Positions 1 to 64,000 of a stretch of DNA of 64,000 nucleotides are shown here, in pieces (the stretch's first letter is position 1; each line of letters begins with the position of its first letter). The position numbers were made by a program, and so were the translations under genes. This stretch comes from a virus. The notes beneath the pieces are model-generated. The model was given only the letters and a program-made list of their open reading frames with translations, ran no database searches and was not told the origin of the DNA. The stretch covers positions 1 through 64,000 of the IMG/VR virus record IMGVR_UViG_3300045988_176357. The stretch is one strand, 5' to 3'.

Positions 1-66
1 AGAGAAACCTGGCGGTACGTAACGAGTACCGTTGAACAGAACCTTGGTGTGTACACATCAAGACAG
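1..66 (+). ncRNA. group I intron, 3'-terminal portion (5' part lies upstream of the window)
   Basis: nt 1-53 identical to 2468-2520 (3' end of the intron at 2222-2541). The nrdD reading frame resumes right after position 66. Ends in G. Confidence 0.55.
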
Positions 67-1654
67 TGGAGGACAAGTCGTGTTTTCGTCCATTAATCTG
101 GGAACATGTGTGAAGCCTGGCGGTCGCCTTGCTACAAAGGCGCTGCTTAAGGCTATCGACGACGGCATCGGAAAGGGTGTAACGTCGTTGTTCCCAATCG
201 TAATCTTTAAGTTGAAGGAAGGAGTAACATATAGTCCACAAGACCCGAACTATGATTTGCGTCTGTACTCAGAGCGTGTGACCGCCAAGCGCATGTTCCC
301 CAACTACAGCAACCTCGACGCTCCGTACAACCTCAAGTACTACAAAGAGGGACATCCGGAGACAGAAGTTGCTTACATGGGTATGGCAGCTGGCAAGCAT
401 AAGGTACTGCTGCAAGATCCCGACATCCCAATGGAGGGATATCCGAGTGACCAGAAGGATTTTGCCATGTATCAGATGACCTTCGAAGACCTCTGGTACG
501 CAGTTGTAAAACTCGGAGGCGTTGTACGTAAGTTCGATGATACTACAGAGTACGTCGATCTGGAAGCCGATAACGTTCGCGTGGTTGCTATCTATGGAAG
601 AGAGCCCGACAAGGATTCCATGGATTACCGCGCCAGAAAACTGACACGAGTGAGAAAGATCATGCGCTGCAGCAAACCTGCACAGGGGCACACGTGGAAA
701 GACGTGTATGTGTACGGAACTGAAGACGGAAGCTACACAAGTACAGAGAAGCCTGTACGTAAAGTTCTGACGCTCACCAGCGATCATCCTCTGGCTCTTG
801 TGAAAAAAGGCAGAACACAGGTATGCGACATTCAATACGGTGTGGCTGGCGACAGCCTGCGTACGTATGATGGGTGCACGCAGGTACTGGACATCAGAGA
901 CAGCTCTTACACAGGATACGGATACGACATTGAGACTTACTCAGATATGTTCGTGCTGGACGACGTCATCAGTCACAACTGTCGTACACGTGCCATATCC
1001 AACGTCAACGGTCCTGAGATCGTCACAGACAGAGGCAACCTCAGCTTCACGACGCTGAACCTTCCAAGGTATGCCATAGAGGCATCCAGAGAAGGAACCA
1101 GTGAAGAGGAGCGCATCGAGATCTTCTTCAAGAAGCTCGACAAGTACCTTGACATTGCACGCAGACAGTTGGAGCACAGGTACAAGATCCAGTGCAACCG
1201 CAAGGTGTATAATCTGCCGTATGTCATGAAGCAGGGAGCTTACATGGGATCCGAACATCTCAGTCCTGATGACACCATACGCAAGGCCATCGAGAACGGT
1301 ACGCTGTCGTTTGGGTTTGTCGGCTTAGCGGAAGCATTGGTGGCTCTGACTGGACACGACCACACCGAAGGCGAACAATACCAGCAGTTGGGTCTGCGCA
1401 TCGTGAAGCATATGAGGGACTATGCCGACAAGCTCACTGAGGAGCAGCACATGAACTGGTCACTCATTGCTACACCTGCAGAGAGCGTGGCAGGCAAGAT
1501 GCTTCGCAAGGATCGCGCTGAGTTCGGTGTGATACCTGGCGTGACAGACAAGGACTATTATACCAACAGTAACCACGTGCCTGTATGGAGGAAGATCAGA
1601 GCTTCTGAGAAGATTCGCTTGGAAGCACCGTATCATGAGTTGACAAACGCGGGT
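67..1654 (+). CDS. nrdD: anaerobic ribonucleoside-triphosphate reductase NrdD, internal exon
   Basis: Translation carries class III RNR motifs (GNLSFTTLNLPRYA, IATPAESVAGK, DYYTNSNHVPV, LEAPY..L.NAG). Frame is open from window start. Exon ends at U1654 where similarity to E. coli NrdD (FEAPYPPLANGG|FICYGE) breaks and an intron core begins. Confidence 0.8.
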
Positions 1655-1994
1655 TGTTATATGGCTCGCTTTAAACAAGGTGAACGCAAATCAAAGCGGT
1701 GTGCAGCATAAGCTGCGCTAACGGTATCAGTTAGATAAGCACAGACGAATACGCTGACTAAGAAACGCTACGGTCCAGCAATGGATAGCAGCCGATACCG
1801 TGCCAAGTAGAAGGATACATATGATTATATGGTCTTCTAAAGGTGTAGAGACTAAAATATCTGCAGCAAACATGACAACAAACAGACGTGCTCAGATAGA
1901 GAGGAAGGACAAAGATACCTTCCGTAGTGCCTTGCTCAGCTACATAGCTGAGAAGAGATAGTCCGACACATGCTCGAAAGAGTTGAAACAAAAG
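1655..1994 (+). ncRNA. group I intron interrupting nrdD
   Basis: 340-nt insertion between in-frame NrdD segments (..LTNAG | HIAYVECEGDP aligns to E. coli ..LANGG FICYGEYPN). Contains a P7-like pair: R-like gctgactaagaaacg and S-like agagatagtcc. 5' exon ends in U, intron ends in G. Confidence 0.65.
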
Positions 1995-2221
1995 CATATA
2001 GCATACGTCGAATGTGAGGGTGACCCGAGGCAGAATCTCGATGCCCTGCATACTTTGATAAACATCATGCATGACGCAGGCGCAGGATACTTCAGTTTCA
2101 ATCATAAGATTGACACATGTACTAACTGCGGTTACAATGGCATCATTGGTGATGTTTGTCCGAGTTGCGGACAGAAAGAGACGCCAAGTCATCCATTTGT
2201 ACGTCCGAGAAGAATAACTGG
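1995..2221 (+). CDS. nrdD: NrdD exon: C-terminal Zn-ribbon and glycine-radical region
   Basis: HIAYVECEG..CTNCGY..CPSCG..VRPRRITG matches the NrdD C-terminus (CxxC..CxxC then RVCGY glycine radical loop). The frame breaks right after RRITG. Confidence 0.75.
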
Positions 2222-2541
2222 GTCTATGATGGCCCCTTCACACCGCGAGGTGTGTCGAACAAGAAAGTGAATTGCTGGGACACCTTAACGGGTCATGCCG
2301 AAGGCAATCAGCATCCGAGCCATGCGTTCGACAGAACGCCAGCGCATGGAAGGTTCATCGACTATCCCGAAAGGGAGTACCCGACAAGTGAAGGGGAAGC
2401 ACTCTGGCTCAGGAATGAGTCAATGATATAGTCAGTGCACTGCAGAAATGCAGTGAGTGGTCTCGGGAGAGAAACCTGGCGGTACGTAACGAGTACCGTT
2501 GAACAGAACCTTGGTGTGTACAACATCAAGACAGATCTTAG
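2222..2541 (+). ncRNA. group I intron interrupting the nrdD glycine-radical motif
   Basis: 320-nt insertion. Joining ..ATAACTGG to TTACGAG.. restores RRITG-YENRFNSAKTAELNARVTHA (compare NrdD RVCGYLG..RPFNAGKQEEVKRRVKH). R-like ggttcatcgactatccc and S-like aatgatatagtcagtg. About 200 nt at the 5' end are nearly identical to 9170-9420. Ends in G. Confidence 0.7.
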
Positions 2542-2605
2542 TTACGAGAACAGATTCAACTCAGCCAAGACGGCTGAGTTGAACGCAAGGGTAACACATG
2601 CCTGA
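2542..2605 (+). CDS. nrdD: NrdD terminal exon
   Basis: Encodes (G)YENRFNSAKTAELNARVTHA then stop TGA. Overlaps the nrdG start by 8 nt. Confidence 0.6.
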
Positions 2606-3137
2606 AATCAAAGTATTCGGTATCGTTGAGGAGGATGCTGTCAACTTCAACGATGGATTCGCGATGACAGTGTTCTGTCAAGGCTGCACGCATCCGAAAG
2701 GTACGCCTTTCATGGATGCTTGCGGACACTGTATAGGCTGCCACAATCCGGACACACACAGTCTGGAAGGCGGAACAGTGTACACGACAGAAAAGCTGTT
2801 CGAGCTGCTGCACGGGAATCCCGTGCATAAAGCACTGGTGTTGAGCGGCGGCGAGCCTATGGTGCAGGCTGAGGCTCTTGCGCCTTTGTGCGCAAGGGCG
2901 AAGGAGGCTGGCTACAAGGTGTGGCTGTACACAGGCTACACCTGGGAGCAGCTTCAGACAGTACCTGGATGGGCTGCCATAGCTCCGCATCTCGATGTGC
3001 TTATAGACGGTCCTTTCATAGGTTCACTTAAGAGTCACCGCCTGAAGTATCGCGGCAGCAAGAACCAGCGCATACTGAACGTACAACAGTCGCTTGCCAG
3101 AGGTAAACCTGTACTGTACAGGAAAGCTTCGGCGTAA
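2598..3137 (+). CDS. nrdG: anaerobic RNR activating enzyme (radical SAM) NrdG
   Basis: Intact ORF directly after nrdD. Cys-rich N-terminus (FCQGCTHP..CGHCIGCHN) and YTGYTWEQL motif. RBS aaggg upstream. Confidence 0.85.
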   Translation: MPEIKVFGIVEEDAVNFNDGFAMTVFCQGCTHPKGTPFMDACGHCIGCHNPDTHSLEGGTVYTTEKLFELLHGNPVHKALVLSGGEPMVQAEALAPLCARAKEAGYKVWLYTGYTWEQLQTVPGWAAIAPHLDVLIDGPFIGSLKSHRLKYRGSKNQRILNVQQSLARGKPVLYRKASA

Positions 3138-3141
3138 CCAT

Positions 3142-3176
3142 GGCCCCCTGTGAGGTAACACTTGCAGGGGGCTTTT
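3142..3176 (+). terminator. rho-independent terminator
   Basis: ggccccctg..cagggggc hairpin followed by a T-run. An identical hairpin recurs at 12925. Confidence 0.7.
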
Positions 3177-3192
3177 AATAAAGGAGAACGAA

Positions 3193-3549
3193 ATGAAAGC
3201 AGCAGAGCTTGATACAAAAGACGTCACAGTAATACGTACAGAAAAACGGTACATACTCAATGAGAGCGTGTTCGAGCTGGACGAGTGTCCTGACTGGGCT
3301 CAGTACGCAGCTGTAGATGCCGATGGGGAAGCCTACTGGTACAGCGTAAAGCCGTCGCGCGTTGAAAGCGACTGGGTTGACTTTTATGGTCGTATCCGTT
3401 TAATCCGGGATGGTGATAACCCGGTCATTTTCGATGCTACCGGCTGGCAGCACAATCTTATCGAGCGACCCAGGAAGGCACTTGAGATTACCATGTCGGA
3501 CATTGAGAGGCAGTTTGGGTGCAAAGTGAAAATTGTAAAGGAGAATTGA
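3193..3549 (+). CDS. hypothetical protein; C-terminal domain is paralogous to 5552..6187
   Basis: Intact ORF with RBS aggaga. Its C-terminal 60 aa (WAQYAAVDADGEAYW..ATGWQHNLIERPRKALEITMSDIERQFGCKVKIVKE) recur in the 5552..6187 protein. Confidence 0.6.
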   Translation: MKAAELDTKDVTVIRTEKRYILNESVFELDECPDWAQYAAVDADGEAYWYSVKPSRVESDWVDFYGRIRLIRDGDNPVIFDATGWQHNLIERPRKALEITMSDIERQFGCKVKIVKEN

Positions 3550-3550
3550 A

Positions 3551-4465
3551 GTGCGAATTCCTAAGAATAAACCTATAATAGGGTATAAGGCATTCACAAA
3601 AGACTTGCAGTGTCGCGGGTATCAGTTTGCGATCGGTAAAGAATACCACCATAAAGGTCCTATACAGCTGTGTGCCAAAGGTTTCCACTTCTGCTCATCA
3701 GTAGATAAAGTTTTCGATTTTGCTCCGTATGAACTGAATCCTCAAACAACAAGGGTATGCTCGGTCTTAGCCTGGGGAAACATGCAAGAAGACACTAGGT
3801 CAGTAAAATACGTAGCTTCCAATATCCGTGTCATCAGAGAGTTGTCGATACAGCAGATATTGTCAGCTGCAAATTTCAGTGGCAGCAATTATGGCCGGTA
3901 CAATAGCGGTTCGTTCAATTACGGCAACTATAATACAGGTCGTGAAAACCTTGGCGACGGGAATTGTGGGGTAGGTAATTACGGCAACAATAATTATGGC
4001 AGCTTTAATTGGGGCAACGGTAACAGCGGCAACCATAATTTAGGGAACCATAACACAGGTTGCTATAATTATGCCAATTTCTGTGCAGGTACCTTATGTA
4101 CAGTATCCCATTCACCTTCTACATATATGTTCAACAGGCCTTTAACACTTGATGATGACCTCCGGATGCAAAGATACGGTTTCCCGGCGTTTTTCTGTTA
4201 TGTAAAACCTGTAATTGTTATCGATCAGCGAGATGTTGCAAAGTATAGAGGGTACATCAAAATTGACGACTACACTGAAGCTTTTGATGACCTAAGCATG
4301 TTGCGTACTGTGTCTTGGGAATCCTTGTGGCGGTTTGCACTTGCGAAAGCCAAGACTGAAAGAACCTGGAAAAAGCAACTTGAACACCTGGTTAATTTGC
4401 CTAACTTCAGTTATGCAGTCTTCGAAAGTATTACAGGTATCAGTAAACAGCAAATTCTAGAATAA
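3551..4465 (+). CDS. repeat protein with YadA-head-like N(Y/N)G repeats
   Basis: Intact ORF. Central SGSNYGRYNSGSFNYGNYNTG..GNYGNNNYGSFNWGNGNSGNHNLGNHNTGCYNY repeat array. GTG start inferred. Confidence 0.55.
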   Translation: MRIPKNKPIIGYKAFTKDLQCRGYQFAIGKEYHHKGPIQLCAKGFHFCSSVDKVFDFAPYELNPQTTRVCSVLAWGNMQEDTRSVKYVASNIRVIRELSIQQILSAANFSGSNYGRYNSGSFNYGNYNTGRENLGDGNCGVGNYGNNNYGSFNWGNGNSGNHNLGNHNTGCYNYANFCAGTLCTVSHSPSTYMFNRPLTLDDDLRMQRYGFPAFFCYVKPVIVIDQRDVAKYRGYIKIDDYTEAFDDLSMLRTVSWESLWRFALAKAKTERTWKKQLEHLVNLPNFSYAVFESITGISKQQILE

Positions 4466-4478
4466 TGGAAGTGATAAA

Positions 4479-4940
4479 ATGACTGACTTTGAAAAACAAT
4501 GCTATAAAAAGTACCCTGTGTATCTGCAGGGACTGAACCCTGAAAACGAGCAGCACGATACATTTACAGGCTTCGAGTGCGGAGAAGGGTGGCACGAAAA
4601 CCTCGATAACTTCTTCGAATCGATGGAAAACCTGAACAAGATGCTCATGTTGACAGGCAACCCGGACTACTACTTTACCGCATGGCAGGTCAAGGAAAAG
4701 TATGGGATGATAAGCGTGTACGATGGTCTTGTGACTCCTGAACACGCTGATGACAAACTTGTGGACTGTCTTTCTGATTTACAGGAAGCTATTCACAGCG
4801 AACTGGACCTTGCTTGCAGACGCACCTGCGAGCACTGCGGAAAGGATACTGTGCATCTGTGCAAGACTCATGGTTACGTGCAGTACCTGTGTGAACCGTG
4901 TGCAGAAAAGACCGGGAGGGTGTATGTCCGTCTCACCTAA
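4479..4940 (+). CDS. hypothetical protein with C-terminal Cys-rich Zn-binding motif
   Basis: Intact ORF with RBS ggaag. C-terminus CRRTCEHCGKDT..CKTHGYVQYLCEPCAEK. Confidence 0.55.
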   Translation: MTDFEKQCYKKYPVYLQGLNPENEQHDTFTGFECGEGWHENLDNFFESMENLNKMLMLTGNPDYYFTAWQVKEKYGMISVYDGLVTPEHADDKLVDCLSDLQEAIHSELDLACRRTCEHCGKDTVHLCKTHGYVQYLCEPCAEKTGRVYVRLT

Positions 4941-5568
4941 GCTTATGATATGGTGTACCTGTGCCAACACAGACGATCTTCGGTATTATGACCGTGTTGT
5001 AAAGTGGTACAAGCACGTTAAATCGTTTCCAGTTGTGGCAGACTTGTATGTGTTCAACGATGGTCCTGTATCCGATGCAGGAAAGAAACACATAGCATAC
5101 GACAACAGCAACAGCGATCTGACATGGATCGAGGAGCGGGAACCTCTGGACAGGAAAAGCTCAAGAAACTTCCCCGGTTGGAGGCGCGCTTTTGCTCATG
5201 CGATGTTCGTCAGTCTGAACTATGACTACTGCTGCCATATCGAGAACGATGCTCGTATTCTCAATGTACCTGAGGTGTGCAGCTGGATGTATACGAAAGG
5301 GACGTACGCATTCTACGATCTTCATTATAACACAATCGAAAGTGCTATAATGTGTCTCAACGATGTTAACGTCAGACGTGCTTATGCGACCGTATTCAGT
5401 CAGCATGAAATGCAGCATAGTGATACGATGTTTCAGACACAGCTTGAGAACCTCATAGACTCTCCTGTAAGTATACTCAACAGTTACCGGCTGGAAGGCA
5501 GACTGCCGGAAGCATTCAGAGGAAAGAATCTGGATGCATTGTGCCAGGTAGGTGCTGATTATGACTAA
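4924..5568 (+). CDS. hypothetical protein
   Basis: Intact ORF in the same frame as track ORF 4750..5568. Start chosen at the internal ATG overlapping the upstream stop (MSVSPKLMIWCTC..). Confidence 0.45.
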   Translation: MSVSPKLMIWCTCANTDDLRYYDRVVKWYKHVKSFPVVADLYVFNDGPVSDAGKKHIAYDNSNSDLTWIEEREPLDRKSSRNFPGWRRAFAHAMFVSLNYDYCCHIENDARILNVPEVCSWMYTKGTYAFYDLHYNTIESAIMCLNDVNVRRAYATVFSQHEMQHSDTMFQTQLENLIDSPVSILNSYRLEGRLPEAFRGKNLDALCQVGADYD

Positions 5569-6187
5569 CGATTTTATTGTCCTGTGCCTGATGCTGTCTA
5601 TTTTCTTGTTCTGTGCGATAACTTATATATTGGACAGGAGATTGAAGCGTGTTGAGAAAGAAGTTGCGCAACATATAGAGTCGCAGAAACAAGCTCTTAC
5701 TGAAGCCTTCTTCAGTCTACAGTATAATTTGGAAGACTATCCTGATGTGTTTGAACCTATGTGCCTGGTGCTCAAGTCGCTGAGCTTGTCTTATCCGAAA
5801 GTAAGGGCCGAGATTGGGGACGCATATGCCAAGTGTAGATCGGAGAGGAAGCTTAACAGACAAAGTAAGACACCTCAAAAGAAAAAGTTTGCGCTTGTAC
5901 CTGTTGTCTTCAGCTTACCGGAATGTCCAAGTGATGCCAACTGGGCAGCTGTGGATGCGGATGGCAGTGCGTATTGGTTTGTTGATAAGCCGGTCATTTC
6001 CGGAAAGTGCTGGGTACGACGTCAGACAAGCTGCGCGGCAAAGTGTATTCTCCCCGAAGCCTTTGATGCTACCGACTGGCAGCACAGCCTTATCGAGCGA
6101 CCCAGGAAGGTACTTGAGATTACCATGGCTGACCTGGAACGGAAATATGGATGTAAGGTCAAGGTTGTAAAGGAGGCACAGGTGTGA
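5552..6187 (+). CDS. membrane-anchored protein with a C-terminal domain paralogous to 3193..3549
   Basis: Intact ORF. N-terminal TM helix (FIVLCLMLSIFLFCAITYIL). The C-terminal 75 aa are homologous to the C-terminus of 3193..3549. Confidence 0.55.
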   Translation: MLIMTNDFIVLCLMLSIFLFCAITYILDRRLKRVEKEVAQHIESQKQALTEAFFSLQYNLEDYPDVFEPMCLVLKSLSLSYPKVRAEIGDAYAKCRSERKLNRQSKTPQKKKFALVPVVFSLPECPSDANWAAVDADGSAYWFVDKPVISGKCWVRRQTSCAAKCILPEAFDATDWQHSLIERPRKVLEITMADLERKYGCKVKVVKEAQV

Positions 6188-6402
6188 ATTACATATTAGG
6201 CGTATTATTGCAGCTTGCCGGAGTCTGCTGGTGCGCTTTTATAGTCTGTCGCATTATTCACGATGTCATGACAGATGGAAAAGAACTTAATGCCGCCTGT
6301 CATGAAGCTACAAAAGAGCTTGCGTATCCCGCAGTCCTGTTTGCTATCTCTTTGCTGTATCTTATTATATGCGCTGTATCTGATGTAATAAAACACATGT
6401 AA
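6184..6402 (+). CDS. small membrane protein
   Basis: Intact 72-codon ORF with two hydrophobic segments. Start overlaps the upstream stop. Confidence 0.4.
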   Translation: MNYILGVLLQLAGVCWCAFIVCRIIHDVMTDGKELNAACHEATKELAYPAVLFAISLLYLIICAVSDVIKHM

Positions 6403-6413
6403 AGGAAACTGCA

Positions 6414-6593
6414 ATGAAACTTCTATATATAGGAATACCGTTGCTGATATGGACAATGTCAGCTGTCGGTATCCTGATATGTACTTACCTTAACTCAAAC
6501 AAGAACGCCGGACTTGAAAGATTCTTCTGGGGGTCGGGTATAACATCAGGTCTGTTGCTTGGTATGGGAGTAATAGCTACAAAGTTATTCTAA
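6414..6593 (+). CDS. small membrane protein
   Basis: ATG after RBS aaagga. Product MKLLYIGIPLLIWTMSAVGILICTYL.. has two TM helices. Confidence 0.4.
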   Translation: MKLLYIGIPLLIWTMSAVGILICTYLNSNKNAGLERFFWGSGITSGLLLGMGVIATKLF

Positions 6594-6603
6594 GAGAATA
6601 AAG

Positions 6604-7758
6604 ATGCTGAACCGTGAACTGTACAACAGACTTCGCACTGTGTTCAAAGATGTTCATGTGCAGTACGAGAATGTACAGCCCAAACTGAGACTGTTGCGAT
6701 GGCCGAGGCTGATCAACGGACAGCTGCGTGAGTGGGAATTCGACAGCAGAGGTTCAGGGGAGACGTACCAAATCAACTGTCCTGTATGCGGCGACAAGAA
6801 GGGGCACTGCTATATCTCGGCACTGTCTTTTACCAAGCCTCGTATAGGCGACCGCATCCTCACACCTGCACCTTTGCTCATACACTGTTTCAGGCGCAAC
6901 TGCTTCAGCGGTAATCCGGAAGCCAGGGAAGCTCTCACGCAGGTCCTCAAGTCCAGTACACCAATGGAACTTGATGTCGGCGAAGAGGATTGCTTCTCAG
7001 GTGCGCAGGAGCTGCAGCAGGACATACACAGGAACACAGAGGCGAACCTGCTTAAATGGCAGCCCGATTATCATCCCATAGATCATGATGCTCCTGCAGA
7101 GGTGCTTGACTATGTAGCCAAGCGCGGCATACAGGAACGTGACATCAAGGAACTCAAGATAGGGTGGGGTCGGTGCTGGAACTACAAAAAACAGAACTTC
7201 ATAGGCAACGGTAACTGGTTGCAGTTTCCTATCATCGATCAGGCCGGTCTCAGAGGCTTCCAGTCACGCCAGCTGCACAGCGACGGCAACCTGAAGTACT
7301 TCTTCGACACCAGAACACCCAAGAAGATGTGCCTATACAACAGAGAGCGTGCATCCAGCTTCCATATCGTAGCCATAGCCGAAGGCATCATCGATGCGCT
7401 CCATATAGGTCGCTGCGGCATGGCGTTCTTTGGGTTCGAGCCGAGTAAGGCACAGGTGCGTCTTCTGCAGCAGGACGGTGCGAAGCTGGTACTCTACATA
7501 CCAGACCAGAAGAAGCATTATACACCTGACGGTGTCTGTGACCTCGATCCGCCAAAGATAGCGGACACACACATAGAGCAGTGGCGCAGACAGCACCTGT
7601 TCGAGTGGGGCTGCTACAGAATCGATGTGCCGAGAGCTGATGCAGGGGAATGCACAACGGCGGAGATATGGGACGCCGTAGTGAAGCAGCTTGCCTACAA
7701 GTACAAGGTCGACGACTGCGTACTCGAAGTTCTGTTTAAACAACTGGAAAGAATATGA
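6604..7758 (+). CDS. DNA primase (Zn-finger plus TOPRIM, DnaG-like)
   Basis: CPVCGDKKGHCYIS..CFRRNC zinc finger and TOPRIM-like VAIAEGIIDALHIG. Confidence 0.7.
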   Translation: MLNRELYNRLRTVFKDVHVQYENVQPKLRLLRWPRLINGQLREWEFDSRGSGETYQINCPVCGDKKGHCYISALSFTKPRIGDRILTPAPLLIHCFRRNCFSGNPEAREALTQVLKSSTPMELDVGEEDCFSGAQELQQDIHRNTEANLLKWQPDYHPIDHDAPAEVLDYVAKRGIQERDIKELKIGWGRCWNYKKQNFIGNGNWLQFPIIDQAGLRGFQSRQLHSDGNLKYFFDTRTPKKMCLYNRERASSFHIVAIAEGIIDALHIGRCGMAFFGFEPSKAQVRLLQQDGAKLVLYIPDQKKHYTPDGVCDLDPPKIADTHIEQWRRQHLFEWGCYRIDVPRADAGECTTAEIWDAVVKQLAYKYKVDDCVLEVLFKQLERI

Positions 7759-7770
7759 AAGGAACATTAT

Positions 7771-9159
7771 GTGGCAAATTTAGCAACAATACAAAAGATA
7801 GCGAAAGTACGTGAGATCGACTCCACCAAGCGTGACATATGTGAATTGCGGTTCGAGGATTCCCTGTGGCATGTCGTAGGACAAAAGAACACATATAGTA
7901 TCGGGCAGCGTGTCGTCTTTTTCGCTCCTGGCAGTGTGATTCCAAAGGACACGGAAGCTTATAAGCACTTATGTGACTTTGTACGCAGTAACGCGAAAGG
8001 AATGGAAGTCACAGACGACTGCATTCATGTACACGCCTCGTCTGTAGGCATCAAGCATAAGACACACGGTCTGGTGCTTCCGCTTTCCTTGTTCCCTGAG
8101 CTGAAGAAGATGCCTGTTCGGTCAGATGTCACAGATCGGATCGGTGTTATTTCAGAGCGAGCGCTTAACACGAACGTAATTTGTGCCTCGCCTGATCTCG
8201 TTAAGCTGCCTCAGCCTGACTGGATACCTGCACGCAAGTTTGTCGACTTACGTGATCGTCCGGAAATGTTCGGCAGGTGCCAGCACTCGCGTTTCTATGG
8301 CGAGCTTATGGTCGACGGCAGCATTCCTGTTGCCGTGTACTGTGTAAGCGACAAATATGATGCGGATCGGTTTGGCGTCTGTGTCTTCGGCAACAAGATC
8401 AAGCGCCCAAGGTATTCGCAGGCAGAGATTAAGCGACTTCTGTATCAGCAGCCAAAAAAAGAACGGGGCTGTTTGCTGTCCCTGTGGGAATTGGCTGCGC
8501 ACTGCTGTCAAAGTCTGTGGCACTGGGCTACACATACCGATCAGGAGCTGCAGAAAGAACGGGACGAACAACAGCAGGAAGTGGACGATCTGGAACTTAT
8601 GCTGTTTGAGCGCAACGATCTGTGGAACACAATTGAGATCGAGAACATTGAACCAGCATTGAGCGAGTGGCAGCGCCGTACAGGGCGCAGCATAGTAGTC
8701 TTCTTCGAGTGGGTAGGACCTGACATACAAGGTAACCCGGAACGATATCCAGACCACAGACTGTATGCCAGTGATGTGTACGACTTGGATGGACAGAAGT
8801 GGCTGCTGCCCAAAGAACGTGAACTGTTCCTCGACGGTATCAGCAAACGGATACGCCAGGTAGTCAAGTGCTACCATGACTATCCCTTTGCAGGCAGCAG
8901 TGTTGACTCGACAATAGGTCTTGTAGCGGATATCTGCAATAACCGCAACACAGGGAAAAAGGGCATAATATTCAAGAGCTCGCAGGAACCTTATATGACT
9001 TTCAAGGTGCTCAGCGATCTGTACGGCAAGAAAACCAAAACGAGACTCAGCAAGGCAGCAACAGCCAATGACTACTTTGCTGCGCAGGAACGAAAGAGAA
9101 AGGAAAAGCAGGAAAGGTATCAAAAAGCGTATCCGCAGGCGAGACAGCCTGCAATGTGA
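7771..9159 (+). CDS. hypothetical protein (462 aa)
   Basis: Intact ORF with RBS. Lys/Glu-rich C-terminus. Ends with TGA exactly where the IStron-like element begins. Confidence 0.6.
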   Translation: MANLATIQKIAKVREIDSTKRDICELRFEDSLWHVVGQKNTYSIGQRVVFFAPGSVIPKDTEAYKHLCDFVRSNAKGMEVTDDCIHVHASSVGIKHKTHGLVLPLSLFPELKKMPVRSDVTDRIGVISERALNTNVICASPDLVKLPQPDWIPARKFVDLRDRPEMFGRCQHSRFYGELMVDGSIPVAVYCVSDKYDADRFGVCVFGNKIKRPRYSQAEIKRLLYQQPKKERGCLLSLWELAAHCCQSLWHWATHTDQELQKERDEQQQEVDDLELMLFERNDLWNTIEIENIEPALSEWQRRTGRSIVVFFEWVGPDIQGNPERYPDHRLYASDVYDLDGQKWLLPKERELFLDGISKRIRQVVKCYHDYPFAGSSVDSTIGLVADICNNRNTGKKGIIFKSSQEPYMTFKVLSDLYGKKTKTRLSKAATANDYFAAQERKRKEKQERYQKAYPQARQPAM

Positions 9160-9502
9160 TGCGCTTAAAGGTACCTTCACACCGCGAGGTGTGTCGAATA
9201 AGAAAGTGAATTGCTGGGACACCTTAACGGGTAATGCCGAAGGCAATCAGCAGCCGAGCTTATGGATGCCCGGACCGGGTGCCATAGGAAGGTTCATCGA
9301 CTATCCCGTAATGGGAGTACCCGAGCAGCCTTGCAGCGATAGCAGCAGAAGCAAGGGGAAGCACTCTGGCTCAGGAATGAGTCAATGATATAGTCAGTGC
9401 CTTGTGGAAACACAAGGAGTGGTCAGGAGTGACACCCTGAAACCTGGCAAGGTTTGGTACACCTTGCTGAACAGAACCATGGTAGTTAACACATCGACAA
9501 TG
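9160..9502 (+). ncRNA. group I intron moiety of the IStron-like element
   Basis: 9170-9420 is a near copy (point substitutions only) of nrdD intron 2230-2460, including R (ggttcatcgactatccc) and S (aatgatatagtcagtg) elements. The 3' part is diverged but shares aacctggc..gaacagaacc..acatc.aca. Confidence 0.65.
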
Positions 9503-9571
9503 AAATTGCGAACAATTACTTGAACTTTTAATATACATGCGTATATTATATGCGTACAAACAAGAGGTTCC

Positions 9572-10702
9572 ATGATAGCAAGCAGAGCACACAAGATAAA
9601 ACTCATGCCGACGCCTGAGCAGCAGGAGAAACTCCGCAGGAGATTTCTCCAAGGACAGGCGGTAAGGCACTTGTGCATCGAGTGGAGCTGTGAAATGTAC
9701 GCAGCCTGGAAACAGGACCCTGCGAACAATGCTTACCCATCATATGAAGCGATGGATAAGCGGTACACAAAGGAGAAGCCCGAGGAGGGCAACCTCCTTC
9801 CAAGGTGTTCAGCGCAGCGTAAGGTGCGCGACACCTGGAAGGCAGTGGAAAACCACATCAAGCACCCTGATAAGTACGCATGTCCGGATTACACCAAGAA
9901 GCGTGATGTACATGAGTACACGCTTTATGTGAACAATCAAGCGGCAGAAGTGGGCACAGATCACGGTAAGCCTTATGTTCACTTTCCAAAGCTCGGACTT
10001 ATTCGGCTCGCCGAGGAGTTCCGCTTCAAAGGTGCACGCATAATGTCGTACACCTTTTCGTGGGATTGTGTGGACATGTATGTGTCCATACAAGCGCAAG
10101 TTGAGGTTACTCCGATGTGCACCAACGACTCCACAGTTGGAGTCGATGTGGGTCTCAAGCACATTGCGGTCGCCTCAGATGGCACCACACTCGACTACCC
10201 GAAGGCGTACAAGAAGGCGCAGAAGCGTGTACGCGCGGAGCAGCGTAAGCTGCAGCGCAAAGTTCAAGACAGCAACAATTACTGGAAGCAGTACAGGCGT
10301 CTCAAAAAGGCGTACAAGAGAAAGGCGAACGTTATTAACGACGCCTTACATAAGTACACCACACGGCTATGCAAGACGCACAGCACAGTCGTCACAGAGA
10401 ACCTCAGTATTGCAGACCTTATCAAGACGTCCGAGAAGTGGATGCGAAGAGGCTTCGCCTTGTCCCAGATGAAGCGACTGATTCAGCTGCTTCAGTACAA
10501 GGCTGCCATCTACCGGCAGGTAGAACGATTCTTCGCGAGCAGCAAAACTTGTTCCCGCTGCGGCTACAAGAACAATGCGCTCACACTTGCGGATCGTACT
10601 TATGTGTGCCCCGAATGCGGCCTCCAGATAGACCGTGACCTCAATGCGGCGCACAATACACGCAATTTCATTGTAGGGTCGGTCAGACCCGATCTCCGGT
10701 AA
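9572..10702 (+). CDS. tnpB: IS200/IS605-family TnpB (RuvC-like RNA-guided nuclease, OrfB)
   Basis: 376-aa ORF. C-terminal Zn-finger and RuvC-III region CSRCGYKNNALTLADRTYVCPECGLQIDRDLNAAHN. Upstream RBS aagagg. Confidence 0.85.
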   Translation: MIASRAHKIKLMPTPEQQEKLRRRFLQGQAVRHLCIEWSCEMYAAWKQDPANNAYPSYEAMDKRYTKEKPEEGNLLPRCSAQRKVRDTWKAVENHIKHPDKYACPDYTKKRDVHEYTLYVNNQAAEVGTDHGKPYVHFPKLGLIRLAEEFRFKGARIMSYTFSWDCVDMYVSIQAQVEVTPMCTNDSTVGVDVGLKHIAVASDGTTLDYPKAYKKAQKRVRAEQRKLQRKVQDSNNYWKQYRRLKKAYKRKANVINDALHKYTTRLCKTHSTVVTENLSIADLIKTSEKWMRRGFALSQMKRLIQLLQYKAAIYRQVERFFASSKTCSRCGYKNNALTLADRTYVCPECGLQIDRDLNAAHNTRNFIVGSVRPDLR

Positions 10703-10738
10703 CGGAGGTAGCTCTTCCCTCTTTGAGGGTGAGAAGAT

Positions 10739-11035
10739 ATGCGGTACCTCCCCGGTACCGACTATCATGACAGTATGATAACAGTCGTATGTCCTAAGTG
10801 CAAAAGAGAGAATACGATGTGCGTATGTATGTCCAATGCCGAATGCTATGTACCCATTCTTGGAATCCAGGATGACGGTACTGTTGAATACGGCTGTACT
10901 GATATCAACGAGGGCGATAACGTCGCCTACGAATGCAGTGAATGCGGCTACAGACTTCGTATCAAACCCGATGCCTTTGACGACAAGTTTGTGGCATGGG
11001 CAAAGAAGCAGCAACAGAAAAGGGAAAAGAAATGA
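10739..11035 (+). CDS. small Zn-ribbon protein
   Basis: Intact ORF with CPKC..CSECGY motifs. Confidence 0.5.
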   Translation: MRYLPGTDYHDSMITVVCPKCKRENTMCVCMSNAECYVPILGIQDDGTVEYGCTDINEGDNVAYECSECGYRLRIKPDAFDDKFVAWAKKQQQKREKK

Positions 11036-11322
11036 GAAAGCGCAAACTCAAGTTCATCTGTCCTCATTGTAAGAAAGAGGCTCAGATCGTCGACGTTATG
11101 CAGGACGCAGAAGTGCACATGCCTGTCGACTATGTAGACACAGAAGGGTTCCTGCACTATGACAGACAGGAGCCCATGATCGTATCCAAGAAAGGCCACT
11201 TCGCATGTGACGAGTGCGGCGGCCGCATTCCTATCAGGACATCAGGATTCGCCAACAGGTACGATGCTCTTGTACATTATCTTGAGCGTCGCTTCTACAA
11301 CAGCGAGAAGCCATGCAAGTAA
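11032..11322 (+). CDS. small Zn-ribbon protein
   Basis: ATG overlaps the upstream stop (ATGA). CPHCKK..CDECGG motifs. Confidence 0.5.
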   Translation: MRKRKLKFICPHCKKEAQIVDVMQDAEVHMPVDYVDTEGFLHYDRQEPMIVSKKGHFACDECGGRIPIRTSGFANRYDALVHYLERRFYNSEKPCK

Positions 11323-11738
11323 CGACACTGCACGATAAGGCGCAGCAGCCTGAGCAGATTGCACTCGATGTATACCTGCTTAAAGTCGCATATACGACGG
11401 AGGCCGGTCCTCTGCTGTCTGTATTTGCAGGACTGTCGCTTGTTCTGCCGGAGGGCGCGTACGTCACAGTGCATCCTGTAGGCGAGCTGTGGCGGTATGG
11501 TCTGGTGGCGTGCAACGGTACTGCACTGTTTATGTCAGGCGAGCCCATTGCTGTGGACTTCTACAGGATAGGACCTGCAAACCTGACATTCACGCAGGGC
11601 ATGACATTTGCACGTATTGCTGTGCACAGATCAAGTGCAGTAAACACCAAGCCGGATGATACGCCTGCAGGCACAGCAACAGATGGAATAGAATTAACTA
11701 CAAGAACCGAGTCGGTTGAAGAACCCGAAATATACTAA
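11313..11738 (+). CDS. hypothetical protein
   Basis: Intact 141-codon ORF overlapping the upstream stop. Confidence 0.45.
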   Translation: MQVTTLHDKAQQPEQIALDVYLLKVAYTTEAGPLLSVFAGLSLVLPEGAYVTVHPVGELWRYGLVACNGTALFMSGEPIAVDFYRIGPANLTFTQGMTFARIAVHRSSAVNTKPDDTPAGTATDGIELTTRTESVEEPEIY

Positions 11739-11758
11739 TACACACAGGAGAAAAGCGA

Positions 11759-12490
11759 ATGGCGAAGAAAGTAGAAAAGAGAACGACGAAGAAGAGCCTG
11801 TCAAAATCAACACCGAAAACCAAAGTAAAGAAAACAGTTACCAGGAAAGCTGCACGCAAACCATCTGAACCAGCTGCTGTAAACATTCCTGTAAGTGCCT
11901 TCTATAAGTACATTTCAGGATGTATCGAAACACTGTACGGTACAGATGATCCTGCAGATCTCAGGGCGAAAGCTGCTGTTGGAAAGGAACTGGCGGAAAA
12001 AGCGTATATGGAAGCTGTTGTAAACGACCTCAAGGCAACAGAACTCAAGCACGCGCCTGCTGCCGACAAGATGCGCATAGTCAACGCTTCATTGGCACAA
12101 GCATGCTCTACGCTGCGCAAGATCGAAGCATCTAAGAAGGATGGGAGAACGCCTGAGAATATGCTGCGAATGTTGGCGAAATTCAGTGAAGGCATCGAAG
12201 GTCTTGAACACCTGACAAAGCTTTGCGCTTCCAGCAGCAAGGCATCGTACAAAGACATACTTGCACAAGAAAAGAAACTGAAAGCTGAAATAGATACATA
12301 TAAGCGTCTGGCAGCAGAGAAAGGCGAGGAGGCGACAGCAGAAGAGCTGGTTGTCAAAGCGTGTGCAGACATGAAAGCGAGAGCGGCAAAAAGTCTTGAA
12401 GACATCAAGACAGCAAAGCAAAAGGTCAAGGCTCTGGAAGGTGCGGCCCAGCTGCTTGAAAGGTTGGCTGCAGAGGCTGGCGAGGCCTGA
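11759..12490 (+). CDS. Lys-rich (histone H1-like N-terminus) coiled-coil DNA-binding protein
   Basis: N-terminus MAKKVEKRTTKKSLSKSTPKTKVKKTVTRKAARKP followed by an Ala/Lys/Glu-rich helical region. RBS aggag. Confidence 0.6.
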   Translation: MAKKVEKRTTKKSLSKSTPKTKVKKTVTRKAARKPSEPAAVNIPVSAFYKYISGCIETLYGTDDPADLRAKAAVGKELAEKAYMEAVVNDLKATELKHAPAADKMRIVNASLAQACSTLRKIEASKKDGRTPENMLRMLAKFSEGIEGLEHLTKLCASSSKASYKDILAQEKKLKAEIDTYKRLAAEKGEEATAEELVVKACADMKARAAKSLEDIKTAKQKVKALEGAAQLLERLAAEAGEA

Positions 12491-12492
12491 TC

Positions 12493-12828
12493 ATGGACCC
12501 GGCATATCTCCAGCTCTGTACACAGATACCTGATGACAGGTTCCGTGACTGCGACTACTGGCTGCCGAAACCTGGTTCAGACTGCGCTGTGTTTGTGCCA
12601 AAGGATTCCGAGCACGCATGGAAACCAGTACCAGTATTCGATGCTCTTCGGAAAGAACTGGATGCTGCATTTCCTGGTGGCTACATGCTCATGATGTCAC
12701 AAGGCAAGTGGTACATGTCTCTGCTCGAATCCAAGCAGCGGTACGAAGGAAATGCTCCTGAGACAATGATGCTCGGCATATTACTGCAAACATGGAAAGG
12801 AAGCGACAGTGGAACAGGGACAGTGTAA
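12493..12828 (+). CDS. hypothetical protein
   Basis: Intact ORF immediately after the preceding stop. Confidence 0.45.
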   Translation: MDPAYLQLCTQIPDDRFRDCDYWLPKPGSDCAVFVPKDSEHAWKPVPVFDALRKELDAAFPGGYMLMMSQGKWYMSLLESKQRYEGNAPETMMLGILLQTWKGSDSGTGTV

Positions 12829-12924
12829 GCACTGCGGCAAGGTGTATGGCGTAGAGCCGTATGCAGGGCAGTACATTGTGAAATGCACTAATCCTAAGTG
12901 CAAATCACAGAACAAGTGAACTAT

Positions 12925-12960
12925 GGCCCCCTGTGAGGTAACACTTGCAGGGGGCTTTTT
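12925..12960 (+). terminator. rho-independent terminator (same hairpin as at 3142)
   Basis: ggccccctgtgaggtaacacttgcagggggc followed by a T-run. Confidence 0.7.
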
Positions 12961-12974
12961 AATGGGAACTTAAC

Positions 12975-13157
12975 ATGATATCCGGTTACTTACTTATGCT
13001 GAGTGTGTTCTGGTTCATTGCACTGGTGCTGATTGCTTCAGTAAAGTTGAACAACGGAGAAGATGATACAGCTGTCAGTACGTGGTTATCTCGACATGCT
13101 GTCTTGCCAGGCACTATACTTTTACTGAGCTATGTGTTGGCTGGTCTTAAAATATAA
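12975..13157 (+). CDS. small membrane protein
   Basis: 60-codon ORF with two hydrophobic helices. Confidence 0.35.
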   Translation: MISGYLLMLSVFWFIALVLIASVKLNNGEDDTAVSTWLSRHAVLPGTILLLSYVLAGLKI

Positions 13158-13174
13158 TCAAACGAGAGGGAAAA

Positions 13175-13774
13175 ATGAGATACATTTGTAAGAATAAAGA
13201 ATGCACTGCGTATTGTAATCTTAACGTTATTTGTACACAAGATCGTCCTTTGTATTGTCCGATTACAGCGGAGCGTGTCAAATTTAAGAACTTCGATGAG
13301 TTTGACTGCGACGAAGACCCCTGCGAAGCGGAAGATGCGGATTTCGACGAAGTCACAATCAATGGTGTGCAGGTTGCAGCGCATTCTTTCCTGCTGGATG
13401 AGCATGCAGTCAGCTTGTGTGAGGTACTGAAAGTGACCAAGGACAGGCTTGAACTGTATGAGTTCGGGAAGGGTGTCATCACGATGAGCATCGATGATGT
13501 CGCACGCACATACGAGCCAGTGACATACAAACCGTACGATGCGAGTCAGCTTCCGGCTCTTGTTGGTACACGTATCGATGTACACGAGAGCACAGACCCG
13601 ACATCACCTATAGTCCGTACAGGCACTGTATCCGCATATACGTTAGACGCAGTTATCGTCGACGGAAATCGGTACAATCGGTATGACTTAGCGAATCTGG
13701 CGACTTTTGCTGATCCGCCGCGCTGGCCAGTCGTACAACTTTTGGGAAAGGACGGAAAGGAAACAAATGGTTGA
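13175..13774 (+). CDS. hypothetical protein
   Basis: Intact ORF with RBS agagggaaaaATG. Confidence 0.5.
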   Translation: MRYICKNKECTAYCNLNVICTQDRPLYCPITAERVKFKNFDEFDCDEDPCEAEDADFDEVTINGVQVAAHSFLLDEHAVSLCEVLKVTKDRLELYEFGKGVITMSIDDVARTYEPVTYKPYDASQLPALVGTRIDVHESTDPTSPIVRTGTVSAYTLDAVIVDGNRYNRYDLANLATFADPPRWPVVQLLGKDGKETNG

Positions 13775-14117
13775 AGGTTACAACGTGCACGTATGTGAGC
13801 ACGCACATATCACATACTCCGACTATGCTGTAGAGATGTCCAAGTGCAGCGAATGTGGAGCACCGATAAAGCGTACATGGAATATCACAGAAAGCGACGA
13901 TGTGGACGCAAAGGAAGATGCTGCCGAAGCTTACTCACAGCAGCTTACCAACACAAGTGTAAAATGTCTGGAATTTCGTATTAAGGAACTTGTAGACGAG
14001 ATCGTCAGACTCCGTGATCACTGTGATAAACAGATCGAGACCAGAGTTAAGATTTTAGATGGGTTCTATGAGAAGCTGGATAAGCTCAAGCTGAAGGACT
14101 CGGTATGTGGGCAGTAA
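13767..14117 (+). CDS. hypothetical protein with CxxC motif
   Basis: Internal ATG of track ORF 13707..14117 with RBS ggaaagga. Overlaps the upstream stop. Confidence 0.45.
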   Translation: MVEGYNVHVCEHAHITYSDYAVEMSKCSECGAPIKRTWNITESDDVDAKEDAAEAYSQQLTNTSVKCLEFRIKELVDEIVRLRDHCDKQIETRVKILDGFYEKLDKLKLKDSVCGQ

Positions 14118-14581
14118 ATGTTGCTGTTTTCAAGACATATGATGCCGCAGTAGCATCAGCTTTGGTTGCACTCTTCATTCTTTTAGCTTTGCTTGCTATA
14201 TGGTTTCTCACTAACATAATGAGTTCCGGCAGCACAATTATGTCAACGAAAACTATTATTACACTGATGTGTCCTGTATGCGCAATATGCGTACTGGATG
14301 CCTTACCTTCTTCCTATACGATATGCAGCTCACTGTACATTACTGAAGTTTCGAGAGTGTCTCCAAATGAACAGACTCTTGTCAAGCTCATACGTGTGGC
14401 AAAGGTGCTGAAATATAAGAAAGGAGTGAGTACACACTCAGCTGAGTATAGCAAGCGCTTTGCTACAGACTTTCCCGGATATGAAAAATACCTGCAGGAA
14501 AGCGCCGAAACAGCTAAAAACAGCGCATATTTTTGGCATAATAAAGTGAAGGAGGATTTAGACTGCTCAACATGTGGTTAA
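14105..14581 (+). CDS. membrane protein; its last 17 codons are duplicated at 20765
   Basis: Intact ORF with two or three TM helices. C-terminus ..TAKNSAYFWHNKVKEDLDCSTCG. Confidence 0.55.
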   Translation: MWAVNVAVFKTYDAAVASALVALFILLALLAIWFLTNIMSSGSTIMSTKTIITLMCPVCAICVLDALPSSYTICSSLYITEVSRVSPNEQTLVKLIRVAKVLKYKKGVSTHSAEYSKRFATDFPGYEKYLQESAETAKNSAYFWHNKVKEDLDCSTCG

Positions 14582-14600
14582 GCAGGATCCTCCGTAACTT
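14523..14600 (+). repeat. direct repeat copy 1 (35 nt identical plus flanking hairpin), paralogous to 20765-20840
   Basis: gcgcatatttttggcataataaagtgaaggaggat, then an inverted-repeat hairpin ggaggat..atcctcc. Confidence 0.6.
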
Positions 14601-14621
14601 ATTAACAGAAAGGTTCACACT

Positions 14622-14861
14622 ATGAACAGTTCTGAGTGCGCCAAGTGCGCAAACGAAAAGGCTTGCTGTTAGCACGCTGACAGTGAAGTCAAAAAGCAGC
14701 TGGAAGATCTGAACAAGAAAATGGAAAAGCTTCAAAGTGGGCTTTTCCACACAGAACTCTGGCTGTCTTATTATAAATATACCACATTCGTGTTATCCTT
14801 CGGGATTGTCACGTATGTGGTATTGAAGTTGTTCTTTAGTTAATAAAGAACACGTCCTGAG
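14622..14861 (+). CDS. small coiled-coil plus TM protein whose frame contains TAG codons
   Basis: ATG with RBS aaagg. MNSSECAKCANEKACC-TAG-HADSEVKKQLEDL..FVLSFGIVTYV.. Closed by TGA only if TAG is read through. Architecture matches the ORF at 20862. Confidence 0.3.
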
Positions 14862-14878
14862 CACGACGTTAAACTGCC
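14855..14878 (+). repeat. 24-nt direct repeat, copy 1 (gtcctgagcacgacgttaaactgc)
   Basis: Exact or 1-mismatch copies at 14855, 14940 and 15899. Confidence 0.7.
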
Positions 14879-14939
14879 TATTCTCCGGGTGCCCCCTATA
14901 ACGGGGCTCGATAGGCACACATCCGTGCCGCCCGGAGTG
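14879..14939 (+). ncRNA. 61-nt element with predicted three-way-junction fold between direct repeats 1 and 2
   Basis: ctccgggtg / cgcccggag closing stem, with internal hairpins gccccctataacggggc and ggcacacatccgtgcc. Confidence 0.3.
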
Positions 14940-14963
14940 TCCTGAGCAAGACGTTAAACTGCT
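14940..14963 (+). repeat. 24-nt direct repeat, copy 2
   Basis: gtcctgagcaagacgttaaactgc (1 mismatch). Confidence 0.7.
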
Positions 14964-15898
14964 CACATTTTGATTTTTACCTAAGTCCTTGCAACTCAGA
15001 TACTTGCACGTAGTTAAGGACGCATATGCGAAAGCATATCAGAGTCTGAGAGATCCCGACCGTGGTCCCTGGTAGGTCACTCAAAGGGACAAGCGGCCGC
15101 CTCAGGGCGGGGAAGCAATAATTTCATTAACAAAACAACAGTAACAACAAAATCTACGGAGCTTTTACCATGACGTAGTACATTTAGATTGATATCAAGC
15201 ATGTCAGTCATGCCCAGTATGACCTCTGCCAAAGGTCCGTGCCGGTGCGTATCACCGGAAGCTATCTAGGGTTCTCGGGGAGACAACGGAGTTGGCCGCC
15301 AACTCGCCCTTGTGGGTGCCATTCCCACAGCCGCAGCACGTTGGCATAATGTGACTGCAAGTGCACGGACTGGTGAAGCTTCCAAGAAGGAGGCTAGCCA
15401 TCGTCGGGCGTTATGATACCTGGGTCATGACGTCGGTAGCTTACGCGCAAGCGTACCAGGACTTCTTATGAAGGAATATCGGAATGAAGCAGGCTTATAA
15501 CTAACAATTATATTGACTGTGGAATTTCATTCGGGTGAACTCTTGATGAGTTCTCGAACACCGGAACAGTTAAGTTACATGGGCATAGGCAAAGCAAGCT
15601 CATATAACCAATGACTGTATGGCTGCGGACTGCTGTAAGGCAGGTGTGCAGCAAGTTCGGTCAGCAGCACCTTACGCTGTTAAAACGACAAGCAAAATGT
15701 TTGTAAAAAGGGCAGCCTGCAGTAACAGGTTTCATGCGCTTGATCTTGCGTGCCCTTAAAGATCTTTGGAAGACGAGCCAGCCCGGACATCGCGGTGTCT
15801 GCAGTAATCTTCCATGCAATCCCCAATCCTTCGGGAAAGGGTTTCTGGAATCCTACGGGGTTCCAGTTTTCTCTCCATTCAGCGCACCAGTTGCGCGC
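14964..15898 (+). ncRNA. ORF-free 935-nt region with many stem-forming segments: candidate large structured ncRNA (family unassigned)
   Basis: No ORF of 60 codons or more on either strand. Many strong local inverted repeats. Bounded by 24-nt direct repeats and lies about 700 nt upstream of a tRNA. Confidence 0.35.
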
Positions 15899-15922
15899 GT
15901 CCTGAGCACGACGTTAAACTGC
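15899..15922 (+). repeat. 24-nt direct repeat, copy 3
   Basis: gtcctgagcacgacgttaaactgc. Confidence 0.7.
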
Positions 15923-16232
15923 TCTTTTTATGTATTCATGTCAGTGCATTTTACAGAGTGCATTGAGATGACTACATAATGTAGTCAACTTAAAACGAAA
16001 GGAGATTCATATGAACCAGAAAACAAACCAGGATCAGGTTGTGTATTGCCTGATGAGGAAAAATCTCGATACACGAGAGACCGATATCCGTATGGTTGTC
16101 GGTACACGCAAAGCCGCCGATAAATGGCTTCAACGCCAGGCGGAGCCGCCATATGCTATCGAGGATCGACAGAACAGACAGGTAATCTGCAGAGGTTTCC
16201 TGTATTACATGGAACAGAGAAAGGTACGATAA

Positions 16233-16450
16233 TGAAATTTATCAGTATACTTCTGTTTGTCTCTTTATGGGCTTTGGTGCTGTTATCTTGTGTACGTTCT
16301 GTCAAGAGCTCCACTGAATGTACAGAACAGAGATGTGCAGAACAGAAAGCTGCAGATGCTCAAAAGAAATATGAGACGACTATGTTTTGGATCCCTGATG
16401 GGAAAGGCAACATACGTCCTCAATTTATCGTAACAGAGAAAGCGCGGTGA
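16233..16450 (+). CDS. small putative lipoprotein
   Basis: MKFISILLFVSLWALVLLSC: signal peptide plus lipobox-like Cys. RBS agaaagg. Confidence 0.45.
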
Positions 16451-16604
16451 TCAATGTTCACTGTAAGCCTTTTCTGCGCTCACAGCATTGTGTATATGGC
16501 ACTGACTATGGTCTGTGCGTATACGCTCCTGTGGGCAATAGATTTGCTTACAAGATAAGTAAGCAGTAGTATATGTGCAGTACTTCTGCTGTACATATAC
16601 ACAT

Positions 16605-16682
16605 GGGACCGTAGCTTAGTCGGTTAGCAGCTGCTGACTCATACTCAGCCGGCCGCAGGTTCGAGCCCTGCCGGTCCCACCA
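16605..16682 (+). tRNA. tRNA-Met (anticodon CAT; elongator Met or Ile-lysidine type)
   Basis: Cloverleaf: acceptor GGGACCG/CGGTCCC, D-arm GCTT..AGC, anticodon stem GCTGA/TCAGC with loop CTCATAC, T-arm GCAGG TTCGAGC CCTGC. Encoded CCA. G1-C72 argues against an initiator. Confidence 0.85.
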
Positions 16683-16727
16683 TTCAACCGCACGCAACGT
16701 GCAAATCAGTACAACAAGGAGTATATA

Positions 16728-16994
16728 ATGAAAGCCTATGTAAAAGTGAAATACTCATCCATAAAATTCCCTCAAAAAGGATCTATGAGGATTCTTGTGA
16801 GAGGGACTTGGTATCTTGTGCCAAGAAAAGAACTTCATCCTGCAGAGTATGAGGAGATGCTGAGACTCAGAAGAATGAAGCTTCCGGCAGGGGAAGCCGA
16901 AAGTAAGTTCTCCAGCTGGGGCATGACAATCACTGTCAGCGCCCGTTGGAAAGACTTGCAGGAAATCCCCTACAGAGAAGTAATCTTCGACTGA
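16728..16994 (+). CDS. hypothetical protein
   Basis: Intact ORF with RBS aaggag. Followed by a strong terminator. Confidence 0.5.
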   Translation: MKAYVKVKYSSIKFPQKGSMRILVRGTWYLVPRKELHPAEYEEMLRLRRMKLPAGEAESKFSSWGMTITVSARWKDLQEIPYREVIFD

Positions 16995-17036
16995 CAGGAT
17001 CATCTGACCTGTTACTTGAGAAGATCGCCAAATAAT

Positions 17037-17072
17037 AAAAAGGGGCCGTAATGGCCCCTTGAGTTTTCTTTT
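17037..17072. terminator. bidirectional rho-independent terminator
   Basis: aaaaggggccgtaatggccccttgagttttctttt. A/T runs on both sides. Sits between convergent genes. Confidence 0.75.
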
Positions 17073-17159
17073 ACTATGCAGCGGATACGTACTGTCATGA
17101 TCTCACCGGCATTGCACCGGAGTCGGCGTATTTCCAAATGTCACAGTATAATTGAGTGT

Positions 17160-18533
17160 TCATGATACTCCGATTTCCTGCATCAGCCATGCTATATTGT
17201 AGGTGTCATCAATGGCATAATCATAGATTCTTGCACGCGTGATACACGCATACAAATTGCGCCACGAACCACTCCAGGTATAATTGCCGAAGTTGAAACT
17301 ATAGGAGCTTGATAGGGTTAGAGACTTACTGGCACTTGTCTTCAATGTTCCATTTATATATAGTTTACACATGCCGTCCGTCGTGTATGTCACTAAAATG
17401 TGATACCACGTGTCAAGCTGTAACTCTTGTGTAACACCAATTAAAGAGTTACCTTCTTTCGTGCTCATCGTTATTGATGTGCCGTTAACCTGCAATCCCA
17501 ATCCATTGTATCCGTCATTGCTGCCATAAAAGAAAATCAGTTTGTTTTCCATCGTTTGTGTAAGACGCAATCCAAAAGAAATACTGATTTCGTGATTACC
17601 ATTCGGCAATGTACTATCTTTATCCCAATGTAAATAACCTGAATTAAGTACTGCTGTGGGAACACCGTCAACAGTGGAAAAGCTTACATTGCCTTCATTG
17701 CCTGTTGTAATACTTCCCGGATTTATCTCTATACTGTTATCCGTCATCAAAGGCACATAAAATACCGGGAGTGCTGGTTCAACGGCAAGGCTGCTGTAAA
17801 GAACGGCGACACGCACAGAACATGTGCTGTCATATATCATTCCGACTTGCGGAGTCATCCCGCTGTAAACCAGTCCTTCCGTGAGATCATCGCTGATCGT
17901 GTAACCGTTATCCCCCCACACCGCCTTGTAGCCGCTCCATGTCTTTGCGGTATCGTATGGGGTCAATACAAGGTCAGGATAGGCGTATGGGCTTGTATTG
18001 TTTTGCCAGCTCGTCACTTCCCACGGGTTGTCAGGGACCGTCGTCATGACTGAACGTATTTTCATTGTGTCCGAAGCTACATCGAATATGCACCAACGAT
18101 CTATCCCAGCAGTTGCGTTAGTATTCCTGATTTCCCATACGCCATCGGAAGTTCTCCATGTTCTGTTTTTCCCTGTGGCAGTCGCATCCACAATTGTATA
18201 CGTGCCATTGCATCCGTAAGCTGTATCACCAGTTACCTCGATAACAGCCCCAGATACTCCCGGTGTTACGCTGGCGCACTTGTAATACCCCGCCGAGGTG
18301 CCGCCGGAGCTCTCCAGCGTCCCTACAATGCCGTAGATGCTTACACCGGATTTGATGTTCTCCCCCAGCAGGTTGGCGTCTCCTGCGACCTTCACGGCTT
18401 TTGGCAGGTAGATTCCTTCAGCGGTTGATAATACTTTATCTTCAACGCCCGGTATAATCAGGCTTGAGCCGGTATAAGAGCTTATCGTGCCGGTGATTTT
18501 TTCACCGTTGACATAGGCTGTCTTACCGCTCAA
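17160..18533 (-). CDS. receptor-binding / tail fiber protein with C-terminal LamG (concanavalin-like lectin) domain
   Basis: Standard-code ORF. N-terminal SGGTSAGYYKCASV and TWSGYKAVWG modules are shared with the TAG-recoded gene 39679..40740. C-terminus is LamG-like. Start uncertain: TTG in track and no upstream ATG before TGA. Confidence 0.65.
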   Translation of the reverse strand: MSGKTAYVNGEKITGTISSYTGSSLIIPGVEDKVLSTAEGIYLPKAVKVAGDANLLGENIKSGVSIYGIVGTLESSGGTSAGYYKCASVTPGVSGAVIEVTGDTAYGCNGTYTIVDATATGKNRTWRTSDGVWEIRNTNATAGIDRWCIFDVASDTMKIRSVMTTVPDNPWEVTSWQNNTSPYAYPDLVLTPYDTAKTWSGYKAVWGDNGYTISDDLTEGLVYSGMTPQVGMIYDSTCSVRVAVLYSSLAVEPALPVFYVPLMTDNSIEINPGSITTGNEGNVSFSTVDGVPTAVLNSGYLHWDKDSTLPNGNHEISISFGLRLTQTMENKLIFFYGSNDGYNGLGLQVNGTSITMSTKEGNSLIGVTQELQLDTWYHILVTYTTDGMCKLYINGTLKTSASKSLTLSSSYSFNFGNYTWSGSWRNLYACITRARIYDYAIDDTYNIAWLMQEIGVS

Positions 18534-18709
18534 GATATCGCCCGCCCCAGCCGTGGCGTCTGTGGTGTCCGTGCCGCCTGATTCGATGCCGCCAATAGCA
18601 TTCGCACATTGGTACAGCGTGGAGTCCTGCGACAGGCTGCCGCCTTTATTGTTGATCGCCGTCCATACTTGTCAAAATATCATTCAAAGCCATAAATAAC
18701 CTCCTCAAG

Positions 18710-19642
18710 TTAAGCTGTTGTTACTGTCCATCCACGCTCAATAAGTGTCTGTTTATCTATTAATCCCTGACCAGTTGGTGGAGCTGATATTTCCTGATAG
18801 TTTATGTCCAAAGTTCCATTGGTTTTCGCATTCGAGACAAGCGATGCCAGTATATTATTCACAACATCAGAGGTAAATTTGTTAGAGTAGGCGGCAAGGT
18901 ATTTTAATGCTGTGTTTTGCGCTATATTCAGCATAGTTAAACCGTTGTTATTGCACGCTAACGTTACGAGGTTTGCATTATTACTGATATCAAGAGCTGA
19001 CAAAGCGTTCCCCTTACAATCCAGTGAAGTTAATGTGGGACATAAACTTATGTCGATGGATGTTAATGTGCTAGTCGTACAATTCAATGTCGTAACTGTT
19101 CCTTGTATCGTTGTTGTTCCTGCTGACAAGGTAAATTCAGCAGGGAATTCCGTATAGGTCTGTGAGGCGGATCCATTTGTTACAATGACAGAGCCTGTTG
19201 CATTGATTGCGACTTTACTTTGTCCTTGTGATCCGCTTTCTGATACGAGTGTAATTATTTCATCTCCTGATTCTCCGCCGCTGCCGCCTCCTGTCGGCGT
19301 CCCTATGATCGCCATTGCGGCGGATTCAAATGCGGATGTGTCGCCGCCGGAAGCATACGCCGGTTCAGCCTTTCCTGTATTGAATATCTTGGCTGCATAG
19401 CTCTCTGCTGTTCCGTTCGCCATTGCCGATGTGCCGCTGAATTCCAGAGGCTGCACTTTCAGTCCGGTACTGTCAGATACCAGCACACCAACCTCAAGTC
19501 CGTTCTCTATGGTCTGCACAGCTGCGGCAATGTCCATGAGGCTGTAAGGAGAAGCAACAGCGGCTCCCTTAGCTTCAGTCGCGCTCTTCAGTTTATTCCT
19601 GGCAAAGTCCAACGCATTGTATATATTGTCACTCTTAGACAT
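18710..19642 (-). CDS. leucine-rich-repeat (LRR) protein, probable receptor-binding accessory protein
   Basis: LRR units LTSIDISLCPTLTSLDCKGNALSALDISNNANLVTLACNNNGLTMLNI. Standard code. Start overlaps the stop of the upstream aaRS-like gene. Confidence 0.7.
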   Translation of the reverse strand: MSKSDNIYNALDFARNKLKSATEAKGAAVASPYSLMDIAAAVQTIENGLEVGVLVSDSTGLKVQPLEFSGTSAMANGTAESYAAKIFNTGKAEPAYASGGDTSAFESAAMAIIGTPTGGGSGGESGDEIITLVSESGSQGQSKVAINATGSVIVTNGSASQTYTEFPAEFTLSAGTTTIQGTVTTLNCTTSTLTSIDISLCPTLTSLDCKGNALSALDISNNANLVTLACNNNGLTMLNIAQNTALKYLAAYSNKFTSDVVNNILASLVSNAKTNGTLDINYQEISAPPTGQGLIDKQTLIERGWTVTTA

Positions 19643-20705
19643 GATGTATCCTTAATCTTTCAACAGCTTCTTCTTTACCTATAGCCTGCAGCACTGTATT
19701 GAGGTCGAGCGAATACGGGCTTCCGCACAGTGATTTCCTTGCAGCTCCGTATGCTTCCTTCCTGTCAAGCTTCTGTGCAGCTATCCATGCATCCACAGGC
19801 TTCTCACAGTCGAGGTACTTAATAAGACCCTCACATGAAATATGTTCCGGTCTTTCCCACAGATACCTGAACTGCACAGCGTCTTCTCCGCACCTTACAT
19901 GCTGCTTTATATACTGCCAGTACATGCCGCTTCCAGGCACACACGCCTCGCACACATCAGCACTCATATAGTCCCTGTTCATAGCCTTCAACTTCTTCAG
20001 ATCCATATGCGCAGGACTTTTATTGTTGCCTATGCTCAGCAGATACTTGTACAGGCACTCAGGCAGAATGCCCATATCCAGCACCTTCCCTACAGTGCCC
20101 GCACGATCTCTCTTGCTGAGAGGCTTCCCGTCGTCGCCGAGTATCATGGACATCGATCTGTACTCAGGAGCCTTGCATCCCATGGCTTCATACAGTGCAA
20201 TCTGCTTGCAGGTGTTGAACACATGGTCGTTGCCTCTGATGACAATAAGCTCTCCGAGTTCCATGAGAAGTGAATCATCCACGGCGTTGGCAAAGATGAA
20301 TGATGGCTCACCGTTGCTTCTGATGCATACAAACGGTTCCCAGGAGCTGTAGATGTTGCCCTGCACCTTGTCCTTGTAAGATGCTTCGCCTGCAGGAAAC
20401 CATATGGCACCATCCTTCTCAAACATCTTTCCCTTGCTCACAAGGTCTTTGGCTATGGAGATATGAAGTTCCTTGTTGTCGGACTGCCTGTATATCCTGT
20501 CAGGTTCCATGCCCATGCGCTTCATCGTGCCTATGATGCGTTCCGTGCACGCAGGTACCAGGCGGTCGTTGGCTGTGTCTTCTACTCGAAGTACAAAGAT
20601 CCCGTGCTCCCTGCGTGCAAGGTCATGGTTCAGTGCTGCCATGCGAAGGTTGCCTATGTGGATGTCGTCGCCGGTAGGCGAAGGTGCGAATCGTGTGACT
20701 GTCAT
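19635..20705 (-). CDS. class I aminoacyl-tRNA synthetase catalytic core of the GluRS/GlnRS family (GluQ-RS-like, no anticodon-binding domain)
   Basis: TRFAPSPTGDDIHIGNLRMAALNHDLARREHGIFVLRVEDTANDR aligns to the GluRS HIGH region. FANAVDDSLLMELGELIVIRGNDH and GDDGKPLSKRD match the KMSKS motif. 356 aa, standard code. Confidence 0.8.
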   Translation of the reverse strand: MTVTRFAPSPTGDDIHIGNLRMAALNHDLARREHGIFVLRVEDTANDRLVPACTERIIGTMKRMGMEPDRIYRQSDNKELHISIAKDLVSKGKMFEKDGAIWFPAGEASYKDKVQGNIYSSWEPFVCIRSNGEPSFIFANAVDDSLLMELGELIVIRGNDHVFNTCKQIALYEAMGCKAPEYRSMSMILGDDGKPLSKRDRAGTVGKVLDMGILPECLYKYLLSIGNNKSPAHMDLKKLKAMNRDYMSADVCEACVPGSGMYWQYIKQHVRCGEDAVQFRYLWERPEHISCEGLIKYLDCEKPVDAWIAAQKLDRKEAYGAARKSLCGSPYSLDLNTVLQAIGKEEAVERLRIHHV

Positions 20706-20764
20706 TGTGCCTCCTTTTGGACTTATTCTAGGCGCTGTCAGGAGGACGTAAACAGCTAAATAGT

Positions 20765-20840
20765 GCGCATATTTATGGCATAATAAAGTGAAGGAGGATC
20801 TTAGCAGTCAGGCGAGGTGCCTGGCGGGATCCTCCAACAC
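20765..20840 (+). repeat. direct repeat copy 2 (remnant 3' end of gene 14105..14581 plus hairpin)
   Basis: gcgcatatttatggcataataaagtgaaggaggat (34/35 identical), then ggaggatc..gatcctcc. Encodes ..TAK-CAYLWHNKVKEDL. Confidence 0.6.
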
Positions 20841-20861
20841 TTTCAACGAAAGGAGTCCGGA

Positions 20862-21095
20862 GTGGACACTATAGTTGATATCGTAAAGCAAGCAGAAGAA
20901 AAATAGCTTGCGCTTGCCAGAGCGCACAACGAGAATCTGAGACAGCAACTTGCAGCAACTGAAAAGGAACTGCGTGACAACTGGTTTCAGATTCTTCGGC
21001 TACAGTATCGTATAGATATGCTGGTGGGTTCAGCTATTGTTGCAGTTATCAGCATGATTGCCATCATTGCAGCTTACTTCATGTTTGCCCATTGA
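20862..21095 (+). CDS. small coiled-coil plus C-terminal TM protein with an in-frame TAG
   Basis: GTG start after RBS aaaggag. ..VKQAEEK-TAG-LALARAHNENLRQQL..VGSAIVAVISMIAIIAAYFMFAH. Position and architecture parallel the ORF at 14622. Confidence 0.3.
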
Positions 21096-21342
21096 GCACT
21101 AAAAAGACCCGTATGGTTGCTGCCATACGGGTCCAAACAGAAAGGTTCTCTTGTGATAAAGGAAATGTCTCTGCTGTTGCACAGCTCCAGAACAGTTGTG
21201 CAGTTCATTGAAGTTCGATAGTAGATCGAGCTTCTCCTCAACAAGGAACTGTCTTATTGTACATCCGACAGTGACAAAATCAAAGTACTGAAGAAGTGCA
21301 TTGACTGTCTGTTGCTGAAAGATTACATACAGTAAGCAAGCA

Positions 21343-21376
21343 GGGGCCGCAATGGCCCCTTGAGTTTTCTTTTTAC
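21343..21376. terminator. bidirectional terminator (same hairpin family as 17037)
   Basis: caggggccgcaatggccccttgagttttcttttt. Confidence 0.7.
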
Positions 21377-21439
21377 TATGCAGTGGAAGACGGCAGCAGT
21401 CCCTTCTGTCCTTTATGCAGTGTGTACATATTGGCCTTC

Positions 21440-22174
21440 TTATTCCGTTGTATTGGTACCATAGAATGCGTTGACTGCGTTTGTCACGTTGGGAAGCTTC
21501 GCCAGGAACGCAGAGCGGGAGCCTGTCACTGTTCCGGGCGAGTTGCCTGAACCGGCGTTGTAGAACATGGACATTATATTTCTTACTTCTGTCCAGCCTC
21601 CTTCAGGCGCATTGGCTGTGAGGTCATCAAGGTTGATTACAGCCAACAGAGTATTGTCAAATGCTGATACAAGACTTCCAGTGAGTCCAGCCGGAAGCCT
21701 TGTAAGCGGCAGCGTAGCTTTGGTGCAGCCTTTGAACATGGAACTTGCTGCAGTCATCCCCTTGGGAAGTTCTGAGAAGTTAAACAATGCATTGGTGCAG
21801 CCTTCGAACATGTTAGTGCCATTTGTAATGTTCCCCAGCGCATCCCAGTTGCCGTTGGCATCATATACAAGTGGTGCGTATGTGCCATGGTATCCGAACA
21901 TACATCTATAGCAGTCCGCCTTAATTCTTATTGTGTACGTTCCAGCTGCAGCATAAGTGTGCGTGAGTCTGGTGCCGCTCGCAGTCGCATCCTGCGGCGC
22001 TCCGTCGCCCCAGTCAACAACCTTACAGTAACCGCCAGTGTTCCAATAAGGAGTGAAACCATAGGTGAGCGAGTTGCCAAGGATTCCGGGCTTCACAACA
22101 AGCTCGAAGTAAGGTCCAAGATTGGAGCCCATCGGATCCAGCGGATAAGGTATTGCAGACATCGGTATCTCCAT
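21440..22174 (-). CDS. BspA-type LRR / PKD-like surface-binding protein
   Basis: Standard-code ORF. PKD-like GDGAPQDATASGTRLTHTYAAAGTYTIRIKA. BspA-like FEGCTNALFNFSELPKGMTAASSMFKGCTKATL. Confidence 0.65.
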   Translation of the reverse strand: MEIPMSAIPYPLDPMGSNLGPYFELVVKPGILGNSLTYGFTPYWNTGGYCKVVDWGDGAPQDATASGTRLTHTYAAAGTYTIRIKADCYRCMFGYHGTYAPLVYDANGNWDALGNITNGTNMFEGCTNALFNFSELPKGMTAASSMFKGCTKATLPLTRLPAGLTGSLVSAFDNTLLAVINLDDLTANAPEGGWTEVRNIMSMFYNAGSGNSPGTVTGSRSAFLAKLPNVTNAVNAFYGTNTTE

Positions 22175-22381
22175 AATTAAAGCTGTTTGACATTACAGTA
22201 TATACAGTACGATATACGTAACATCTCATGCATATAACGTATGTGCACACGTCCGGCAGGACAAGGCATCAGTGTGTACACGCATGAGAAGCACAATAAG
22301 GGTACAAATACGCGGAGCGTATCAGTACACTGGAGTGCCTGATCTGTGGCACTTTCTAGCGGCACATCCGAGGATACCACT

Positions 22382-23974
22382 ATGCGGGACTTATGGAATA
22401 CAGGCACCGAAGACTCTCCAATACTGCAGGGACAGGCAGGGAAACCCTTTTATCACTAGAAAGGTCCAAAGCTCAAGTTTCCCGACAACCCGGACAACAT
22501 CGTCGATAACAGCTGCTACTGCAGATATCCTTATATGCGCTATTTTTGGATCTACGCGAAAGTAGACTAGCAGACCCAGCAGCTGGACTTCTTCAGATTG
22601 TCCTTTCCTCAGGAAGCTCAGCAGGGCGACTGGTATGCGAACTACAGCATACAGCGTGCATAGGGCTGGCAGTGGGAAGTCATATAGCAGTACCACTATG
22701 CAGGGTGCGCAGCTCACAGAACCGATGTCGGCATATGGCAGACAGTACCTCTGTTCCCCTATGCCCAGCAGTGCGATGACGAGGACGACGAATAGATACC
22801 GATAAGCAACCTCACCTTCCCTAGCCCCTTGTATATAGGCTCCAAAGATGAGACCACAACTCAAGGGGGGCAACAGGTTGACACTCCATGCAGGAAGAAC
22901 ACAGGACCTGCTTCCCTTATGCGAATGCTTGTCTGTTCCTACAAGTGCTGCAACAATGTGCAGGGCTGCGGAACATAGGTAACCAATGACGACGATCCTC
23001 TGATCTGTCCTCCTGCAGGCAACTTCTGTTAGGCGTAGTTCAACGTCTCCTGGGAATATGACAAAGATGGCGCACAGAAGTTCTCATATGTGTCCATGCC
23101 ACTTAATGTGACATGCGGCTAGTGTCACCATCCCTAGCGCACAGATATCCTTTCCTGCACAACAGCCAGAATAAGGCTCTTCGGATAGCGCCTTGCTTTA
23201 GATGACTACAGCGTGTAGTCATGTGAGTAGTGCTGCAGGAAACTTAGGGACAGGGTGCTGTAGATGAAACCTCCTGTTGTGGACTGCAGAATATACAGGC
23301 TGTACGAATACCCAAAGGTGCCGCATGAAGATCCCGAAATAGGATGCACATGGGGAGAACCTGTTCTTGTATAGACTGCATAGGACTGGGCGCGTGTTCC
23401 ATATCAGATAGTCGGCAAGGGAGACGGCTGCCTTCCGCAGGGAGCGCATCAGCTGGACTATGTTCTCATATGCGACCAGACGAGCATGCAGGTAGTGGCA
23501 TATCAGTGGGTATAGTCAGCCGATTGCAATACCTAGCCCGATCCTCCGACAGACGGTCCTGTAGGATAGAGCACAAAAGGAACATAGTGCGACTGCGAGC
23601 CTATGCAGCAGGGCCAGTTCTTCCTTGATTAGGGATCGACACACGGTGACCGCAGCAATGAAGACCCTCCGTGCAACATTCCCGATGCTCCTCCATACAA
23701 GTACAGAAAGCTCAGCTCCAGCTGGCCTGCTCCATAGTTCGAACATACTCCGTTCGAGATCTACAGAGTCCGCCTTATAACGGACGGAGGCACAGGCTCC
23801 AACTAGAAGAGCTGCGGCATGTACCAGATGTAGACCGATGACAGCGGAAACATTCAGTGGCAGCGTGTCGCCAGTCACATGTACGACTATTAGATACTGT
23901 AGAACGGGTACATGGACAAGCTGGAGACGAGGTTCACATAGGAATAGGGTTCTTCTTATTATTACACTATAGTA
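22382..23974 (+). CDS. Cys-rich protein (TAG-recoded, about 35 in-frame TAG)
   Basis: Frame 2 is free of TAA/TGA from TGA 22340 to TAA 23972. First ATG is at 22382. Traced by coordinates. Confidence 0.5.
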
Positions 23975-24208
23975 AGGCAGGGCTGTGAGCCATAGGTGAA
24001 CTAGCAGGACAAGAGCCCGTTCGGCGACGACTGGCTGTAGGGACCTGCGGACAAGAACTGTTCCACATACTTCGCAACATACTGGAATCCGCAGGACGAC
24101 TGCAGCGGCAACACATAGAACCCGCCGCACACCACCGGCTGCACCAAATGGGACAGGCTCGGTCCGTTCAACTTCTCTCAGCTGAGTTCCCTCGGTCTGA
24201 TACCCGAC

Positions 24209-27200
24209 ATGTGGATACCTTATCAGTATGCATAGAACAAGTGGGGATACAAGTACATAAGAAGCAGCGGCGACGATTTCGGCTTCTGCGAGGATCCTCC
24301 TGCGCCGCCCAATATACAGAACGGTTTCTTTGTCATATCCATGTGGGCGCCTGACTGCGACTCATGCGGCAATGTGAACGGCTATCATGAACCATAGAGC
24401 TACAGACCTTAGCCGCAGTGTGCAATGATACAGCCCAATCTGTGCGAGGATCCGGTGCTTTAGCCGCTCGGCACAGGTTATCACCTGCACGTCACATCAA
24501 CATCTCAGGATTCGGATGTCACAGTAAGTCACAACTACTATCCTGTCGAGGACCAGAACGGCTATAACTGCACGATATCGCAGCAATAGGCAATGAAGTA
24601 CGAGTGCAATCTCGTATATGTCGTGTTCTCGGACAAGTTCGTCGACTACTGTCCGAGGTTCGAAGGCGGAATTGTGTTCAAGCCTGAAGACTCCACTCCC
24701 TATACGATATCCGGAGATGCATAGCCAGGCACATAGATAGAGGTCCAGTATGGATCTCAGAAGATCCTGGCCACAGTGCTGGCTGTGAACATGGATGCGG
24801 ACTACTGGTAGTAGCAATTCAAGGATGCGCAGATACAGTTCGATCCTTACTGCTGTGCCAGATACTACTATTACTATGTCAAAGTCCCATTGAAGGATCT
24901 GAACTAGCTTCCCTGTGTCAATCCGGACATGCAATGGCAGTTCGCAGGAAAGATTCCGTAGGCGTAGTTCATTCACTAGTGGATGTAGACGGACGTTTGG
25001 CTGTATGTGCAGCAGGAGAATACATAGCCGTATGCCATATTATGGAAAGCCGTATAGGAGAAGCTGTAGGGTGATGACCTCAAGATCACCGCAGCCATAA
25101 CAGGACAACATGTAAAAGATCCTGGCGTCGGCGCATATCTTGTTTAGGGCTGGGGCGCATAGTGCGAAGGTGAACAGGGCACATTGTCCGGCACAACGCC
25201 TCCTTAGTCCTGGGAATCTTCATTGCAGCCCATATCCGCTCCCAGCGCCGATGTGTATTAGGCTGCCGCAGCGTATGCAGGTTCGCAGAAACAGGACAGC
25301 TATACATAGTACTGCAAGACATATGACACTACAGCTGACTGTCAGCCCGCAGGTTCATAGGAAGTCTGCGCCACGTATGAAGACCCTGCAGTCTCGGGTC
25401 TGTACGCATTCAATGCTGCCACAGGCTAGTATGTGCAGGTCACAAGAAATGTTCCATAGGGCTTCTGCTAGGTCTTCTATTAGGAAGTCGCTGCCAAGTA
25501 CTGGTGTGTCCTCGGTTCAGATTTCAGGTACAACAGCAAGCCTGTGTACTATTCAGGCGTGCGCACTGAACAGGGCACGCCAAAGCTGATTTCCTTCGCA
25601 GGTACAGAATTGCAGGTATAGGAAACGACGCTGTAGCTGTAGAGCTGCTAGATCACAATTCAGTTCCCACTTACAGTGTACCCCGCGAAGAAGAACTTTG
25701 AGTAGCAGCTGAAGAACACAGAGCTGCAATTCGACTAGAACTGCTGTAACACATTCTCGTATTTCGGCTACAGCTACAGTTGCTCTTAGTTCTATCGGGG
25801 TGAAGGCCATTGCGGAGAGCCATGGCATTGGCCGACCAGGGACACATCTCAGTGTGCATCAAAGTGGTACTATATGGGAAAGATGCCGATGGCCACCTTC
25901 TACAGGAAATACCTTGCGCTTAACTGCTGGGTTCCTTTTGCTCCTTCCTCTGAGGACGACATCGGAGAAATCAGCTATTTCGTACAGGTTTCAGACAGCT
26001 CCAATTTCTGTTAGCCTGCGCCGCAACATGATGTCCCTCCATATATTTTAGGGCAGTGGTTGACGACTATCTAGCCTGATAAATGTGTGAATGGAGTTCC
26101 TGTAAAAGATGTATAGCAGTGTGTGCTTAATTATGCTCCTCCGCATTTATCGCCTTTTTAGGCCATGCCTCTGCTGATTGCAGCCGGTTGTACATGGCCG
26201 TATGAGTTCCAATCTTGTGATCCCGTCTATTGCATGGGTAACCGGGTGCTGCCCGGTGGTCTGTGGAGCCCGAATGAAGGCCTGGGCGGAAAGATACTTA
26301 TAGATTCACCTGATAACTGCTGCTCTGCATATTTCGTACGGAAGGACGTTACGTTATTCGGCGTAGCCATTAACTTTCCAGAGGCGAAAGGATACTTCAC
26401 AGGCAGGTTTGATACAGATACAGGATATCCGATATTCATCAATTTTGATGCTCCTCAGAATTCAGCCTCATCCAGGACAATACAGAAGGTGAACATAGAC
26501 GGCTCCGATGTGCGTTATATATTGTAGGAATACCCAAGATCGTATACAGAGCCGTCTTTATGCGGAAGAAGGATAGAGTTTCACCGGAGCTGCCTGCCAC
26601 AGGTCAAGTTCACATTGTTCTATTTGTAGTACTTGCCGTGCAAGCCTTATCCGACTCAGTACACAAAAGGCGATACGCAGACGCCGTAGTGGACATAGGT
26701 GCCGAAGGATCCCTGCGGTATCGATAAGATCTCCAACATTCCTGCAGGCGGCTGGTATGCCAAACCGAATCCCACAGCGGATGACGATCACGATCCGTAG
26801 CCGCTCGATCCCTGCGAGCCCTGGTACTGGGTTGTTCCTGTATGGCACTGTGAGGATGAGTAGCCTGCGGCTCCGACAACATTCCCGTAGGATCCTCCGA
26901 CATGGTAGTGCTGCCGCCAGATATACGTGTACTATCAGAAGATCAGCCCCGGAGATAAGCGGAAAGAGTACGATTCACAGGGCAACCTGATACAGAAGAA
27001 CTATTGCGACGTCCCTTGTGATGTCGACGGTAACGGCGTCGCAACATGGGCTCTTTCCGGTCCATATGTTCTGTACGTATAGGAGTGTCCTGATACACAT
27101 GACGGCATAAAGGAATAGGACATCCCGGGAGACGGCTTCTACTTGTCCACAGATATCACGCAGGGTTTCGGAGGTGCTGTGCCTGTACAGGACGGCTAGC

Positions 27201-28543
27201 TTAAGCCTTCCAGCTGCGACCCCTTCTATTACATTCACACAGAGATCCACTGCAAGGGCTAGGATATAGTGCCGCCTACGTGGTGTCCTCCTAACCAGCG
27301 GGTCAACTGGGATGTGTGCAGATGCAGAATCAAGGTTCTCAAGATAGGACCGATAAGAGGCAGGCTGCATTCATACGGCAGCTCATCCTAGTGGGCGTAT
27401 CTGCCGTGCAAGGACTATGCTCCCGGATTCAGTACAGCCAGAATAGATATACTTATAGGAGACAGCGTTGACGACAAGAGTCTCCGTGTTTCTTACTATA
27501 AAGGCGTGGCAAAGGCTGCCAACTATGAGTATGACTGCACAAAGATGGATTGTCCGTTTACAACCCTTGACAGCTACAGAAGGCGCTCTGCAGGGAGCTA
27601 CACCTACTACACTACAGTAGGTACAGGCGGGTAGAACGAATACGGACTCCCAAATATAGTGGCGTGGAACTACAGTTGGAGCGACGGACGCACACGGTAC
27701 TTCTATTGCAACCCGCAAGCCAGGGACGCAAGCATATACGTCGGCGTGTGTCTTGACAGCATGTGCTAGGTATAGCCGACAGACGAATAGATGCTCAGCT
27801 GGATAATAGGTGACCTGTCGGATGACTCAAGACTGGTGTCCAGTTATGATTTCCACACAGTGCACTACCACCCATAGGCTTACTGCAGCGATTTCGCCAC
27901 CAAATGGTGCGGATGCAATAATGTCGGTAACCGGAGCTGTAATGCCAATATCAACTCTTTCGTGTATACTACAGAGTATAGCTCAACTCAGACGACAACA
28001 GGTAACTGTACACAGCCGATAACCCATACTATGTACGAGGGCAGCTCTACAGAAGTGGTTTAGGTGTGTAACACTAATTACAGTGCAAATAGCGTAGACG
28101 TATATTTCCGTACTACGCAATGTCTGGGTTACTAGCCCGGCAGCTGGGACTGCTATACATAGTAGGAGTGTCAGCGATATGCTCCTTCCTATATTTTCAG
28201 TTTTTATACAGGCAAGCTGTAGGGCGACACATATACATCCATGTCGTGTGCCGATGCTCTGTGCGGCGATGGAGAGTTCATAGGATACGGCTCAGCAGGC
28301 TACTACGGAACGGGAACGAATAAGCCTTACTTTAGGTTGAGTGTGAACAGATCCTCAGGCTAGAACTATGCACAGATAACTGTAGACTTATCTCAGTACT
28401 CAGTCACGCAGAGTACAGAAGACTAGAGTACCTATACATGGGAGGACGGAGACTGTACGTACACAGATACATTCCACAACACAACCAACATTTCGCAGTA
28501 GATATCAGGCACATTAACCTTTAGAGTTACTTGTTAGGAGTGA
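24209..28543 (+). CDS. giant Cys-rich protein (about 1444 codons, TAG-recoded, about 60 in-frame TAG)
   Basis: Frame 2 is open from TGA 23996-98 to TGA 28541-43 except for TAG codons. Verified codon-by-codon backward from 26165 and spot-checked forward. First ATG is at 24209. Confidence 0.6.
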
Positions 28544-28549
28544 CAGCCA

Positions 28550-29617
28550 ATGCCTTGTTCATGCAAAAAGAAAAGCGACCTCAGTAAAGCGTCTTCTGTA
28601 TTTGTCCCGTCTAAAACGGCCTTTATGCCGGTCAGTCTTACCAGACACTACAAAGCACGTCTGCAGATGTCTGACTCTGCTCCAATCGCAGTGGTCTCCC
28701 CTGCATAGCTTGAGAAACAGCAGGCAGAGGCTCAGCCGGAATAGAAGACCTATCAGGACTCCCGTTATCCGTTCATATATGAGCCGGACAGCACCAAATG
28801 GGATTTCTCAGCTACTACAAAGCCGGATTAGTTGTGCATTAACTGCGCGATGAAACATATCGCTCTTGCGAACGTTCTTATATAGGGAGGCACATATCAG
28901 GATTATGTTGTGGCTGCCGGATAGCTTATGCTTGCAGGCGCTCATTACATGCAGCACAGTCATAACATGGCTCAGTATTGCCGTGTGCTGGCACACAGAC
29001 TGGTAAGGGATATGCGCGACAAGCAGAAGTGGCTTCCCATAATGCAGCTGCTTATGACCTATGCTATGAATCCCTCTGAGGATCTGCAGCCTTTTTGGGA
29101 CCAGGCGCAGGATATGGATGGACTTGGCTTCCTGCATGCCTAGATGCAGGGCTCATACACCGCGTCATTGGTGAATATGGGAGCAGCTTTTTCGTTGTTG
29201 TTCACATAGGTGTCTTATCTGGAGCTCAATAAAGGTTACGCTATAGGATACCTTACAAGAGCAGTCACTATTCCAATACCTGACTTAGGGTTTTCCATGT
29301 CGGATACACCGATGCAGAGGTACACGATACAGAAAGCCAGATAGGAATGGAAGATCATACAGGAGATGACGCAGGATTCTCCTTAGTACTATGAATGCAG
29401 GGACAGATTGCTGCATCTGATACATAATTATATTTCCATGTTTCTGGTGTGTGATAATTAGGTCAGACATGGAAGGGCAAAACGGACTGTGCGCCTGGTA
29501 CCGAATAAGGCGAAACTTGATCAGCTCAGCGACATCGATCTGACATAGAAGATGCGTGATTTCAGACAGAAGCAGCTTCAGGCACGCGCATCAAGCAGCG
29601 ACAGCTCTTCTTCCTGA
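28550..29617 (+). CDS. hypothetical protein (TAG-recoded)
   Basis: ATG 7 nt after the stop of the giant ORF (RBS taggag). Frame 2 is open to TGA 29615-17 with about 10 TAG codons. Contains the track ORF 28928..29143. Confidence 0.5.
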
Positions 29618-29797
29618 CGGCGTTTACAGAAGCTCCTTTTCCCTGTACACTGCATGGAAAAAGGAGCTTTTCCATAACAGACCTGCGCCTATAGCTGGGT
29701 TACATGTAGTAAGTCAGTGGCTGGATAAAAGCGATGCGCAGCTGCATAACGATTTTCTGTTTTCAGTATACCATAGAAGACATCCGAAGATAGCACA

Positions 29798-30154
29798 TCA
29801 GGCAGGCTTCCGATTCCGCAGCTTCCTAAGGAACCCGCACATAAGCCAGTCGATATAGTACGCAGGCACTTCGATCTCAGCGTCGGAGACGCCTGCGCCT
29901 TTCAGTCTGAACTGTACAGCGTGAAGGCACTCATGTGCGAGGGTGCCTATGTGTTCCGGATCACATGGGTCCAACTTCGGCATCCATATGACAATTGCGC
30001 TGCTCAGCTCCATGCAGACAGCATCCACATGGCTCCTAGGATCACCGGGATACGCCTTGTCCTTGCGCACCTCGCTGACAAACTCGTCGAAGTCGCCTAC
30101 ATACAGTACATATCTGCATCGAAACAGGGTATCATACAGCTTAACCTTGTGCAT
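29798..30154 (-). CDS. HExxH metallopeptidase-like protein (ImmA/IrrE-type size), standard code
   Basis: MHKVKLYDTLF..IGTLAHECLHAVQFRLKGAGVSDAEIE. RBS aaggag. No in-frame TAG. Confidence 0.5.
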   Translation of the reverse strand: MHKVKLYDTLFRCRYVLYVGDFDEFVSEVRKDKAYPGDPRSHVDAVCMELSSAIVIWMPKLDPCDPEHIGTLAHECLHAVQFRLKGAGVSDAEIEVPAYYIDWLMCGFLRKLRNRKPA

Positions 30155-30725
30155 TGAGCATCTCCTTCTCTCTGGCATCATACACGGCATAGTTCGTTGT
30201 CGCCCAGTCAAGATCCTCTTCCGTCTTATACAGTACTTCAACGCGCGGCTTGTCACAGTTGCTCAGATTAAGATACACGCTTGCAGGCGCAACAGGATTG
30301 ATCTTCGCGCACTCGACAAGCTTCCACGGAATGTCATAAGGAATGACAAGGTGTCCCCTCGGCAGTGACAGCTTCACGTACAGGCGACCTTCCTTCTCCA
30401 CAAACTTCCAGCCGCCCTTCTTCACGTACCAGCCGTTCAGCTTCTCTACGCACTCATCGTGGAGCTCATGCTCGAGCATCTTTATCGTGCGCTGTCTGGC
30501 TGTAGCAAGGAACGTGTCATGGTTCTTGCTTACACGTCCCTTCAGCATCCTTCTGTATCTGTGCGCTTCGTATGTGTCCAGCTGCTTATTGTGCTCGTGA
30601 CAGTACTGCAACATTTCATACACGACGTCCTTGAAGGTTTCCAATGCCCTGTGAAGCTTGTTGCTGATTCTGGTGCTGACTTCTGTCTCTGCTGTGAACT
30701 GTACGACTTTGATTTCGGGTACCAT
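30141..30725 (-). CDS. hypothetical protein, standard code (upstream partner of the metallopeptidase-like gene)
   Basis: Internal ATG with strong RBS aggag (MVPEIKVVQFTAETEV..). 194 codons with no TAG. Overlaps the start of the downstream gene. Confidence 0.45.
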   Translation of the reverse strand: MVPEIKVVQFTAETEVSTRISNKLHRALETFKDVVYEMLQYCHEHNKQLDTYEAHRYRRMLKGRVSKNHDTFLATARQRTIKMLEHELHDECVEKLNGWYVKKGGWKFVEKEGRLYVKLSLPRGHLVIPYDIPWKLVECAKINPVAPASVYLNLSNCDKPRVEVLYKTEEDLDWATTNYAVYDAREKEMLNAQG

Positions 30726-31050
30726 GAGTGCTCCTGCGTTGCAATGTGTTATATATACCTTATTATAAGTATAACAACAGAACATGAAAGGAGCTTGCAT
30801 GACAGACATCGTCATTCCACTCAGCACATAGTCGAACACGGACAATCTCGAACTCAGAATCGCTCTCAGATCCATATAGAAATACGCACAGAACGTCGGA
30901 AACATATGGATCTATACAGAGGCGGAACTTCCCTGGCTGCGCAATGCGAATGTAATCAAGATGGGAGATCCTGTGAGAGATCTCAAGGATACGAACCTCA
31001 TCAACAAGGTTCTCGCGGCGGCTCACAACAAAGACGTAGCATAGCGATTC

Positions 31051-31524
31051 ATGTTCTGGAGCGATGATCAGCTTCTCACAGGCCCTCTTGATCTGGACAA
31101 GGCTCCTGTTGTGTACAATGTCAGATCCATGCCTCAGTTCGCAGGAGCTCCCAATAAGTGGTACAACAGAATGGAGCACACGCTTAACTACGTGAAGAAG
31201 CATACAGGGCACGAGCTGAAACACAATTACGACGCACATACTCCGCAGCCCTACACGAAGAGCAAAGTCATAGAGGTCTTCGAATCAGTTCCGTACAGGG
31301 AGCAGCCCGGCTTCTGCATCAACACCATTTACTATGGCATGCTTGGCGTACCTCCTGAAGTCGAGCAGACGCAGATCAAACACACCTTCGAGAAGGGCAC
31401 CATGGCTATCCCTGCAAAGATGCTGACATATGCAGGATACGATGACGCTTCCTGGATGCGCGGCGGAGCCTACTTCTTCCTCGGCATGTTCTTTGATCTC
31501 AGCAAGTATGAGGCGCCTAAATGA
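31051..31524 (+). CDS. hypothetical protein
   Basis: Intact 157-aa ORF. Stop overlaps the next start (ATGA). Confidence 0.5.
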   Translation: MFWSDDQLLTGPLDLDKAPVVYNVRSMPQFAGAPNKWYNRMEHTLNYVKKHTGHELKHNYDAHTPQPYTKSKVIEVFESVPYREQPGFCINTIYYGMLGVPPEVEQTQIKHTFEKGTMAIPAKMLTYAGYDDASWMRGGAYFFLGMFFDLSKYEAPK

Positions 31525-33035
31525 TAGTGCTCTCCAGAGGAAAATGCGGTGACATCATTGCACAGTGCTGTTTAGCGCGCAAGAAGTACGAGCAGACGGG
31601 AGAGAAGCTGGAGCTTTACTGCAGAGAACACAAGCCTTTCAAAAAGGGACAGCTGTAGTTCATTGAGCCTCTACTGAAGCTGCAGCCTTATTTCGACAAG
31701 TGCGGCTGGGTGCAGAACATAACGGACGTGCACCCTTAGATACCTTAGCTCACAGAGATCAGCATTAAGCTGGCCAGATAGTACGCAAAGAAGTACAACT
31801 ACTACAGCGCATGGTGGGTGGACGAATAGTCATGGTGGCGGCAGATACCTGCTGTACACAGAGAGACTGATCTAAGATACAGAATACCTCTCGCATACAA
31901 CGAGCCGCTGTAGGAGACCATGCCGCCGTGGATTACAGTTCCGCAGCACAGACATGTACAGGAACCGTATATCATACTTGCTGCAGTACCGAGGTACAGA
32001 TGCTGCACGAACTTTCGCGCGCTTAAGAGACTGTCCGACAAATACCGCATACTGTATATAGGACATCCGCAGGACTACAACGCACTCGCAAAGGATGTCG
32101 CAGAGTACTGTCCGATACAGGATATCATCCATGCTGCACAGCTGATACAGAGCGCATCATTGTTCGTAGGGACTCAGACGCTGTTCACCTGGCTCGCATA
32201 GTCGATGGGTGTAGACAGAATAGTCTCATGTTCACCTGTATTCAAGGATACTCACATGCGCTGCACGAAGGGATTCAAAGGCGCTTTCATGTACCCTGCA
32301 TAGCTTGCCTTGATGCTGCGAAGCTGGGAGTGCCACAACGGGCTGCAGACTTCTGTCGGCTATGTGATAGGCACATACGGAAGCCCTGCTTACATCGACC
32401 TGCAGCTTGCTCTGCACAAAGGCAAGTGGGGACATGACGTACTTGTGTCCGATGACGGTTCGCAGGATCCCGGGCTCGTGCAGGTGTGCAGTAAGTGGAA
32501 TGTCCCTCTTGTCGGCAACAGGGATCAGCGCCTTGGCCACCAGGTCGGAGACCTTGCAGTATACAAGCGCGGGCTGCAGTATTTCAAGGACAAGGACTGG
32601 ATGGTGAAGCTGTCCAGGCGTTTCGTCTGGATGCAGGACATGCAGGACACAATACAGCAGCACGACAGGCTCTGCTGGAAGCCCTGTCTGAGTTCCTGGT
32701 GGATTGCGAAGCCCTCGCTTAAAGGTCAGGCGCTGACGACCAGCTGCATCGCCTTCAACAAGGGCGCCATGCCTGAGTAGATCGTACAGGACTTCGGCAG
32801 CATGGACATCAGGTCCACCTACATGTAGAAGTATATCTACAGATGGCTGGCACAGTACTACGGCGCAGAACCTTTCACATAGTGGAGCGAAGTGTACACA
32901 GCTCCGGGAAGATGCGTCACTGCCGACAGCATACTGTGGAGATAGAAGAACACCCCACAGGACTACTATAAGCTGTCGCAGGAATTGGGACTTCAGTGGG
33001 AACTGAAGGATTTCCAGGACATCATAACAGAATAA
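31521..33035 (+). CDS. hypothetical protein (TAG-recoded, about 17 in-frame TAG)
   Basis: Frame 0 is open from TAA 31518-20 / ATG 31521 to TAA 33033-35. Contains track ORFs 31920..32201 and 32310..32780. Confidence 0.6.
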
Positions 33036-33064
33036 CGCTGTGTCCTTAGGAAAAAGGACATGCC

Positions 33065-33688
33065 ATGAACAGACGCGTACTGCTGTTTCTGCTTAAGCTG
33101 TTGTTCAGTTACAAGCGGAATAAAGCCAAAGTTATAGATGCCATAGGCAAGATCCGTATCAGCCTGTTTCCCATGTGGGTGCTGTATCAGCCTTTCCCTT
33201 ACAAAGTGACCGGACAGGACATACAGATGGTGCAGAACAGGATACAGCCCGGTGACATAATACTCACAGGCTGCTCATGGAAAAAGCTGTAGGATCTTGT
33301 GGTGCCCAACAGGTACAGGCTGACACACGCAGGTATCTATGTTGGTGACAATACAGTAGTGCATGCTGTGACGAGCGGTGTATAGTAGCTGCATATTGTG
33401 GACTTTCTCAGATGCGACCGCGTATGTGTGCTGCGTGTCGAAGGCGACCATGAAGCTGCGATAAGACGCGCCATACGTTTCATAGGATAGCCTTATGACT
33501 TTGATTACAGACAGGGCTAGGACGCTCTGTACAGCTTCTAGCTGTGCGCATGCTGCTACAGGTAGCTGTAGTTCCAGAGGAAACCGCTGAAGCTGTTCTG
33601 GTTTACGTTGCCGTCCATATGTGGCAAGTACTATTACGACAAGTCCTTCGTGGACTCCGAATACTGCAAGGTGATATATGAGTGCTGA
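33065..33688 (+). CDS. permuted papain-fold / NlpC-P60-like peptidase (putative cell-wall hydrolase), TAG-recoded
   Basis: PGDIILTG..HAGIYVGDNTVVHA motif after an N-terminal signal-like helix. Frame 2 is open to TGA 33686-88. Confidence 0.5.
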
Positions 33689-34250
33689 AATAAATGACTA
33701 CTCAGGGTGGATGTACAGTCTGCCTCCCAATCCTCAATAGAAGGACTGGAAACAGCTGGCGACTAAACTGAAGTCCTATATAGAGTCGCCTAAATTCATG
33801 CGCACAGGTTCTACGTACGCATAGGTTGACCCTGTGTCAGGCAAGCTTGTGAAGCGCCCTGTGTCCGATGTCGTGCACAAGGTATCACCATAGGACAAGA
33901 CAGGAGTGAAGGCTTAGGACCTCAGAAGCATGATCCAGCAGGCAGTCGTTACAGGCGATAAGCAGCTGCTCAGAGACGTTTCCAGGTACAAGTACATCAC
34001 TGCGCATAAATTCGTTTCATAGAAATAGATGCAGAAATAGATGGACAGGCGCAGGAGACGCAGACTGGCGCTGACTGCTTTGATTCTGGGAGGAGCTGGA
34101 ACTACAGCGGGGCTGCTGCCTTTCATTGCCAATAAGGTATCAGGTTATCCTGACCAGGCTTCCACATATACGGATGCTCTGAAGCTCGCAGGTATCGGCG
34201 CCGCAGCAGGCATTGGAACCGCAGGGCTTATATAGAGTTTCAGGTGAGTA
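33678..34250 (+). CDS. membrane protein with Gly-rich C-terminal TM segment (TAG-recoded)
   Basis: Frame 0. Ends ..RRRRRRLALTALILGGAGTTAGLLPFIA..GIGAAAGIGTAGLI. End coordinate is approximate. Confidence 0.35.
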
Positions 34251-34322
34251 GGCAGATAAATGAGTTCACATTATTGCTGAGTAGGCAGAAAACTACATCA
34301 GTAGGCAGAATATAGGATCAAC

Positions 34323-34724
34323 ATGGATAAACAAGCATATTTCAAGATGATGAGCCTGTGCAAGGACTAGGCATTGAAGCTGCCTAAAGGCACGCTGTCC
34401 AGAATAGGCGGAGCAATTTTAGGTGCAGGTAAAGCCGCGATCAATCCGCAGACGTACAGAAATGCGTACAAGGGCGTAAAGGACGTTGCTCCTACCGCAG
34501 TTAAAGTTGCTGTCCCTGTAGGTGCTGTGGCTGGTGGTACTGTTGCTATGAATCAGGCGCATAAACTTGGCGCATAGCGAGGAGCGGCACAGGCACGCAA
34601 CTAGATGGCGGACAAAGCTGTGGCCGCATATAATAAAGGACTTCAGCAGGGAGCTGCAAGCAAAGCAGCTCAGCCCGGTTTCTGGCAGCGGCTTCTCGAC
34701 TACATAAAGAGCATTTTCAAGTGA
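34323..34724 (+). CDS. small Gly/Ala-rich protein (TAG-recoded); paralog of the next gene
   Basis: Starts MDKQAYFKMM, as does the gene at 34732. Confidence 0.4.
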
Positions 34725-34731
34725 GACATAT

Positions 34732-35474
34732 ATGGACAAACAAGCATACTTCAAGATGATGGGCCTGGATAAGCAGGCGGCTATTGATCCTCAGACACTC
34801 AAGAACATCCTGCTCGGCGCCGGAGCTGGTCTCGGTACCTATGCACTGTCGAGCTTCCTTCCCGGAGCAAGACAGAACAGGCTTGCAAGGCTTCTTGCGT
34901 CCCTTGGTGTTGGTCTTGGTACAGGTTATTTCGGCAACGACATTCGGAACTGGTTCAGCAACAGACAAAGCAAGAAACCTGCAGCTCCTGCTGTATCCAA
35001 TGCCGCCGCGCAGGCTGCTATCCAGAATCTGAAGACGCCTGCTCAGGTAGCGAACCAGATATAGGCTGCAGGAAGGCAGACAGCCGAGGCGCCCTCTACA
35101 GAAACAACGGCACCCAAAGCTGCGGCTCCTGCTGCTGCGCCTACTAAGGATCCGGACTAGGCGAAGATAGACTAGGACGTAGCTGCAGGCATGCGTGAAT
35201 TTCAGCGAGATGTTGCAAAAAATCCTATAAGGTATATGAATGCCAGTCCTGAAAAAGCTAGACAGTATCTTTATAAGGCATATAAAGCAGATCGTGCTGC
35301 CAGGGGGGCTGCTAAGGGCTATCCATACAAAATTAACCCCATCGCATTAGGCAGACAGGTCTATATGTAGGATTTCTATCCTGAAGCAGACAAAGATGCA
35401 CACGAAGTTCTCTATGGACCTCTTGGCAGAGGTGTGGTAAATTTCATGCTCAACAGAGGCGGCCGGGACCTGTG
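34732..35474 (+). CDS. Gly-zipper membrane protein (TAG-recoded)
   Basis: MDKQAYFKMMGLDKQ..LGAGAGLGTYALSSFLPG. Frame 1 is open to TGA near 35472. Confidence 0.4.
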
Positions 35475-35884
35475 ACTAAGGCGTAGCCTACGAAGGATAA
35501 TTGAGTATATGCCCTTAATGTAGCTCTTTTAGGTGGCTTTGTTGCTTTAACTAACAAATGAGATTATTCAAATGGCATTTAAGAACTACACACTGACAAC
35601 TGCTGTGGACACATAGCAGATACTGTGCACAGCTGCTCCTACGACTGATATAGCTATTGTCTCCATATAGGTGTACGGAGGAGCACAGGGAGGCACTGTG
35701 ACGTTCACAAAGAAGCAGGGAGTATCACAGATATTTAAATTCGTACTGCCGGTAAAAGCTTAGGAAACAGTAGCAATAGATCACAAGATCTTTGTGCCTG
35801 CAGGCTACACGTACACCGCTACAGGATCATCTTCAGGAATGCAGATCTGCGCCAACGCAATGTAGATGACTGTGTGAGGTTCAG

Positions 35885-38767
35885 ATGTTCACAAGTTACA
35901 AGCCATAGCAGTTCACCAGATACCCCACTACAATAGTTCCTGACTTAAGCGCAGGATTCGATACTCCGGAAGCCACAATATAGCTTCTTGGAGTTTCCGA
36001 CAGCGCATCCGTTACAGTCACTGCCACAGGGCCGAATACAGCCAAGAAGTTCCGGTTCAACTTCAAGCTTCCAAAGGGACATGATGGTGCCGCAGGAGGC
36101 TTTGCTTAGCCTGTGGCAACTGCGCAGCAACTTGCCTAGAACCAGTCGCCCACTGTTCAGGTTACTGCATCCGGACCATCTTCAGCTAAAGTGTTCGCTT
36201 TCGAATTCGGCATTCCAAAGGGTGCGACCGGACCTAAGGGATAGAAGGGCGATACAGGGCAGCAAGGTCCGAAGGGCGATACAGGAGATACAGGACCTCA
36301 GGGATAGACAGGCGCTACCGGAGCAACGGGTCCCGCCAATACGCTTACCATAGGCACAGTATCTTCAGGTGACACTGCCGCAGCTACCATTACCGGTACA
36401 GCTCCCAACCAGGTTCTGAATCTGACATTGCCTAAGGGTTAGCGTGGTGCCAGCTTCACTGTCGATGCTACCGGCTTATTGTCCTAGAGGCCCACGTACG
36501 ACGCACAGACCAAAGGGTTCTCGTTCCTGGCTACGGATACTGGTAACTTGTACATCAAGCAGTCGGACACATCCGGCGACTGGTCTTAGGCTATTCCTTT
36601 CAGAGGGGAAGACGGAGCTGCAGCCGGTTTCGGCATACCCGTTGCATCCGCTTCTTCATTATAGCCCGCTCAGAATCCTACTGTCACTGTAACAGCTACC
36701 GGTTAGAACACAGCAAAAGTGTTCAACTTTACATTCGGCATCCCCAAAGGCTAGAAGGGCGAAAAGGGAGATCCCGGACAGGCTGGTGCTCAGGGAGCTG
36801 ACGGTGCACAAGGCCCATAGGGACCCGCAGGTCCTGCTAACACGCTTACCATAGGCACCGTCTCTTCCGGCGGCACTGCCCAGGCTTCCATTACAGGTGA
36901 TGCGCCGAACCAGACACTCAATCTTGTACTGCCTAAAGGCGACAAGGGAGACCCGGGAGCAGACGGTGCACAAGGAGCGGACGGAATCACTCCTCATATA
37001 GACGACACCACAAAACACTGGTTCATAGGTGATACGGATACAGGTGTCAGCGCATAGGCTATTCCCGGCGTCACTACGTATCAGATTACAGAAGTCGATT
37101 CAGGCAACTATGCTACTATATACAGCAAGAATGTTCCTGTAGGGCTGAAGACAAACACAGGCACGTATTATCCTATATAGAAGAATACGGTTACTCTGAG
37201 TGACAGCAGCTGCAGGATACACCTTATACCTTATCTCAGTTACGAAGGCACTGATACATTCACTCCTCCGTGGACGTTGTATGTAACAGGTGCAGGCGCT
37301 GACGGGCAGCCAGGCAAGGACGGTGTGGCTGGCGGCTACGGCAATGTTCTCGGCGGGTTAGGTATGCGCATTGCAGCATACACCTCTGATTCAACTACAG
37401 TAACCCTTACGCTTGATGACAACTCAGATTCCACTTTCGACTGGAGTGTACTGCAGCCGTCATCAGTTGTCCGCATCAATAACACAGGCGGCGATCATCT
37501 CGTAGACAGCGACGCACAGTAGTAGCTGTACTACCTGAAGGGCTATATCAGCAGTGTCAACCAGGCAACTAAGAAAGTTGTCATCGATGGATGGTACTAC
37601 GCATAGTCTCAGTAGCGCAGAGAGATAAGTTCCAACATCAGTTCGTAGGTCCAGCAGGAACAGTCCTGGCTGTACATTACAGATGAAGCCAGACGCGATG
37701 CCGCTTTCAGTACAGGCGACAAGAACTTCGTCACAGGACACAGGGCCGTCGCAAACGGCTCATGGAACACTGTCGCAGGCGATATGGCACATGCCTCGGG
37801 AGGTCTCAACACAGTAGCAGGAGATCTCAGCCACGCTTTCGGTACAGCCAACAATGTACAAGCTGAAAGCGCTTTCGTAGCCGGTGTTGGTAACACAGTA
37901 AAAGAAACTGCAGGCCTGTCCATAGTTATTGGCGGCAGCAACGAAGTGCAGGCTTTCGGCTCCACCATTATTGGCAGCAATAATACAGGTCTTACCGGCA
38001 CGAACATGACTGCCATAGGTAACAGTAATGAAGGCTCCGGTACGCTGAGTACTGTTATCGGTAATAATAACACCATTAATGGGCAGTCAGGCAGAGTACT
38101 GGGCTTCGGCAACACCATGAACGCTCAGTTCGGTACACTGATAGGCATGCACGGAACGCTGGACAGCTATGCGTAGAACAGAGGAGCGTTCGCAGTTGCA
38201 ATAGGTTAGCTCGATCAGGCGCAGCTTCCTTTTATAGTGCGCGGATACAAAGCTGTACTGAATCCCCTGTTCAACTCAGACAGCACATCCTAGTCGCAAT
38301 TCCTTCTTCTGAACCCGAAGGACAGAACAGGCTAGCACAAGTACAACTCATAGCCTGGCTGCTCGGTGAGCTATATGGGACATCTCCTGGGCAACACATT
38401 CACTACGGACGCCACAGGTACCATAAGCCTGGATCATGACTTCTACAGCAGATGGGTGCTCACAGGAACAGGTGCCGTCACATTGCAGGCGGACAACTGG
38501 GTGGACGGAGATACAGGACACGTTGTAGTGGACACATCGAAGCAGACAATCAGCATTCCTGCTACATGGATCACAGGAGGCGCTGACATCGTGTCGACTC
38601 CTGGTATATATGTGCTGGAGCTGGTAAAAGTGAACTAGACCATATACTACAAAATAGTGTATCCTAATACAGAATCCTCAGGAAGCACCGGCACAGGGCT
38701 GGCGGTGGTCGTGAGTTCCACTCAGCCCTCGAACCCTGTAGACGGCATGATCTGGATACAGGAGTGA
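35885..38767 (+). CDS. tail fiber with collagen-like Gly-X-Y repeats, phage-fiber repeats and YadA-head-like repeats (TAG-recoded)
   Basis: Frame 2 is open from TGA 35867-69 to TGA 38765-67. RBS gagg before the ATG. GPKGQKGDTGQQGPKGDTGDTGPQG..; repeated ANTLTIGTVSSGDTA..APNQ.LNL.LPKG modules. Contains track ORFs 37277, 37784 and 38366. Confidence 0.7.
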
Positions 38768-38771
38768 TGTC

Positions 38772-39479
38772 ATGAGCGTGTCTGTATATAAGGGAGGCAC
38801 GTGGTATCCGCTGGCTAATTAGAGGATATTCAAGGACGGCATACCGCATGGCATCAAGCACAATGACTACATGTACTATGACGGCTAGTGGCACAGAATA
38901 TCCGACGAGTATATGGGCCGGATAATAATGACTCCGCAGACACATAACTCAGGCTCTGCCTCTGTGGATTCAGCAAAGAGTTACATCAGCGTGACAAGAG
39001 ACGGTGGCTCCCCATCATACATAACCGCATTTCCCGCTACCATACAGGTCAATTCATAGGTCACAGTCATATAGGGGGATGCTCTTGTATTCTCGTGCTC
39101 TGGTACGCAGCTGCAGTCACTCACATTCAGCGGCATGATTCCTTTGCTGAATTTCCAATGTGCCAGCTGCGGGCTCACCTAGATAGACCTGTCGGCATTC
39201 CAGTACCTGCGCACCTTGAATATACAGCGGAATGAGCTGACTTCCCTGGATACCAGAATGCTTAGCCAGCTGTACCAGTTATATGCGAATAATAACAGCC
39301 TGACTGCACAGAACATAGACCAGATACTGCAGTTCTTTGCTTACTCAGGAATAACAGGAGGCACCTGCTATCTGCAGGATCAGACGACAGGGGCAGGTCC
39401 GTCCTCTACAGGGCTGACTTATAAGTCTTCCTTATAGAGTAAAGGCTGGACAGTAGTGGTTGATCAGGGGAGTAATTGA
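38772..39479 (+). CDS. LRR protein (TAG-recoded), counterpart of the standard-code LRR gene 18710..19642
   Basis: ATG with RBS caggag. ..LTSLDTRMLSQLYQLYANNNSLTAQNIDQIL. Frame 0 is open to TGA 39477-79. Confidence 0.6.
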
Positions 39480-39678
39480 GGCCAGCTACAGCTCGTCCTT
39501 AAGTGATAGCGCATTTGTACCGATCTCGACAAGAAATCAGTATAGCTTGTACGACATGAACCAAGCAGGCACAGCATAGTCATATCTGATATTTACCAGC
39601 ACAAACATCACTCCGTGCTTCCGATAACATCTGCTGTATGTTTTCCGCATAACACAGTATGAACCTATAGGAGAACAT

Positions 39679-40740
39679 ATGAACATAAGTACTTAGAACC
39701 TTATTGATCTCGCTGGATCTGTACAGCTTAAGCCAGGGCAGAGAATGGTGCGTGTATCAGGCAACACATGGATGCCTATTGGCGTCGGCGGCAACTTCAT
39801 GCCTGGAGGAACAAGCGGCACCTCGGCAGAGTATTACAAGTGCGCCAGCGTTGCGGAGCCAGGCACCTTATCGGTCAATATACCGAACAATGCAGAACTT
39901 TCCGGGGTATATACTTACAATTCGTCAAATGGCAGATATGTAAATACAAATGGTGCATTCTTTTTGCATGACGGAAATTACTGGGTGCTGGTAGGTACCA
40001 ACGGATACTATTACTGTCAGAGCGATGAAATAGCATCTGATACTACTCCTGCTGACGCCACAGGATGGAAGCTGTCAAGTGGTTCAATGGATGCTATAGA
40101 TATGACTGTGACTATACCGAAGACATGGAGCGGCTACAAGGCGGTATTCGACTCAACGGCTGGAACGTGGAGCTTCGAGAGCGATGCCACAGAGGGGCTG
40201 ACATATACCAGCGTCACGCCGATCGTCGGCGGAATCTACAGTGCGGATGCCTTGGTGATTGTGTCATTGCTTTATACGGGCACGCCAACGCTGACCAGTC
40301 CTACCGGCATGCCCAGCGAGAGCTCCGACGAGTGGGAAATCAGTGCCAGCAGTTTCTACAGTGATAACTCTGCTCCGTGGAAAGCCTTCGACGGGATAAC
40401 AGGTAGCTCTTCTGGATGGACAGGAGCATCAAATTCTTCGTGGTGGCTTCAGTGGCAAAATAAGACGAAACAAGTGCTTGTGCAGAAGCTCAGATTTCAG
40501 GGTACAGCTTCCGGTGATATCGCACAGCAGGCTATCACCTCTTTCATCCTTCAGGGCTCTGATGACGGCAGCACATGGACAGACTTGTATACTGCGTCAG
40601 GCTTGACATGGACTACTGGATATGAGTGGAAAGAGTTCACGTTCTCGAACAGCAAGAGCTACTACTACCATAGGTTGGCAAACATCACCGTAGCTGCAAA
40701 CTATCCTACCATTATTGAACTTGAAACCTATGACATGTGA
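39679..40740 (+). CDS. receptor-binding protein with C-terminal discoidin/F5-8-type-C-like domain
   Basis: Strong RBS taggaga. One in-frame TAG. Shares SAEYYKCASV and TWSGYKAV modules with 17160..18533 but has a different C-terminal lectin-like domain. Confidence 0.65.
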
Positions 40741-40788
40741 TGCTACAGCCAGTACTCAACACAGCAGGCAGCAAACAAGGACTTAACT

Positions 40789-41319
40789 ATGTATTAGGAA
40801 TACTCAGACAGCGATATCGTGTTACAGACCCTCGTTGACTAGAGCACAAATCAGTAGCTCAGCATCAGAACACCTTACGTGACACGCACAGTTACCATAG
40901 AGCAGCAACAGCGCATCCCGCTGTACATCAACGGCAAGCTCAAGTCAGCATAGCAGCTCTCACAGCTCGGCCTCCATGTGCGACAGTACACCAAGTTGTA
41001 GCGTTAGCAGATCTACTTCACCAACCTTTATGCGCAGGATGCACAGGGAGACAAGGCTCTGCAGCTTCGTGTCAGACAGTACAAGGCATATCTCGATCAG
41101 CTAGGACTCTCCTACAGCGTCTCCCAGGACACAATTATGGCTGCAATCCAGCAGTCAGACATGACGGATGCTTAGAAAGCTACAGTCGCAATGTAGATGA
41201 AAGCCATCTACGACGCCATTACCACCAATCTGTAGTTCTACGGATCTTAGACCCCGCACAAGGACACGTACAACTATATTGCAAAGCTTATACAGTACCT
41301 TCCGGAGGTGACAGAATGA
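40789..41319 (+). CDS. hypothetical protein (TAG-recoded)
   Basis: Frame 1 ATG. Stop overlaps the next start. Confidence 0.4.
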
Positions 41320-41564
41320 GTCTTCCGTAGTACATGATCACCGACTTGCCGCAGTATGTACACATCACAGACCGCAGCAAGTTTCAGAACTCCATAGTAT
41401 AGCCGGGCGCTGCACTTATATTCAGCTAGGACGGAGCATCTCTCACAGTCAAGCTTCCTTCAGGCATCTTTCAGAGTGTCTCAGGAGATATGAGCGATTC
41501 CACGTATCAGAATATCATGGGCATCATCGGAGACACATCCGCCGCCAGCAACAACGCACTTTGA
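41316..41564 (+). CDS. small hypothetical protein (TAG-recoded)
   Basis: ATGA overlap with the upstream stop. Frame 0 runs to TGA 41562-64. Confidence 0.35.
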
Positions 41565-41651
41565 CGGGGTACATTTGTTAGTAGTTCTGATGCGCTCCGT
41601 GCAGAGCGCACTGAATGTATCCACAAGCCAATGTAAAAACAGGAATACAAC

Positions 41652-43316
41652 ATGGCAGAAAAGAATGTACAGCTCAAGTGCGGTTAGGACTTGCTGTATC
41701 CGAAGACGAAGCTCGCTATGGTGGACGGGCTCATTGATCAGGATACAGGAAAGATCGACACTGCGCTTCTCCCGAAGACAGGGATTGACATCAAGTACAA
41801 CAACGGCATGATCTAGCAGGGAGTCACGTAGATCAACTTCGCAGGCACTGTTACAGTGTAGAAGACTGCGGACGGCGTTGTCAAAGCACGTATCGGCTAG
41901 AACCAGAACAGCTCCAACTTCAACTCCAAGGACGGCGTTACCGATGGTACTGTGTCGTACTCCGGCATCACTGCAAAGAGCATGATCATGACGACACCCG
42001 CCGACTAGACCTGGGGTATCGGAGACTGGGCTGCAGGTTCCACGCATTCCGGCTTCAACGCATCCACGGCTTCCTCTCAGAATGTCACTGTGACGACCGC
42101 CGGAAATATCCACTTCTAGTAGGAGAACAGCTCCTTCACCGCACAAGTCATCGACTGGTCCGGTGTTGCAGCACAGACCACCTTCGCTGTTGGTTCTGAC
42201 GGAACTGTTACGCCCTCCGGCGACGCCGGAATCACATGCTCCATCGCCAGCTACGGCACAGAAACAAATGCGCCTGCAGCTGTGGGCAACATGGGCAAGC
42301 CGACGTTCACGTTCGACATGAAGCAGCTTCTTCCTTAGGGCGGACGCTTCCACTTCAAGATCGTGCACAACAACGGCACATAGGGCGCCTTTACATGGGA
42401 AATGTAGTAGCTGTTCTACAATGCAGGTACGACGCCGACAGTTGCGACGCCTGCAATTGAGTTCGCTTCACAGGATACGACTCAGGTGTCCGGTGTCAGC
42501 TACATCAGCAGCGGGACGCTGAACGTCACGTCCGCGCAGATTGCCAATCTCAACAAGCGCGCCGCAACTACAGGCAACAAGGTTGCAGTCTCCGGCTCCT
42601 ACACGACGTACACATACAATGCGTCGCATCTGCAGGACTACACGCTTTAGTAGAACGACGTCACTGCGTTCGCTTCCACTGTCACGCTCGCAACGGGCAA
42701 GTCTCTTGCAGGCAACCTGTCTGTGAACATGAATGCGACCAATGCGTATGCGACCTCCGGCAATGTAGCCAGCAATGCCATCGCCGCTCTTGTCGACACT
42801 CTTGCAGCAGGAACGACAGATGCCACTGCAAACGAGTCCTTCAAGACCTAGACCTACAGGTTGAAAGCGGACTGTTCCACACCTTGGGACAGTACATAGA
42901 GCCTCGCAGCCAACGACGGTCTGCAGCAGATGCACAAGCAGCTCAAATATCCGACGCAGAACTTCTCTGCGTACACTCCTGCAGGACCTGATTACTCGGG
43001 ACTCACAGGATTCAGGTACTACATCAGAAGCTTCACGTTTGTCGGTACCAAGTTCGGAGGCACGTTCACGTTCGGCAACCTCACATAGAGCGATCTGGAT
43101 GCAGCCAAGCTCACCATTGAAGTGTCCAAGGACGGCTCCACATGGTACGACATCACCAAGACGTAGGCGTTCGGAGGTATCCGCGTGTTCGCAGATACTG
43201 TTAAGGCTCCGAAGCTGCAGTTCGCATTCGCAGACGCAGCTTCCGACGTCATCTACCTCCGCATCGGAATGAACAACACATTCACCAAGGCTCTCACAAG
43301 CCTTGCGTTCGCATAA
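41652..43316 (+). CDS. virion-like beta-rich protein (TAG-recoded, about 16 TAG)
   Basis: Frame 0 is open from ATG 41652 to TAA 43314-16, spot-checked by coordinates. The opposite strand shows long spurious antisense ORFs. Confidence 0.6.
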
Positions 43317-43328
43317 GGAGGTGCTTGA

Positions 43329-43931
43329 ATGAGCTAGAAATTCGTTGCCAACCGCAACTATTTTCATACGTTCTCCAAGGTCGGCGTTCAGGAAGACATG
43401 TACGTCTTCCAGTCCAAGGTCAAGGGAGGGCACACTGTATCCGCATAGGACGTCCGCGCATAGAACGGTCTGCTTCCTGTCGGAGCCACTTTCGATGAGC
43501 TGAAGGCACTGTACGTGGCGAACGCGAACGGTTAGCAAGCTGTGATGAAGATGTACTAGAAGTACTCTCTCAGCCGCATTGCCGACTCCAACGTGAACAA
43601 CAAGTACCAGGCATGGCAGATCATCGACAACGGTAAACCTGTACAGGGCTTTATCGCTCCCACCGATGTGTTGGATGCTTCAGGCAATCCGGCTCTCGGC
43701 TACACTGCCAAGCTGTACAAGTAGGATGGCACTACACAGATTGCAGGAACAGACGGCAACTGGGTGTTCGACTACTACTCAGGACTTGTTCTGTTCGAGA
43801 AAGGCAAGGAACCGTAGTCCCTCGGATGGGGCATGGTGAAACTGTCCGCTTTCGCTTATATAGGAAAAACTATCAAGCAGCAAATTGACTCTATCACCTC
43901 TGTTGCAGGTGTTGTGTACTAGGTAATATAA
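43329..43931 (+). CDS. hypothetical protein (TAG-recoded)
   Basis: Frame 0 runs from ATG 43329 to TAA 43929-31. RBS aaggagg. Confidence 0.45.
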
Positions 43932-43947
43932 CAAAAAGGACCATATA

Positions 43948-44643
43948 ATGGCTAATCTTAATGTCAGACTTAAAAATCAGACTGGCGACATTCTGTATCC
44001 GTAGACGCTCGCAGCGAATGTTCTGAATCTTGATACATTTATCCAGTCCCAGATCTCCTCTGCGGGTCTCCTGAGCCGCGAAATCGTAACTTCTCTTCCG
44101 ACTGAAAACATCAGCGAAGCCAAGATCTACATGATCCTCAAGGATCCTGCGGGATCTGGTCAGAACGTGTACAATGAGTACATGTATATCAATGGCGCGT
44201 GGGAACTCATCGGAGATACCGCTGTCGACCTCACCGGATACGCGACCGAAGAGTACGTGACGAATGCGATCAAGGATAAGGCTGATAAGGCCACCACACT
44301 TGCTGGATATGGCATCACGGACGGTGCGACGAAGACGTAGCTGAGTGATGCTGTCAGCACGATCAACACGTCTCTCGACGGCAAGGCGGACAAGGCCACC
44401 ACGCTGGCAGGATATGGGATCACAGACGCTGTTTCTGATTCCGAATTCGCCTCTGCGAAAACAGAACTGCAGAACAGCATCAACACCAAGGCTGATGCCT
44501 CTGCGGTCACGGCTCTTGAAGGTACCGTTGCAACCAAAGCGGATCAGGCGGATCTTGATGCTCTCAGTGACTCCGTCAGCGCTCTTAAGGAACAGGTCAA
44601 CGGCCTTGTCTCCAGTCAGATCACGTACTAGGTGATTGCATAA
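43948..44643 (+). CDS. fiber-associated protein with TTLAGYGITDGA/AVSD repeats (TAG-recoded)
   Basis: Frame 1 with 3 TAG codons. Followed by a terminator. Confidence 0.55.
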
Positions 44644-44668
44644 TCACTTCTCCCTTGAACTGACAACT

Positions 44669-44705
44669 AAGACGCAAGGGATCCTTTTCCTTGCGTCTTT
44701 TTATT
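44669..44705 (+). terminator. rho-independent terminator
   Basis: aagacgcaagggatccttttccttgcgtctttttatt. Confidence 0.7.
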
Positions 44706-44715
44706 AGGAGCCACA

Positions 44716-46440
44716 ATGGCAGCGACCACTAAGAATGTATATTTGAAAAATGTAGCGGGTTAGACACTGTACCCGTATACTACCAATGTGCCGCATAAAG
44801 CTTAGTTTTCGTTTGCCGATGGCTAGCTTGCGCTTAACTTCGATAAAGTCAGAGACGGGCTCGGCCTTACAAGTGACAGTCTCAGTTTCAGTCTTCCCTA
44901 TCAGACCTTTTCACAGGTAACCGACAACCAGGTCATACTCAGCGGACTGCCTGTAGGAATCAAGACGGAGCTCGGAAACTACTATCCTGTGTAGAAGAAC
45001 TCTCTGCAGTTCACATAGACAGGAATCAGCCTGACAGTCACAAGATATCTCGCATACGACGGACTTGATACATTCTCAGGCACATGGACAGCTTACTTTG
45101 CCTGCGGTCGCGACGGACTGCAGGGACCTAAGGGATAGACAGGTGCGGCCGGGCCTGCCAATACACTTTCAATCGGAACAGTTTCTTCCGGTGACACAGC
45201 TTCAGCTACTATTACAGGTGACGCTCCCAACCAGGCACTCAATCTTGTGCTGCCTAAAGGATAGAAGGGAGATACTGGAGCAGACGGCACCAGCGGCGCG
45301 GACGGCATAACACCGCACATAGATAACACCACAAAGCACTGGTTCATAGGCGATACAGACACAGGTATACTTGCTCAGGCCGATCTCGGAGAAGCCAGGA
45401 AACAGATCACCAGTGTCGATGCACAGTTCAGAGCTTCAGTGAACAGTGCTCTTGCACCTGTAGCTATACTTACTGATCTTGGAAACTACTATCCGGTATA
45501 GAAGAACTCTGTTACTGTACAGGATAATACATATACAATTCAGCTTACCAGATACCTTGCGTACGATGGCGTCGACACTTTTACTGGCCCGTGGACAGTT
45601 TACTTCGCAGGCGGAGGCTAGACCGGACAACAGGGCATACAGGGCTAGCAAGGTCCTGCGGGCCCATCCAATACGCTCTCCATAGGTACGGTTACATCAG
45701 GCGACACAGCTTCGGCTACCATTACAGGCACATCACCTTAGCAGGTGTTGAACCTGGTGCTGCCGAAGGGGGATAAGGGAGACACAGGTCAAGCAGGTGC
45801 CGATGGAGCCTCAGCATATCAGGTATGGATCAACAACGGTAACGCAGGCACACAAACAGACTTCCTCGACTCACTTAAAGCTACAGGTTACAGACATCCG
45901 TTCACTGCTGCGGATATAGCAAATGACACGCTCACCATAACGACAACAGGCACTCCTGTATCCATATCCGATCAGGATTCCATTACGTATCCTCTGCAGT
46001 TCGCTTCATACAGAGTGACAGGCACGCAAGTTACGATTGACATGGCTGTGAACTTGAGCGCAATAGGCAAGGGCGTAAGCGGAACATGGTATGTCAACTT
46101 TGCTGCTGGCGGGCCTGGAGCATAGCCTTCCGGCACATATATTACAGAGCAGACCGGCGCTTCATTCACACCTGCTGCAAACAATATCTATAAGCACACT
46201 ATTGTGTCAGGGTAGAGCATCTCTTTCACTTCTACCAACATGAGTGCAGGAAGATGTTCTACATTTGAGCTGTGGCTTATAATGGGATCTGCAGTTGTCA
46301 GCTTCTCTTTGCCTGATACTCTTACATGGGTAGGAGCCGCGCCCAGCTTCGACAGTGCCAATACGCTGTATGCACTTGTAATAAGATGGGACGGATAGAG
46401 CTACATAGCCAATCTGGCATATACAAAGACTGTCGCATAA
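44716..46440 (+). CDS. second collagen-like / phage-fiber-repeat tail fiber (TAG-recoded)
   Basis: RBS taggag. Frame 1 runs to TAA 46438-40. Contains track ORF 45745..46125. Shares a near-identical repeat module with 35885..38767. Confidence 0.65.
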
Positions 46441-46449
46441 GGAGTATGA

Positions 46450-46878
46450 ATGTACGCTAAGATATAGAACGGTTCCGTGGTTTATCCTCCACGGAACGAC
46501 GGAAACAGATTCAATGTCGATACCTGTGTATAGTGGCTTCAACAGCACGGCTTCACAGATATGACAGCGTAGCAGCTTGCTCCTTATCTTACACAGGAGA
46601 CAGTGGATTATACAGCTTTCGATAACGCATGTCAGATGTTCCGTCAGGTCTGCTATCAGATAGGCGGAGCCATAGGCAACGCATAGTTCAAAGGAGGCTT
46701 CGACTAGTACGCCTCTTTCATTGACTCACAGTACGCACAATAGAATCCGGCACAGGCTGCTTTATATGCTGCAATGTGGTCCGGTGCTAATGAGTATGCC
46801 AAATATGAAGGCTCCAAGATCGGTCTCGGGCAGCCTGACTGGTGGTACAGGTGCTGGGACATACAGAAGGAAGCATAA
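46450..46878 (+). CDS. hypothetical protein (TAG-recoded)
   Basis: RBS aaggag. Frame 1 runs to TAA 46876-78. Confidence 0.4.
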
Positions 46879-46913
46879 TGCCTATTACATAGAAAATATA
46901 CACCGACGCGTAG

Positions 46914-48422
46914 ATGGCTGTTGATCCGCCTGTCGGAGCATTCACTGTATTCCATGGCTACAATAATGGAATGGACAGCACTGACGGCGTAGGTTTGAGG
47001 ATCCTCAAGAGCGACGGCACTATATAGAAAGCCGACGACAATGAAGCGTACCTGAAGCTGTCAGGCGGAACGATGACTGGTGTTATCTAGAGGAGCGGAC
47101 GCTTTGTGCACAACCCGACAGCAGGCGGTGCGCTTGTGCTGTAGGGTGGTAAAGACGGTATATAGCATGGTGGCGGCCTGTGGCTGTACGATGACTAGTA
47201 CGCATCCGCTTAGACATACAGGTTTCTGTTACGAGCTGCAGACAACGGTACATATTCGGATCTGAAAGGCGGACCGCAAGGTCAGCTGTTATGGGGAGGC
47301 AAAAATATCGTTCGCTCTGTCGTTACTTTATCGGGTACCGCCGATGCCAACGGTAATATAAGCCAGGGTACGCTGTTCACAGGCTAGCTTCTCGCTGCCT
47401 CCGCAGATCTGAACAACTACAAGACGCCGGGTTACTACTACAGCAACGCCAATGTGGACTGTGCACAGATGGGCAATCATCCATCCGGTCTGGCAGGAGT
47501 ACTGCATGTAGAGGGACACAATGGAAGTACCATCACGATACAGACGTGGACCGACTATGTTGTTAATAATGCTCAGGGCTAGATATGGACACGCAGATGC
47601 TACAACGGCACATGGTCCGTGTGGTACAGACTGCAGATGGAACCTCCTACTGTCGTGTATGTGGGAGCCACAAGAAGCATCACAAGCATCTCTCAGCTTC
47701 AGCAGTACCTGAATGCCAGAGGCTCGCAGACCAGAGCGATTACGGTGTCTTTTGACGACGGAACGTATGCCGGAACTCTTGGCTGTCTGCGTTGCTCTGT
47801 TGTTCTGCAGAGTACTTCTGCCAATGCCAGCAAGGTAACACTTACAGGGGATATCACTTTCGGTTACTCTGTGTTCAGCAGAGCGCAAAATCTCACAATG
47901 ACAGGCGGCGTCACTTTCCAGAACTGTCTGTGTGCATAGTGCATATCCTGCAGGCTGACAGGACCCAGCAGAACAGCAATCTCTGTTGTCAGCTGCGGGT
48001 CAGCCGCAATCAACTCGGTTACTGCAACAAGGTCAAGCGCTGCAGGGGACGTAATCAATGTCGCATATACACCTAAAGTCAATATCTATAACAGCTCCGC
48101 TACAAGCTACAGCACATCCAGTGGCGCCTGCATCGTTGTAGTAAGCTGCGATATGTGTACCATAACAGGCACTCTCACGTGCAGCACAGGCGCGTATGCA
48201 CTGTATATGCAGAACAGCTTTGTGGAGTTCAATTCAGCGGCGTCTGTGACATGGAACAACATAAGCACCACGTAGCTGTAGGGCAATTTCCGCAATCTGT
48301 GCGTGGCTTACAGCGGCACCACATTCAACAGAACAGGTACGACGGCCGCCAATAAGTGTGTCCCGGCCAACAAGGTGAACGGAAACAGCAACAGCCTTAA
48401 TGTTTTGCCTGACAACTACTGA
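46914..48422 (+). CDS. tail fiber / spike protein with C-terminal knob-like domain (TAG-recoded)
   Basis: Frame 0 runs from ATG 46914 to TGA 48420-22. Contains track ORF 47619..47939. GVLHVEGHNGSTITIQTWTDYVVNNAQG(Q)IWTRRCYNGTWSVWYRL. Confidence 0.6.
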
Positions 48423-48442
48423 GAAGGACAAGGAGACGCCCC

Positions 48443-49039
48443 ATGAAATACGTAGTTTCAAATACTGACAATATCATCATAGCGACACACGACGATAATC
48501 AGAATGTCGAGAACCTGTACAATAACTGCACAGTGTACAAATCGACTGAGCACTATGAGCTTGGCGATACGTTCGTGATTCCTCCTGCCACATATCAGGA
48601 ACTAACGGAATTCCTGTATCAGGAAAAATGCAAGGTTGCATATGGTGGAGTCACTGTCGTCAGAGATTCTCAGCATTATACATTCGAAACCACGCAGGAT
48701 TCCATCACTATGTGCAACAGCCTTGCTCTGGCTATTGCATCGCAACCGGACACGTACACTATATACTGGAAGTGCTGGTGCGACGGCATGCCTAAAATGC
48801 TGGAGCTTACGAAAGTGCAGTTCAACGCGATCTTCGCCTTTGGTATCCAGATGATCAATTAGGCGTTCGCTGTATAGGGCACGCTCAATGCAACAGTACA
48901 GAGCATGCTCTCATAGCAGATGCAGGATCAGGAATACATAGCACAGTTCAAGCAGCAGGCGGAAGAAGCTTTCTCGGCAGTCAACACTGTGTTCAACATT
49001 ACATAGGCGTCGGACTCTTCTTTGACTGAAGCACAGTGA
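48443..49039 (+). CDS. putative tail fiber assembly/chaperone protein (TAG-recoded)
   Basis: Follows the fiber gene. Frame 2 extends beyond the TAG to TGA 49037-39. Confidence 0.45.
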
Positions 49040-49090
49040 TGTTAGACTATAGATGTACATTGTAACGCATAATGTACTTTCGTAAGGTTT

Positions 49091-49124
49091 CCCGCGTCGT
49101 CACCATACCGGCGCGGGATTTTTT
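49091..49124 (+). terminator. rho-independent terminator
   Basis: cccgcgtcgtcaccataccggcgcggg followed by a T-run. Confidence 0.7.
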
Positions 49125-49295
49125 ATTTTGCAATCTGTGTACTGTATTTATCGTACTGTTCCTGTGTGATCTTTCCCTGCTGCAGCTGCTATGTCAGCCA
49201 CTTCTAGTCCTGAGCATAATTGTACTTTGCAGTGTCCATGCAGCCTGCACCAAAATACATAGCACAGCCAAGCAGCACCGTAATAAGTATCTTTC

Positions 49296-50108
49296 TCATT
49301 CTGCCTCCAATATAGCTTGTGTCTGCTGATACGCTTCTTCGCGCATACCGAAACCATCCGACCATTTGAGCAGATTCCCGTTGTAGCTCTATGCGGGTCT
49401 TATCAGATGTACATTTGGAAGTTCCAGATATCCTGCCTACTTCAACTGCATCACTTCTCTGTCCATAACAGCATTGAGCAGCTGCAGCAGTCCTGCTATT
49501 CCCTGTACTTCGCCAGTGTACTTTGTAGGCGGTGTCAGCACCACGTACACATCGTCGTACTTCGCTGTCTACTGAACCGAAGGCAACGGTATATTGTTGA
49601 GTACACCGCCATCGCCGTACAGCTCCTGGCCGACTTTAACAGGCATGAACAGAAACGGAATACTTGTAGCTGCAAGCACCCATGTCGGCGTGGCGGCCTT
49701 CATGTGACTCGTATAGTCATCAAGTCTGGTGACAGATACCTGTACACGGTCCATTGCACTGATTGTCATGTTCTGCAGAAGGAATCTTGCGAGTCCGGTA
49801 TTGTCGATGATGTAGTTGCTCTTGCTGTATGCGCTCTTGACAGCCTGCACAGGTGCAAGCTCCATCCACTAAGAGATGCTCTTGTTCTCCATAAGATCTG
49901 TGAACCACTGGCTGTCATGCCCGCTGTAATACAGACCGCTGAAAAGTGCGCCACCTGAAGATGCAAGAACCTTGCCTGGAACAGCTCCATGCTGCTAGAA
50001 GGCTCTGTATACCCCTGTGAGTATCTACGGAGACATTACACCGCCGCCCTGAGCGACAAGCAGCGTGTTGTCCAAGTACTTTATGTCGTTGGAAATAGAG
50101 TCTGACAT
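49296..50108 (-). CDS. patatin-like phospholipase (TAG-recoded, minus strand)
   Basis: RBS aaggag. VAQGGGVMSP..ASSGGALFSG..YGDGGVLNNIPL carries the patatin GxSxG-like and DGG motifs. 5 in-frame TAG. 271 codons ending in TGA. Confidence 0.55.
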
Positions 50109-51150
50109 TTACGTGCTCCTTATTTTTAGACTACAAGGAAACCAGCGTCTGTCTATAAGGATACCTATGTTTACCATACTTCAGCTTAAGAACAGCCAGC
50201 CTCTGAATCAGGCTTGTCAATAGTACATAAGAGAAACTCTCAATAAATTTTCATTAACAACGGACGGTCTGTGGCTGCGCACGTTAAAGATCGATACTGT
50301 GCAGTTCAAGTGGTGTCCGGCAATGCAGTAGTCGGACATTCTCGGAGCTTTCTGCCCTGTGAGCAGCGACACTGTATATATCCAGCCGCCTGAACTGGTT
50401 GCTAAGCTTGAATAGGATGCATAGACATAGCTGCAGATCGCATGGCTGTAGAGCATATTCTCCACAGTTGTGCATTAGCTGAGGCACATGTATCAGTGGC
50501 GGAAGAACAAGTTCTCCTATACGCTGGCTTCGCTTCCGCTTCTCAGACAGGTTATTCTGTAGAAAGACGCATAGCGCGTTCAGGTGTCCGCCTAGTTGTT
50601 CGCCTAGAGAGAAGCTGTAATACGCAACTAGAAGCGCAACATATCCAAAGGCTGGATGCAGGAAGTTGCAGTAGGGAGTGATTCAAATGCGTAATATGCT
50701 GATTGCTGTTCTGTTGATATGTTCGATCGTTTTCGTGGTAAGCTGTCAGTCGGTTACATAGCGTTAGTACTATGAACCTACATAGCAGACAAGCTTCGTG
50801 GGAACAGACGGGCTCACAAGAGGCGCTGTCAAGAGCTAGAAGGGAAAGAACGGCATTCCCGATTTCTCGCAAAATAAAACTTTCAGTTTCAATCTGCTTA
50901 ATCTGTAACAGGAGCAACCATGGCGAAATACATTCAGCCGAAGCATAAGACAGACTTTTCCAATGCCTATGTGTAGCCAGGGAAAATGCTGCTTTTTGTA
51001 TAGTCCGATTCATCTTAGGGATATGTACTTACAGGCAAGAATTCCGCAGGTCAGTTCGTTCGCATATCTGAGCAGAAGCAGGGCATAACATAGGAACAGG
51101 TACAGGCTATATCTCTCAGAAATGCATTAGTGTTCGGTTAAGGAGCTTAG

Positions 51151-53025
51151 ATGTATTAGAAGAGATATACAAGATCACTTGCAAACCCTTTCAGCACACG
51201 GTCCAACAGGTTCTTTCCAAAGACCATCAAGTAGTGCTTCGACTGGGCATAGTACATGCATGACAGATTTCCTGTCATAGGTACAGCTATAAACAAGGTC
51301 GTCAGATACTTCGCTGCCGATATAACAGTAACAAGCAAATAGTCTCCCTCTTAGACTGACACAGACTCGCTCAAGCACACATAGGAGCTGCTCAAGAACA
51401 GTTACAATCTGCTGTAGCTTCTGATACGCATTGGCTAGGAGCTTGCCACAATGGGCAATGTGTTCGTATATGCGATGCCTGTGATCAACCGGACACTGTG
51501 CTGTCCTGAATGTCGTAAGTTCGTGGTAGCCATGGATAAAGTGGTACCGAAAGTAGATTTTCAGTGGGACGGATAGTGCAAAGGCGTGTGTCCTAAGTGC
51601 GGCAAAAAGGTCACTTTTCTGATGGTTGACAAAGTCACCAGTGACTAGCTCGGGCGCAAGATCAGGTTTATGATCTACTCCCCGCGAGATGTTCAGCTCA
51701 AGTTCAATTAGCTTACAGGTTAGTACACATATCTGTACAAGATGCCTTCGCACATCAAGAATGCGATCGTGTAGGGCGATCCTGTATATCTCAGAACAAC
51801 ACCCAAAGTGTTCCTCAAAGGAGCTTTCTCCTAGAAGTTCATATAGTTCCCTGTCGATAAGTTTCTGCATCTCAGGACAGACACGCTGGCTTCCATGGAC
51901 AGGTTCTATAAGGGCTGGGGCACTCCTCTGTTCCTCAGCAGCTTCAACAACATTCTCAGACTGGCATATCTTGATAAGTTCAATTAGGCGGTTGCAACCG
52001 ACTTCATTGCTCCGATAAGAATGATCAGTCCTCCGACACAGCAGCTTCTTGCCGGTCAGGACAACCTCAGGCAGCCTATCAGCGGCCACGCTGTCAAGAA
52101 CTTCATTATGGAAGCCATTAAAGGGATCAGAGAGAATCCCTCTCAGTGGGTGGTATCTCCGTTCCCGCTCAACTATCAGATGCTCGGCGGATAGGCAAAG
52201 CAGCTTGCACCTGTGTAGCTGATGAAGTGGTACTAGGACAGAATTCTGTAGGATATGGCAATTCCTCTGTAGATCAGACAGACTACATTCCAGGCAGTAG
52301 CGCCATCTATGGGTCTCAGAATGTTTTAGCGGCAGTGGATACACTTTACTTCGCATCTTGACTACGGGCTCAGATGGCTTGTAGACAGAATCTGCTAGGT
52401 GCATCTGCTTGATCAGGTGTCGGTACGCCTTGACAAGACATCGTTCGTTTAGGACGACATGCACAAACAGACCATCCTTAACATGATGGGCAGCGGACTT
52501 GTCTCTACAGACACTGTTCTGAGTACTATAGGACTCGACTTCAAGGACTAGGTCAACAAGAAACTTGAAGAACAGAACTACGAAGCAGAAGAAGCCGCAA
52601 AGAGCCAGGCGAATCAGCAGCAGATGTAGATGACTGCTTCTGTATTGCCTCCTCCCGGATCATAGGGCATTGGAGCTGCACAGCTGAACATGTAGATGGT
52701 TCAGCAGGCGAACATGCCTCAGCAAGCTATGCAGCAAGGCGCACCTATGCCAGCAGCTCCTGCAGGAGCAGGCATGCCGCCGATGCCAGCAGGTTTGCAG
52801 AACAGTCAGTCTGCAGGTGTGTAGGCGCTGTTCCAGCAGGCACAGCAGATAGCTCAGCAGATATTCGACACAGGAGTTACGCAGGGTCCTGGTGCACGCA
52901 GAGCTGCTCTTGTGCAGTTGAAGCAACAGAATCCGTAGCTCCATGCACAGGTTAAGCAGATACTGTTGAACATTGATCAGCAGACCGCCTCGCAGGCAGT
53001 AGCACAATCCAAGATGCCGCAATGA
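51151..53025 (+). CDS. large virion morphogenesis protein with CxxC..CxxC Zn-ribbon and Gln/Met-rich C-terminus (TAG-recoded); portal is one possibility
   Basis: RBS aaggag. Frame 1 is open for 625 codons and spot-checked at 3 positions. CCPECRKF..CPKCGKK. A 429-codon antisense ORF on the minus strand is judged spurious. Confidence 0.55.
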
Positions 53026-55154
53026 AGACGAAGATAAGACAGTACCTCGATAAAAGAGCTGCTTTTGACAGGGCGCTCGCCAAGTCTGCAGGCTGGTGGC
53101 AGGACCTGAAGAACTTTGGACAGGCCGTCGGGCAGAACATGGCCGATGCCAACCAGTACTATAAGAATAACAGAGCTATAGACAGGCTGCAGCAGGGCAA
53201 AGGCAATTATGGTGCTTCCGACAGAAAAGCTCTTCTCGATGTCATGCGTCGCAGACAGCAGTTTATCAGAGACCGATCCGGCATGTCCTGGAAAAGTCTC
53301 AACACAGGCCAGGCACTGAACACTGCAGGTACTACAGCGGCTGCGACTGCTGCTACTCTCGCAGGAGGAGAAGTTCTCGGGGCTGCTGCTACAGGTATCG
53401 CAACAGGTGCAAAAGCTGTCAGAGCTGCGCAGACAGCAGCTAAGGCAGCCAAAGATGCGCAGACAGCTGTCAATGCCGTCAAGCCTGCAGGAACAGTCTC
53501 CCGTATGCTACGCACAGGTACAGGGACTTTTATCAAAGACTACCTGACAGGTTAGACAATTGAAGCAGCTCCTTAGGTGTATGCTCAGACAGTCGCAAAG
53601 ATGCATCCGTAGTGGACTCCGTAGCAGCGATAGCAGTATCTCGGTAAAGCGAGACAGTGGGGGAGCACTCTGAACTCTGCGTACTGGACTGGAAGCAGTC
53701 TCAGAGCTCCCGGCAAATTTGGGAAGATACTTGGATTAGGTATGGGCGCCATGGGTCTGACCAATGCATACGCTCAGAATCAGAATCCGACAGAGTACTA
53801 CACTTTACAGGAAATACAGCAGGATCCTTCCAGACTGGACAGAATGCCACAGCTGACAGGACAGCAGCGCACTGTCATGCAAAGCTATCAGCAGTAGTTG
53901 AACAACCCGATGCAACGATTCGTTCGTCCATTCAGAACTCCTGGACAGTTCTTGTTCATACCTGGTGTAGGCTCAGTTGAAGATGTTGTTCCGTAGGGCA
54001 ATAATACTGTCGACTACGCACTTGGAAGAACACCGGATACTTATAATTTACAGCGTACACAGCAGGATCGTGCTGCAGCATACAGAACTCTGGAGTAGGA
54101 TCCGAATAACCCTACAGCTGAGCGTGTACTGGAGAATACGCCATAGTATGTGCGCCAGACAATCCGGAATAATGGCGACACGACAAAGAATACAGTGCAT
54201 GCTACAGCGTAGTAGGCATACAGATCATATTTCATGAAGCCTTAGGCGTAGCAGGATCCCGCATAGTTGCAGAGGCTTAGAATAGCCGCTCTGTAGTAGC
54301 AGCGCAATGCAGCAAGGTATGCAGCGCAAAATACAGGCTTGGTACAGGCAGGATTCGGCAAAATGATTCCTGCCTCTGTGGTGCAGCAGGGTGTTGTCGA
54401 CGCTACAAAGCAGAAGATGCAGCTCTACAAGCAGTTGTCGCAATAGAAAGATCCTGTTAAGCGTCAGCAGATACTGGAGCAGCTGCGATACGGCAACCAG
54501 CAGGGAGCCATAGGTGCATAGGCGCTGAAAGCCAAGTGGTCTCCGCAGATGCGCAATCAGGTTGTACAGCAGGTTGTTGGAGATAACGCAGATCTGACTC
54601 AGCTGCATCAGATGGTACAAGGTCAGAATGATTACAATAAATGGCTTGCGCAAAATAATCTGCAGCAAGATTCCGACCAGTATACCGCTTAGATAGCTGC
54701 AGGTATGAAAGACAGATATGTGCAGAACATCAAGAAGCAGATAGCTTCCACTGACGATCCTATAGGATACGCATAGAAGCTTCTTATGTTGAAGCAGCAC
54801 GCAGGATAGGACACTGCTGAACTTGGCAAGTAGCTGTACGACCAGATATATCCCAGAGTGAAGTAGCAGATATGGAAAGATCCTATCAATAACCTGCCGC
54901 AGGCTATTAAGCTGTGGGGAATGTCTAAGGGTTACTCCAAGTAGTTCCAGAACTTGTTCGGATCCAAGTCGGGTCTGTGGGGAGCTGTCGGCCTTGGTGC
55001 AGGTCTTCTCGTAGGGCTTCCTTTACTTTACAGCCTATTTAGCGGACGCGCATAGACACCGCAGGTTAACTATAAGGATGCCAGGTTCCAGCAGATGCTT
55101 GACTAGGCTGTGCAGATGAATATGCGCAGACAACAGGAAGGACATTACGCGTGA
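53022..55154 (+). CDS. Gln-rich internal virion / tape-measure-like protein (TAG-recoded)
   Basis: ATGA overlap with the upstream stop. Frame 0 is open for 711 codons to TGA 55152-54. Ala/Gln-rich with a C-terminal TM segment. Confidence 0.5.
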
Positions 55155-55947
55155 ACTAGCTGCCGAAATCAAATCCAATATCCAAGCTTGTATAGAGCTA
55201 CCAGAGTAAGGTGAAGAGTCCCTTAGGGCAGTCTTTACTGCTCGCAGGTATTGGATTGCCTGCTGCTTATATGCTTAAGCGCCCTGTTAACAAGCTGTTG
55301 AAACATTTGGGAAGAGATCCCAGAATTAACGCGGCTCTTGGAACACGTCCTGCGTAGATGGAATAGGGCCTGGACTAGATGTAGAACTCATGGGTCGGCA
55401 AGCATGGTCTGCCTCTGATGCTTGGTCTGACTCCAGCTGCTATTGCTCTGGCTATGAATGTCACTCCAGGGCAGCCTTATTCCGGACTCACTTCATGGGC
55501 TGTAAAGAAGAAAGCCGCACTCAAGAAGATTGCTTCTTTATGGTAGGCTGACGGATATCAACCGCAGATAGACTTCTCGCAGACACTGAATCCTAATACA
55601 GTTGTCAGCATGATACAGCATAATCCATACCTGAAGGATTCACCGTATTAGCGTAATCTTGGTACATCTATTATCACAGCAGCTAAAGCATACGGTAACT
55701 AGACGACGCTTGGCAGCATTTATGACAGCGCTGTCAACAAGTTCGATACCAAGCTCAGATTTGAGGGTGTTACAGATAAAGCTGTCAAGAGTCTTGTTCA
55801 GGGTTCTCTGGCAGGTATGTTTACAGATGTGGTCGGTTCCGTGATGGGGCTGCCTTAGCCTGTAAGAGGTCAGGTTGCCAATACTGCCGGATTTGCACAG
55901 GCTCTGTACTCGATACTGAATTAATGTATACGTAATAAAGGGATACA

Positions 55948-56247
55948 ATGAAATACTCTGATGTTTATAGACAGATGAACAAGGAAGCAGGACTTGGGTA
56001 GGCTCTGGCAAACGGAGCATATCTGATCGCGGCTGTGACTATGCTGACTCCTGCTGTTGGCGGCGCCGCTGCCGGATATGCAGCAGGCAAACTTACGACA
56101 CCTGGCGTTCAGGACGTATAGAACCTGTAGAAGTAGCACAGGCTTGCCAGACTCAAAAGAGACAATGAAACACAGCGTCTTCTCTAGCAGCGTGAAGACA
56201 CCAATGCAGCCTACAGTAAGAAAGTCAAGCCGATGAGGTTTGCCTGA
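55948..56247 (+). CDS. small membrane protein (TAG-recoded)
   Basis: Frame 1. MKYSDVYRQMNKEAGLG(Q)ALANGAYLIAAVTMLTPAVGGAAAGYAAG. Confidence 0.3.
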
Positions 56248-56673
56248 TGCATAGTATCGGACCATAGGAAGCACTTCTGATGCAGCTGGACCAGGAATAG
56301 GAACCGGCGCTGACAGTCGACACTTCGCAGTCCATGTGGGACTACAGAAACAGGAATACATACAATGGAATTCCTGTCGAGCAGACTGCACAGGATCTGA
56401 AAGTCAATAATGCATAGTAGTTGTAGAGAGCTCTTCAGCTGAAGCAAGGCGTTGTCGTCTGGACAGGCTATCTGTCACCTTAGTACGACGACAAGAAATC
56501 TGTTTAGCAGTACAGAGATATCAGACAGAAGTAGGCTTAGGGTCTCATTCGTGTCTACAGCTAGGACAGACAGTTCTGCCCTCAAATCAATAAATTTCTT
56601 GTGCTTGTTACATACGCATCTCTTAGCTATTAGCTGAATCCGAGACTTGAATACCTCAAATAGGAACAGAACA

Positions 56674-57672
56674 ATGAGTGATCCGATTTTGCCGAATACC
56701 ATAACGACTGCGCCGTCTGTCAAATCCGCAGTCAACACAATAAATCCGCTTTCATTCCTGTTTTCAGGCAGAGATTACGTGCCGTCATGGTTCATAAATA
56801 TGTTCCGTGGAGCTAAGGGAAGCGAGTGGGAAACAACAGGTGCGCCTGCCAAGTCCGCACATATTGCCGCAAAGGTGCTTGCCGGAGCCGGTGCACTTGG
56901 GCTTGGAGCATGGGGAGCAAGACATCTTATGCACTCCATGAAGCTGGATGCCATAGATAACGCCAATTCAGCTGCTACTGCAGGTGGAAAGCTGTAGAAG
57001 TTGTACAAAAGACCTACAGGTGCCATGGCTGGATATACGCAGGCGGAACAGCGCAAAGCGAAGCAGCTGTAGGAATCTGACAGCAGAGGTGTTGAGAAGA
57101 AAGCCTTTGTAGGTAATGCTGTAAAGTATACCGATCCGTATTCGTTTGCTCTTGGTGTTGTACCTCCTGCCGCATCCTTGCTCGCTCTTGTGGCGTCCTT
57201 TAAGAATGCTGATAAATATTACGATACCAAACTGTCCAAGAAACTTGATCGGGACATTGCCAATGAATAGGCGGAGCGTGCCAGAATCTCCAAGCGCAGA
57301 ATACTTAAGGGACGCGGAGTTCAGGACCTGATTGAGCAGGAAGCCCCTGTGACTAAGACAGCTTCCGAAAAGCAGGGTGTGTCAGGGCCTGTGGTAAGCG
57401 CACTTGGCGGAGCTGTTGCTCTGCTTGCTGCCGCTTCATTTGTAGGCGGGTTCAAGTATGCTCGGAGAAATGATCCGCAGACAGTCAAGTTCAAGGCTTA
57501 CAAAAAGGGCATATAGGCATATAATAAAGCAAGAATAGCCTAGGAGAACGTCGAGACAAAGCCACTCGATCCCAGGCTTATAGAGCTTTTCAATGCCAAC
57601 ATCAACAATAAGAAGCGCCCGCAGGAAATGACGCCTGTTAACAGCACTTCCTACAGAGATGTGTTGATGTAA
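56674..57672 (+). CDS. hypothetical virion protein (TAG-recoded)
   Basis: RBS aggaac. Frame 1 runs to TAA 57670-72. Contains track ORF 56647..56997. Confidence 0.45.
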
Positions 57673-57684
57673 TAAGGAGCCGAT

Positions 57685-58416
57685 ATGCCGTAGTTGCAGG
57701 GAACAGTCAATAATATCCAGCGACAGAAGATGCAGTTCATCTCCGATGTGCTGGATCCTACACCAACTGTCATGTACAGAGCTGATGACTATAAGACTCA
57801 GCGCAAGTTGATCTTTGAGCGTGTTAAGAATGCTGTTCAGAAGAGATTCCCTCTGTACAATGATAAATATGTACTGTAGGTGTAGAACCTCGACTACGCA
57901 GATCCATAGGAATTCTCTTATGCTGACCAGAAGAAAGCTGTTCTGTAGGGGACGTCTGTAGGCAGAAGACTTCGTGGCAGCTATGTGCTCAGAGATGCTG
58001 CAACTAATCAGGTGGTCTCAAGAACGAAGCCGCAGACGCTCCTGAAAGTTCCATACATGACAGATCGAGGCACGTTCATCAACTCAGGTCATGAGTACAC
58101 ATTCAATAACATCATGCGTCTGTAGCCTGGTGTGTATACACGCAAGAACAACGATGACGACATTTCAGCACAGTTCAATGTGAAGAAAGGCACTGGAGCT
58201 GGATTCAGCATGACATTTGTTCCCAGCAAAGGTGTCTTCCAGATAAGCAGAGGCACTGCAAACGCTCCTGCATATACTGTGCTGAAAGACTTAGGTGTTA
58301 CAGATTAGCAGATGAAACAGGCGTGGGGCGACTAGCTGTACAATACCAATAAGTAGTACGGTACCGGGTAGAAGGCACGCATAGCTTCCAACAGAATCTA
58401 CAATTACAACTCATGA
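57685..58416 (+). CDS. RNA polymerase beta subunit N-terminal fragment (split RpoB homolog, TAG-recoded)
   Basis: KVPYMTDRGTFINSGHEYTFNNIMRLQPGVYTR aligns to bacterial RpoB [57 protein letters not shown] aligns to [26 protein letters not shown]. Confidence 0.65.
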
Positions 58417-59249
58417 GCGTTGCGTCCGATATAGCTAAAGGTATAGTAACCAGATTACCATAGCACTGGGACTGGAAACGCGCTCTTACATATGCCGGTG
58501 TGACAGGAGGCGGAGCTGCGGGTTTGTCTTTGCTGATAAGCAAGCTGCGCAAACACGATAAAAGAAAACGCACACTCAATGCTATTGTATCAGGTTTGTC
58601 AGGAGCTCTCGGCGGTACTGCGCTTTATACAGGTCTTCAGAACTTCATATAGCTAACAGGAGGGCTTCCTCTTGGAGGTTAGAACCAGCTGCCTGCAGTC
58701 GATACCGACGACAAGGCACCAGGTAAACACTATATAGTGTATATAGGTGGAATGAACACTGCTCCCAGGTATGCCAAGAAGCTGATACCGGGTGCAAATA
58801 TGGCTGTGCTTGACTGGGGATAGCAGGACAAAGCTGTTAACTTTATAAACAGTATCAGAGCTAAAGATAAGGTAACACTTATAGGTCACTCTGCAGGAGG
58901 AGGTACAGCAATAGCTGTAGCCGACAAAGTCAATAGACCTGTAGACAAATTGATAACACTCGATCCTGTAGTGTTAAATCCTGTAAAGCGTCTGTTGTAG
59001 ATGTTCAGAGTAAGAAAGCCTAAATCAGCTGTTACAGCATAGAACTACATACCTTAGGACTACAAACTTAAGGACAGCAGTAACGGATTCCTGTCAAAAA
59101 ATAATCCTATATTGCTTAGACAGGTTCCAGGAATGAATAACACAGTTATTCCGAATTAGGCACATGGGTTGTGGTCTACCGGCTACAGAGCTACGCCTTA
59201 GTCAGCATAGACCTTATTGAATGTAAAAAAGAAGGTAGTATCGATATGA
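58413..59249 (+). CDS. alpha/beta-hydrolase (GHSAGG nucleophile elbow) with N-terminal TM helix (TAG-recoded)
   Basis: ATGA overlap with the upstream stop. Frame 0 was traced by coordinates. VTLIGHSAGGGTAIAVA. Confidence 0.5.
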
Positions 59250-59674
59250 AAAAGTACGCACAAATATGTAAGGACGCCGGTGTTGCTTCGTAGGTTGCAG
59301 GTAATGCCATACAAGCCGCCCTGCCTCATGCAATTGTCAACTCCAATGTACATTAGGACATTAAACTGGGCGCTCTCGGAGCTTTCGGTGCAGCACAGCT
59401 TGTAGCAGCGGCAGCAGCTCTGGCGACGCCTACGAGATCAAACAAGCAACAGCTTAAAGCCGGTATCTCTCCATGGCATACTCTTGGTAATCTGCTAGTA
59501 CCTGGAATGGCTTCTTACAATTTGTACAAGAGGTACGGTAATGCTATGGCTCAGGAATCAGCAGCCGCAAAAGAACGCGACATCCAAGGTGCGCTCAAGG
59601 CGACCAAAGACAAAGACGCAAATGTGAGGTAGGCAGCAAAAGCCTATCTTAAGATGCGTAAAGCGAAGGCATAA
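59246..59674 (+). CDS. small Ala-rich membrane protein (TAG-recoded)
   Basis: Frame 2 runs to TAA 59672-74. Confidence 0.35.
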
Positions 59675-59939
59675 GCAGAGGACACAATGACGTACAAGCA
59701 AGCATACGCTAAAGTGGCTTAGCTCAAGTCTCTTTAGGAGCAGAACAAGTAGAACACTCCTATGACCTACATGCAGGCGCACAGAAGAATGCAGCGCAGC
59801 ATCAACGACATGCTCAAACCTCACGAACCCGATATTGCACAGGCAAAACCTGACAACAAGCTTACAGTAGATGCTCCTGAAGGATCGCCTTCCTAGACAC
59901 TTGGCAATGTAAAGTAAGCTTACACACAGCACATTCAAT

Positions 59940-59990
59940 GGGCCGCTTCCCTTCAAAACTGGCAAGGGAGGTGGCCCATTTGTATTATAT
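59940..59990 (+). terminator. rho-independent terminator
   Basis: gggccgcttccctt..aagggaggtggccc followed by a T-rich tract. Confidence 0.65.
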
Positions 59991-60041
59991 GCACAAACAG
60001 ACACGGGGTCTGCAAAACAAACGAACTGAAAGGTATTGAAA

Positions 60042-60404
60042 ATGCAAATCAAATCCTTGGATGGAGTCATGCACGAAGTCTCACCTGCTTAGGTATAGCG
60101 GGTGTACAAGATGCTTCCGGCGCATGCCTCAAAGCAAATGAAGGTCTAGGAGGATGTAGAGCTCAATTAGGTGCTCGAAACGTTCGACTGGAAGTCGCAA
60201 AAGTACATGTAGAAGGCGGGACATAACATCAAGCGTATCGTGTAGCTGTAGGCATTGCCGACTACCGAAGATGATGTGAAAAGCGCACTGGCGCATGTTC
60301 TGTGTCACGGATGCCCTGAACGGATAGCGGATGCTCTGTATGAGTCCATCTAGTTCTAGGTATCAAGATTTATGAAACATCTCGTCGACGAATACATGGA
60401 GTAA
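60042..60404 (+). CDS. hypothetical protein (TAG-recoded)
   Basis: Frame 0 runs from ATG 60042 to TAA 60402-04. Confidence 0.35.
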
Positions 60405-60954
60405 AACGAATATGGATATAATGGGATTGCTGGTGCCTATTCTTTCAGGCTCACCTGAGATAAAGGGCAAGTTGGAATCGGTGTTCGGACAGCCTGTCGA
60501 TCACATAAGCAAATGTGTGAGTCAGTTCATGGACGGCATAAAGAATGGTCCGGGTTTAGTGGATAAGTAGCTGCAGAAACAGCAGAGATTTATGCACATT
60601 TACCAGAGCGGACTGCGCATGGGCTTCCAGGATTACTAGGCGTAGATAGCCGCAGCCGATTGCGCTGGTTATCCCGTTATAGACGTTGCAAACTCCTTCG
60701 CTTAGCGGCGAGGATGGAACTGCACAATATAGGAAATATAGCAGCTCCATGACAAAATCATGCCCAGATTCATGTAGATGGGCAGGAAAACCGGACTGTT
60801 TCAAACTGAAAAGAAAACCTAGACAGCTCCAAAAGGGATCCCGAGCGTGCAGGTTACAGGAAGTGCGAAATAGCCTCCGTGGAGAACGGCGGAACAGCCA
60901 AAAGGTGCACCTGTTCCACCTGTAAAATAACAGCACCTGAAAATGAGGTAAGAA

Positions 60955-61497
60955 ATGAGTTACAATGATACGAATTGCGGTCACACCGGATGGGGTGTGG
61001 GTCTGTCTGCCATAATCGGCGGCGCTCTTGGATACTGGGCAGGTCGTTCCAGCGGTCCCGGAGGGTTTGGAGGGTACGGATGTTACGGCTTCCCGGCAGG
61101 GTATGCTGTGGCTGCTTAGAACGGTCACTGTTCGACATGCTTCGAGCAGGGTGTTGAGTCCGGTCAGACTCTCGCAGGTCTGAACTACATCGGCCAGCAG
61201 GTTGCTTCTAACAGCAGAGACATCGCCAACTCGATGACAGCTCTCAGCAACCAGCTCAACAATCAGACAGCTGCTATCCAGGCGCGTTTCGATGCGCTCA
61301 ATCAGCAGAAGATCGCGGATCAGGCTGCCTAGATCGCGGCTCTGCGTACGCAGAACGTTGTCGGTCTCAATGCTGCTGCTACCAACATGCAGCTCACGAG
61401 TCTGAACGATAAGGTCAGCTCTATCATAGCTGGCTGCGCAGTCAGGTCTGTCAATGCATGTCCGACGAACAACTGCTGCGGCTGCTCTAATCAGTGA
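60955..61497 (+). CDS. Gly-rich N-terminus plus coiled-coil protein (TAG-recoded)
   Basis: Frame 1. MSYNDTNCGHTGWGVGLSAIIGGALGYWAG..; coiled coil with NQLNNQTAAIQARFDALNQQK. Confidence 0.4.
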
Positions 61498-61892
61498 TAA
61501 CCGATGAGGGAGGTTTCCGCCTCCCTCGCAACTAAGATGGAGGTTCACAATGGCATGCTGCGCATTGGTAAAGAACTGCGGACGCTGGCAAGTGTATGCC
61601 ACTACAAAGGCTACAGGAGCCCAATATTACAGGATTTATGCTTGCCTCTGCAATCTGCAGAGATGCCCGCAAATAACCTGCGATATAGTGTCAGCCGGAG
61701 CCTCCGACTCCAGTGAAGCCACGTTGGTTACAAACTGCGGAGCGATTATCCCGCTGGTCAAGAGCTCTACACTGGCCCCGGTAACTGTGGGCTAGCTTCC
61801 GGCCGGAACCAGTATGGACGTTGTCGTGAAGACAGTCAACCAGATCCCGCAAGGTGTGGTTATTGGAGTCTGAGGTAATCTCAGGTCCGCAA

Positions 61893-61927
61893 AGCCCTCT
61901 TACTGCAACAGGTAAGGGGGCTTTTTT
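61893..61927 (+). terminator. rho-independent terminator
   Basis: gccctcttactgcaacaggtaagggggc followed by a T-run. Confidence 0.6.
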
Positions 61928-61987
61928 GTGCTCTGCTCTTACGCGCTAAGCTTTTTGATATACTTCAGCTACAGAAAGGAAACCTTC

Positions 61988-64000
61988 ATGGCTCCATTTA
62001 ATACCTCCGGCAAAGCTCCCAAGAACGCGCAAGACTGGGTCAGGTAGCTTCGCTTTTCCAACGATGTAAACATGAGCACTGTCGGTGTGGATACAGACAG
62101 AGTCACTCCTTAGCTCATGCTCGCTTCCAGCAAGAAACTTCTCGGAATCTCCAGAGGCTAGCAGGAAGGAGACGCGAAGGACTCGCTCAGATACCAGAAA
62201 GTGTTCGGACCTGTAGAGTACTTTGCGTAGAGAATACAGAAGGACGGAGGCAGCGTAGCCAGATCAATGCTGTGGAAGGCTACCAACAGAGGCAACGTCG
62301 ACTTCATCAACTCAGGCAGTCTGTAGCCGCACGTCAGTGCAGTGTTCCACCAGAGTAATCTTTCGCAGTTCGTCGACAACAGCACACCTCTCGACGGCAT
62401 CGACAACTCCATGAAGGTCACACGTGTCGGTGAGGGCGGTATATCCAGCGACTAGGTTGCGCCTATTGAGATGCGTCTTGTGCAGCCTTCTTACTATGGG
62501 TACATCGGTTCGGCTCGTACTGCATAGCGCTGTTACAGAGCCGATACACTCATTCTGACCAAGAAGGGCTGGAAGCCTGTAACACAGATGTCCATGGACG
62601 ACGAGTTCGCCACACTCATAGACGGCAGACCTGCATGGCACAGACCTATAGCGCTCAACAGCTACGACCATGATGGACCTATGTACTGTTACAACGGTCG
62701 CTACATCAAGTTCTCCGTCACTCCCAGTCACAGGATGTATGTAGCACAGGATAAAGACTACAGCATACAGTACATCGATCAGGTCTTCGGCAATACAGTG
62801 AAGGTTCTGTGCGCTGTCGACAAGGCGTCCAAAGTCGACTAGAAGCAGAGGTGGTTCTACTTGCCGCAGGTATAGTCCCCAGCAGCCAACTGCAAGAACA
62901 TATAGAAAGTGGACATTGTCGACTTCGCATAGTTCATGGGCTGGTATCTCAGCTAGGGCAGCCACGACTTACGCACAACCAAGCGAGGACAGAATTACAG
63001 AGTCCGTATTACACAGTCTCCTACAAAGAATCCTGAGCACTATGCACAGGTGCTGTAGCTTATGGACAGACTTCCGTTCACCTACAGCATAGACAGCAGA
63101 GACGGATCAGCCAATATTACAATCCTTCGGAAGCAGCTATACATGTATGTCAAACAGTTCGGACACAGTGAAGACAAGTTCATCCCTGAGTGGATCTTCC
63201 ATGCTCCAACTGCAGCGAGATGGGCATTCGTCGATGCGATCCTTAAGGGTGACGGCAAAGGCGCCAGAGATCTGTGCACCATTTCAAGCAGACTCGCAAA
63301 TGACTTTGCAAGGCTCATGTTCGAGCTCGGACAGTCTGTCAATATCATAAAAGAGCTGCAGAAATACGAGCACACAAAACGTCAGGTCAACCCCTAGGAA
63401 GATTTCCTGTACACAGTTACCTGGCACAGAACATTCTAGTCCACACTGCAAGGGCTTGGATAGAGATCAGGATATTATGTATAGGAATATAAGGGCAAGG
63501 TCTACTGTCCCACTGTCCCGGGAGGTCTCGTATATGTGAAGCTTCCGGGAGCTGCAAAAGGTTTCTGGTGCGGCAACAGCCCCGGCATCACAGGTTACAT
63601 GACAAAGAACGTCATGAAGGGTACAGACGGCAAGCTGTACCAGAACATGCTCAATGTTCGTACAGGTAAGATAGAGCCTGTTGACTCACAGAAAGCTGCA
63701 GCCTCGGTAGTCACAACCAACTAGTACATGAACACGGACGACGAATACGTGTACGCAATGGGCGGTCCCAGAGGCGTACGCATTGTCAAGAAGTCCGATA
63801 TCGACTACATACTTCCTCACTCGGATGATGCGTACTCAATGGCAGCCAACTACGTGCCCATGTATTCAGGCATCAAGTCGATGCGTCTGCTGATGGGCTG
63901 TTTGCATCCGGATACACCTGTGCTTGTTGTAGACAAAGACGGATACACAGACATCATCCCTGCAAAGAGAGTGGGACATGTCGGCACCATATATCTTGCA
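61988..64000 (+). CDS. RNA polymerase beta subunit C-terminal-half fragment containing an intein (partial, continues past the window; TAG-recoded)
   Basis: SNLSQFVDNSTPLDGIDNSMKVTRVGEGGIS..RLVQPSYYGYI aligns to RpoB [39 protein letters not shown]. Downstream ANYVPMYSGIKSMRLLMGCLHPDTPV aligns to [27 protein letters not shown]. Frame 2 contains track ORFs 62588, 63062 and 63536. Confidence 0.7.
62531..63577 (+). mobile_element. intein with LAGLIDADG homing-endonuclease domain inside the RpoB-like gene
   Basis: Begins at Cys (CYRADTLILTKKGWKPV..), the Hint N-terminal block. Internal WAFVDAILKGDG is a LAGLIDADG motif. Ends ..GFWCGN followed by Ser. 349 codons, in frame. Confidence 0.6.

Follow-up and report, generated by a model that had tools for sequence, protein, structure and literature searches.

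Probable recombining tail-fibre slots and recent import of TAG-free parts in a gut jumbo phage that reads TAG as glutamine

Introduction

Invertible tail-fibre segments are known from Mu (G/Gin), P1 (C/Cin) and p15B (the Min system), and shufflons belong here as well. Like them, the locus described below holds alternative fibre 3′ ends, two in number, that face in opposite directions within the same genome. Exchange of parts has been described for phage host-interaction proteins too: tail-fibre and chaperone modules are common to distantly related Alteromonas phages (PMC10579305), protein fragments are shuffled (PMC10684548) and tailspikes are modular (PMC10408124). As far as these reports set them out, such mosaic receptor-binding proteins (RBPs) resemble the present ones in placing exchangeable binding domains distal to an N-terminal anchor that is conserved, in being exchanged among unrelated phages with breakpoints in short conserved linkers, and in being hypervariable across strains. 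The present case differs from those accounts in that exchange crosses a genetic-code boundary, TAG-as-Gln versus no in-frame TAG, and in that two inverted slots of one genome swap segments mutually. Klebsiella phages possess branched dual-RBP systems with an anchor or branching domain and a docking peptide (PMC13352976, PMC13579863). Judged from the genes alone and from what these two reports describe, the likeness lies in several RBPs per virion with docking N-termini of their own and swappable distal parts, and in the layout as a two-gene pair of adaptor and fibre; there is no sequence relationship, and the distal domains here are lectins and leucine-rich repeats (LRRs), not depolymerases.

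It is a common assumption that an alternative code keeps phage gene pools apart. We analysed the first 64 kb (64,000 nucleotides, referred to as the window) of a 192-kb human-gut jumbo phage reading TAG as Gln, which shares predicted receptor-binding cassettes at ~95% DNA identity with TAG-free temperate-type phages. We consider it probable that the window carries recombining tail-fibre slots, into which TAG-free parts have recently been imported.

Results and Discussion

Two LRR-fibre pairs in a TAG-recoded genome

In-frame TAG is abundant across the plus strand from 22343 to 64000, and TAG/(TAG+CAA+CAG) amounts to 0.19–0.75 in late genes, fibB excepted. The structural genes carry in-frame TAG matching Gln in homologues, as expected for code 15. 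TAG-rich structural genes, an aaRS gene in standard code and the correspondence of TAG to Gln are shared with code-15 gut phages, for which a published model holds that recoded stops within the reading frame postpone the expression of structural and lysis genes (Borges et al., bioRxiv 10.1101/2021.08.26.457843). Unlike in those phages, some tail-fibre-type genes here are free of TAG, the aaRS is a truncated GluRS-like protein, and the suppressor tRNA(CUA) to be expected was detected neither by ARAGORN nor by Rfam in the 64-kb window and the examined flanks of related strains (11 related loci), the only tRNA being tRNA-Met.

The four ORFs of the two LRR-plus-fibre pairs reported in an initial annotation are present. 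TAG accounts for 0/10 Gln-type codons in fibA and 0/10 in lrrA (cassette A, minus strand), for 6/21 in lrrB and for 1/12 in fibB (cassette B, plus strand). The assignment of cassette A to the standard code thus holds; that of cassette B to a TAG-recoded pair holds for lrrB with its six TAG codons and only marginally for fibB with a single one at codon 6. Nevertheless, the earlier statement that A can be translated without TAG decoding and B cannot was borne out, as the fibB codon follows directly on the ribosome binding site (RBS) and ATG.

Cassette A

The fibA gene, predicted to encode a lectin-tipped short fibre of 518 amino acids, had been placed at 17160–18533; its coding sequence was corrected to 17160–18693 (minus strand), with start ATG 18693 and RBS GAGGAGG. 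In the window both lie out of frame because a 100-N scaffold gap (~18657–18663) has been collapsed. The window lacks 23 nt of fibA near 18657–18663, and contig L027 with 23 additional nt encodes the intact 518-aa protein. A programmed +1 frameshift or a non-canonical start of fibA was ruled out by the collapsed gap and the intact gene of L027.

The encoded protein consists of anchor A (beginning MALNDILTSMDGARDALV), an extension AYVNGEKITGT, the joint J1, a variable middle domain, the joint J2, a stalk and a LamG domain. This C-terminal domain matches Pfam Laminin_G_3/LamG (PF13385) with 53.4 bits (cutoff 27.6; 4e-14). Foldseek searches with an AF2 model returned a concanavalin A-like jelly roll (BoNT Hc and AbnA carbohydrate-binding jelly rolls, E 1e-8 to 1e-10), so that profile and fold agree on a LamG/concanavalin A-like lectin; LamG matches dominated this search and none was obtained for the middle domain or the stalk.

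Upstream of fibA lies lrrA (18710–19642, minus strand), encoding an internalin-J-type LRR protein. It matched Internalin-J (InlJ, 3bz5) with E 6.7e-30 over five stretches, the Pfam profiles LRR_4/LRR_8 scoring 17.7–18.7 bits, under the gathering cutoff of 27. Its N-terminal ~120 aa form a phage-specific anchor kept in all strains, and the C-terminal LRR domain is exchanged between strains. The start of lrrA overlaps by 8 nt the stop of a TAG-free gene for a truncated bacterial-type GluRS-like aaRS (19635–20705, minus strand; PF00749, 2e-41; TIGR00464, 203 bits, under the cutoff of 290); cassette A is therefore probably co-transcribed and translationally coupled with the aaRS. Two copies of a 45-nt direct repeat forming a terminator-like hairpin flank the aaRS-lrrA-fibA unit, at 17041–17085 and, upstream of the unit, at 21342–21387. 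This repeat is confined to strains of this phage and has its loop flipped in some of them.

Cassette B and the tail module

Cassette B directly follows a gene for a long collagen-like tail fibre (35885–38767, plus strand), which contains 26 TAG codons and belongs to PHROG tail and tail-fibre families. The LRR gene lrrB (38772–39479, plus strand), classed as internalin-J-type by homology to lrrA, retains its N-terminal ~45 aa in strain L072, the remainder being strain-variable. The fibre gene fibB (39679–40740, plus strand) encodes anchor B (MNISTqNLIDL..., q denoting the TAG at codon 6), J1, a 91-aa middle domain, J2, a stalk and a discoidin domain. Residues 221–335 correspond to F5_F8_type_C (PF00754) with 31.4 bits, above the curated cutoff of 28.2, and the tip matches Factor VIII C domains (3e-7). 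The domain annotation accordingly agrees with the lectin tips named initially, LamG in fibA and discoidin in fibB.

All 348 codons of fibB past codon 6 are free of TAG. The codon-6 TAG was read in the DNA of two strains (window and L071) and pairs with Q in protein P0113; in 37 of 38 B-type clusters the predicted protein begins at the Met following this codon, pointing to a TAG there too, and it thus appears to be conserved. With TAG read as Gln, translation across this codon would give the peptide MNISTQNLIDLAGSVQLK.

Locus B is surrounded by collagen-like and tail-fibre genes. Its order of long fibre, LRR protein and short fibre is also found at the ends of the tail modules of three phage contigs, L070, L028 and L032, where a homologous LRR-plus-fibre pair directly follows a long fibre homologous to that of the window (blastp E 1e-16 to 1e-20). 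Locus A lies outside the structural block. We infer from the sequences that the proteins of both loci belong to the virion as receptor-binding or adhesion fibres and recognise glycans. Lectin and LRR domains are general-purpose binding modules, and with locus A dispensable and outside the structural block one might suppose accessory adhesins, for instance for mucin or another host glycan, or non-virion "moron" cargo placed at a permissive site where the aaRS operon ends, rather than binders of bacterial receptors. We regard this as quite improbable, since locus B sits amid tail-fibre genes, the pairs of L070, L028 and L032 close the tail module distally, right behind the long fibre, and the N-terminal anchor of lrrA is strain-conserved, as expected of a part that docks to the particle.

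Locus C (41316–41564, plus strand) is an 82-aa ORF with three TAG codons, which contains only an anchor of a third type (MSLPqYMITDLPQYVHITDRSKF...). As anchor C is joined to J1, J2, stalk and lectin in other strains and phages, this slot is considered empty in the present strain.

Shared joints instead of a duplicated pair

BLASTP aligned fibA and fibB with 34% identity over 180 aa (E 4e-13), spanning exactly the modules on which the initial comparison had been built, GGTSxxYYKCASV and KTWSGYKAV...TEGLxY..TP.VG.IY; for lrrA and lrrB, identity was 31% over 161 aa (E 2e-17). On the nucleotide level, similarity between A and B is restricted to two 37-nt islands of 92–95% identity in inverted orientation, J1 (YYKCASV) and J2 (KTWSGYKAV). 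J1 is located at 18268–18304 (minus strand) in fibA and 39815–39851 (plus strand) in fibB with 94.6% identity, and J2 at 17920–17956 (minus strand) and 40111–40145 (plus strand) with 91.9%; the flanks of J1 have diverged past blastn detection. The N-terminal anchors of both the LRR proteins and the fibres differ between A and B. Across the family, the same middle domains occur behind anchors A, B, C, D and E and together with varying lectins; a constant N-terminal anchor followed by a changing distal part is the pattern known from fibres and RBPs.

The initial annotation had spoken of a duplicated module. Identical two-gene order and common motifs would indeed fit a simple intragenomic duplication of the LRR-plus-fibre pair, after which the copies diverged and a lectin was swapped once. 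Such an origin is hardly credible with protein identities of just 31–34%, different anchors on both proteins and nucleotide identity limited to the two islands, while A and B are each 92–96% nt-identical to segments of other phages or strains; we rejected it on the island-only identity and these closer matches. A and B rather represent two slots fed by a common recombining pool.

Domain replacement among related strains

For comparison with related phages, 25 contigs with an aaRS of 97–100% aa identity were used. All comparisons derive from metagenome assemblies, which may break or mis-join at these very repeats, and many contigs stop at J0, J1 or J2. Homology of the 25 contigs to the window is lost inside lrrA at ~19280 and comes back past the fibA stop, at about 17164/17016. 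The C-terminal domains of the insert between these points vary by strain (LRR1, LRR2, LamG, propeller-like, fused), and L042 and L051 lack cassette A. The joint J0 within lrrA (GGDTSAFESAAMAIIGTPTGGG; 19279–19351, minus strand) comprises breakpoints both of related strains and of donors: breakpoints at 19266–19343 were found in most related-strain contigs long enough to include J0, and where homology to the strains stops, homology to L070 and L032 starts (19351/19352). J2 is the crossover point in L036, L040, L071, L070 and L032. In strain L071, a 650-nt fibA segment (window 18567–17920) occurs within the locus-B fibre with 92% identity. The variation consists of whole-domain replacement at fixed joints, not of point substitutions such as the adenine-specific ones that, in targets of diversity-generating retroelements, go along with a reverse transcriptase and a template/variable repeat pair.

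TAG-free phages as putative donors

Close matches to cassette A came from phages without in-frame TAG. L070, a contig resembling a temperate prophage, encodes an integrase and an S24 repressor besides tail genes, and none of 23 genes is terminated by TAG; it is 95.4% identical to window 19351–18657 over 695 nt and 95.4% to 18309–17920 over 390 nt, and its LRR protein shares 82.5% aa identity with lrrA. L032, a 64-kb phage contig, is 94.6% identical to window 19352–18689 and 96.3% to fibB 40118–40740 on the nucleotide level. Both scarcely use TAG stops, and their "standard code" therefore means only "no in-frame TAG". Overlapping the fibA stop is an ORF of 22 codons (MNTQLYCDIWKYADSGAMPVRS and stop; 17095–17163, minus strand), 14 of whose residues 1–16 are identical to the start of an intact 132-aa post-fibre gene of L070; moreover, L032 12416–12465 corresponds to window 17166–17117 with 90% identity. 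We read 17163–17095 as the leftover of the donor's gene downstream of the fibre.

Taken together, the identities of 95% (A) and 96% (3′ end of fibB) to TAG-free contigs, the donor remnant and the variation of the insert among strains, with its occasional absence, strongly support recent acquisition, which had been mentioned initially as one possibility. Import would have run from the TAG-free to the recoded phage, as suggested by the one remnant ORF and the TAG content, and the donors presumably share a host with the recoded phage. Modules were also matched in MAG contigs assigned to Lentisphaeria, Victivallaceae and Lachnospiraceae; these may be mis-binned phage, and we distrust a host assignment based on them, since the "Lachnospiraceae" contig, at 64,445 bp, has exactly the length of phage contig L032. 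INPHARED phage records matched neither cassette in DNA or protein, and a scan of IMG/VR with the aaRS gave no match.

We therefore favour, as the probable explanation, at least three tail-fibre slots (A, B and C), each opening with a resident phage-specific N-terminal anchor, behind which interchangeable distal parts would be placed: an LRR, LamG or propeller adaptor domain plus a short fibre. The fibre would follow the plan anchor, J1 (GGTSxEYYKCASV), optional middle domain, J2 (KTWSGYKAV), ~50-aa stalk and LamG or discoidin lectin. Homologous recombination at the DNA-conserved J0, J1 and J2 would shift parts from one of the slots A and B to the other, from strain to strain, and to or from unrelated temperate-type phages without in-frame TAG. 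The recent imports would comprise, in cassette A, the LRR domain together with the anchor and middle domain of fibA and, in cassette B, the distal half of fibB; these parts would be TAG-free because they came recently from such phages; lrrB, anchor B and the long fibre, all with TAG, would be the residents. The two "coding regimes" are, in our reading of the sequences, mostly a record of recent import. With exchange across a code boundary, TAG content marks resident versus imported segments, even within one gene, and may serve as a simple marker of the age and direction of transfer. The defined joints could be of use for host-range engineering or prediction.

The initial annotation had also considered different translational control of host-range determinants. 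In such a scheme, cassette A would be made in standard code with the aaRS before or without suppression and B would be gated by TAG, giving differently timed or conditional host-range sets. This fits the published delay of late genes by recoding (Borges et al., bioRxiv 10.1101/2021.08.26.457843), the overlap of lrrA with the TAG-free aaRS and the apparent conservation of the codon-6 TAG in anchor B. Moreover, locus A in all strains with the window's layout has no TAG among ~190 (non-independent) Gln-type codons whatever domains are carried, except for a single TAG in L037 near the end of protein 1, six codons short of its stop. However, most exchangeable bodies of locus B likewise contain no TAG (this holds for all 24 clusters of anchor B with discoidin), A-anchored fibres with 2–7 TAG occur in L034, L050 and L074, and two strains lack cassette A. 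The TAG-free state is accounted for by provenance alone; translational control is not needed, and we consider it unlikely. A TAG-free structural gene need not mean regulatory design.

A possible inversion between A and B

In four contigs (L034, L040, L050 and L074), the 5′ part of A is joined to the 3′ part of B exactly at J2, which, if real, would recall the invertible fibre segments and shufflons; these contigs are short, and repeats can mislead assemblers. They give a hint of a ~22-kb inversion between A and B, with assembly chimeras as a live alternative. Unlike the Gin, Cin and Min segments, this one would be ~22 kb long and include structural genes, and the reciprocal junction was not found: the 88-aa protein by the fibA terminator matched only contigs that were window-like or ended within the fibre. 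In L040, an ORF of 425 aa with in-frame TAG that lies ahead of the aaRS had no match among the other contigs compared.

A recombinational host-range switch with the TAG at codon 6 of anchor B as gatekeeper is conceivable, albeit doubtful. A crossover at the inverted J1 or J2 would invert ~22 kb or convert the slots and thereby re-pair anchors with lectin tips; the codon-6 TAG would put any imported TAG-free body under the code switch, and slot A, coupled to the aaRS, would remain independent of suppression. If this were true, the recoded phage would tap the pool of receptor-binding genes circulating among standard-code phages without losing control over when they are expressed.

A third strain-variable slot lies upstream of the second hairpin copy, where the window encodes a protein with PKD and BspA-like repeats (21440–22174, minus strand) and other strains carry TAG-containing genes.

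Relationship of the two cassettes

The window corresponds to positions 1-64,000 of the ENA scaffold LIJU14-1_SAMEA2338819_METAG-scaffold_51 (192,159 bp), and its closest relatives reside in human-gut metagenome assemblies; all relatives compared here (contigs designated L001 to L074) are metagenome assemblies. Long ORFs become approximately twice as long when TAG is read as sense. In-frame TAG is abundant in the plus-strand genes between 22343 and 64000, and the ORFs of 1-22200 are essentially devoid of it. This late block, which encodes several collagen-like tail fibres, opens with a giant Cys-, Trp- and Gln-rich ORF (22343-28543, + strand; 2067 codons, 97 in-frame TAG) that diverges from the PKD/aaRS block.

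The initial annotation had proposed duplicated LRR and fibre genes in two coding regimes with exchanged lectins. All four ORFs are present: lrrA (18710-19642) and fibA (17160-18693) on the minus strand behind a synthetase gene (cassette A), and lrrB (38772-39479) and fibB (39679-40740) on the plus strand (cassette B). FibA resembles FibB (34% over 180 aa, E 4e-13, spanning the motifs quoted in that annotation) and LrrA resembles LrrB (31% over 161 aa, E 2e-17). The lectin exchange was likewise confirmed, as FibA ends in a LamG domain (PF13385) and FibB in a discoidin domain (PF00754), both above cutoff. In PDB sequence searches, LrrA matches Internalin-J (E 6.7e-30) and FibB matches factor VIII C domains. 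In the AF2 model of FibA (mean pLDDT 72), the middle domain and LamG are confidently predicted, and the model resembles ConA-like carbohydrate-binding jelly rolls. Nevertheless, a simple duplication does not describe the cassettes, since their DNA identity is limited to two islands, the conserved joints J1 (GGTSxxYYKCASV; 18304-18268 and 39815-39851, 94.6%) and J2 (KTWSGYKAV; 17956-17920 and 40111-40145, 91.9%), which flank the middle domain.

The fibA ORF is disrupted in the window, as a strong RBS and ATG at 18693 are out of frame with it. A genuine frameshift was ruled out as an assembly artefact. The window lacks 23 nt at 18657-18663, exactly where the ENA scaffold carries a 100-N gap bordered by a 7-nt duplicate (GACGGCG), which is collapsed in the window; the independent Logan contig L027 contains the 23 additional nt and encodes an intact 518-aa product (MALNDILTSMDGARDALVTAINNKGG...).

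Probable import of foreign DNA

Near-identical DNA was detected in phage contigs of a different type. The 25.8-kb contig L070 carries tail genes as well as genes for integrase and S24 repressor; it contains no in-frame TAG, and none of its 23 genes ends in TAG. It is 95.4% identical to the window over 19351-18657 (LRR domain, spacer and fibA start) and again over 18309-17920 (J1, middle domain and J2). The 64-kb IMG/VR phage contig L032 matches 19352-18689 (94.6%) as well as the fibB stalk and discoidin region (40118-40740; 96.3%), and the large contigs L001 and L030 are 93% identical to the fibA extension (18524-18274). The fibA stop is immediately followed by an ORF of 22 codons; 14 of its first 16 residues equal the start of an intact 132-aa gene 3′ of the fibre in L070. 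This apparent donor-gene remnant points to transfer from an L070-like phage into the recoded phage. The LRR and fibre pairs of L070, L032 and L028 are each preceded by a long fibre, a homologue of the 966-aa fibre encoded upstream of lrrB; by this gene order, locus B is the canonical tail-fibre site and locus A an ectopic copy behind the synthetase.

Strain variation of the slots

A metagenome scan with the synthetase as query yielded 25 contigs (97-100% amino acid identity). Almost all of these align with the window at the nucleotide level from ~22330 down to 19266-19343, a stretch that includes the synthetase and the N-terminal ~120 aa of LrrA; the homology breaks off there and restarts at ~17164 or 17016, just beyond the fibA stop. 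Between these edges lies a strain-specific insert of 0.05-3.7 kb. Depending on the strain, the conserved lrrA anchor is followed by LRR type 1, LRR type 2, LamG, a 540-aa propeller-like domain or a small domain, or is joined straight to J1-J2-LamG. The locus-A fibres vary in or lack the middle domain and carry varied LamG or discoidin tips; cassette A is missing altogether from L042 and L051. At locus B, L071 has a substituted lrrB body and a fibre including the fibA stretch 18567-17920 (92% identical), and the fibre of L072 bears an A-like anchor. Anchor type C occurs in the window only as a stand-alone 82-aa ORF (41316-41564, + strand), the position of a full fibre in other strains.

A fibre-family profile search retrieved 215 proteins. 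Among the best 120 of these, whose architectures were compared, five anchor types are freely combined with the same middle domains and alternative lectins; one protein, P0001, unites anchor B, the middle domain of FibA and a discoidin domain. A chimeric ORF in L035 (13442-14785), fusing the N-terminus of a donor-type 160-aa protein (MSTATLEEIAELRRL...) to a fibre middle domain, J2, stalk and LamG, looks like the scar of an imprecise cassette import.

Four contigs (L034, L040, L050 and L074), which derive from different samples, connect the synthetase, lrrA anchor and fibre without interruption to the genes 3′ of fibB, changing over from A to B at J2. An inversion of ~22 kb between the inverted slots A and B may have occurred, as it would yield exactly these contigs. 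The reciprocal junction was searched for among related contigs and was not found, and chimeric assembly is a plausible explanation because many contigs break at these repeats.

Import versus translational control

TAG/(TAG+CAA+CAG) amounts to 19-75% across the late genes except fibB. The share in lrrB (6/21) is typical of late genes, that in fibB (1/12) is the lowest among them, and fibA (0/10), lrrA (0/10) and the neighbouring synthetase gene (0/8) have none. The sole fibB TAG is codon 6, immediately 3′ of the RBS and ATG at 39679, and aligns with a Gln of the family member P0113.

This distribution might suggest that A and B are host-range determinants under different translational control, as had been considered. 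In every strain that shares the arrangement of the window, locus A is free of TAG, the single exception being a TAG that precedes the stop of L037 protein 1 by six codons; cassette A is probably translationally coupled to the synthetase, and the codon-6 TAG of anchor B seems conserved (inferred in 37 of 38 clusters, read in DNA for two). However, locus B is also dominated by TAG-free bodies, cassette A is dispensable, and A-anchored fibres with 2-7 TAGs exist. Such control may exist but is not needed to explain the data. The other proposal, recent acquisition, is supported by the 94-96% DNA matches to L070 and L032, the donor-gene remnant and the strain-variable cassette. We propose that both cassettes are modular tail-fibre or adhesin slots rebuilt via recombination at J1, J2 and J0 (inside lrrA, 19279-19351). 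Resident parts bear TAG; cassette A and the fibB body would be TAG-free because they were recently imported from phages in which TAG is not a sense codon.

Synthetase locus and other features

The synthetase (19635-20705, - strand) is a truncated, bacterial-type GluRS-like protein of 356 aa (TIGR00464, 203 bits, below cutoff; weak anticodon-domain match). It might attach Glu, to be amidated later, to a suppressor tRNA; a search of 64 of the 192 kb revealed no tRNA(CUA) in its vicinity. The only tRNA in the window, tRNA-Met (CAT; 16605-16682, + strand), lies just past the fibA terminator and is kept among strains.

A 45-nt direct repeat with a GC-rich hairpin (17041-17085 and 21342-21387) brackets the aaRS-lrrA-fibA unit and is limited to strains of this phage. 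Its loop is inverted in L035, L045, L048 and L053, and the deletion junction of L042 and L051 coincides exactly with the hairpin. Between hairpin and synthetase, a small plus-strand ORF with one TAG (~20870-21095; predicted coiled coil and C-terminal hydrophobic helix) interrupts the otherwise minus-strand block. The slot upstream of the hairpin, occupied here by a PKD and BspA-like repeat protein (21440-22174, - strand), is strain-variable; it holds an additional 578-aa beta-helix protein with 9 TAG in L036 (7597-9333) and a 425-aa ORF with 7 TAG in L040 (3-1280), so the minus-strand block is not uniformly standard-code across strains.

An ORF running past the window end (61916-64000, + strand) encodes a Hint-like region (CYRADTLILTKKGW...) followed by an endonuclease-like stretch, which suggests an intein within a conserved enzyme; its PHROG matches are weak. 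An RNA-ligase-like gene carries a group I intron at its 3′ end (9121-9417, + strand; Rfam RF00028, 54 bits), and an IS605 OrfB/TnpB (Cas12f-like) gene comes after the intron (9572-10702, + strand).

What the first reader, a model, noticed from the sequence alone, without database searches (positions are those of the whole stretch)
19635..20705. Phage-encoded GluRS/GlnRS-family catalytic core: candidate charging enzyme for the TAG suppressor
A 356-aa standard-code ORF carries a near-canonical class I HIGH region (FAPSPTG..HIGN..LRVEDTANDR) and a KMSKS-like PLSKR, and aligns along its length to the GluRS catalytic domain. It lacks the C-terminal anticodon-binding domain, as in GluQ-RS. In a genome that reads TAG as (probably) Gln, a Glu/Gln-family synthetase is a strong candidate for charging a suppressor tRNA(CUA) with Glx. 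It sits in the TAG-free early region, where recoding machinery would be expected. A truncated GluRS dedicated to a suppressor tRNA would be an uncommon arrangement.
Basis: partly seen in the sequence, partly recalled or inferred. Interest (0 to 1): 0.8.

Follow-up and report, generated by a model that had tools for sequence, protein, structure and literature searches.

The report
Miniature GluRS in TAG=glutamate phage
A common human-gut phage reads the stop codon TAG as glutamate (not glutamine, as assumed) in its late genes and carries its own stripped-down glutamyl-tRNA synthetase, written without any TAG, which probably loads glutamate onto a TAG-reading tRNA that I could not find.

Summary
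The ORF is real (19635-20705, minus strand, 356 aa) and is a class I Glu-family synthetase with every glutamate-binding and catalytic landmark intact. (1) It is not a GluQRS-like core without an anticodon-binding domain. The model (pLDDT 94) matches full-length bacterial GluRS (TM 0.82-0.85, against 0.51-0.54 for GluQRS), and the tree puts it beside GluRS (96/100), so it is a trimmed five-domain GluRS. The Arg that reads anticodon base 36 is replaced by an invariant His. (2) TAG here means Glu, not Gln. Late genes lose GAR-Glu as they gain TAG. A less-recoded relative has Glu opposite 35 of 67 TAG columns (Gln 6; delta lnL 55.7). Standard-code relatives and invariant acidic RNAP positions agree. 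The enzyme belongs to a tiny family (two 50%-identity clusters among 1.84 billion representatives). Its five genomic contexts I could read (four relatives' loci plus the window) are all TAG-recoded. Each gene has no TAG, while neighbours write 57-83% of Glu as TAG. The best reading is a dedicated charging enzyme for a Glu-accepting tRNA(CUA). The main gap is that no such tRNA was found in about 100 kb of a genome of about 186 kb. UAG-to-Glu is not reported for phages in the literature searched.

The parts
19635..20705 (-). Gene for the compact GluRS-like enzyme (356 aa plus stop). It has 0 TAG and all 24 Glu are written GAA/GAG.
   Evidence: ORF. PF00749 E=2e-41. TIGR00464 gltX_bact 202.9 bits, below the 290 cut-off. 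AF2 pLDDT 94.3. Foldseek best hits are full-length bacterial GluRS. TAG avoidance P=5.8e-10.
20649..20660 (-). HIGH signature, H16-I-G-N19.
   Evidence: Aligned to Tth GluRS H15-V-G-T18. H and G are invariant in 13/13 family members and 37/37 cellular GluRS.
20109..20123 (-). KMSKS-type loop, P195-L-S-K198-R199.
   Evidence: Aligned to Tth K243-I-S-K246-R247. S-K-R is invariant everywhere, and P at the first position also occurs in 5/37 cellular GluRS.
19899..19901 (-). His269 codon, at the position of the Arg (Tth R358) that reads anticodon base C36 in discriminating GluRS.
   Evidence: MAFFT mapping and independent hhalign agree. His in 13/13 family members; cellular GluRS have R 29, K 4, E 3, N 1.
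19638..20018 (-). Trimmed C-terminal helical region (aa ~230-356), corresponding to the stem-contact and anticodon-binding domains of GluRS.
   Evidence: Helices at high confidence. Aligned to Tth 277-468 with deletions of Tth 277-299, 335-351, 379-391 and 399-408. Weak PF19269 hit for aa 304-352.
20706..21134 (-). Upstream non-coding stretch with two terminator-like hairpins (21105-21134, 20909-20926) and a promoter-like match (20725-20752).
   Evidence: Consensus scan. The promoter matches are no more frequent than in shuffled sequence, so this is suggestive only.
17160..19642 (-). Two TAG-free genes downstream in the same orientation: an LRR protein (18710-19642, overlapping the GluRS stop by 8 nt) and a Laminin_G_3 protein (17160-18533). 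A terminator-like hairpin follows at 17040-17060.
   Evidence: The homologous Laminin_G_3 genes in L001 and L099 do contain TAG.
22382..28543 (+). Giant Cys-rich late ORF (2053 aa, 97 TAG, 3.3% GAR-Glu). A divergent giant TAG-rich ORF (1,800-2,470 aa) lies next to the GluRS-like gene in all five family contexts.
22343..64000 (+). TAG-recoded late block. Across 28 genes, TAG is 3.57% of codons, GAR-Glu 2.26% and Gln 5.11%.
61916..64000 (+). Start of the intein-rich RNAP beta/beta' fusion gene (complete in L092 7766-17881). Its conserved acidic columns carry TAG.
16605..16682 (+). The only tRNA gene in the window. Its anticodon is CAU (Met/Ile2 type) and CCA is encoded. It is NOT a suppressor. 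It is syntenic with the GluRS-like gene in L004.

Best explanation
The gene encodes an active, miniaturised glutamyl-tRNA synthetase that the phage uses to charge its own amber-reading tRNA(CUA) with glutamate.

Proposed sequence of events:
- The enzyme is made first, because its gene contains no TAG and is readable in the host's standard code.
- The enzyme then makes Glu-tRNA(CUA).
- The TAG-laden late genes (virion proteins, virion RNAP) then become translatable, with TAG read as Glu.
- Anticodon recognition is re-tuned rather than lost. The C-terminal domain is kept in trimmed form, but the Arg that reads C36 of tRNA-Glu is an invariant His, consistent with accepting A36 of a CUA anticodon.

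Shown:
- enzyme family membership and fold;
- an intact active site;
- TAG = Glu;
- restriction of the family to TAG-recoded phages in every context I could read;
- TAG avoidance in the gene.

Inferred:
- aminoacylation activity;
- the tRNA(CUA) substrate;
- the role of His269;
- the timing.
For: Enzyme:
- PF00749 E=2e-41. The best NCBIfam model is bacterial gltX at 203 bits, against GluQRS 110 and GlnRS 24.
- Residues R5, A7, S9, E42, N140, D143/144, R157, H161 and S197-K198-R199 match the Glu/ATP-binding landmarks of Tth GluRS and are invariant in the family.
- The model has pLDDT 94.3 and TMq 0.82-0.85 to full-length GluRS.
- In the NJ tree the family is monophyletic 100/100, with a sister group of GluRS only in 96/100.
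- His269 aligns with Tth R358 by both MAFFT and hhalign.

TAG = Glu:
- Late genes have E 2.26%, Q 5.11% and TAG 3.57%. Early genes have E 5.36% and Q 3.39%.
- Against the less-recoded relative L096, window TAG faces E 35 (GAA 20, GAG 15), D 7 and Q 6. Orthologue totals are Q 117 vs 117, while TAG is +42 and GAR-Glu is -60. Delta lnL(E-Q) = 55.7.
- Against the standard-code phages Arash and Vibrio D181, TAG faces E 28, D 16 and Q 11. BLOSUM62 sums are E 141 and Q 79.
- TAG sits at invariant D/E columns of RNAP beta (PVDIVLNPLG, HMVDDKMHAR...ISE.....PE.P.V) and, by my reading of the motif, at the catalytic-acid position of three LAGLIDADG motifs.
- At strain level, TAG<->GAG occurs at 3/279 sites, CAG<->GAG at 0/318, and other first-position T<->G replacements at 0/875.

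Linkage of the gene to recoding:
- The family is only two 50%-identity clusters among 1.84e9 representatives, scoring 572 and 533 bits, and the next hit scores 256 bits.
- No close member (above 37% identity) occurs in IMG/VR, and none occurs in GenBank phages.
- All five contexts are TAG-recoded, with the gene next to a giant ORF that is 5-6.7% TAG.
- Each GluRS-like gene has 0 TAG among 17-27 Glu codons, while its neighbours write 57-83% of Glu as TAG. P ranges from 5e-7 to 3e-21 per lineage.
- It is the only translation-related protein gene recognised among the annotations for the ~100 kb read.

Precedent: Jade phages carry TrpRS + tRNA(UCA) + RF1 modules written in standard code.
Against: - No tRNA(CUA), or any suppressor, was found in the window, in about 27 kb to its left, in about 9 kb to its right, or within 10 kb of the gene in four other lineages. 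This used ARAGORN at default, relaxed, intron and organellar settings, plus Rfam up to E=10. About 86 kb of the genome could not be reached.
- A recoded relative in IMG/VR shows no GluRS-like gene in the 55 kb read or in the pattern scan, so the enzyme may not be indispensable for TAG decoding in the wider group.
- TAG<->CAG exchanges are frequent. This leaves room for partly ambiguous Glu/Gln decoding or a past TAG=Gln stage.
- The protein scores below the curated equivalog cut-off for gltX (203 vs 290 bits).
- It lacks the ~37-residue segment of the acceptor-binding insertion (Tth 106-142), so normal tRNA handling is not guaranteed.
- No release-factor gene or RF1 countermeasure was seen.
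- There is no biochemical evidence.
Confidence: 0.6

Rival explanations
1. It is an ordinary auxiliary GluRS, like those of huge phages. It would boost charging of host or phage tRNA-Glu(UUC) during infection, with no special link to TAG.
For: Huge phages carry host-like GluRS genes (IMG/VR loci L005-L084). No tRNA(CUA) was found near the gene. The active site is that of a normal GluRS.
Against: The family is sharply separated from cellular and huge-phage GluRS (533 bits falling to 256 bits). It is found only in TAG-recoded contexts. It is about 100 aa shorter, with the C36-reading Arg replaced by an invariant His. It strictly avoids TAG amid TAG-rich neighbours in five lineages. In late genes most Glu is written TAG, so demand for tRNA-Glu(UUC) charging falls rather than rises.
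Confidence: 0.17
2. It is a non-discriminating GluRS that makes Glu-tRNA(CUA), which host GatCAB then amidates fully or partly. TAG would then be read as Gln or as a Glu/Gln mixture.
For: TAG<->CAG exchange is frequent: 22 of 70 non-shared columns against L004, 9 strain-level events, and 8 of 25 L096-private TAGs. Other gut phages use TAG=Gln. Loss of the R358 equivalent is typical of non-discriminating GluRS (my knowledge of Sekine et al. 2001).
Against: Glu is favoured over Gln by delta lnL 55.7. Gln content is unchanged while GAR-Glu falls as TAG rises. TAG occupies invariant Asp/Glu columns of RNAP and catalytic-acid positions of homing endonucleases, where Gln would be damaging. GAA and GAG face TAG in their normal usage ratio.
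Confidence: 0.12
3. It is a GluQRS-like tRNA-modifying enzyme that glutamylates queuosine or another base in an anticodon loop instead of aminoacylating a 3' end.
For: It is short (356 aa) and matches GluQRS models at E~1e-31. GluQRS shares the same catalytic core.
Against: GluQRS model scores are half those for gltX and far below their cut-offs (110 vs 250-277 bits). TMq to GluQRS is 0.51-0.54, against 0.85 to GluRS. The family groups with GluQRS in only 3/100 bootstraps. It has a GluRS-type C-terminal domain. It lacks the insertion segment that carries the Zn site.
Confidence: 0.04
4. It is a catalytically dead or repurposed GluRS homologue, for example a tRNA-binding regulator or decoy.
For: It has deletions in the acceptor-binding insertion and in the C-terminal domains, and a K-to-P change in the KMSKS loop.
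Against: All substrate-binding and catalytic residues are invariant across a family that has diverged to 39% identity. PLSKR also occurs in 5/37 bona fide GluRS.
Confidence: 0.04

Closest known systems
Code-change modules of TGA-recoded Jade phages (TrpRS + tRNA-Trp(UCA) + RF1; AP1 and HF2 pairs)
   Same: A phage-encoded class I synthetase is written in standard code in a genome whose late genes use a reassigned stop codon. It is proposed, and for TrpRS shown in vitro, to charge the phage suppressor tRNA.
   Different: The amino acid and codon differ (Glu/UAG rather than Trp/UGA). No adjacent suppressor tRNA or release factor was found here. The enzyme is miniaturised and forms its own family rather than being a near-normal aaRS.
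Bacterial GluRS (gltX), discriminating and non-discriminating forms (e.g. T. thermophilus 1J09/1N78, T. maritima 3AFH)
   Same: The five-domain fold is the same (TMq 0.82-0.85). The HIGH and KMSKS loops and all Glu-binding residues match. The C-terminal motif is shared. It is the sister group in the tree.
   Different: The phage enzyme is about 100 residues shorter. It lacks Tth 106-142 of the acceptor-binding insertion and several helices of domains 3-5. R358 is His. It scores below the equivalog cut-off. It is encoded by a phage and tied to a stop-codon reassignment.
GluQRS (YadB/GluQ), glutamyl-queuosine tRNA-Asp synthetase
   Same: It is a short GluRS paralogue with the same catalytic core.
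   Different: GluQRS has no anticodon-binding domain and keeps a Zn site in the insertion domain. The phage enzyme has the C-terminal domains, lacks that insertion segment, and does not group with GluQRS.
Full-length GluRS genes of huge phages (Al-Shayeb et al. 2020)
   Same: These are phage-encoded GluRS.
   Different: They are host-like, about 460-500 aa, at most 37% identical to this family, and not linked to recoding.
Eukaryotic UAR-to-Glu codes (Blastocrithidia nonstop; peritrich ciliates, NCBI code 30)
   Same: UAG is read as glutamate through a tRNA-Glu with a stop-reading anticodon (abstracts; own knowledge).
   Different: Those are nuclear codes of protists using the cellular GluRS. 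Here the code is used only in the late genes of a bacterial virus, with a dedicated viral enzyme.
Genetic code 15 phages (TAG-to-Gln; crAss-like, Lak, phAss-1)
   Same: They are gut phages with TAG-recoded late or structural genes and standard-code early genes.
   Different: In those phages the amino acid is Gln, they are thought to rely on host GlnRS, and no dedicated synthetase has been found. Here TAG aligns with Glu.

Membership tests
Class I glutamyl-tRNA synthetase (bacterial GluRS, gltX) | Catalytic domain PF00749 above the Pfam gathering score | tested here: met
   142.3 bits against a cut-off of 23.4, E=2.1e-41.
Class I glutamyl-tRNA synthetase (bacterial GluRS, gltX) | HIGH and KMSKS signature loops | tested here: met
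   H16-I-G-N19 and P195-L-S-K198-R199. The PLSKR variant also occurs in 5/37 cellular GluRS.
Class I glutamyl-tRNA synthetase (bacterial GluRS, gltX) | Glutamate/ATP-binding residues (Tth R5, A7, S9, E41, Y187, N191, R205, W209/H) | tested here: met
   R5, A7, S9, E42, F136, N140, R157 and H161 are all invariant in the 13 family members aligned. The Tth sequence was recalled from memory and validated on 12 landmarks.
Class I glutamyl-tRNA synthetase (bacterial GluRS, gltX) | Alpha-helical C-terminal anticodon-binding domains | tested here: met
   Present in trimmed form. hhalign spans to Tth residue 468 at probability 100%. TMq is 0.82-0.85 to full-length GluRS. PF19269 alone is below its cut-off (16.4 vs 23.6 bits).
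Class I glutamyl-tRNA synthetase (bacterial GluRS, gltX) | NCBIfam equivalog TIGR00464 above its curated cut-off | tested here: not met
   202.9 bits against 289.95. It is best described as a divergent GluRS paralogue family, not an equivalog of gltX.
Class I glutamyl-tRNA synthetase (bacterial GluRS, gltX) | tRNA-dependent glutamate activation and 3'-aminoacylation | not testable with these tools
   Needs purified protein and tRNA.
GluQRS (glutamyl-Q tRNA-Asp synthetase) | Absence of an anticodon-binding domain (about 300 aa, catalytic core only) | tested here: not met
   The C-terminal helical domains are present.
GluQRS (glutamyl-Q tRNA-Asp synthetase) | Curated NCBIfam GluQRS models above cut-off, and phylogenetic grouping with GluQRS | tested here: not met
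   About 110 bits against cut-offs of 250-277. An exclusive clade with GluQRS appears in 3/100 bootstraps.
GluQRS (glutamyl-Q tRNA-Asp synthetase) | Zn-binding motif in the insertion domain | tested here: not met
   The corresponding segment (Tth 106-142 region) is deleted in the family. The location of the motif comes from my own knowledge.
Phage 'code-change module' (Jade type) | aaRS gene written in standard code in a genome with recoded late genes | tested here: met
   0 TAG in five lineages, with P from 5e-7 to 3e-21. Late genes are recoded.
Phage 'code-change module' (Jade type) | Cognate suppressor tRNA encoded next to the aaRS | tested here: not met
   No suppressor tRNA lies within 10 kb in five lineages or in about 100 kb of this genome.
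Phage 'code-change module' (Jade type) | Release-factor gene in the module | tested here: not met
   No RF family appears among the Pfam annotations of called genes in the loci read.
Genetic code 15 (TAG = Gln) phage | TAG columns align best with Gln | tested here: not met
   Glu is favoured, with lnL E -132.9 against Q -188.6. Counts are E 28 vs Q 11 against standard-code relatives.

The most novel reading that the evidence does not exclude
A widespread human-gut phage lineage (genomes of about 186-198 kb, distantly related to Salmonella phage Arash) uses a genetic code not found in the literature searched for any virus or prokaryote. UAG means glutamate in late genes. The lineage enforces this code with its own orthogonal pair: a miniaturised GluRS whose anticodon pocket is rebuilt (Arg to His at the base-36 reader), and a tRNA(CUA) that remains to be located. 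This would be the first dedicated synthetase known for an amber-recoded phage.
Probability: 0.5. Interest if true: 0.9.

Novelty: new variant of a known kind. Interest (0 to 1): 0.8.

Why it matters
Surveys of recoded phages report only TAG-to-Gln and TGA-to-Trp, and state that dedicated synthetases are rare, with none for TAG.
- A TAG-to-Glu phage code would add a new natural reassignment.
- It would mean that code-15 annotation of such genomes puts Gln where Glu belongs, at 3-7% of residues in the late proteins.
- It would show that a phage can impose a codon meaning that the host's own synthetases would not readily supply.
- A naturally compact GluRS (356 aa) specific for a CUA anticodon would be a candidate orthogonal pair for genetic-code expansion, an area where phage TrpRS/tRNA pairs are already being exploited.
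- It gives a concrete, testable handle on the open question of how amber-recoded phages switch the code during infection.

Tried and rejected
- **Suppressor tRNA search, all negative.**
  - ARAGORN at default, 80% and 70% thresholds, intron and organellar modes, and Rfam up to E=10, on the window and all extension loci.
  - Extending the genome by exact-protein look-ups: about 27 kb to the left and about 9 kb to the right.
  - Using the TnpB as a multi-copy anchor, which found only the known site.
  - Walking the IMG/VR relative by exact DNA match, which gave 7.7 kb and no tRNA.
  - Searching IMG/VR for the tRNA(CAU) 3' half, which found only a fragment of the same phage.
  - Contexts of divergent family members and a JGI metagenome scan, which yielded one 5-kb contig.
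- **Family annotation of late proteins.** PHROGs and Pfam gave almost nothing, so a Codetta-style Pfam inference was not feasible.
- **Pairwise window-vs-L004 substitution counts.** On their own these could not separate Glu from Gln (X-E 24, X-Q 23). This was resolved only with a less-recoded relative and with standard-code relatives.
- **Strain-level SNPs.** There were too few TAG events for a firm call.
- **TAG meaning in the IMG/VR relative.** Only 18 columns were available, which is inconclusive.
- **A short LAGLIDADG motif query against PDB.** No hits.
- **Ideas considered and rejected.**
  - The tRNA(CAU) is not a disguised suppressor, because its anticodon loop is unambiguously CUCAUAC.
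  - The minus-strand TAG-free ORFs in the late region are antisense artefacts.
  - TAG as Asp or Lys gives a much lower likelihood.
Full report
**1. The observation**

The ORF exists at 19635-20705, but on the minus strand. It is 356 aa with an ATG start. It contains RFAPSPTGDDIHIGNLR, LRVEDTANDR and KPLSKRD.
- Pfam PF00749 (class I Glu/Gln synthetase catalytic domain) matches at E=2.1e-41. There is also a weak sub-threshold hit of residues 304-352 to the end of the GluRS anticodon-binding domain PF19269.
- Among NCBIfam models the best is bacterial gltX at 202.9 bits, below its 290-bit equivalog cut-off. GluQRS models reach about 110 bits and GlnRS 24 bits.
- Among solved structures the best sequence matches are bacterial GluRS (1e-34), with GluQRS at 2e-14.

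**2. The genome**

The window is from an abundant human-gut phage.
- It is 100% identical to parts of ENA contigs of 141.5 and 192 kb. Related contigs reach 186-198 kb.
- From about 22.3 kb to the window end, the + strand carries long ORFs only if TAG is read as sense. Examples are 2053 aa with 97 TAG, 624 aa with 30 and 710 aa with 26. The first 22 kb is TAG-free.
- The early part encodes NrdD/NrdG, a primase, an RNA-ligase-like protein and a TnpB. Late proteins have almost no PHROG or Pfam matches.
- Distant cultured, standard-code relatives exist: Salmonella phage Arash and Vibrio phages D181, D148 and D69. Their portals are about 24% identical, and Arash and D181, the two whose regions I read, share the portal-then-RNAP gene order.

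**3. What TAG means**

Four independent analyses say Glu.

*(a) Composition.*
- In 28 late genes, GAR-encoded Glu is 2.26%, Gln 5.11% and TAG 3.57%. In 13 early genes, Glu is 5.36% and Gln 3.39%.
- E+TAG is therefore a normal 5.8%, whereas Q+TAG would be 8.7%.
- Several late proteins have no GAR-Glu at all.

*(b) A less-recoded relative in IMG/VR* (UViG_3300028048_000092; loci L096/L097).
- Across nine orthologue pairs the window has 83 TAG, 69 E and 117 Q. The relative has 41 TAG, 129 E and 117 Q.
- The 67 window TAG codons that face a sense codon face E 35 times (GAA 20, GAG 15), D 7 and Q 6.
- Under the empirical substitution profiles of the same alignments, lnL is -132.9 for Glu, -184.0 for Asp and -188.6 for Gln.

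*(c) Standard-code relatives.*
- Against Arash and Vibrio D181, TAG columns hold E 28, D 16, Q 11, K 9 and R 9.
- E is enriched 3.8-5.3 fold. BLOSUM62 sums are E 141, Q 79 and D 50.

*(d) Conserved positions.* The window's last ORF begins a giant gene, complete in L092 (3372 aa, 92 TAG). It encodes an RNAP beta/beta' fusion interrupted by six intein-like insertions.
- In the 1231-aa extein, TAG lies at columns that are D/D/D in three bacterial references (GTPvDIvLNPLG and HmVDDKmHAR). It also lies at columns that are E/E/E (..ISE.. and ..PE.P.V) and E/D/D. Only one or two columns favour Q.
- By my reading, TAG also occupies the catalytic-acid position of the first LAGLIDADG motif in three of the inteins (FMGWYLSXG twice, LIGWCVAXA once). 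That this position is the catalytic acid comes from my own knowledge of these endonucleases. TAG also faces Glu in PI-PkoII's LAFLEGYFIGDG.

*Strain-level variation (96-99.9% identity) points the same way, but weakly.*
- TAG<->GAG occurs at 3/279 sites. The direct Q/E change CAG<->GAG occurs at 0/318, and other first-position T<->G replacements at 0/875.
- TAG<->CAG occurs at 9/451 sites, comparable with conservative replacements.

*One unexplained feature remains.* TAG<->CAG exchange is frequent. This could reflect easy E<->Q change through one transition, a former TAG=Gln stage, or some ambiguity in decoding.

I put TAG = mainly Glu at about 0.85.

**4. The enzyme**

*Model and fold.*
- An AlphaFold2 model built from a 50-sequence alignment is very confident (pLDDT 94.3, pTM 0.89). 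It includes helices through residue 352.
- Foldseek places it with full-length bacterial GluRS: 8jpv, 3afh, 2o5r and 1j09 at TMq 0.82-0.85, aligned over 436-468 columns. GluQRS reaches only 0.51-0.54.
- hhalign between the family profile and a cellular GluRS profile gives probability 100% over residues 1-356 against 1-468.
- An NJ tree used 261 catalytic-core columns, 55 taxa, E. coli GlnRS as outgroup, and E. coli and Acinetobacter GluQRS. The family is monophyletic (100/100) with a sister group of GluRS only (96/100). It groups with GluQRS in 3/100.
- The enzyme is therefore not a GluQRS-like core. It is a complete GluRS trimmed by about 100 residues.

*Mapping onto T. thermophilus GluRS.* I recalled that sequence from memory and checked it on 12 published landmarks.
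- All Glu/ATP-binding residues and the HIGH and KMSKS loops are conserved and invariant in the family. PLSKR also occurs in 5/37 cellular GluRS.
- The deleted segments are Tth 106-142 (acceptor-binding insertion, where many GluRS and GluQRS hold Zn; that location is my own knowledge), 277-299 (this subclade only), 335-351, 379-391 and 399-408.
- Tth Arg358 reads C36 and underlies discrimination against tRNA-Gln (my knowledge of Sekine et al. 2001). It aligns with His269, which is invariant in all 13 family members aligned. Cellular enzymes have R 29, K 4, E 3 and N 1 at that column. MAFFT and hhalign agree.
- A CUA anticodon differs from the CUC of tRNA-Glu only at base 36, so a rebuilt base-36 pocket is what a tRNA(CUA)-specific GluRS would need. 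This last step is inference.

**5. The family and its contexts**

- The 5.8-billion-protein search found 13 clusters (354-385 aa, 39-98% identity, full-length). Scores then drop from 239 to 154 bits at ordinary GluRS.
- The exhaustive profile search of 1.84 billion representatives found only two 50%-identity clusters (572 and 533 bits), followed by 256 bits.
- No close member (best 37% identity) is in IMG/VR and none is in GenBank phages. One more copy is in JGI metagenomes.
- In all five contexts that could be read (window, L001, L004, L098, L099), the gene lies next to a divergent giant ORF of 1,800-2,470 aa. That ORF is 5-6.7% TAG and only 1.1-3.6% GAR-Glu. In L001, L098 and L099 the gene sits directly between TAG-rich genes.
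- Each GluRS-like gene writes all of its 17-27 Glu as GAR, while its neighbours write 57-83% of theirs as TAG. P ranges from 5e-7 to 3e-21 per lineage. This is the signature expected of a gene that must be translated before TAG can be decoded, as in the standard-code code-change modules of Jade phages.
- In the window the gene heads a minus-strand unit with an LRR gene and a Laminin_G_3 gene. The unit is bracketed by terminator-like hairpins. Promoter matches are at chance level.

**6. The missing piece**

- The only tRNA in the window has anticodon CAU.
- No CUA or UUA tRNA was found at any sensitivity in the window, in about 27 kb to the left (L085, L106, L110), or in about 9 kb to the right (L092-95). 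None was found near the gene in four other lineages, or in 55 kb of the IMG/VR relative.
- About 86 kb of the genome of about 186 kb could not be reached with the tools.
- The cultured relative Arash keeps its tRNAs, including a tRNA-Glu, in clusters among small early genes. An unsampled tRNA cluster is therefore plausible.
- In the published survey, only 35-40% of recoded phages had recognisable suppressor tRNAs.

**7. Comparison with what is known**

- The literature held here reports only TAG-to-Gln and TGA-to-Trp (plus code 25) in phages. It records dedicated synthetases only for TGA (the TrpRS of Jade phages, validated in vitro). It states that none was found for TAG-recoded phages.
- UAG/UAR-to-Glu is known only in protists.
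- Huge phages carry ordinary full-length GluRS.
- The present case is therefore a new variant of a known kind, namely phage stop-codon recoding with a phage synthetase. It has a new codon meaning and a new, compact enzyme family.

**8. Verdict**

- The best explanation, at confidence 0.6, is a dedicated miniaturised GluRS that charges a phage tRNA(CUA) with Glu, so that TAG-rich late genes are read with TAG = Glu.
- The main rivals are a generic auxiliary GluRS (0.17), a Glu-then-amidation or ambiguous route (0.12), a GluQRS-like modifier (0.04) and a dead or repurposed enzyme (0.04).

Noticed in passing
window 9120-10773 (+): This is a 1654-nt insertion relative to the 90%-identical strain L086. 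It consists of a group I intron (9121-9417, Rfam 54 bits, above the gathering score) followed directly by a TnpB/IS605 OrfB gene (9572-10702). It is an IStron-like element inserted at the 3' end of the RNA-ligase-like gene.
   Followed up: partly
window 2214-2455 (+): A second group I intron-like sequence scores 40 bits, below the gathering score of 50. It lies between nrdD and nrdG. In relatives nrdD itself is split into two ORFs, sometimes with an HNH endonuclease ORF between them (L085 6213-9114; L086 6215-9109).
   Followed up: no
window 61916-64000 (+); complete in L092 7766-17881: A giant 3372-aa gene encodes an RNAP beta/beta'(N-terminal) fusion. It is interrupted by six intein-like insertions of 150-548 aa, most of them with LAGLIDADG domains. 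Two of them are separated by only four extein residues, and one sits inside the catalytic NADFDGD-type motif (MDYDGDT|...|VNLHVP). The extein is 1231 aa.
   Followed up: partly
window 16605-16682 (+): A solitary tRNA with anticodon CAU and an encoded CCA end lies 3 kb from the GluRS-like gene, and this arrangement is conserved in L004. Whether it is Met or Ile2 (lysidine) type was not determined.
   Followed up: partly
L106 1247-5530 (about 10-18 kb left of the window start): The early region contains a reverse transcriptase (RVT_1) next to a Prok-E2_D protein and a ThiF/E1-like protein. This is a ubiquitin-like conjugation set. RusA lies nearby.
   Followed up: no
window 22382-28543 (+) and homologues in L001, L004, L098, L099: A giant, very Cys-rich late protein of 1,800-2,470 aa has no family match and the highest TAG density (5-6.7%). 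A protein of this kind is always the divergent neighbour of the GluRS-like gene.
   Followed up: partly
L096 vs window (orthologues at window 30.7-58.4 kb): TAG codons private to the IMG/VR relative face CAG in the window (8) more often than GAR (3). This is the opposite of the window's own private TAGs (E 35, Q 6). It could be a trace of an older TAG=Gln stage or simply E<->Q drift.
   Followed up: partly
L097 (IMG/VR contig positions 38.7-60.6 kb): The recoded relative has no GluRS-like gene at the syntenic position upstream of its giant ORF, and none was detected in the contig by the family pattern scan.
   Followed up: partly
window 33065-33688 (+): A late C92/NlpC-P60-type peptidase has Ser at the position aligned with the Cys of YiiX's YCSEVV motif (YSFXLC against YCSEVV), and TAG at the position of the following Glu.
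   Followed up: no
window 35885-38767 and 44716-46440 (+): Tail-fibre-like proteins have collagen-like G-X-Y repeats and internally repeated modules. In these modules TAG alternates with Asp at equivalent positions (PKGXKGD against PKGDKGD).
   Followed up: no
window 59558-62965 (-): Long TAG-free minus-strand ORFs (up to 348 aa) lie opposite the recoded genes. They have an aberrant Leu/Cys/Arg-rich composition and are probably antisense artefacts that standard-code gene callers report.
   Followed up: partly

What the first reader, a model, noticed from the sequence alone, without database searches (positions are those of the whole stretch)
22340..64000. TAG is a sense codon across the ~42-kb late/virion block
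From about 22.3 kb to the window end almost no conventional ORF exists, yet single frames run for hundreds to more than 1400 codons without TAA or TGA while carrying TAG every 20-30 codons. Examples: 24209-28543 with about 60 TAG, 35885-38767, 41652-43316, 51151-53025 and 53022-55154. The translations across TAG are coherent: collagen Gly-X-Y repeats continue in register through TAG (GPQG-TAG-TGATG), RpoB and patatin motifs align across TAG, and paralogous fiber repeats read LPKG-TAG-KGDTG versus LPKGDKGDTG. TGA and TAA still terminate these genes. The minus-strand patatin gene (49296-50108) is also recoded, so this is not a strand artifact. The amino acid is most consistent with Gln (Q fits Gly-X-Y and Q-rich contexts; TAG to Gln is the known phage reassignment), but this is inference.
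Basis: seen in the sequence. Interest (0 to 1): 0.9.

Follow-up and report, generated by a model that had tools for sequence, protein, structure and literature searches.

The report
Gut phage reads TAG as glutamate
In the late genes of this roughly 190-kb human-gut phage the stop codon TAG is an ordinary sense codon, but comparison with relatives shows it stands for glutamate, not the glutamine assumed for recoded phages, and the phage carries its own miniature glutamyl-tRNA synthetase beside the recoded block.

Summary
From 22.3 kb to the window end, 32 genes (31 on the + strand, plus the minus-strand patatin gene) form long ORFs only if TAG is read through. They hold 407 in-frame TAG codons, 3.2% of all codons. 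The 16 genes in 1-22 kb contain no TAG and all end in TAA or TGA.

TAG behaves as glutamate.
- Late genes lack about 3% Glu codons, which matches the TAG frequency.
- A standard-code relative has GAG/GAA where the window has TAG.
- In 22 distant portal homologs the TAG columns read E 200, D 103, Q 60, and four columns read E in 21 of 22.
- A likelihood test that calls all 61 sense codons correctly calls TAG as Glu, 21 log10 units ahead of Gln.

A TAG-free gene at 19635-20705 (-) encodes a 355-aa bacterial-type GluRS with intact HIGH and KMSKS motifs and a shrunken anticodon-binding region. In all six lineages examined it lies divergently next to the first, giant TAG-rich gene.

Most likely this GluRS charges a phage tRNA(CUA) with Glu. 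That tRNA was not found in the window or in the reachable flanks. No paper in the searched library reports TAG=Glu in a phage. Public databases translate these proteins with Gln at TAG.

The parts
1..16500 (+). Code-neutral early/replication block (NrdD, NrdG-like Fer4_12, RNA ligase, TnpB, small unknown genes). No in-frame TAG; all stops are TAA or TGA.
   Evidence: 12 + strand genes with 0 TAG. Pfam labels come from precomputed hits.
16605..16682 (+). tRNA with anticodon CAU (Met/Ile2 type), the only tRNA in the window. It is not a suppressor.
   Evidence: ARAGORN. Rfam tRNA 59.4 bits, anticodon loop CUCAUAC. 86% identical copy near the GluRS of relative L013.
17160..22192 (-). TAG-free minus-strand module, transcribed divergently from the late block: 244-aa PKD-like protein (21440-22174), GluRS, 310-aa LRR-like protein (18710-19642), LamG-domain protein (17160-18671).
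   Evidence: 0 TAG in 4 genes, stops TAA/TGA. Pfam and NCBIfam hits.
19635..20705 (-). Phage-encoded miniature glutamyl-tRNA synthetase (355 aa), the proposed charging enzyme for the TAG decoder.
   Evidence: NCBIfam gltX_bact 1.1e-59 against glnS 1.3e-5. PDB GluRS hits down to E=2e-34. AlphaFold model pLDDT 93.8; Foldseek TMq 0.81-0.84 to bacterial GluRS. HIGH=HIGN, KMSKS=LSKR, and about 100 aa fewer than usual in the CP and anticodon-binding regions.
22193..22381 (.). Divergent intergenic region. This is the boundary between the TAG-free genes and the TAG-recoded genes.
   Evidence: Gene coordinates.
22382..28543 (+). First late gene: giant Cys-rich protein of 2053 codons with 97 in-frame TAG.
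   Evidence: 69% identical to its L013 homolog over 1686 aa.
28550..35475 (+). Seven late genes (28550-29617, 30784-31524, 31521-33035, 33065-33688, 33678-34247, 34732-35475, plus unannotated gaps) with 3-12 TAG each.
   Evidence: Homologs in L009, L015 and L013.
35885..49039 (+). Tail-fibre-like and collagen-repeat genes (35885-38767, 38772-39479, 39679-40740, 40789-41319, 41652-43316, 43329-43931, 43948-44643, 44716-46440, 46878-48422, 48443-49039) with 1-26 TAG each. TAG sits in the X position of Gly-X-Y repeats.
49296..50108 (-). Patatin-like phospholipase gene with 6 in-frame TAG, showing that recoding is on both strands.
   Evidence: Pfam PF01734, E=1.5e-11, residues 22-176. In the PlpD alignment TAG lies opposite Asp twice.
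50083..61873 (+). Virion and RNAP-associated late genes: 50083-50694; portal-like 51151-53025 (30 TAG); 53022-55154 (26 TAG); 55271-55924; 55948-56247; 56247-56681; 56674-57672; RpoB N-terminal fragment 57685-58416; alpha/beta hydrolase 58413-59249; 59246-59674; 60412-60930; 60955-61497; 61550-61873.
61988..64000 (+). RNA polymerase beta-like gene, cut by the window end, with 18 TAG. It is interrupted by a 349-aa intein at 62531-63577.
   Evidence: With the intein removed, E. coli beta 429-569 matches at E=7e-7 and TAG aligns to the Glu of the ETPEG motif. Intein coordinates. The homolog in L015 carries Intein_splicing, LAGLIDADG_3, Rpb2_6 and Rpb1_2 hits.

Best explanation
The window is the first 64 kb of a roughly 190-kb human-gut jumbo phage that uses two coding regimes. 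Genes in 1-22.2 kb contain no TAG, either in frame or as a stop, so the host can translate them under the standard code. All 32 genes from 22.3 kb onward use TAG as a glutamate codon: 407 TAG codons, 57% of all Glu codons there.

The TAG-free region encodes a miniature bacterial-type GluRS directly beside the recoded block. The proposed mechanism is as follows.
1. Early in infection the phage makes this GluRS and a phage tRNA with anticodon CUA, which must lie outside this window.
2. The GluRS has a reduced anticodon-binding region and so tolerates the CUA anticodon. It charges that tRNA with Glu.
3. Late mRNAs, which otherwise terminate after a few dozen codons, then become translatable.

This would tie virion and lysis gene expression to the phage's own decoding apparatus.

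Shown: TAG is read as sense; it corresponds to Glu; TAG partitions between early and late genes; the GluRS has a GluRS fold and intact catalytic motifs; its position is conserved. Inferred: that a tRNA(CUA) exists; that this GluRS charges it; that recoding has a timing or gating role.
For: 1. TAG is a sense codon: ORF statistics with TGA-sense and TAA-sense controls and homology running across TAG.

2. TAG is Glu.
- Composition: Glu codons are 5.50% of early and 2.45% of late codons, while TAG is 3.24% of late codons. Gln rises from 3.33% to 4.98%.
- TAG plus GAR is 5.5-6.5% in the window, L015 and L017, matching GAR at 5.4% in the standard-code relative L016. CAR stays at 4.4-5.8%.
- In L009, 29-30% of GAA/GAG codons lie opposite a window TAG, against 1.7% of CAG.
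- In L016, window TAG aligns with GAG 14, GAA 3, GAC 10, CAG 3.
- Distant portal homologs at the TAG columns read E 200, D 103, Q 60. Columns 279, 374, 393 and 434 read E in 21 of 22.
- The BLOSUM likelihood test sense codons correctly and calls TAG as E, 21 log10 units over Q. With the low-TAG relatives only it is 20 units over D.
- Among codons at least two mutations from TAG, GAA appears 48 times and CAA 10.
- TAG aligns to the Glu of the RNAP beta ETPEG motif and to Asp in PlpD patatin.

3. The GluRS: family, fold and motif results are.

4. Linkage: the six GluRS clade members whose neighbourhood could be read (40-98% identity) all sit divergently next to a giant TAG-rich gene, for example 159 TAG in 2384 codons in L134.

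5. Precedent: TGA-recoded Jade phages carry a standard-code 'code change module' of TrpRS, RF1 and a suppressor tRNA upstream of recoded lysis genes (Borges et al. preprint).
Against: - No tRNA(CUA) was found in the window, in 7 kb upstream, in about 10 kb downstream, or within 10 kb of the GluRS in five relatives. About 110 kb of the genome could not be read.
- No aminoacylation or proteomic data exist.
- In closer relatives that are themselves TAG-rich (L013, L015, L017), CAG is about as frequent as GAR opposite TAG. The reverse tally (relatives' TAG against window codons) slightly favours Q, by 1.6 log10 units. I attribute this to the single-transition TAG<->CAG path and to the scarcity of remaining GAR codons, but that is interpretation.
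- GluRS genes also occur in about 100 other IMG/VR contigs, whose local coding density looked normal under the standard code in a crude ORF-coverage index. A phage GluRS alone therefore does not prove a role in recoding.
- In L135 the GluRS gene itself has one TAG, at codon 300.
- TAG is not enriched near gene starts: 8 genes have a TAG within 10 codons against 8.6 expected. This gives no extra support for a gating design.
Confidence: 0.72

Rival explanations
1. Ordinary genetic code 15. TAG is read as glutamine by a phage tRNA-Gln-like suppressor charged by the host GlnRS, as in crAss-like and Lak phages.
For: It is the only TAG reassignment described for phages. CAG is the commonest non-TAG codon opposite TAG in the closest relative L013, at 15 against 11 GAR. 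The reverse tally marginally favours Q.
Against: Against the low-TAG and standard-code relatives the counts are Glu 59, Gln 10. Conserved-E portal columns coincide with TAG. The Glu deficit equals the TAG frequency while Gln shows no deficit. The validated likelihood is 21 log10 units worse for Q. In L013 the TAG/CAR exchange odds ratio (14.5) equals the E/Q ratio (15.1), while TAG/GAR (5.6) resembles synonymous pairs (2.8-4.8); these ratios are computed from the table.
Confidence: 0.06
2. TAG is Glu, but the phage GluRS is a general translation-boosting auxiliary gene, as aaRS genes are in many huge phages. The suppressor is charged by the host GluRS or by some other route.
For: About 105 IMG/VR stretches encode GluRS relatives, and in a crude ORF-coverage index their local coding density looked normal under the standard code. 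No tRNA is adjacent to the GluRS.
Against: From my own recollection, not checked here: bacterial GluRS depends strongly on the UUC anticodon, and amber derivatives of tRNA-Glu are largely mischarged with Gln in E. coli, so a host enzyme would be a poor charger. This clade's enzyme is specifically shortened in the anticodon-binding region. It keeps a fixed position at the head of the recoded block in 6/6 lineages despite 40-98% sequence divergence.
Confidence: 0.17
3. Indirect pathway. The phage enzyme acts as a non-discriminating GluRS on a tRNA-Gln-like CUA suppressor, and the host GatCAB converts Glu-tRNA to Gln-tRNA, so the final residue is Gln.
For: Non-discriminating GluRS structures (3afh, 2cfo) are among the best fold matches.
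Against: The same comparative evidence that excludes Gln as the inserted residue. Discriminating GluRS structures (1j09) match equally well.
Confidence: 0.03
4. The + strand frames are not genes. The region is either decayed, or is coded by the long standard ORFs on the minus strand.
For: Minus-strand standard ORFs of up to 494 codons cover 41% of the region.
Against: 20 of the 24 are codon-aligned mirror frames, explained by rare TTA, CTA and TCA codons. The sense frame is 68% conserved against 39.5% for the mirror frame. Only the + frames have Pfam, PDB or homolog matches. The four unmirrored minus-strand ORFs gave no Pfam hit.
Confidence: 0.01

Closest known systems
TAG-recoded gut phages using genetic code 15 (crAss-like, Lak, phAss-1; Borges et al. 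2021/22; Peters et al. 2022)
   Same: In-frame TAG is confined to late, structural and lysis genes. Early and replication genes are compatible with the standard code. TAA and TGA are kept as stops. The habitat is the human gut.
   Different: Those phages read TAG as Gln, which proteomics has validated for two crAss-like phages. They are thought to use the host GlnRS, and a dedicated aaRS is reported as absent. Here TAG corresponds to Glu and a dedicated GluRS is present.
Jade-phage 'code change module' (TrpRS + RF1 + tRNA(UCA)) for TGA to Trp
   Same: A phage aaRS written in standard code lies immediately next to the recoded late genes.
   Different: The codon and amino acid differ. In this window neither the suppressor tRNA nor a release factor accompanies the synthetase.
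Eukaryotic nuclear codes 30 (peritrich ciliates) and 31 (Blastocrithidia), in which UAG/UAA mean Glu (my own knowledge of the NCBI code tables)
   Same: UAG is assigned to glutamate.
   Different: Those are whole-genome codes of eukaryotic cells, and UAA is reassigned too. Here only UAG changes, only in a virus, and only in part of its genome.
GluQRS / YadB, the truncated GluRS paralog
   Same: A short GluRS-family enzyme with a reduced C-terminus.
   Different: The HMM score is far below the cut-off (109.5 bits against 276.7) and the fold match is weaker (TMq 0.53 against 0.84 for true GluRS). The phage enzyme keeps a compact C-terminal helical domain that GluQRS lacks.

Membership tests
Stop-codon-recoded phage (TAG sense) | Coding density collapses under code 11 and is restored by reading TAG as sense, more than by reading the other stops as sense | tested here: met
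   14% under the standard code, 101% with TAG as sense; 62% with TGA and 28% with TAA as sense
Stop-codon-recoded phage (TAG sense) | Homology to known proteins continues across in-frame TAG | tested here: met
   Patatin, RNAP beta and 44 portal homologs
Stop-codon-recoded phage (TAG sense) | The recoded codon is concentrated in late/structural genes and early genes are code-neutral | tested here: met
   0 TAG in 5039 early codons; 407 TAG in 12558 late codons; all 32 late genes have at least 1 TAG
Stop-codon-recoded phage (TAG sense) | Phage-encoded suppressor tRNA with anticodon CUA | tested here: inconclusive
   None in the window or the reachable flanks.
Genetic code 15 (TAG = Gln) | TAG positions align with Gln in standard-code homologs | tested here: not met
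   Glu dominates
Bacterial-type glutamyl-tRNA synthetase | Class I catalytic core with HIGH and KMSKS motifs and the conserved N-terminal RFAPSPTG motif | tested here: met
   PF00749 at 2.6e-41. RFAPSPTG, HIGN and LSKR present. Foldseek TMq 0.84 to 1j09.
Bacterial-type glutamyl-tRNA synthetase | Reaches the NCBIfam gltX equivalog cut-off and has a full anticodon-binding domain (PF19269) | tested here: not met
   202.6 bits against a cut-off of 289.95. PF19269 not detected. The C-terminal region is about 60-70 aa shorter than in bacterial GluRS.
Bacterial-type glutamyl-tRNA synthetase | Charges tRNA with glutamate | not testable with these tools
   Needs an aminoacylation assay
GluQRS (YadB) | Matches the queuosine_YadB equivalog and fold | tested here: not met
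   109.5 bits against a cut-off of 276.7; TMq 0.53

The most novel reading that the evidence does not exclude
A whole clade of human-gut jumbo phages uses a UAG-to-glutamate code, so far known only from some eukaryotic nuclear codes. It is installed by a phage-borne, anticodon-tolerant mini-GluRS together with a tRNA(CUA). That pair would be a natural orthogonal aaRS/tRNA system that overrides the default Gln fate of amber suppressors in bacteria.
Probability: 0.6. Interest if true: 0.9.

Novelty: new variant of a known kind. Interest (0 to 1): 0.85.

Why it matters
- Stop-codon recoding in phages is known, but the survey by Borges et al. states that only TAG to Gln and TGA to Trp are seen. 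It explains this by host GlnRS and TrpRS being easy to hijack. A TAG=Glu phage carrying its own synthetase would break that rule. It would show that phages can install an amino acid that the host machinery would not put at UAG.
- There is an immediate practical consequence. Gene callers that switch to code 15 put Gln at about 3% of residues in these proteins. Database entries P0130 and P0136 are exactly such TAG-to-Gln translations. This distorts charge, structure prediction and peptide-mass searches for a phage that is widespread: one of its ORFs is indexed in 319 blocks of the assembly collection.
- A compact GluRS/tRNA(CUA) pair would also interest people who build orthogonal translation systems.

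Tried and rejected
- Megablast of 7-12 kb pieces against INPHARED phages found no match.
- PHROGs gave almost nothing for the 10 late proteins scanned.
- The family tool refuses DNA references that contain TAG.
- Suppressor tRNA hunts all failed:
  - ARAGORN at default and relaxed thresholds, and with introns allowed. Only low-score noise inside coding sequence.
  - Rfam at gathering threshold and at E<=5.
  - A scan for 5-bp-stem / NTCTARN-loop hairpins found none in the window.
  - Flanks from -7.4 kb to about +73 kb, and 10 kb around the GluRS in relatives.
  - An IMG/VR scan for a tRNA-Glu-type anticodon arm carrying CUA gave 29 hits. Two are tRNA-Leu(UAG) genes on the other strand, the rest lie in no predicted tRNA, and none is on the relative's contig.
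- The GluRS as a single query, and the GluRS clade alignment, found no clade member in IMG/VR; the best hit was 37% identical.
- Looking up the TnpB protein in the hope of finding dispersed copies gave no new genome region.
- TAG enrichment near gene starts, expected for a translation gate, was not found: 8 observed against 8.6 expected. TAG is spread evenly along genes.
- The ORF-coverage recoding index is unreliable for high-GC loci.
- Rejected ideas: that the tRNA(CAU) at 16605 is the decoder (its anticodon loop is CUCAUAC); that the mirror-frame minus-strand ORFs are genes.
Full report
**Source.** The window equals bases 1-64000 of an ENA human-gut metagenome scaffold, ERZ28595212 LIJU14-1 scaffold_51 (192,159 bp). 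Locus L008 from that record is identical to window 1-13137. The single difference is that a 100-N scaffold gap at about 18657-18664 is collapsed in the window. GC content is 49%. Near-identical genes occur on many gut contigs of 50-200 kb. Megablast found nothing in INPHARED.

**Checking the observation.**
- On the + strand of 22341-64000, ORFs of at least 150 codons cover 14% of the sequence under the standard code and 101% with TAG as sense. The controls give 62% with TGA as sense and 28% with TAA as sense.
- The longest frames rise from 347 codons to 2066, 965, 725, 695, 627 and so on.
- I delimited 32 late genes, 31 on the + strand plus the minus-strand patatin gene. They hold 407 in-frame TAG in 12,558 codons. 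Every gene has at least one TAG, and all end in TGA or TAA.
- Sixteen confident genes in 1-22.2 kb (5,039 codons) have no TAG and end only in TAA or TGA.
- The read-through translations are real proteins:
  - Patatin, PF01734, E=1.5e-11, spanning three TAG.
  - An alpha/beta hydrolase.
  - Collagen-like Gly-X-Y runs that continue through TAG.
  - An RNAP beta-like protein that, once its 349-aa intein is removed, aligns across the splice junction to E. coli beta 429-569 with E=7e-7.
  - A portal-like protein with 44 homologs of 38-78% identity.
- The long standard ORFs on the minus strand are artefacts. 20 of 24 are codon-aligned mirror frames, made possible by rare TTA, CTA and TCA codons. The mirror of the portal gene is 39.5% conserved against 68% for the sense frame.

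**Which amino acid: composition.** This gave the first hint. Glu codons fall from 5.50% in early genes to 2.45% in late genes, a drop of 3.05 points, while TAG is 3.24% of late codons. Gln rises from 3.33% to 4.98%.

**Which amino acid: codon-level alignments.** I obtained DNA of relatives and aligned codon by codon.
- In the IMG/VR relative L009 (portal 68% identical, few TAG), the window's TAG lies opposite GAA 24, GAG 18, TAG 19, GAT/GAC 8, CAA/CAG 6 and AAA/AAG 6. Of L009's GAA/GAG codons, 29-30% face a window TAG, against 1.7% of its CAG codons.
- L016 is a standard-code relative. TAG is 0.12% of its codons, and the database protein equals the table-11 translation. There the window's TAG faces GAG 14, GAA 3, GAC 10 and CAG 3. 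In the same genes its GAR content is 5.4%, which matches TAG plus GAR in the window (5.7%), L015 (6.5%) and L017 (5.5%). CAR stays at 4.4-5.8%.

**Which amino acid: portal family.** In a MAFFT alignment of the portal family, the 22 homologs below 50% identity show E 200, D 103 and Q 60 at the 30 TAG columns. Columns 279, 374, 393 and 434 read E in 21 of 22. Closer homologs show a Q/E mixture at the same columns, but those Q residues are artefacts. Database entries P0130 and P0136 are exactly the TAG-to-Q translations of loci L015 and L017, with 18 and 23 TAG respectively.

**Which amino acid: likelihood test.** A BLOSUM62 likelihood classifier run on these alignments assigns all 61 sense codons correctly. 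It assigns TAG to Glu, 21 log10 units ahead of Gln. Using only the low-TAG relatives, Glu is 20 units ahead of Asp. Relatives compared with L016 also come out as Glu, with smaller margins.

**Which amino acid: conserved sites.** TAG aligns with the Glu of the RNAP ETPEG motif, and twice with Asp in PlpD patatin.

**A caveat on the amino-acid call.** In TAG-rich close relatives (L013, L015, L017), CAG is about as frequent as GAR opposite TAG, and the reverse tally slightly favours Gln. Exchange odds ratios computed from the table resolve this. In L013, TAG/GAR is 5.6, like the synonymous pairs GAT/GAC (2.8) and AAA/AAG (4.8). TAG/CAR is 14.5, which equals the E/Q ratio of 15.1. TAG to CAG is also the single-transition neighbour. 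Among codons at least two changes away from TAG, GAA outnumbers CAA 48 to 10.

**The synthetase: identity.** The precomputed Pfam hit tRNA-synt_1c led to gene 19635-20705 (-).
- It is a bacterial-type GluRS: NCBIfam gltX_bact 1.1e-59 against glnS 1.3e-5, PDB GluRS hits to E=2e-34, and Pfam PF00749 only.
- It keeps the N-terminal RFAPSPTG motif, the HIGH motif (HIGN) and the KMSKS motif (LSKR).
- At 355 aa it is about 100 residues shorter than usual. The CP/zinc insertion is missing, as it also is in some short bacterial GluRS. The stem-contact and anticodon-binding regions are cut down, and a C-terminal helical remnant is conserved.
- The AlphaFold model is confident, with pLDDT 93.8. It superposes on bacterial GluRS with TMq 0.81-0.84, against 0.53 for YadB.

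**The synthetase: distribution and position.** A clade of 354-385-aa homologs (39-98% identity) exists only in metagenome assemblies. In all six neighbourhoods that could be read (window, L010, L013, L014, L134, L135) the gene lies divergently next to a giant TAG-rich gene. Examples are 117 TAG in 1827 codons, 121 in 2473 and 159 in 2384. The gene is TAG-free in the window. In L135 it has one TAG, at codon 300.

**Mechanism and its gaps.** The best-supported model is a phage-borne decoding system, the GluRS plus a tRNA(CUA), that makes late mRNAs translatable. This parallels the TrpRS/RF1/tRNA module of TGA-recoded Jade phages. From my own knowledge, not tested here: bacterial GluRS depends on the UUC anticodon, and amber suppressors tend to be charged by GlnRS. 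That would explain why reading TAG as Glu needs a dedicated, anticodon-tolerant enzyme.

The missing piece is the tRNA. The window holds only a tRNA(CAU) at 16605-16682, and no suppressor was found in any reachable flank or by pattern scans. No release-factor gene appeared among the window's annotated genes.

**Literature.** The library holds no report of TAG=Glu in a phage, nor of a phage GluRS tied to recoding. Borges et al. state that only TAG to Gln and TGA to Trp are observed. The phAss-1 paper reports no dedicated aaRS. Crisci et al. noted occasional TAG/E alignments in Lak phages but kept Gln.

**Verdict.** This is a new variant of a known phenomenon. My confidence that TAG is sense is about 0.99, that it is Glu about 0.9, and that the GluRS is the charging enzyme about 0.65.

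Noticed in passing
window 62531-63577: A 349-aa intein (starts CYRADTLIL, ends FWCGN followed by S) interrupts the RNAP beta-like gene one residue after the TAG that aligns with the ETPEG Glu. The homolog in L015 is a 2299-aa beta/beta'-type product with Intein_splicing and LAGLIDADG_3 hits.
   Followed up: partly
window 9121-9417, 2214-2455, 1645-1986: Group I intron matches of 54.1 bits (above gathering), 40.3 bits and 19 bits lie around the NrdD/NrdG and RNA-ligase/TnpB genes. Related strains carry an HNH endonuclease ORF splitting NrdD (L004-L006).
   Followed up: no
window 9572-10702: A TnpB/IS605 OrfB gene (376 aa) sits inside the phage early block. It is present in some strains (L003, L007, L131) and absent at that site in others (L004, L005). 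Another copy lies in the late region of L101.
   Followed up: partly
window 14851, 14936, 15896 (+): Three copies of a 26-31-nt hairpin motif, GTCCTGAGCAnGACGTTAAACTGCTC, lie in a 1.4-kb stretch with no called genes. Two are followed by T-runs. A 92-93% identical copy lies downstream of the GluRS in the distant relative L014. It may be a terminator or a regulatory RNA element.
   Followed up: partly
window 16605-16682: The tRNA(CAU) is 86% identical to one near the GluRS of L013, although the flanking proteins are only 55-69% identical. Its role (Met or Ile2) is unknown.
   Followed up: partly
window about 18657-18664: The source scaffold has 100 N plus a 7-nt duplication here, which the window collapses. 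A Logan contig (L002) appears to have about 23 more bases, so the 5' end of the LamG gene (17160-18671) is probably mis-joined in the window.
   Followed up: partly
L135 8142-9215: In one relative the GluRS gene itself contains an in-frame TAG at codon 300 of 357. Full-length enzyme there would require prior suppression, which suggests a possible feed-forward loop or a functional truncated form.
   Followed up: no
proteins P0130, P0136 (loci L015, L017): Public protein collections hold these phage proteins translated with TAG as Gln (code 15). If TAG is Glu, about 3% of their residues are wrong.
   Followed up: yes
window 29798-30262, 30141-30911, 50552-51028, 59558-60088 (-): TAG-free minus-strand ORFs lie in the gaps between + strand late genes, or are not mirror frames of them. 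They have no Pfam hits, so it is unclear whether they are genes.
   Followed up: partly
window 22382-28543: The first late gene encodes a 2053-aa Cys-rich protein with no family match. Giant genes occupy the same position next to the GluRS in all relatives, but they are not detectably homologous between the window and L010 or L014.
   Followed up: partly

Follow-up and report, generated by a model that had tools for sequence, protein, structure and literature searches.

The window analysed here is a stretch of 64,000 nucleotides from a ~180 kb human-gut phage, with RNA polymerase (RNAP) genes at its right end. The first 243 residues of the beta subunit are encoded by a gene of their own, and the remainder of beta together with the front half of beta' is encoded by one giant, intein-interrupted gene. 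The similarity of both genes to RpoB was far above chance, and the sequence features named in a preliminary description were found where it had placed them. The window itself ends at position 64,000, and what lies 3' of that point is deduced from a 97%-identical strain, L003.

A detached beta N-terminal gene and a beta–beta' fusion gene

The upstream gene (57685..58416, + strand) contains 10 in-frame TAG codons and specifies a protein of 243 aa, the N-terminal module of beta in detached form. Its product matched residues ~100–220 of many bacterial RpoB proteins (phmmer against the PDB, E=4e-4) and residues 28–216 of the Vibrio phage D69 fusion protein (E=1e-23), confirming its earlier identification as the N-terminal part of RpoB. 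It is preceded by an AAGGAG ribosome-binding site, each of the two RNAP genes having a ribosome-binding site of its own. As had been noted, it stands apart from the rest of beta, which follows downstream, and unrelated genes fill the 3.6 kb between the two (6.5–7.4 kb in relatives L002 and L004). These late genes (58413..61873, + strand) are all TAG-recoded and comprise an alpha/beta-hydrolase gene (58413-59249, + strand; Abhydrolase_1, 6.5e-6) and genes for four or five small proteins, for which a domain search gave no match. The beta N-terminal module is a separate ORF in L003, L002 and L004, and forms the N-terminus of a single ORF in L005. Among the 120 homologues listed, the N-terminal extension was absent in 99 and present in 21. 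That the fission is common to ~99 homologues with 50–100% identity argues that it is old and has been maintained.

The second gene starts at 61988. Its first extein (181 aa, 61988..62530, + strand) spans the beta fork/Rif-region motifs LSQFVDNSTPL, GEGG and PSYYGY. With the insert removed, the gene aligned to residues 429–569 of E. coli RpoB (E=4e-7); Pfam by itself was marginal on the part lying in the window (Rpb2_3, E=0.21). Extein 2, read from the ORF (107 aa, 63578..63898, + strand), has the +1 Ser as its first residue (SPGITGY...) and runs to ..SMRLLMG, the first half of a 12-letter beta motif. The whole motif had been attributed to this gene; its second half lies outside the window, intein 2 starting at 63899.

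In L003 the full ORF comprises 2461 codons without TAA or TGA, contains three inteins and extends ~5.4 kb past the window end. It carries the rest of beta followed by the N-terminal half of beta', and stops ~85 residues beyond the catalytic DYDGD loop. The gene from 61988 is predicted to encode a single precursor of ~2460 residues that runs through this loop. The spliced product of L003 (1231 aa) matched Rpb2_6 (1e-46), Rpb1_2 (6e-24) and Rpb1_1 (7e-9), and aligned to bacterial beta from residue ~370 to the C-terminus (4e-47) and to beta' residues 141–566 (2e-48). Its residues 845–1223 also aligned to residues 172–554 of the cyanobacterial gamma subunit (chain 8h3v_E). The catalytic motifs GDKMSGFEGSKG, DYDGD (the Mg-binding loop) and NRAPSLH are intact in L003; inspection of its sequence (..IFGPDGMNWGYIQL..) revealed that the beta' Zn-ribbon segment is missing from the phage chain. 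The gene is therefore a multisubunit RNAP beta homologue, as had been proposed, but is more than the central beta fragment for which it had been taken. A search for beta' fragments had also been suggested. The N-terminal half proved to be fused within this gene, whereas the C-terminal half (beta'C; bridge helix and trigger loop) did not turn up in the 64 kb window, in the sequence up to 10 kb either side of this gene in four relatives, or among IMG/VR matches. A complete enzyme in this clade is therefore only presumed.

TAG recoding and inteins

Between ~22.3 kb and the right end of the window, TAG read-through restores long ORFs (for example 22382-28543, with 97 TAG in 2054 codons); no in-frame TAG is used in the left 22 kb. 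Both RNAP genes lie in this late recoded block, in agreement with the preliminary description, and both require TAG read-through, the gene from 61988 having 18 TAG inside the window. In-frame TAG appears to encode glutamate and not the usually assumed glutamine, an unexpected outcome to which four analyses point. The TAG two codons before intein 1 (62525..62527, + strand) aligns to the Glu of beta '..ETPEG' (column 423) in 18 of 18 standard-code homologues. An early-block, standard-code gene (19635..20705, − strand) encodes a GluRS-like class I aminoacyl-tRNA synthetase of 356 aa, which matched Pfam tRNA-synt_1c (2e-41), the GluRS-type Anticodon_2 (weakly) and NCBIfam gltX_bact (9e-60) and GluQRS (2e-31), but GlnRS at only 2.5e-8. 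It is a candidate for the enzyme that charges the TAG-decoding tRNA.

The inteins interrupt the most conserved catalytic-region motifs of the precursor. Intein 1 (62531..63577, + strand; 349 codons, 10 TAG) consists of a Hint domain with an inserted LAGLIDADG homing endonuclease and, as first described, starts at Cys, ends in ..WCGN and is followed by Ser. Hint blocks A, B, F and G are all present: Cys1 of block A at 62531, VTPSHRM (TxxH) of block B at 62717-62737, KVYCPTVPGG of block F at 63497-63526, and at the end of the intein ..FWCGN (63563-63577), directly followed by the +1 Ser. The LAGLIDADG motifs are FMGWYLS(TAG)GS (62933-62953) and WAFVDAILKGDG (63221-63256), all on the + strand. 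The penultimate His is missing, the intein ending in ..GN instead. A match to the PI-PkoII endonuclease domain was obtained (E=1e-6), and Cys1 and the block-B His were invariant in an alignment with 16 allelic or near-allelic inteins. Alleles include mini-inteins of 142–152 aa without the endonuclease. An allelic proxy (56% identical) gave a predicted fold (pLDDT 87.5) resembling the TliVMA, PhoVMA, PI-PkoII, PI-PfuI and PI-SceI inteins (E=1e-14 to 1e-8). The intein 1 site was empty in 98 of the 120 homologues listed.

Only one intein had been recognized in the gene; there are three in L003, of which two touch the window. The first 34 codons of intein 2 (63899..64000, + strand; CLHPDTPVLVVDKDG..., beginning CLHPDTPVLVV) are cut by the window end. 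Reconstructed from L003, this intein has 333 aa, ends in ..GIITHN before SKYGTQAVPLQ, and matched Pfam Intein_splicing at 9e-8. Its site was filled in 82 of the 120 homologues listed. The third intein of L003 follows DYDGD at site g and has atypical termini (Ser/Thr1 ... VQD|Thr). The L003 precursor gave Intein_splicing, PT-HINT and LAGLIDADG_3 matches. Over the 120 homologues listed there are seven insertion sites, and the intein fold was confirmed for the site-a and site-g elements. Both empty and mini-intein alleles exist, and blocks A, B, F and G and the terminal residues are present; two sets of diverged alleles, 17 and 7 in number, have kept them. In L002 the reading frame shifts within intein 1, which may reflect either faulty assembly or genuine decay. 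The inteins are predicted to be self-splicing.

Cultured relatives and the case for packaging

The fusion protein has at least 315 database homologues. PF00562 and PF00623 occur in one chain in all 120 homologues listed, on contigs of up to 165–205 kb. The family is large and barely described; its phages measure ~165–205 kb and carry the fusion gene close behind the portal gene. In the window, a portal-protein gene (51151..53025, + strand) was recognized by homology to a D69 portal-like protein (E=6e-60), which itself has a weak SPP1_portal match; the portal and other late proteins had no PHROG match. This gene marks the conserved 'portal then RNAP' order of the lineage. Two members have been cultured, Salmonella phage Arash (OQ632216) and D69. 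Their proteins matched the spliced product at 9e-141 (Arash gp206) and 4e-127 (D69), each over 97% of its length, identity to Arash being only 28%. Arash gp204, directly upstream of gp206, is annotated as portal. Published annotations name Gp206 'RNAP subunit beta' and the D69 orthologue 'hypothetical'; the fusion is unremarked. Genes for an SLT transglycosylase and for a ligase-like protein (LigD_N/KxDG) follow the RNAP gene in L003, neighbours typical of ejected or internal virion proteins.

When sucrose-gradient-purified Arash particles were analysed by mass spectrometry, Gp206 gave 3516 spectra, the most of any protein and above the major capsid protein, with 1210 for Gp216 and 467 for the sigma factor Gp10 (PMC10585845). 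These data from a cultured orthologue support the virion packaging suggested at the outset. The Arash 'virion' proteome comprised 116 proteins, including ribonucleotide reductases, RNA ligases and helicases, and its authors themselves raised contamination by abundant intracellular proteins (PMC10585845). On this alternative, the same enzyme would be produced late and act solely within the cell, for example in late transcription, its presence in the Arash particles reflecting carry-over of an abundant protein. A gene that is expressed late and recoded for TAG might just as well specify a late transcriptase. We regard this as unlikely, given the rank of Gp206 among the detected proteins and, in all lineages examined, the location of the gene between the portal gene and those for putative ejection proteins of SLT/ligase type. 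Moreover, if synthesis of the RNAP has to await TAG decoding, the enzyme can act at the start of infection only when brought in from the previous cycle, which fits packaging.

We conclude, with a probability of nearly four in five, that the right end of the window is part of a gene set for a phage-encoded, bacterial-type two-barrel RNAP of the Arash/D69 lineage, with splicing and packaging as follows. The inteins would excise themselves, joining the exteins into a beta–beta'N chain of ~1231 residues, which would assemble with the 243-residue beta-N piece and a separately encoded beta'C. As the Arash proteome suggests, the RNAP would be packaged in the capsid, delivered with the DNA, and transcribe the standard-code early genes. 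The inteins are probably selfish homing elements, and may persist because imprecise loss at their sites would kill the polymerase.

The preliminary description had placed the genes with the virion or non-virion RNAPs of phiKZ/AR9-type jumbo phages, with beta simply cut into fragments. Those enzymes are likewise phage two-barrel RNAPs related to cellular beta/beta' with subunits in pieces, including a separate beta N-terminal module and a beta' in N- and C-terminal halves, and one version is packaged and injected (PMC7824862, PMC13282480). The division of beta' falls roughly where phiKZ-type enzymes and cyanobacteria divide it (PMC7824862). However, in a tblastn search with the spliced product, phiKZ-like phages were absent at E<=1e-8 and AR9-like Staphylococcus phages reached only 2e-9, over the beta' barrel, as against 1e-47 to 1e-48 for bacterial beta/beta' and values on the scale of 1e-141 for Arash and 1e-127 for D69. 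The phiKZ/AR9-type enzymes are far more divergent from bacterial RNAP. A beta–beta'N fusion is undescribed for phiKZ-type RNAPs, which have 4–5 separate polypeptides, and no inteins are reported for phiKZ/AR9-type RNAPs in the literature consulted on jumbo-phage RNAPs (PMC7824862, PMC13282480). Arash and D69 also encode sigma factors, which phiKZ-type phages lack (PMC7824862), and we consider membership of that group very improbable. Even less credible is a decaying polymerase with non-functional products, to which three large insertions in one gene, the fission, the L002 frameshift and the atypical site g termini might point, against the continuous reading frame and intact catalytic motifs of L003, the conservation of intein residues over diverged alleles and the wide sharing of the fission.

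Comparison with cellular and viral systems

Fusions of rpoB to rpoC are known in cells, in Helicobacter and Wolbachia, so that joining of the beta C-terminus to the beta' N-terminus is tolerated there. In cyanobacteria and plastids, beta' is split into gamma (rpoC1) and beta' (rpoC2), and the phage chain ends near the gamma end. The phage combines both cellular rearrangements and adds fission of the beta N-terminus, without the beta' Zn-ribbon.

Intein 1 resembles class 1 LAGLIDADG inteins (PI-PkoII, TliVMA, PhoVMA, PI-PfuI, PI-SceI) in its Hint fold with nested endonuclease, Cys1, block-B TxxH, terminal Asn and +1 Ser. RNAP inteins are known in eukaryotes, archaea and giant viruses (Goodwin et al., 2006; PMC1635734), where, as here, an essential enzyme is interrupted at its best-conserved motifs. 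Unlike these inteins, intein 1 has a phage bacterial-type beta–beta' host gene, Gly for the penultimate His, and TAG sense codons inside; the literature searchable here yielded no phage multisubunit RNAP gene reported to contain an intein.

The crAss-like phages share the human gut, TAG/TGA-recoded late genes and dense inteins and introns, zeta genomes measuring 145–192 kb (PMC7886860). Their virion RNAP (phi14:2 gp66) is a virion-delivered two-barrel enzyme with both barrels on one chain (PMC7886860). The crAss RNAPs are reported to be unrecognizably divergent from cellular beta/beta', whereas the present RNAP scores 1e-48 against them; the lack of PHROG matches for the portal and other late proteins of the window is a further difference.

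Arash and D69 share with the window phage a genome of ~180 kb, a gene just downstream of portal, and beta plus the N-terminal half of beta' in one polypeptide (Rpb2_6, Rpb1_1 and Rpb1_2 in the D69 chain). They differ in using the standard code, where TAG is a sense codon here, in having beta'C 1–5 kb downstream of the fusion gene, where here it is not nearby, and in keeping the beta N-terminus in the same ORF, without inteins, of which there are up to three here. In the Vibrio phages D181 and D148, the RNAP gene is broken up by a gene for a homing endonuclease. The gut clade adds N-terminal fission and heavy intein invasion to an Arash/D69-type layout.

The beta genes and the TAG-recoded block

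Under the standard code, the region from 55 to 64 kb breaks into dozens of short ORFs. With TAG taken as a sense codon, long co-directional ORFs extend from ~22.3 kb up to the end of the window; in-frame TAG is absent from its left 22 kb. This confinement of TAG to the right of ~22.3 kb divides the window in two. The left 22 kb form an early, standard-code replication block with genes for NrdD, an NrdG-like protein, primase, an RNA ligase and an enzyme resembling GluRS; the remainder is a TAG-recoded late block with genes for collagen-like fibres, tail proteins and the portal. The first ORF of the recoded block (22382-28543, + strand) has 2054 codons, including 97 in-frame TAG (4.7%), and a very high content of Cys, Trp, Tyr and Pro. 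Collagen-like tail-fibre proteins with G-x-y repeats and repeated modules are encoded at 35885-38767 and 44716-46440 (+ strand), along with several further fibre-like genes and a discoidin/F5/8-type-C-like tail protein (39679-40740); these late genes suggest a complex host-recognition apparatus.

Mobile elements were also observed in the early block. A group I catalytic intron (9121-9417, + strand; Rfam 54 bits, E = 6e-11) sits at the 3' end of an RNA-ligase-like ORF (8002-9159) and is followed by an IS605 OrfB/TnpB-like gene (9572-10702), which is missing from the corresponding position in three relatives' loci (L008-L010). In several relatives (L008, L009 and L010, to the left of window position 1; window 293-1711), an HNH_3 endonuclease ORF divides nrdD, which encodes the anaerobic ribonucleotide reductase, and in another, L007, nrdD forms two ORFs with no HNH_3 endonuclease between them. 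The nrdD interruption is another mobile-element insertion in an essential phage gene.

Two late genes on the + strand, each preceded by a Shine-Dalgarno-like motif, match the beta subunit of RNA polymerase (RNAP), as the preliminary description had proposed. The first (57685-58416; 243 aa, 10 TAG) aligned with residues ~100-220 of many bacterial RpoB chains in a phmmer search of the PDB (best E = 4e-4), including the MTDRGTFI block, and is thus the N-terminal RpoB piece (beta-N). The second begins at 61988 and is cut off by the window end after 671 codons, 18 of them TAG. After removal of a 349-codon insert (62531-63577), it aligned with residues 429-569 of Escherichia coli RpoB (E = 4e-7), a match that takes in the GPGGL and HPTHYGR blocks; the insert itself matched the LAGLIDADG endonuclease domain of PI-PkoII (E = 1e-6), in agreement with the LAGLIDADG intein proposed for this gene. 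Matches of the window pieces alone to Pfam and PHROGs were marginal (Rpb2_3, E = 0.21; phrog_24349, 5.6e-5), so that the significant matches on which the preliminary description had made the identification depend required more sensitive comparisons. Significance for RpoB identity was drawn from the PDB searches and from a full-length reconstruction.

Neither the 288-aa extein nor an exact 32-mer gave a match in a scan of IMG/VR. A database search with the extein recovered P0008, a fragment with 100% identity to it on a 50-kb Logan contig, and P0002, a 75% relative on a 61-kb ENA contig. L003, the locus of a closely related strain, shares 97.1% identity with window 53732-63997 and reaches 10 kb further. 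Its ORF corresponding to the second gene has 2461 codons, with 52 TAG and zero TAA or TGA, and contains three large inserts recognized by motif (residues 182-530, 638-970 and 1826-2373). Removal of the three inserts leaves a predicted spliced product of 1231 aa, which matched Pfam domains of both large subunits: Rpb2_6 (1.2e-46), Rpb1_2 (5.9e-24) and Rpb1_1 (7e-9). In the PDB, its residues 31-803 aligned with bacterial beta from ~370 to the C-terminus (4e-47) and residues 834-1231 with beta-prime 141-566 (2e-48); it could also be aligned with the cyanobacterial gamma subunit, a natural N-terminal half of beta-prime. The lysine-pair motif of the beta double-psi beta-barrel, GDKxxxxxGxKG, is present as GDKMSGFEGSKG in L003, past the end of the window. 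The Mg-binding (N)ADFDGD loop of the beta-prime barrel reads MDYDGD in L003 and LDADGD in the 75%-identical relative L002; the L003 chain carries both the NRAPSLH and the DYDGD catalytic signatures and ends ~85 residues past the latter.

Taken together, the Pfam and PDB matches, the catalytic signatures and the position of the chain end indicate that the second gene encodes a fusion between the rest of beta and the N-terminal half of beta-prime (beta'N). The beta homology noticed earlier was correctly observed, and what had been read as a second beta fragment is the rest of beta joined to half of beta-prime. The fusion is present in L003 and L002, and by sequence continuity with L003 probably also in the window genome past 64000. 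In L002, the fusion gene is frameshifted inside intein 1, giving two overlapping ORFs (10001-10939 and 10936-16206), which may reflect an assembly error or real decay.

The preliminary description had also called for a search for beta-prime fragments. The N-terminal half lies in the fusion gene of L003, and the C-terminal half (beta'C) was not found in the sequences searched: all TAG-read-through ORFs of the window and of L001-L005 (phmmer and a two-sequence HMM), the neighbouring genes of the distant relative L005 (Pfam), 5.8 billion proteins searched with an Arash and D69 profile (the best 120 of 512 matches were all Arash/D69-like) and IMG/VR (all matches Arash-like).

At a threshold of E <= 1e-20, a search with the spliced product found at least 315 homologues. 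PF00562 and PF00623 occur together in one chain in each of the 120 listed among these, which are 1231-2136 aa long and lie on contigs of up to 165-205 kb. The contigs carrying the window genes originate from human-gut metagenomes, and one measures 181,445 bp. The best match in an annotated phage was Gp206 of Salmonella phage Arash (1525 aa, 'RNAP subunit beta'; 9e-141, 97% coverage); the homologues in Vibrio phages D69, D181 and D148 (1527 aa; D69 match, 4e-127) are annotated 'hypothetical'. In D181 and D148 (OZ196140 and OZ196545), the fusion-gene match at ~144.8-149.6 kb comes in two pieces and spans four 'hypothetical' CDS plus a 'homing endonuclease', so that the RNAP gene of these phages, too, is interrupted by a mobile element, either intron-like or a free-standing homing endonuclease gene. 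In Arash and D69, the portal gene is followed by a small ORF and the fusion gene, and a separate beta'C gene of ~606 aa (Rpb1_5, 5e-21) lies 1-5 kb further downstream; beta'C is also a separate gene in 512 database relatives. The window has a portal homologue at 51151-53025 (6e-60 to the D69 portal), followed by the beta-N gene from 57685 and the fusion gene from 61988. The arrangement from portal to RNAP is thus conserved.

The beta-N gene aligned with residues 28-216 of the D69 chain (1e-23) and is 40.7% identical to the N-terminus of the single ORF of L005. In L003, L002 and L004, beta-N is a separate ORF, 3.6-7.4 kb upstream of the fusion gene. The N-terminal extension is missing from 99 of the 120 listed homologues, these being the closer ones (at least 50% identity; a few are truncated), and present in the 21 more distant ones, a distribution that makes the fission a feature inherited within a sub-clade, not an artefact. 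The points of fission and fusion mark where beta and beta-prime tolerate cutting and joining.

Inteins of the RNAP genes

In the 120 listed homologues, insertions of 100 aa or more were located relative to the spliced product. They form seven clusters, each within a conserved motif, and a single gene carries as many as three inteins. Site a (~174-199), in the ETPEG region and occupied by intein 1 of the window, holds an insert in 22 of the 120; site b (~262-301, RLLMG/S, the slash marking the junction), occupied by intein 2, in 82; site c (~540-558, GDKMSGF/EGSKG) in 6; site d (~588-597, DPLGIISR/TN) in 12; site e (~682-696, GGEHG/SKK) in 24; site f (1014) in a single homologue; and site g (~1118-1153, directly after DFDGD) in 23. 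Site a is empty in 98 of the 120, and the exteins on either side of intein 1 line up with the uninterrupted ETPEG PNIG region of RpoB.

The single intein counted in the preliminary description stood. A second had been overlooked: it starts at 63899 (CLHPDTPVLVV...), directly after SMRLLMG, which is the opening half of a conserved beta motif, is cut by the window end, and matched Pfam Intein_splicing (9e-8). The earlier suggestion that Hint blocks A, B, F and G be confirmed was followed up in an alignment of 17 site-a elements, intein 1 and 16 from relatives, and all four are present in intein 1. Cys1 is invariant (17/17) and block A reads CxxxxTEVxTxxGW. In block B, TPxH, the His is invariant and the Thr at least 90% conserved (VTPSHRM in intein 1); block F, GKVYCxTVPGG, and the end FWxGN/S appear in intein 1 as KVYCPTVPGG and FWCGN/S. 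The penultimate residue of intein 1 is thus Gly instead of the common His, which is frequent at this position and not obligatory. The TAG density of intein 1 (10/349) equals that of the exteins (8/288). Some site-a elements are mini-inteins of 142-152 aa that lack precisely the central LAGLIDADG module. The fold predicted for an allelic intein at the same site, P0019 (56% identical to intein 1; pLDDT 87.5), matched TliVMA, PhoVMA, PI-PkoII, PI-PfuI and PI-SceI in Foldseek (E = 1e-14 to 1e-8), its centre resembling I-DmoI and its termini Hedgehog Hint and split-intein structures. Intein 1 is, on this model of its allelic proxy, a class 1 intein of predicted Hint fold with a nested LAGLIDADG homing endonuclease.

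At site e, L002 carries a 139-aa mini-intein at GGSG.TG/C...N/SKRLG (PT-HINT, 4e-11); it has no site-g intein. The site-g intein of L003 (13736-15379, protein residues 1826-2373), which lies outside the window, comprises ~548 aa with LAGLIDADG motifs and follows directly on the DYDGD of beta-prime. Its termini, Ser/Thr1 and VVQD/T, are atypical and are kept in at least seven diverged versions; its predicted fold is that of an intein with a LAGLIDADG module (PI-PfuI, 3e-16). Amitai and colleagues are said to have shown splicing, in 2004, for inteins ending in Asp or Gln. In other members of the family, a different element starting DFDGN/C occupies the DYDGD loop.

The RNAP fusion gene is thus an exceptional intein hotspot, in which full-length, mini and empty alleles coexist, and where the homing and decay of inteins, as well as atypical chemistry of splicing, can be studied in a natural setting. 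Inteins have been described in the RNAPs of eukaryotes, archaea and giant viruses (PMC1635734), and the searchable literature gave no example in a multisubunit RNAP gene from a phage.

The amino acid specified by TAG

Five tests were applied to the identity of TAG: a deep RNAP alignment, the portal, codon bookkeeping, within-clade substitutions and Pfam models. For the first, beta-N and the spliced product, with 45 TAG between them, were aligned with 18 standard-code, intein-free homologues, giving 44 usable TAG columns. Their composition (E 0.34, D 0.16, K 0.08) is close to that of columns at genuine Glu codons (E 0.38, D 0.15, K 0.07), and columns at genuine Gln codons show Q 0.20, K 0.13 and E 0.12. 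The likelihood at the TAG columns favours Glu over Asp by 168 nats and over Gln by 178 nats. Among well-conserved TAG columns, Glu is the residue in 10 of 13 and Gln in none; at 62525-62527, the TAG stands opposite Glu in all 18 homologues. The portal, with 30 TAG, gave a similar picture (E 0.40, D 0.14, Q 0.09), with six all-Glu columns.

Codon usage points the same way. GAA and GAG together make up 5.52% of codons in early genes and 2.33% in late genes, and addition of TAG (3.38%) brings the late figure to 5.71%, offsetting the GAR depletion; CAA and CAG are not depleted (3.19% versus 4.94%). The sense codons found opposite TAG in ~70%-identical strains are those for Glu (33), Asp (21) and Gln (19), the Gln codons being nearly all CAG, one transition from TAG; within the clade, TAG exchanges with GAG, GAA and GAY. 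The Pfam models did not discriminate between readings, with summed bits of 281.4, 281.8, 275.8 and 281.7 for TAG read as Q, E, D and K, respectively.

A truncated, GluRS-like class I aminoacyl-tRNA synthetase (19635-20705, - strand, 356 aa), encoded in the standard-code early block, matched gltX_bact (9e-60) better than GluQRS (2e-31) and GlnRS (2.5e-8), and is a candidate for the enzyme that loads Glu onto a TAG-decoding tRNA. ARAGORN detected no suppressor tRNA in the window and nine loci, nor did Rfam in the window, the sole tRNA of which is tRNA-Met (16605-16682). In the searchable literature, phage TAG is taken as Gln or as unknown, and no report of TAG reassigned to Glu in phages was found; database translations of the window clade carry Q at the TAG positions.

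We put the probability that TAG specifies Glu in the window clade at about 0.7-0.8. It is also quite likely that an undescribed code, in which TAG stands for Glu, not Gln, through a predicted tRNA(CUA) charged by the GluRS-like enzyme, applies throughout the late block, the RNAP genes included. If this is true, a virion RNAP of this kind would need two phage-controlled maturation steps, insertion of Glu at ~45 TAG, including a universally conserved catalytic-region Glu adjoining intein 1, and three protein-splicing events, and its production would be tightly gated to late infection. A Glu reading would also represent a new natural code, with the proteins of the clade systematically mistranslated in public databases: because pipelines translate with table 15, ~3.4% of late-protein residues would be mis-assigned as Q.

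Probable virion location and relation to known RNA polymerases

We propose that the precursor would be translated late with TAG read through, after which the inteins would excise and the 1231-aa chain would assemble with beta-N (243 aa) and a beta'C subunit. Packaging and injection of the assembled RNAP could then allow it to transcribe the early genes of the standard-code block. Packaging and injection are suggested by the Arash virion proteome and by the position of the genes among those for the portal, an SLT-transglycosylase and ligase-like proteins, neighbours that are typical of internal or ejected proteins. In Arash particles, Gp206 was the most-detected protein (3516 spectra), with Gp216 at 1210 and the sigma factor Gp10 at 467 (PMC10585845); these proteomic data concern the Arash orthologue only, which is 28% identical to the protein of the window clade. 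Carry-over into the particles is possible, since 116 Arash proteins were called 'structural' (PMC10585845). Just downstream of the fusion gene, L003 encodes at 15822-17983 an SLT lytic transglycosylase, as well as a protein with a LigD 3'-phosphoesterase domain and a KADGTG nucleotidyltransferase motif (ligase- or capping-enzyme-like), and the corresponding block of L005 includes a gene for a SET-domain/acetyltransferase protein of 1048 aa; all of these may be effector enzymes packaged alongside the RNAP.

Identity with the zeta crAss-like phages was considered because of size range, recoding and intein density, and is not supported: the RNAP reported for that intein-rich group is of the divergent crAss type, and crAss-like RNAPs in general are far more divergent than that of the window. 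The late proteins of the window gave no crAss-related PHROG matches. Viruses of the mReC group (Weinheimer & Aylward 2020), which can be set beside the window RNAP by description only, have separate beta and beta-prime genes outside cellular clades, instead of a fusion, and a T4-like capsid protein (PF07068); that paper is silent on fusions, inteins and virion location. No major capsid gene was identified within the 64-kb window.

The interpretation advanced in the preliminary description is partly borne out: virion packaging draws support from the Arash proteome, and phiKZ-type affinity is not supported. With the spliced product, no phiKZ-like record was matched at E <= 1e-8, and AR9-like Staphylococcus phages reached only 2e-9, over part of beta-prime, as compared with 1e-141 for Arash and 1e-48 for bacterial RNAPs. 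In phiKZ-type RNAPs, beta and beta-prime are distributed over four to five separate polypeptides, whereas in the window clade the C-terminal part of beta and the N-terminal half of beta-prime form one ORF; moreover, the relatives Arash and D69 encode sigma factors. The lack of sequence affinity, the fusion and the sigma factors place the window RNAP outside the phiKZ family. It resembles the phiKZ virion RNAP in being a multisubunit polymerase of re-cut beta and beta-prime pieces, one that here, too, is predicted to be packaged.

The RNAP of the window belongs with those of Arash and D69, whose published annotations ('beta subunit' or 'hypothetical') omit the fusion, and a 2025 ISME J paper on large vibrio phages mentions neither D69 nor RNAP. 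The window clade shares with them the beta and beta-prime barrels in one chain and a gene downstream of the portal, and differs in that the beta N-terminus, contiguous with the fusion chain in Arash and D69, is a separate gene. A detached beta N-terminus, a beta-beta'N fusion and several inteins make it a new variant, in architecture, of the phage multisubunit RNAP. Its lineage is widespread, barely described and represented by cultured relatives, and the window clade carries, in addition, a probable new stop-codon reassignment. The true architecture of this widespread phage transcription machine is beta-N plus beta-beta'N plus beta'C, encoded near the portal. The machine stands beside the phiKZ virion RNAP as a second such polymerase, bacterial-like and probably using sigma factors, and is open to experiment in the cultured models Arash and D69.
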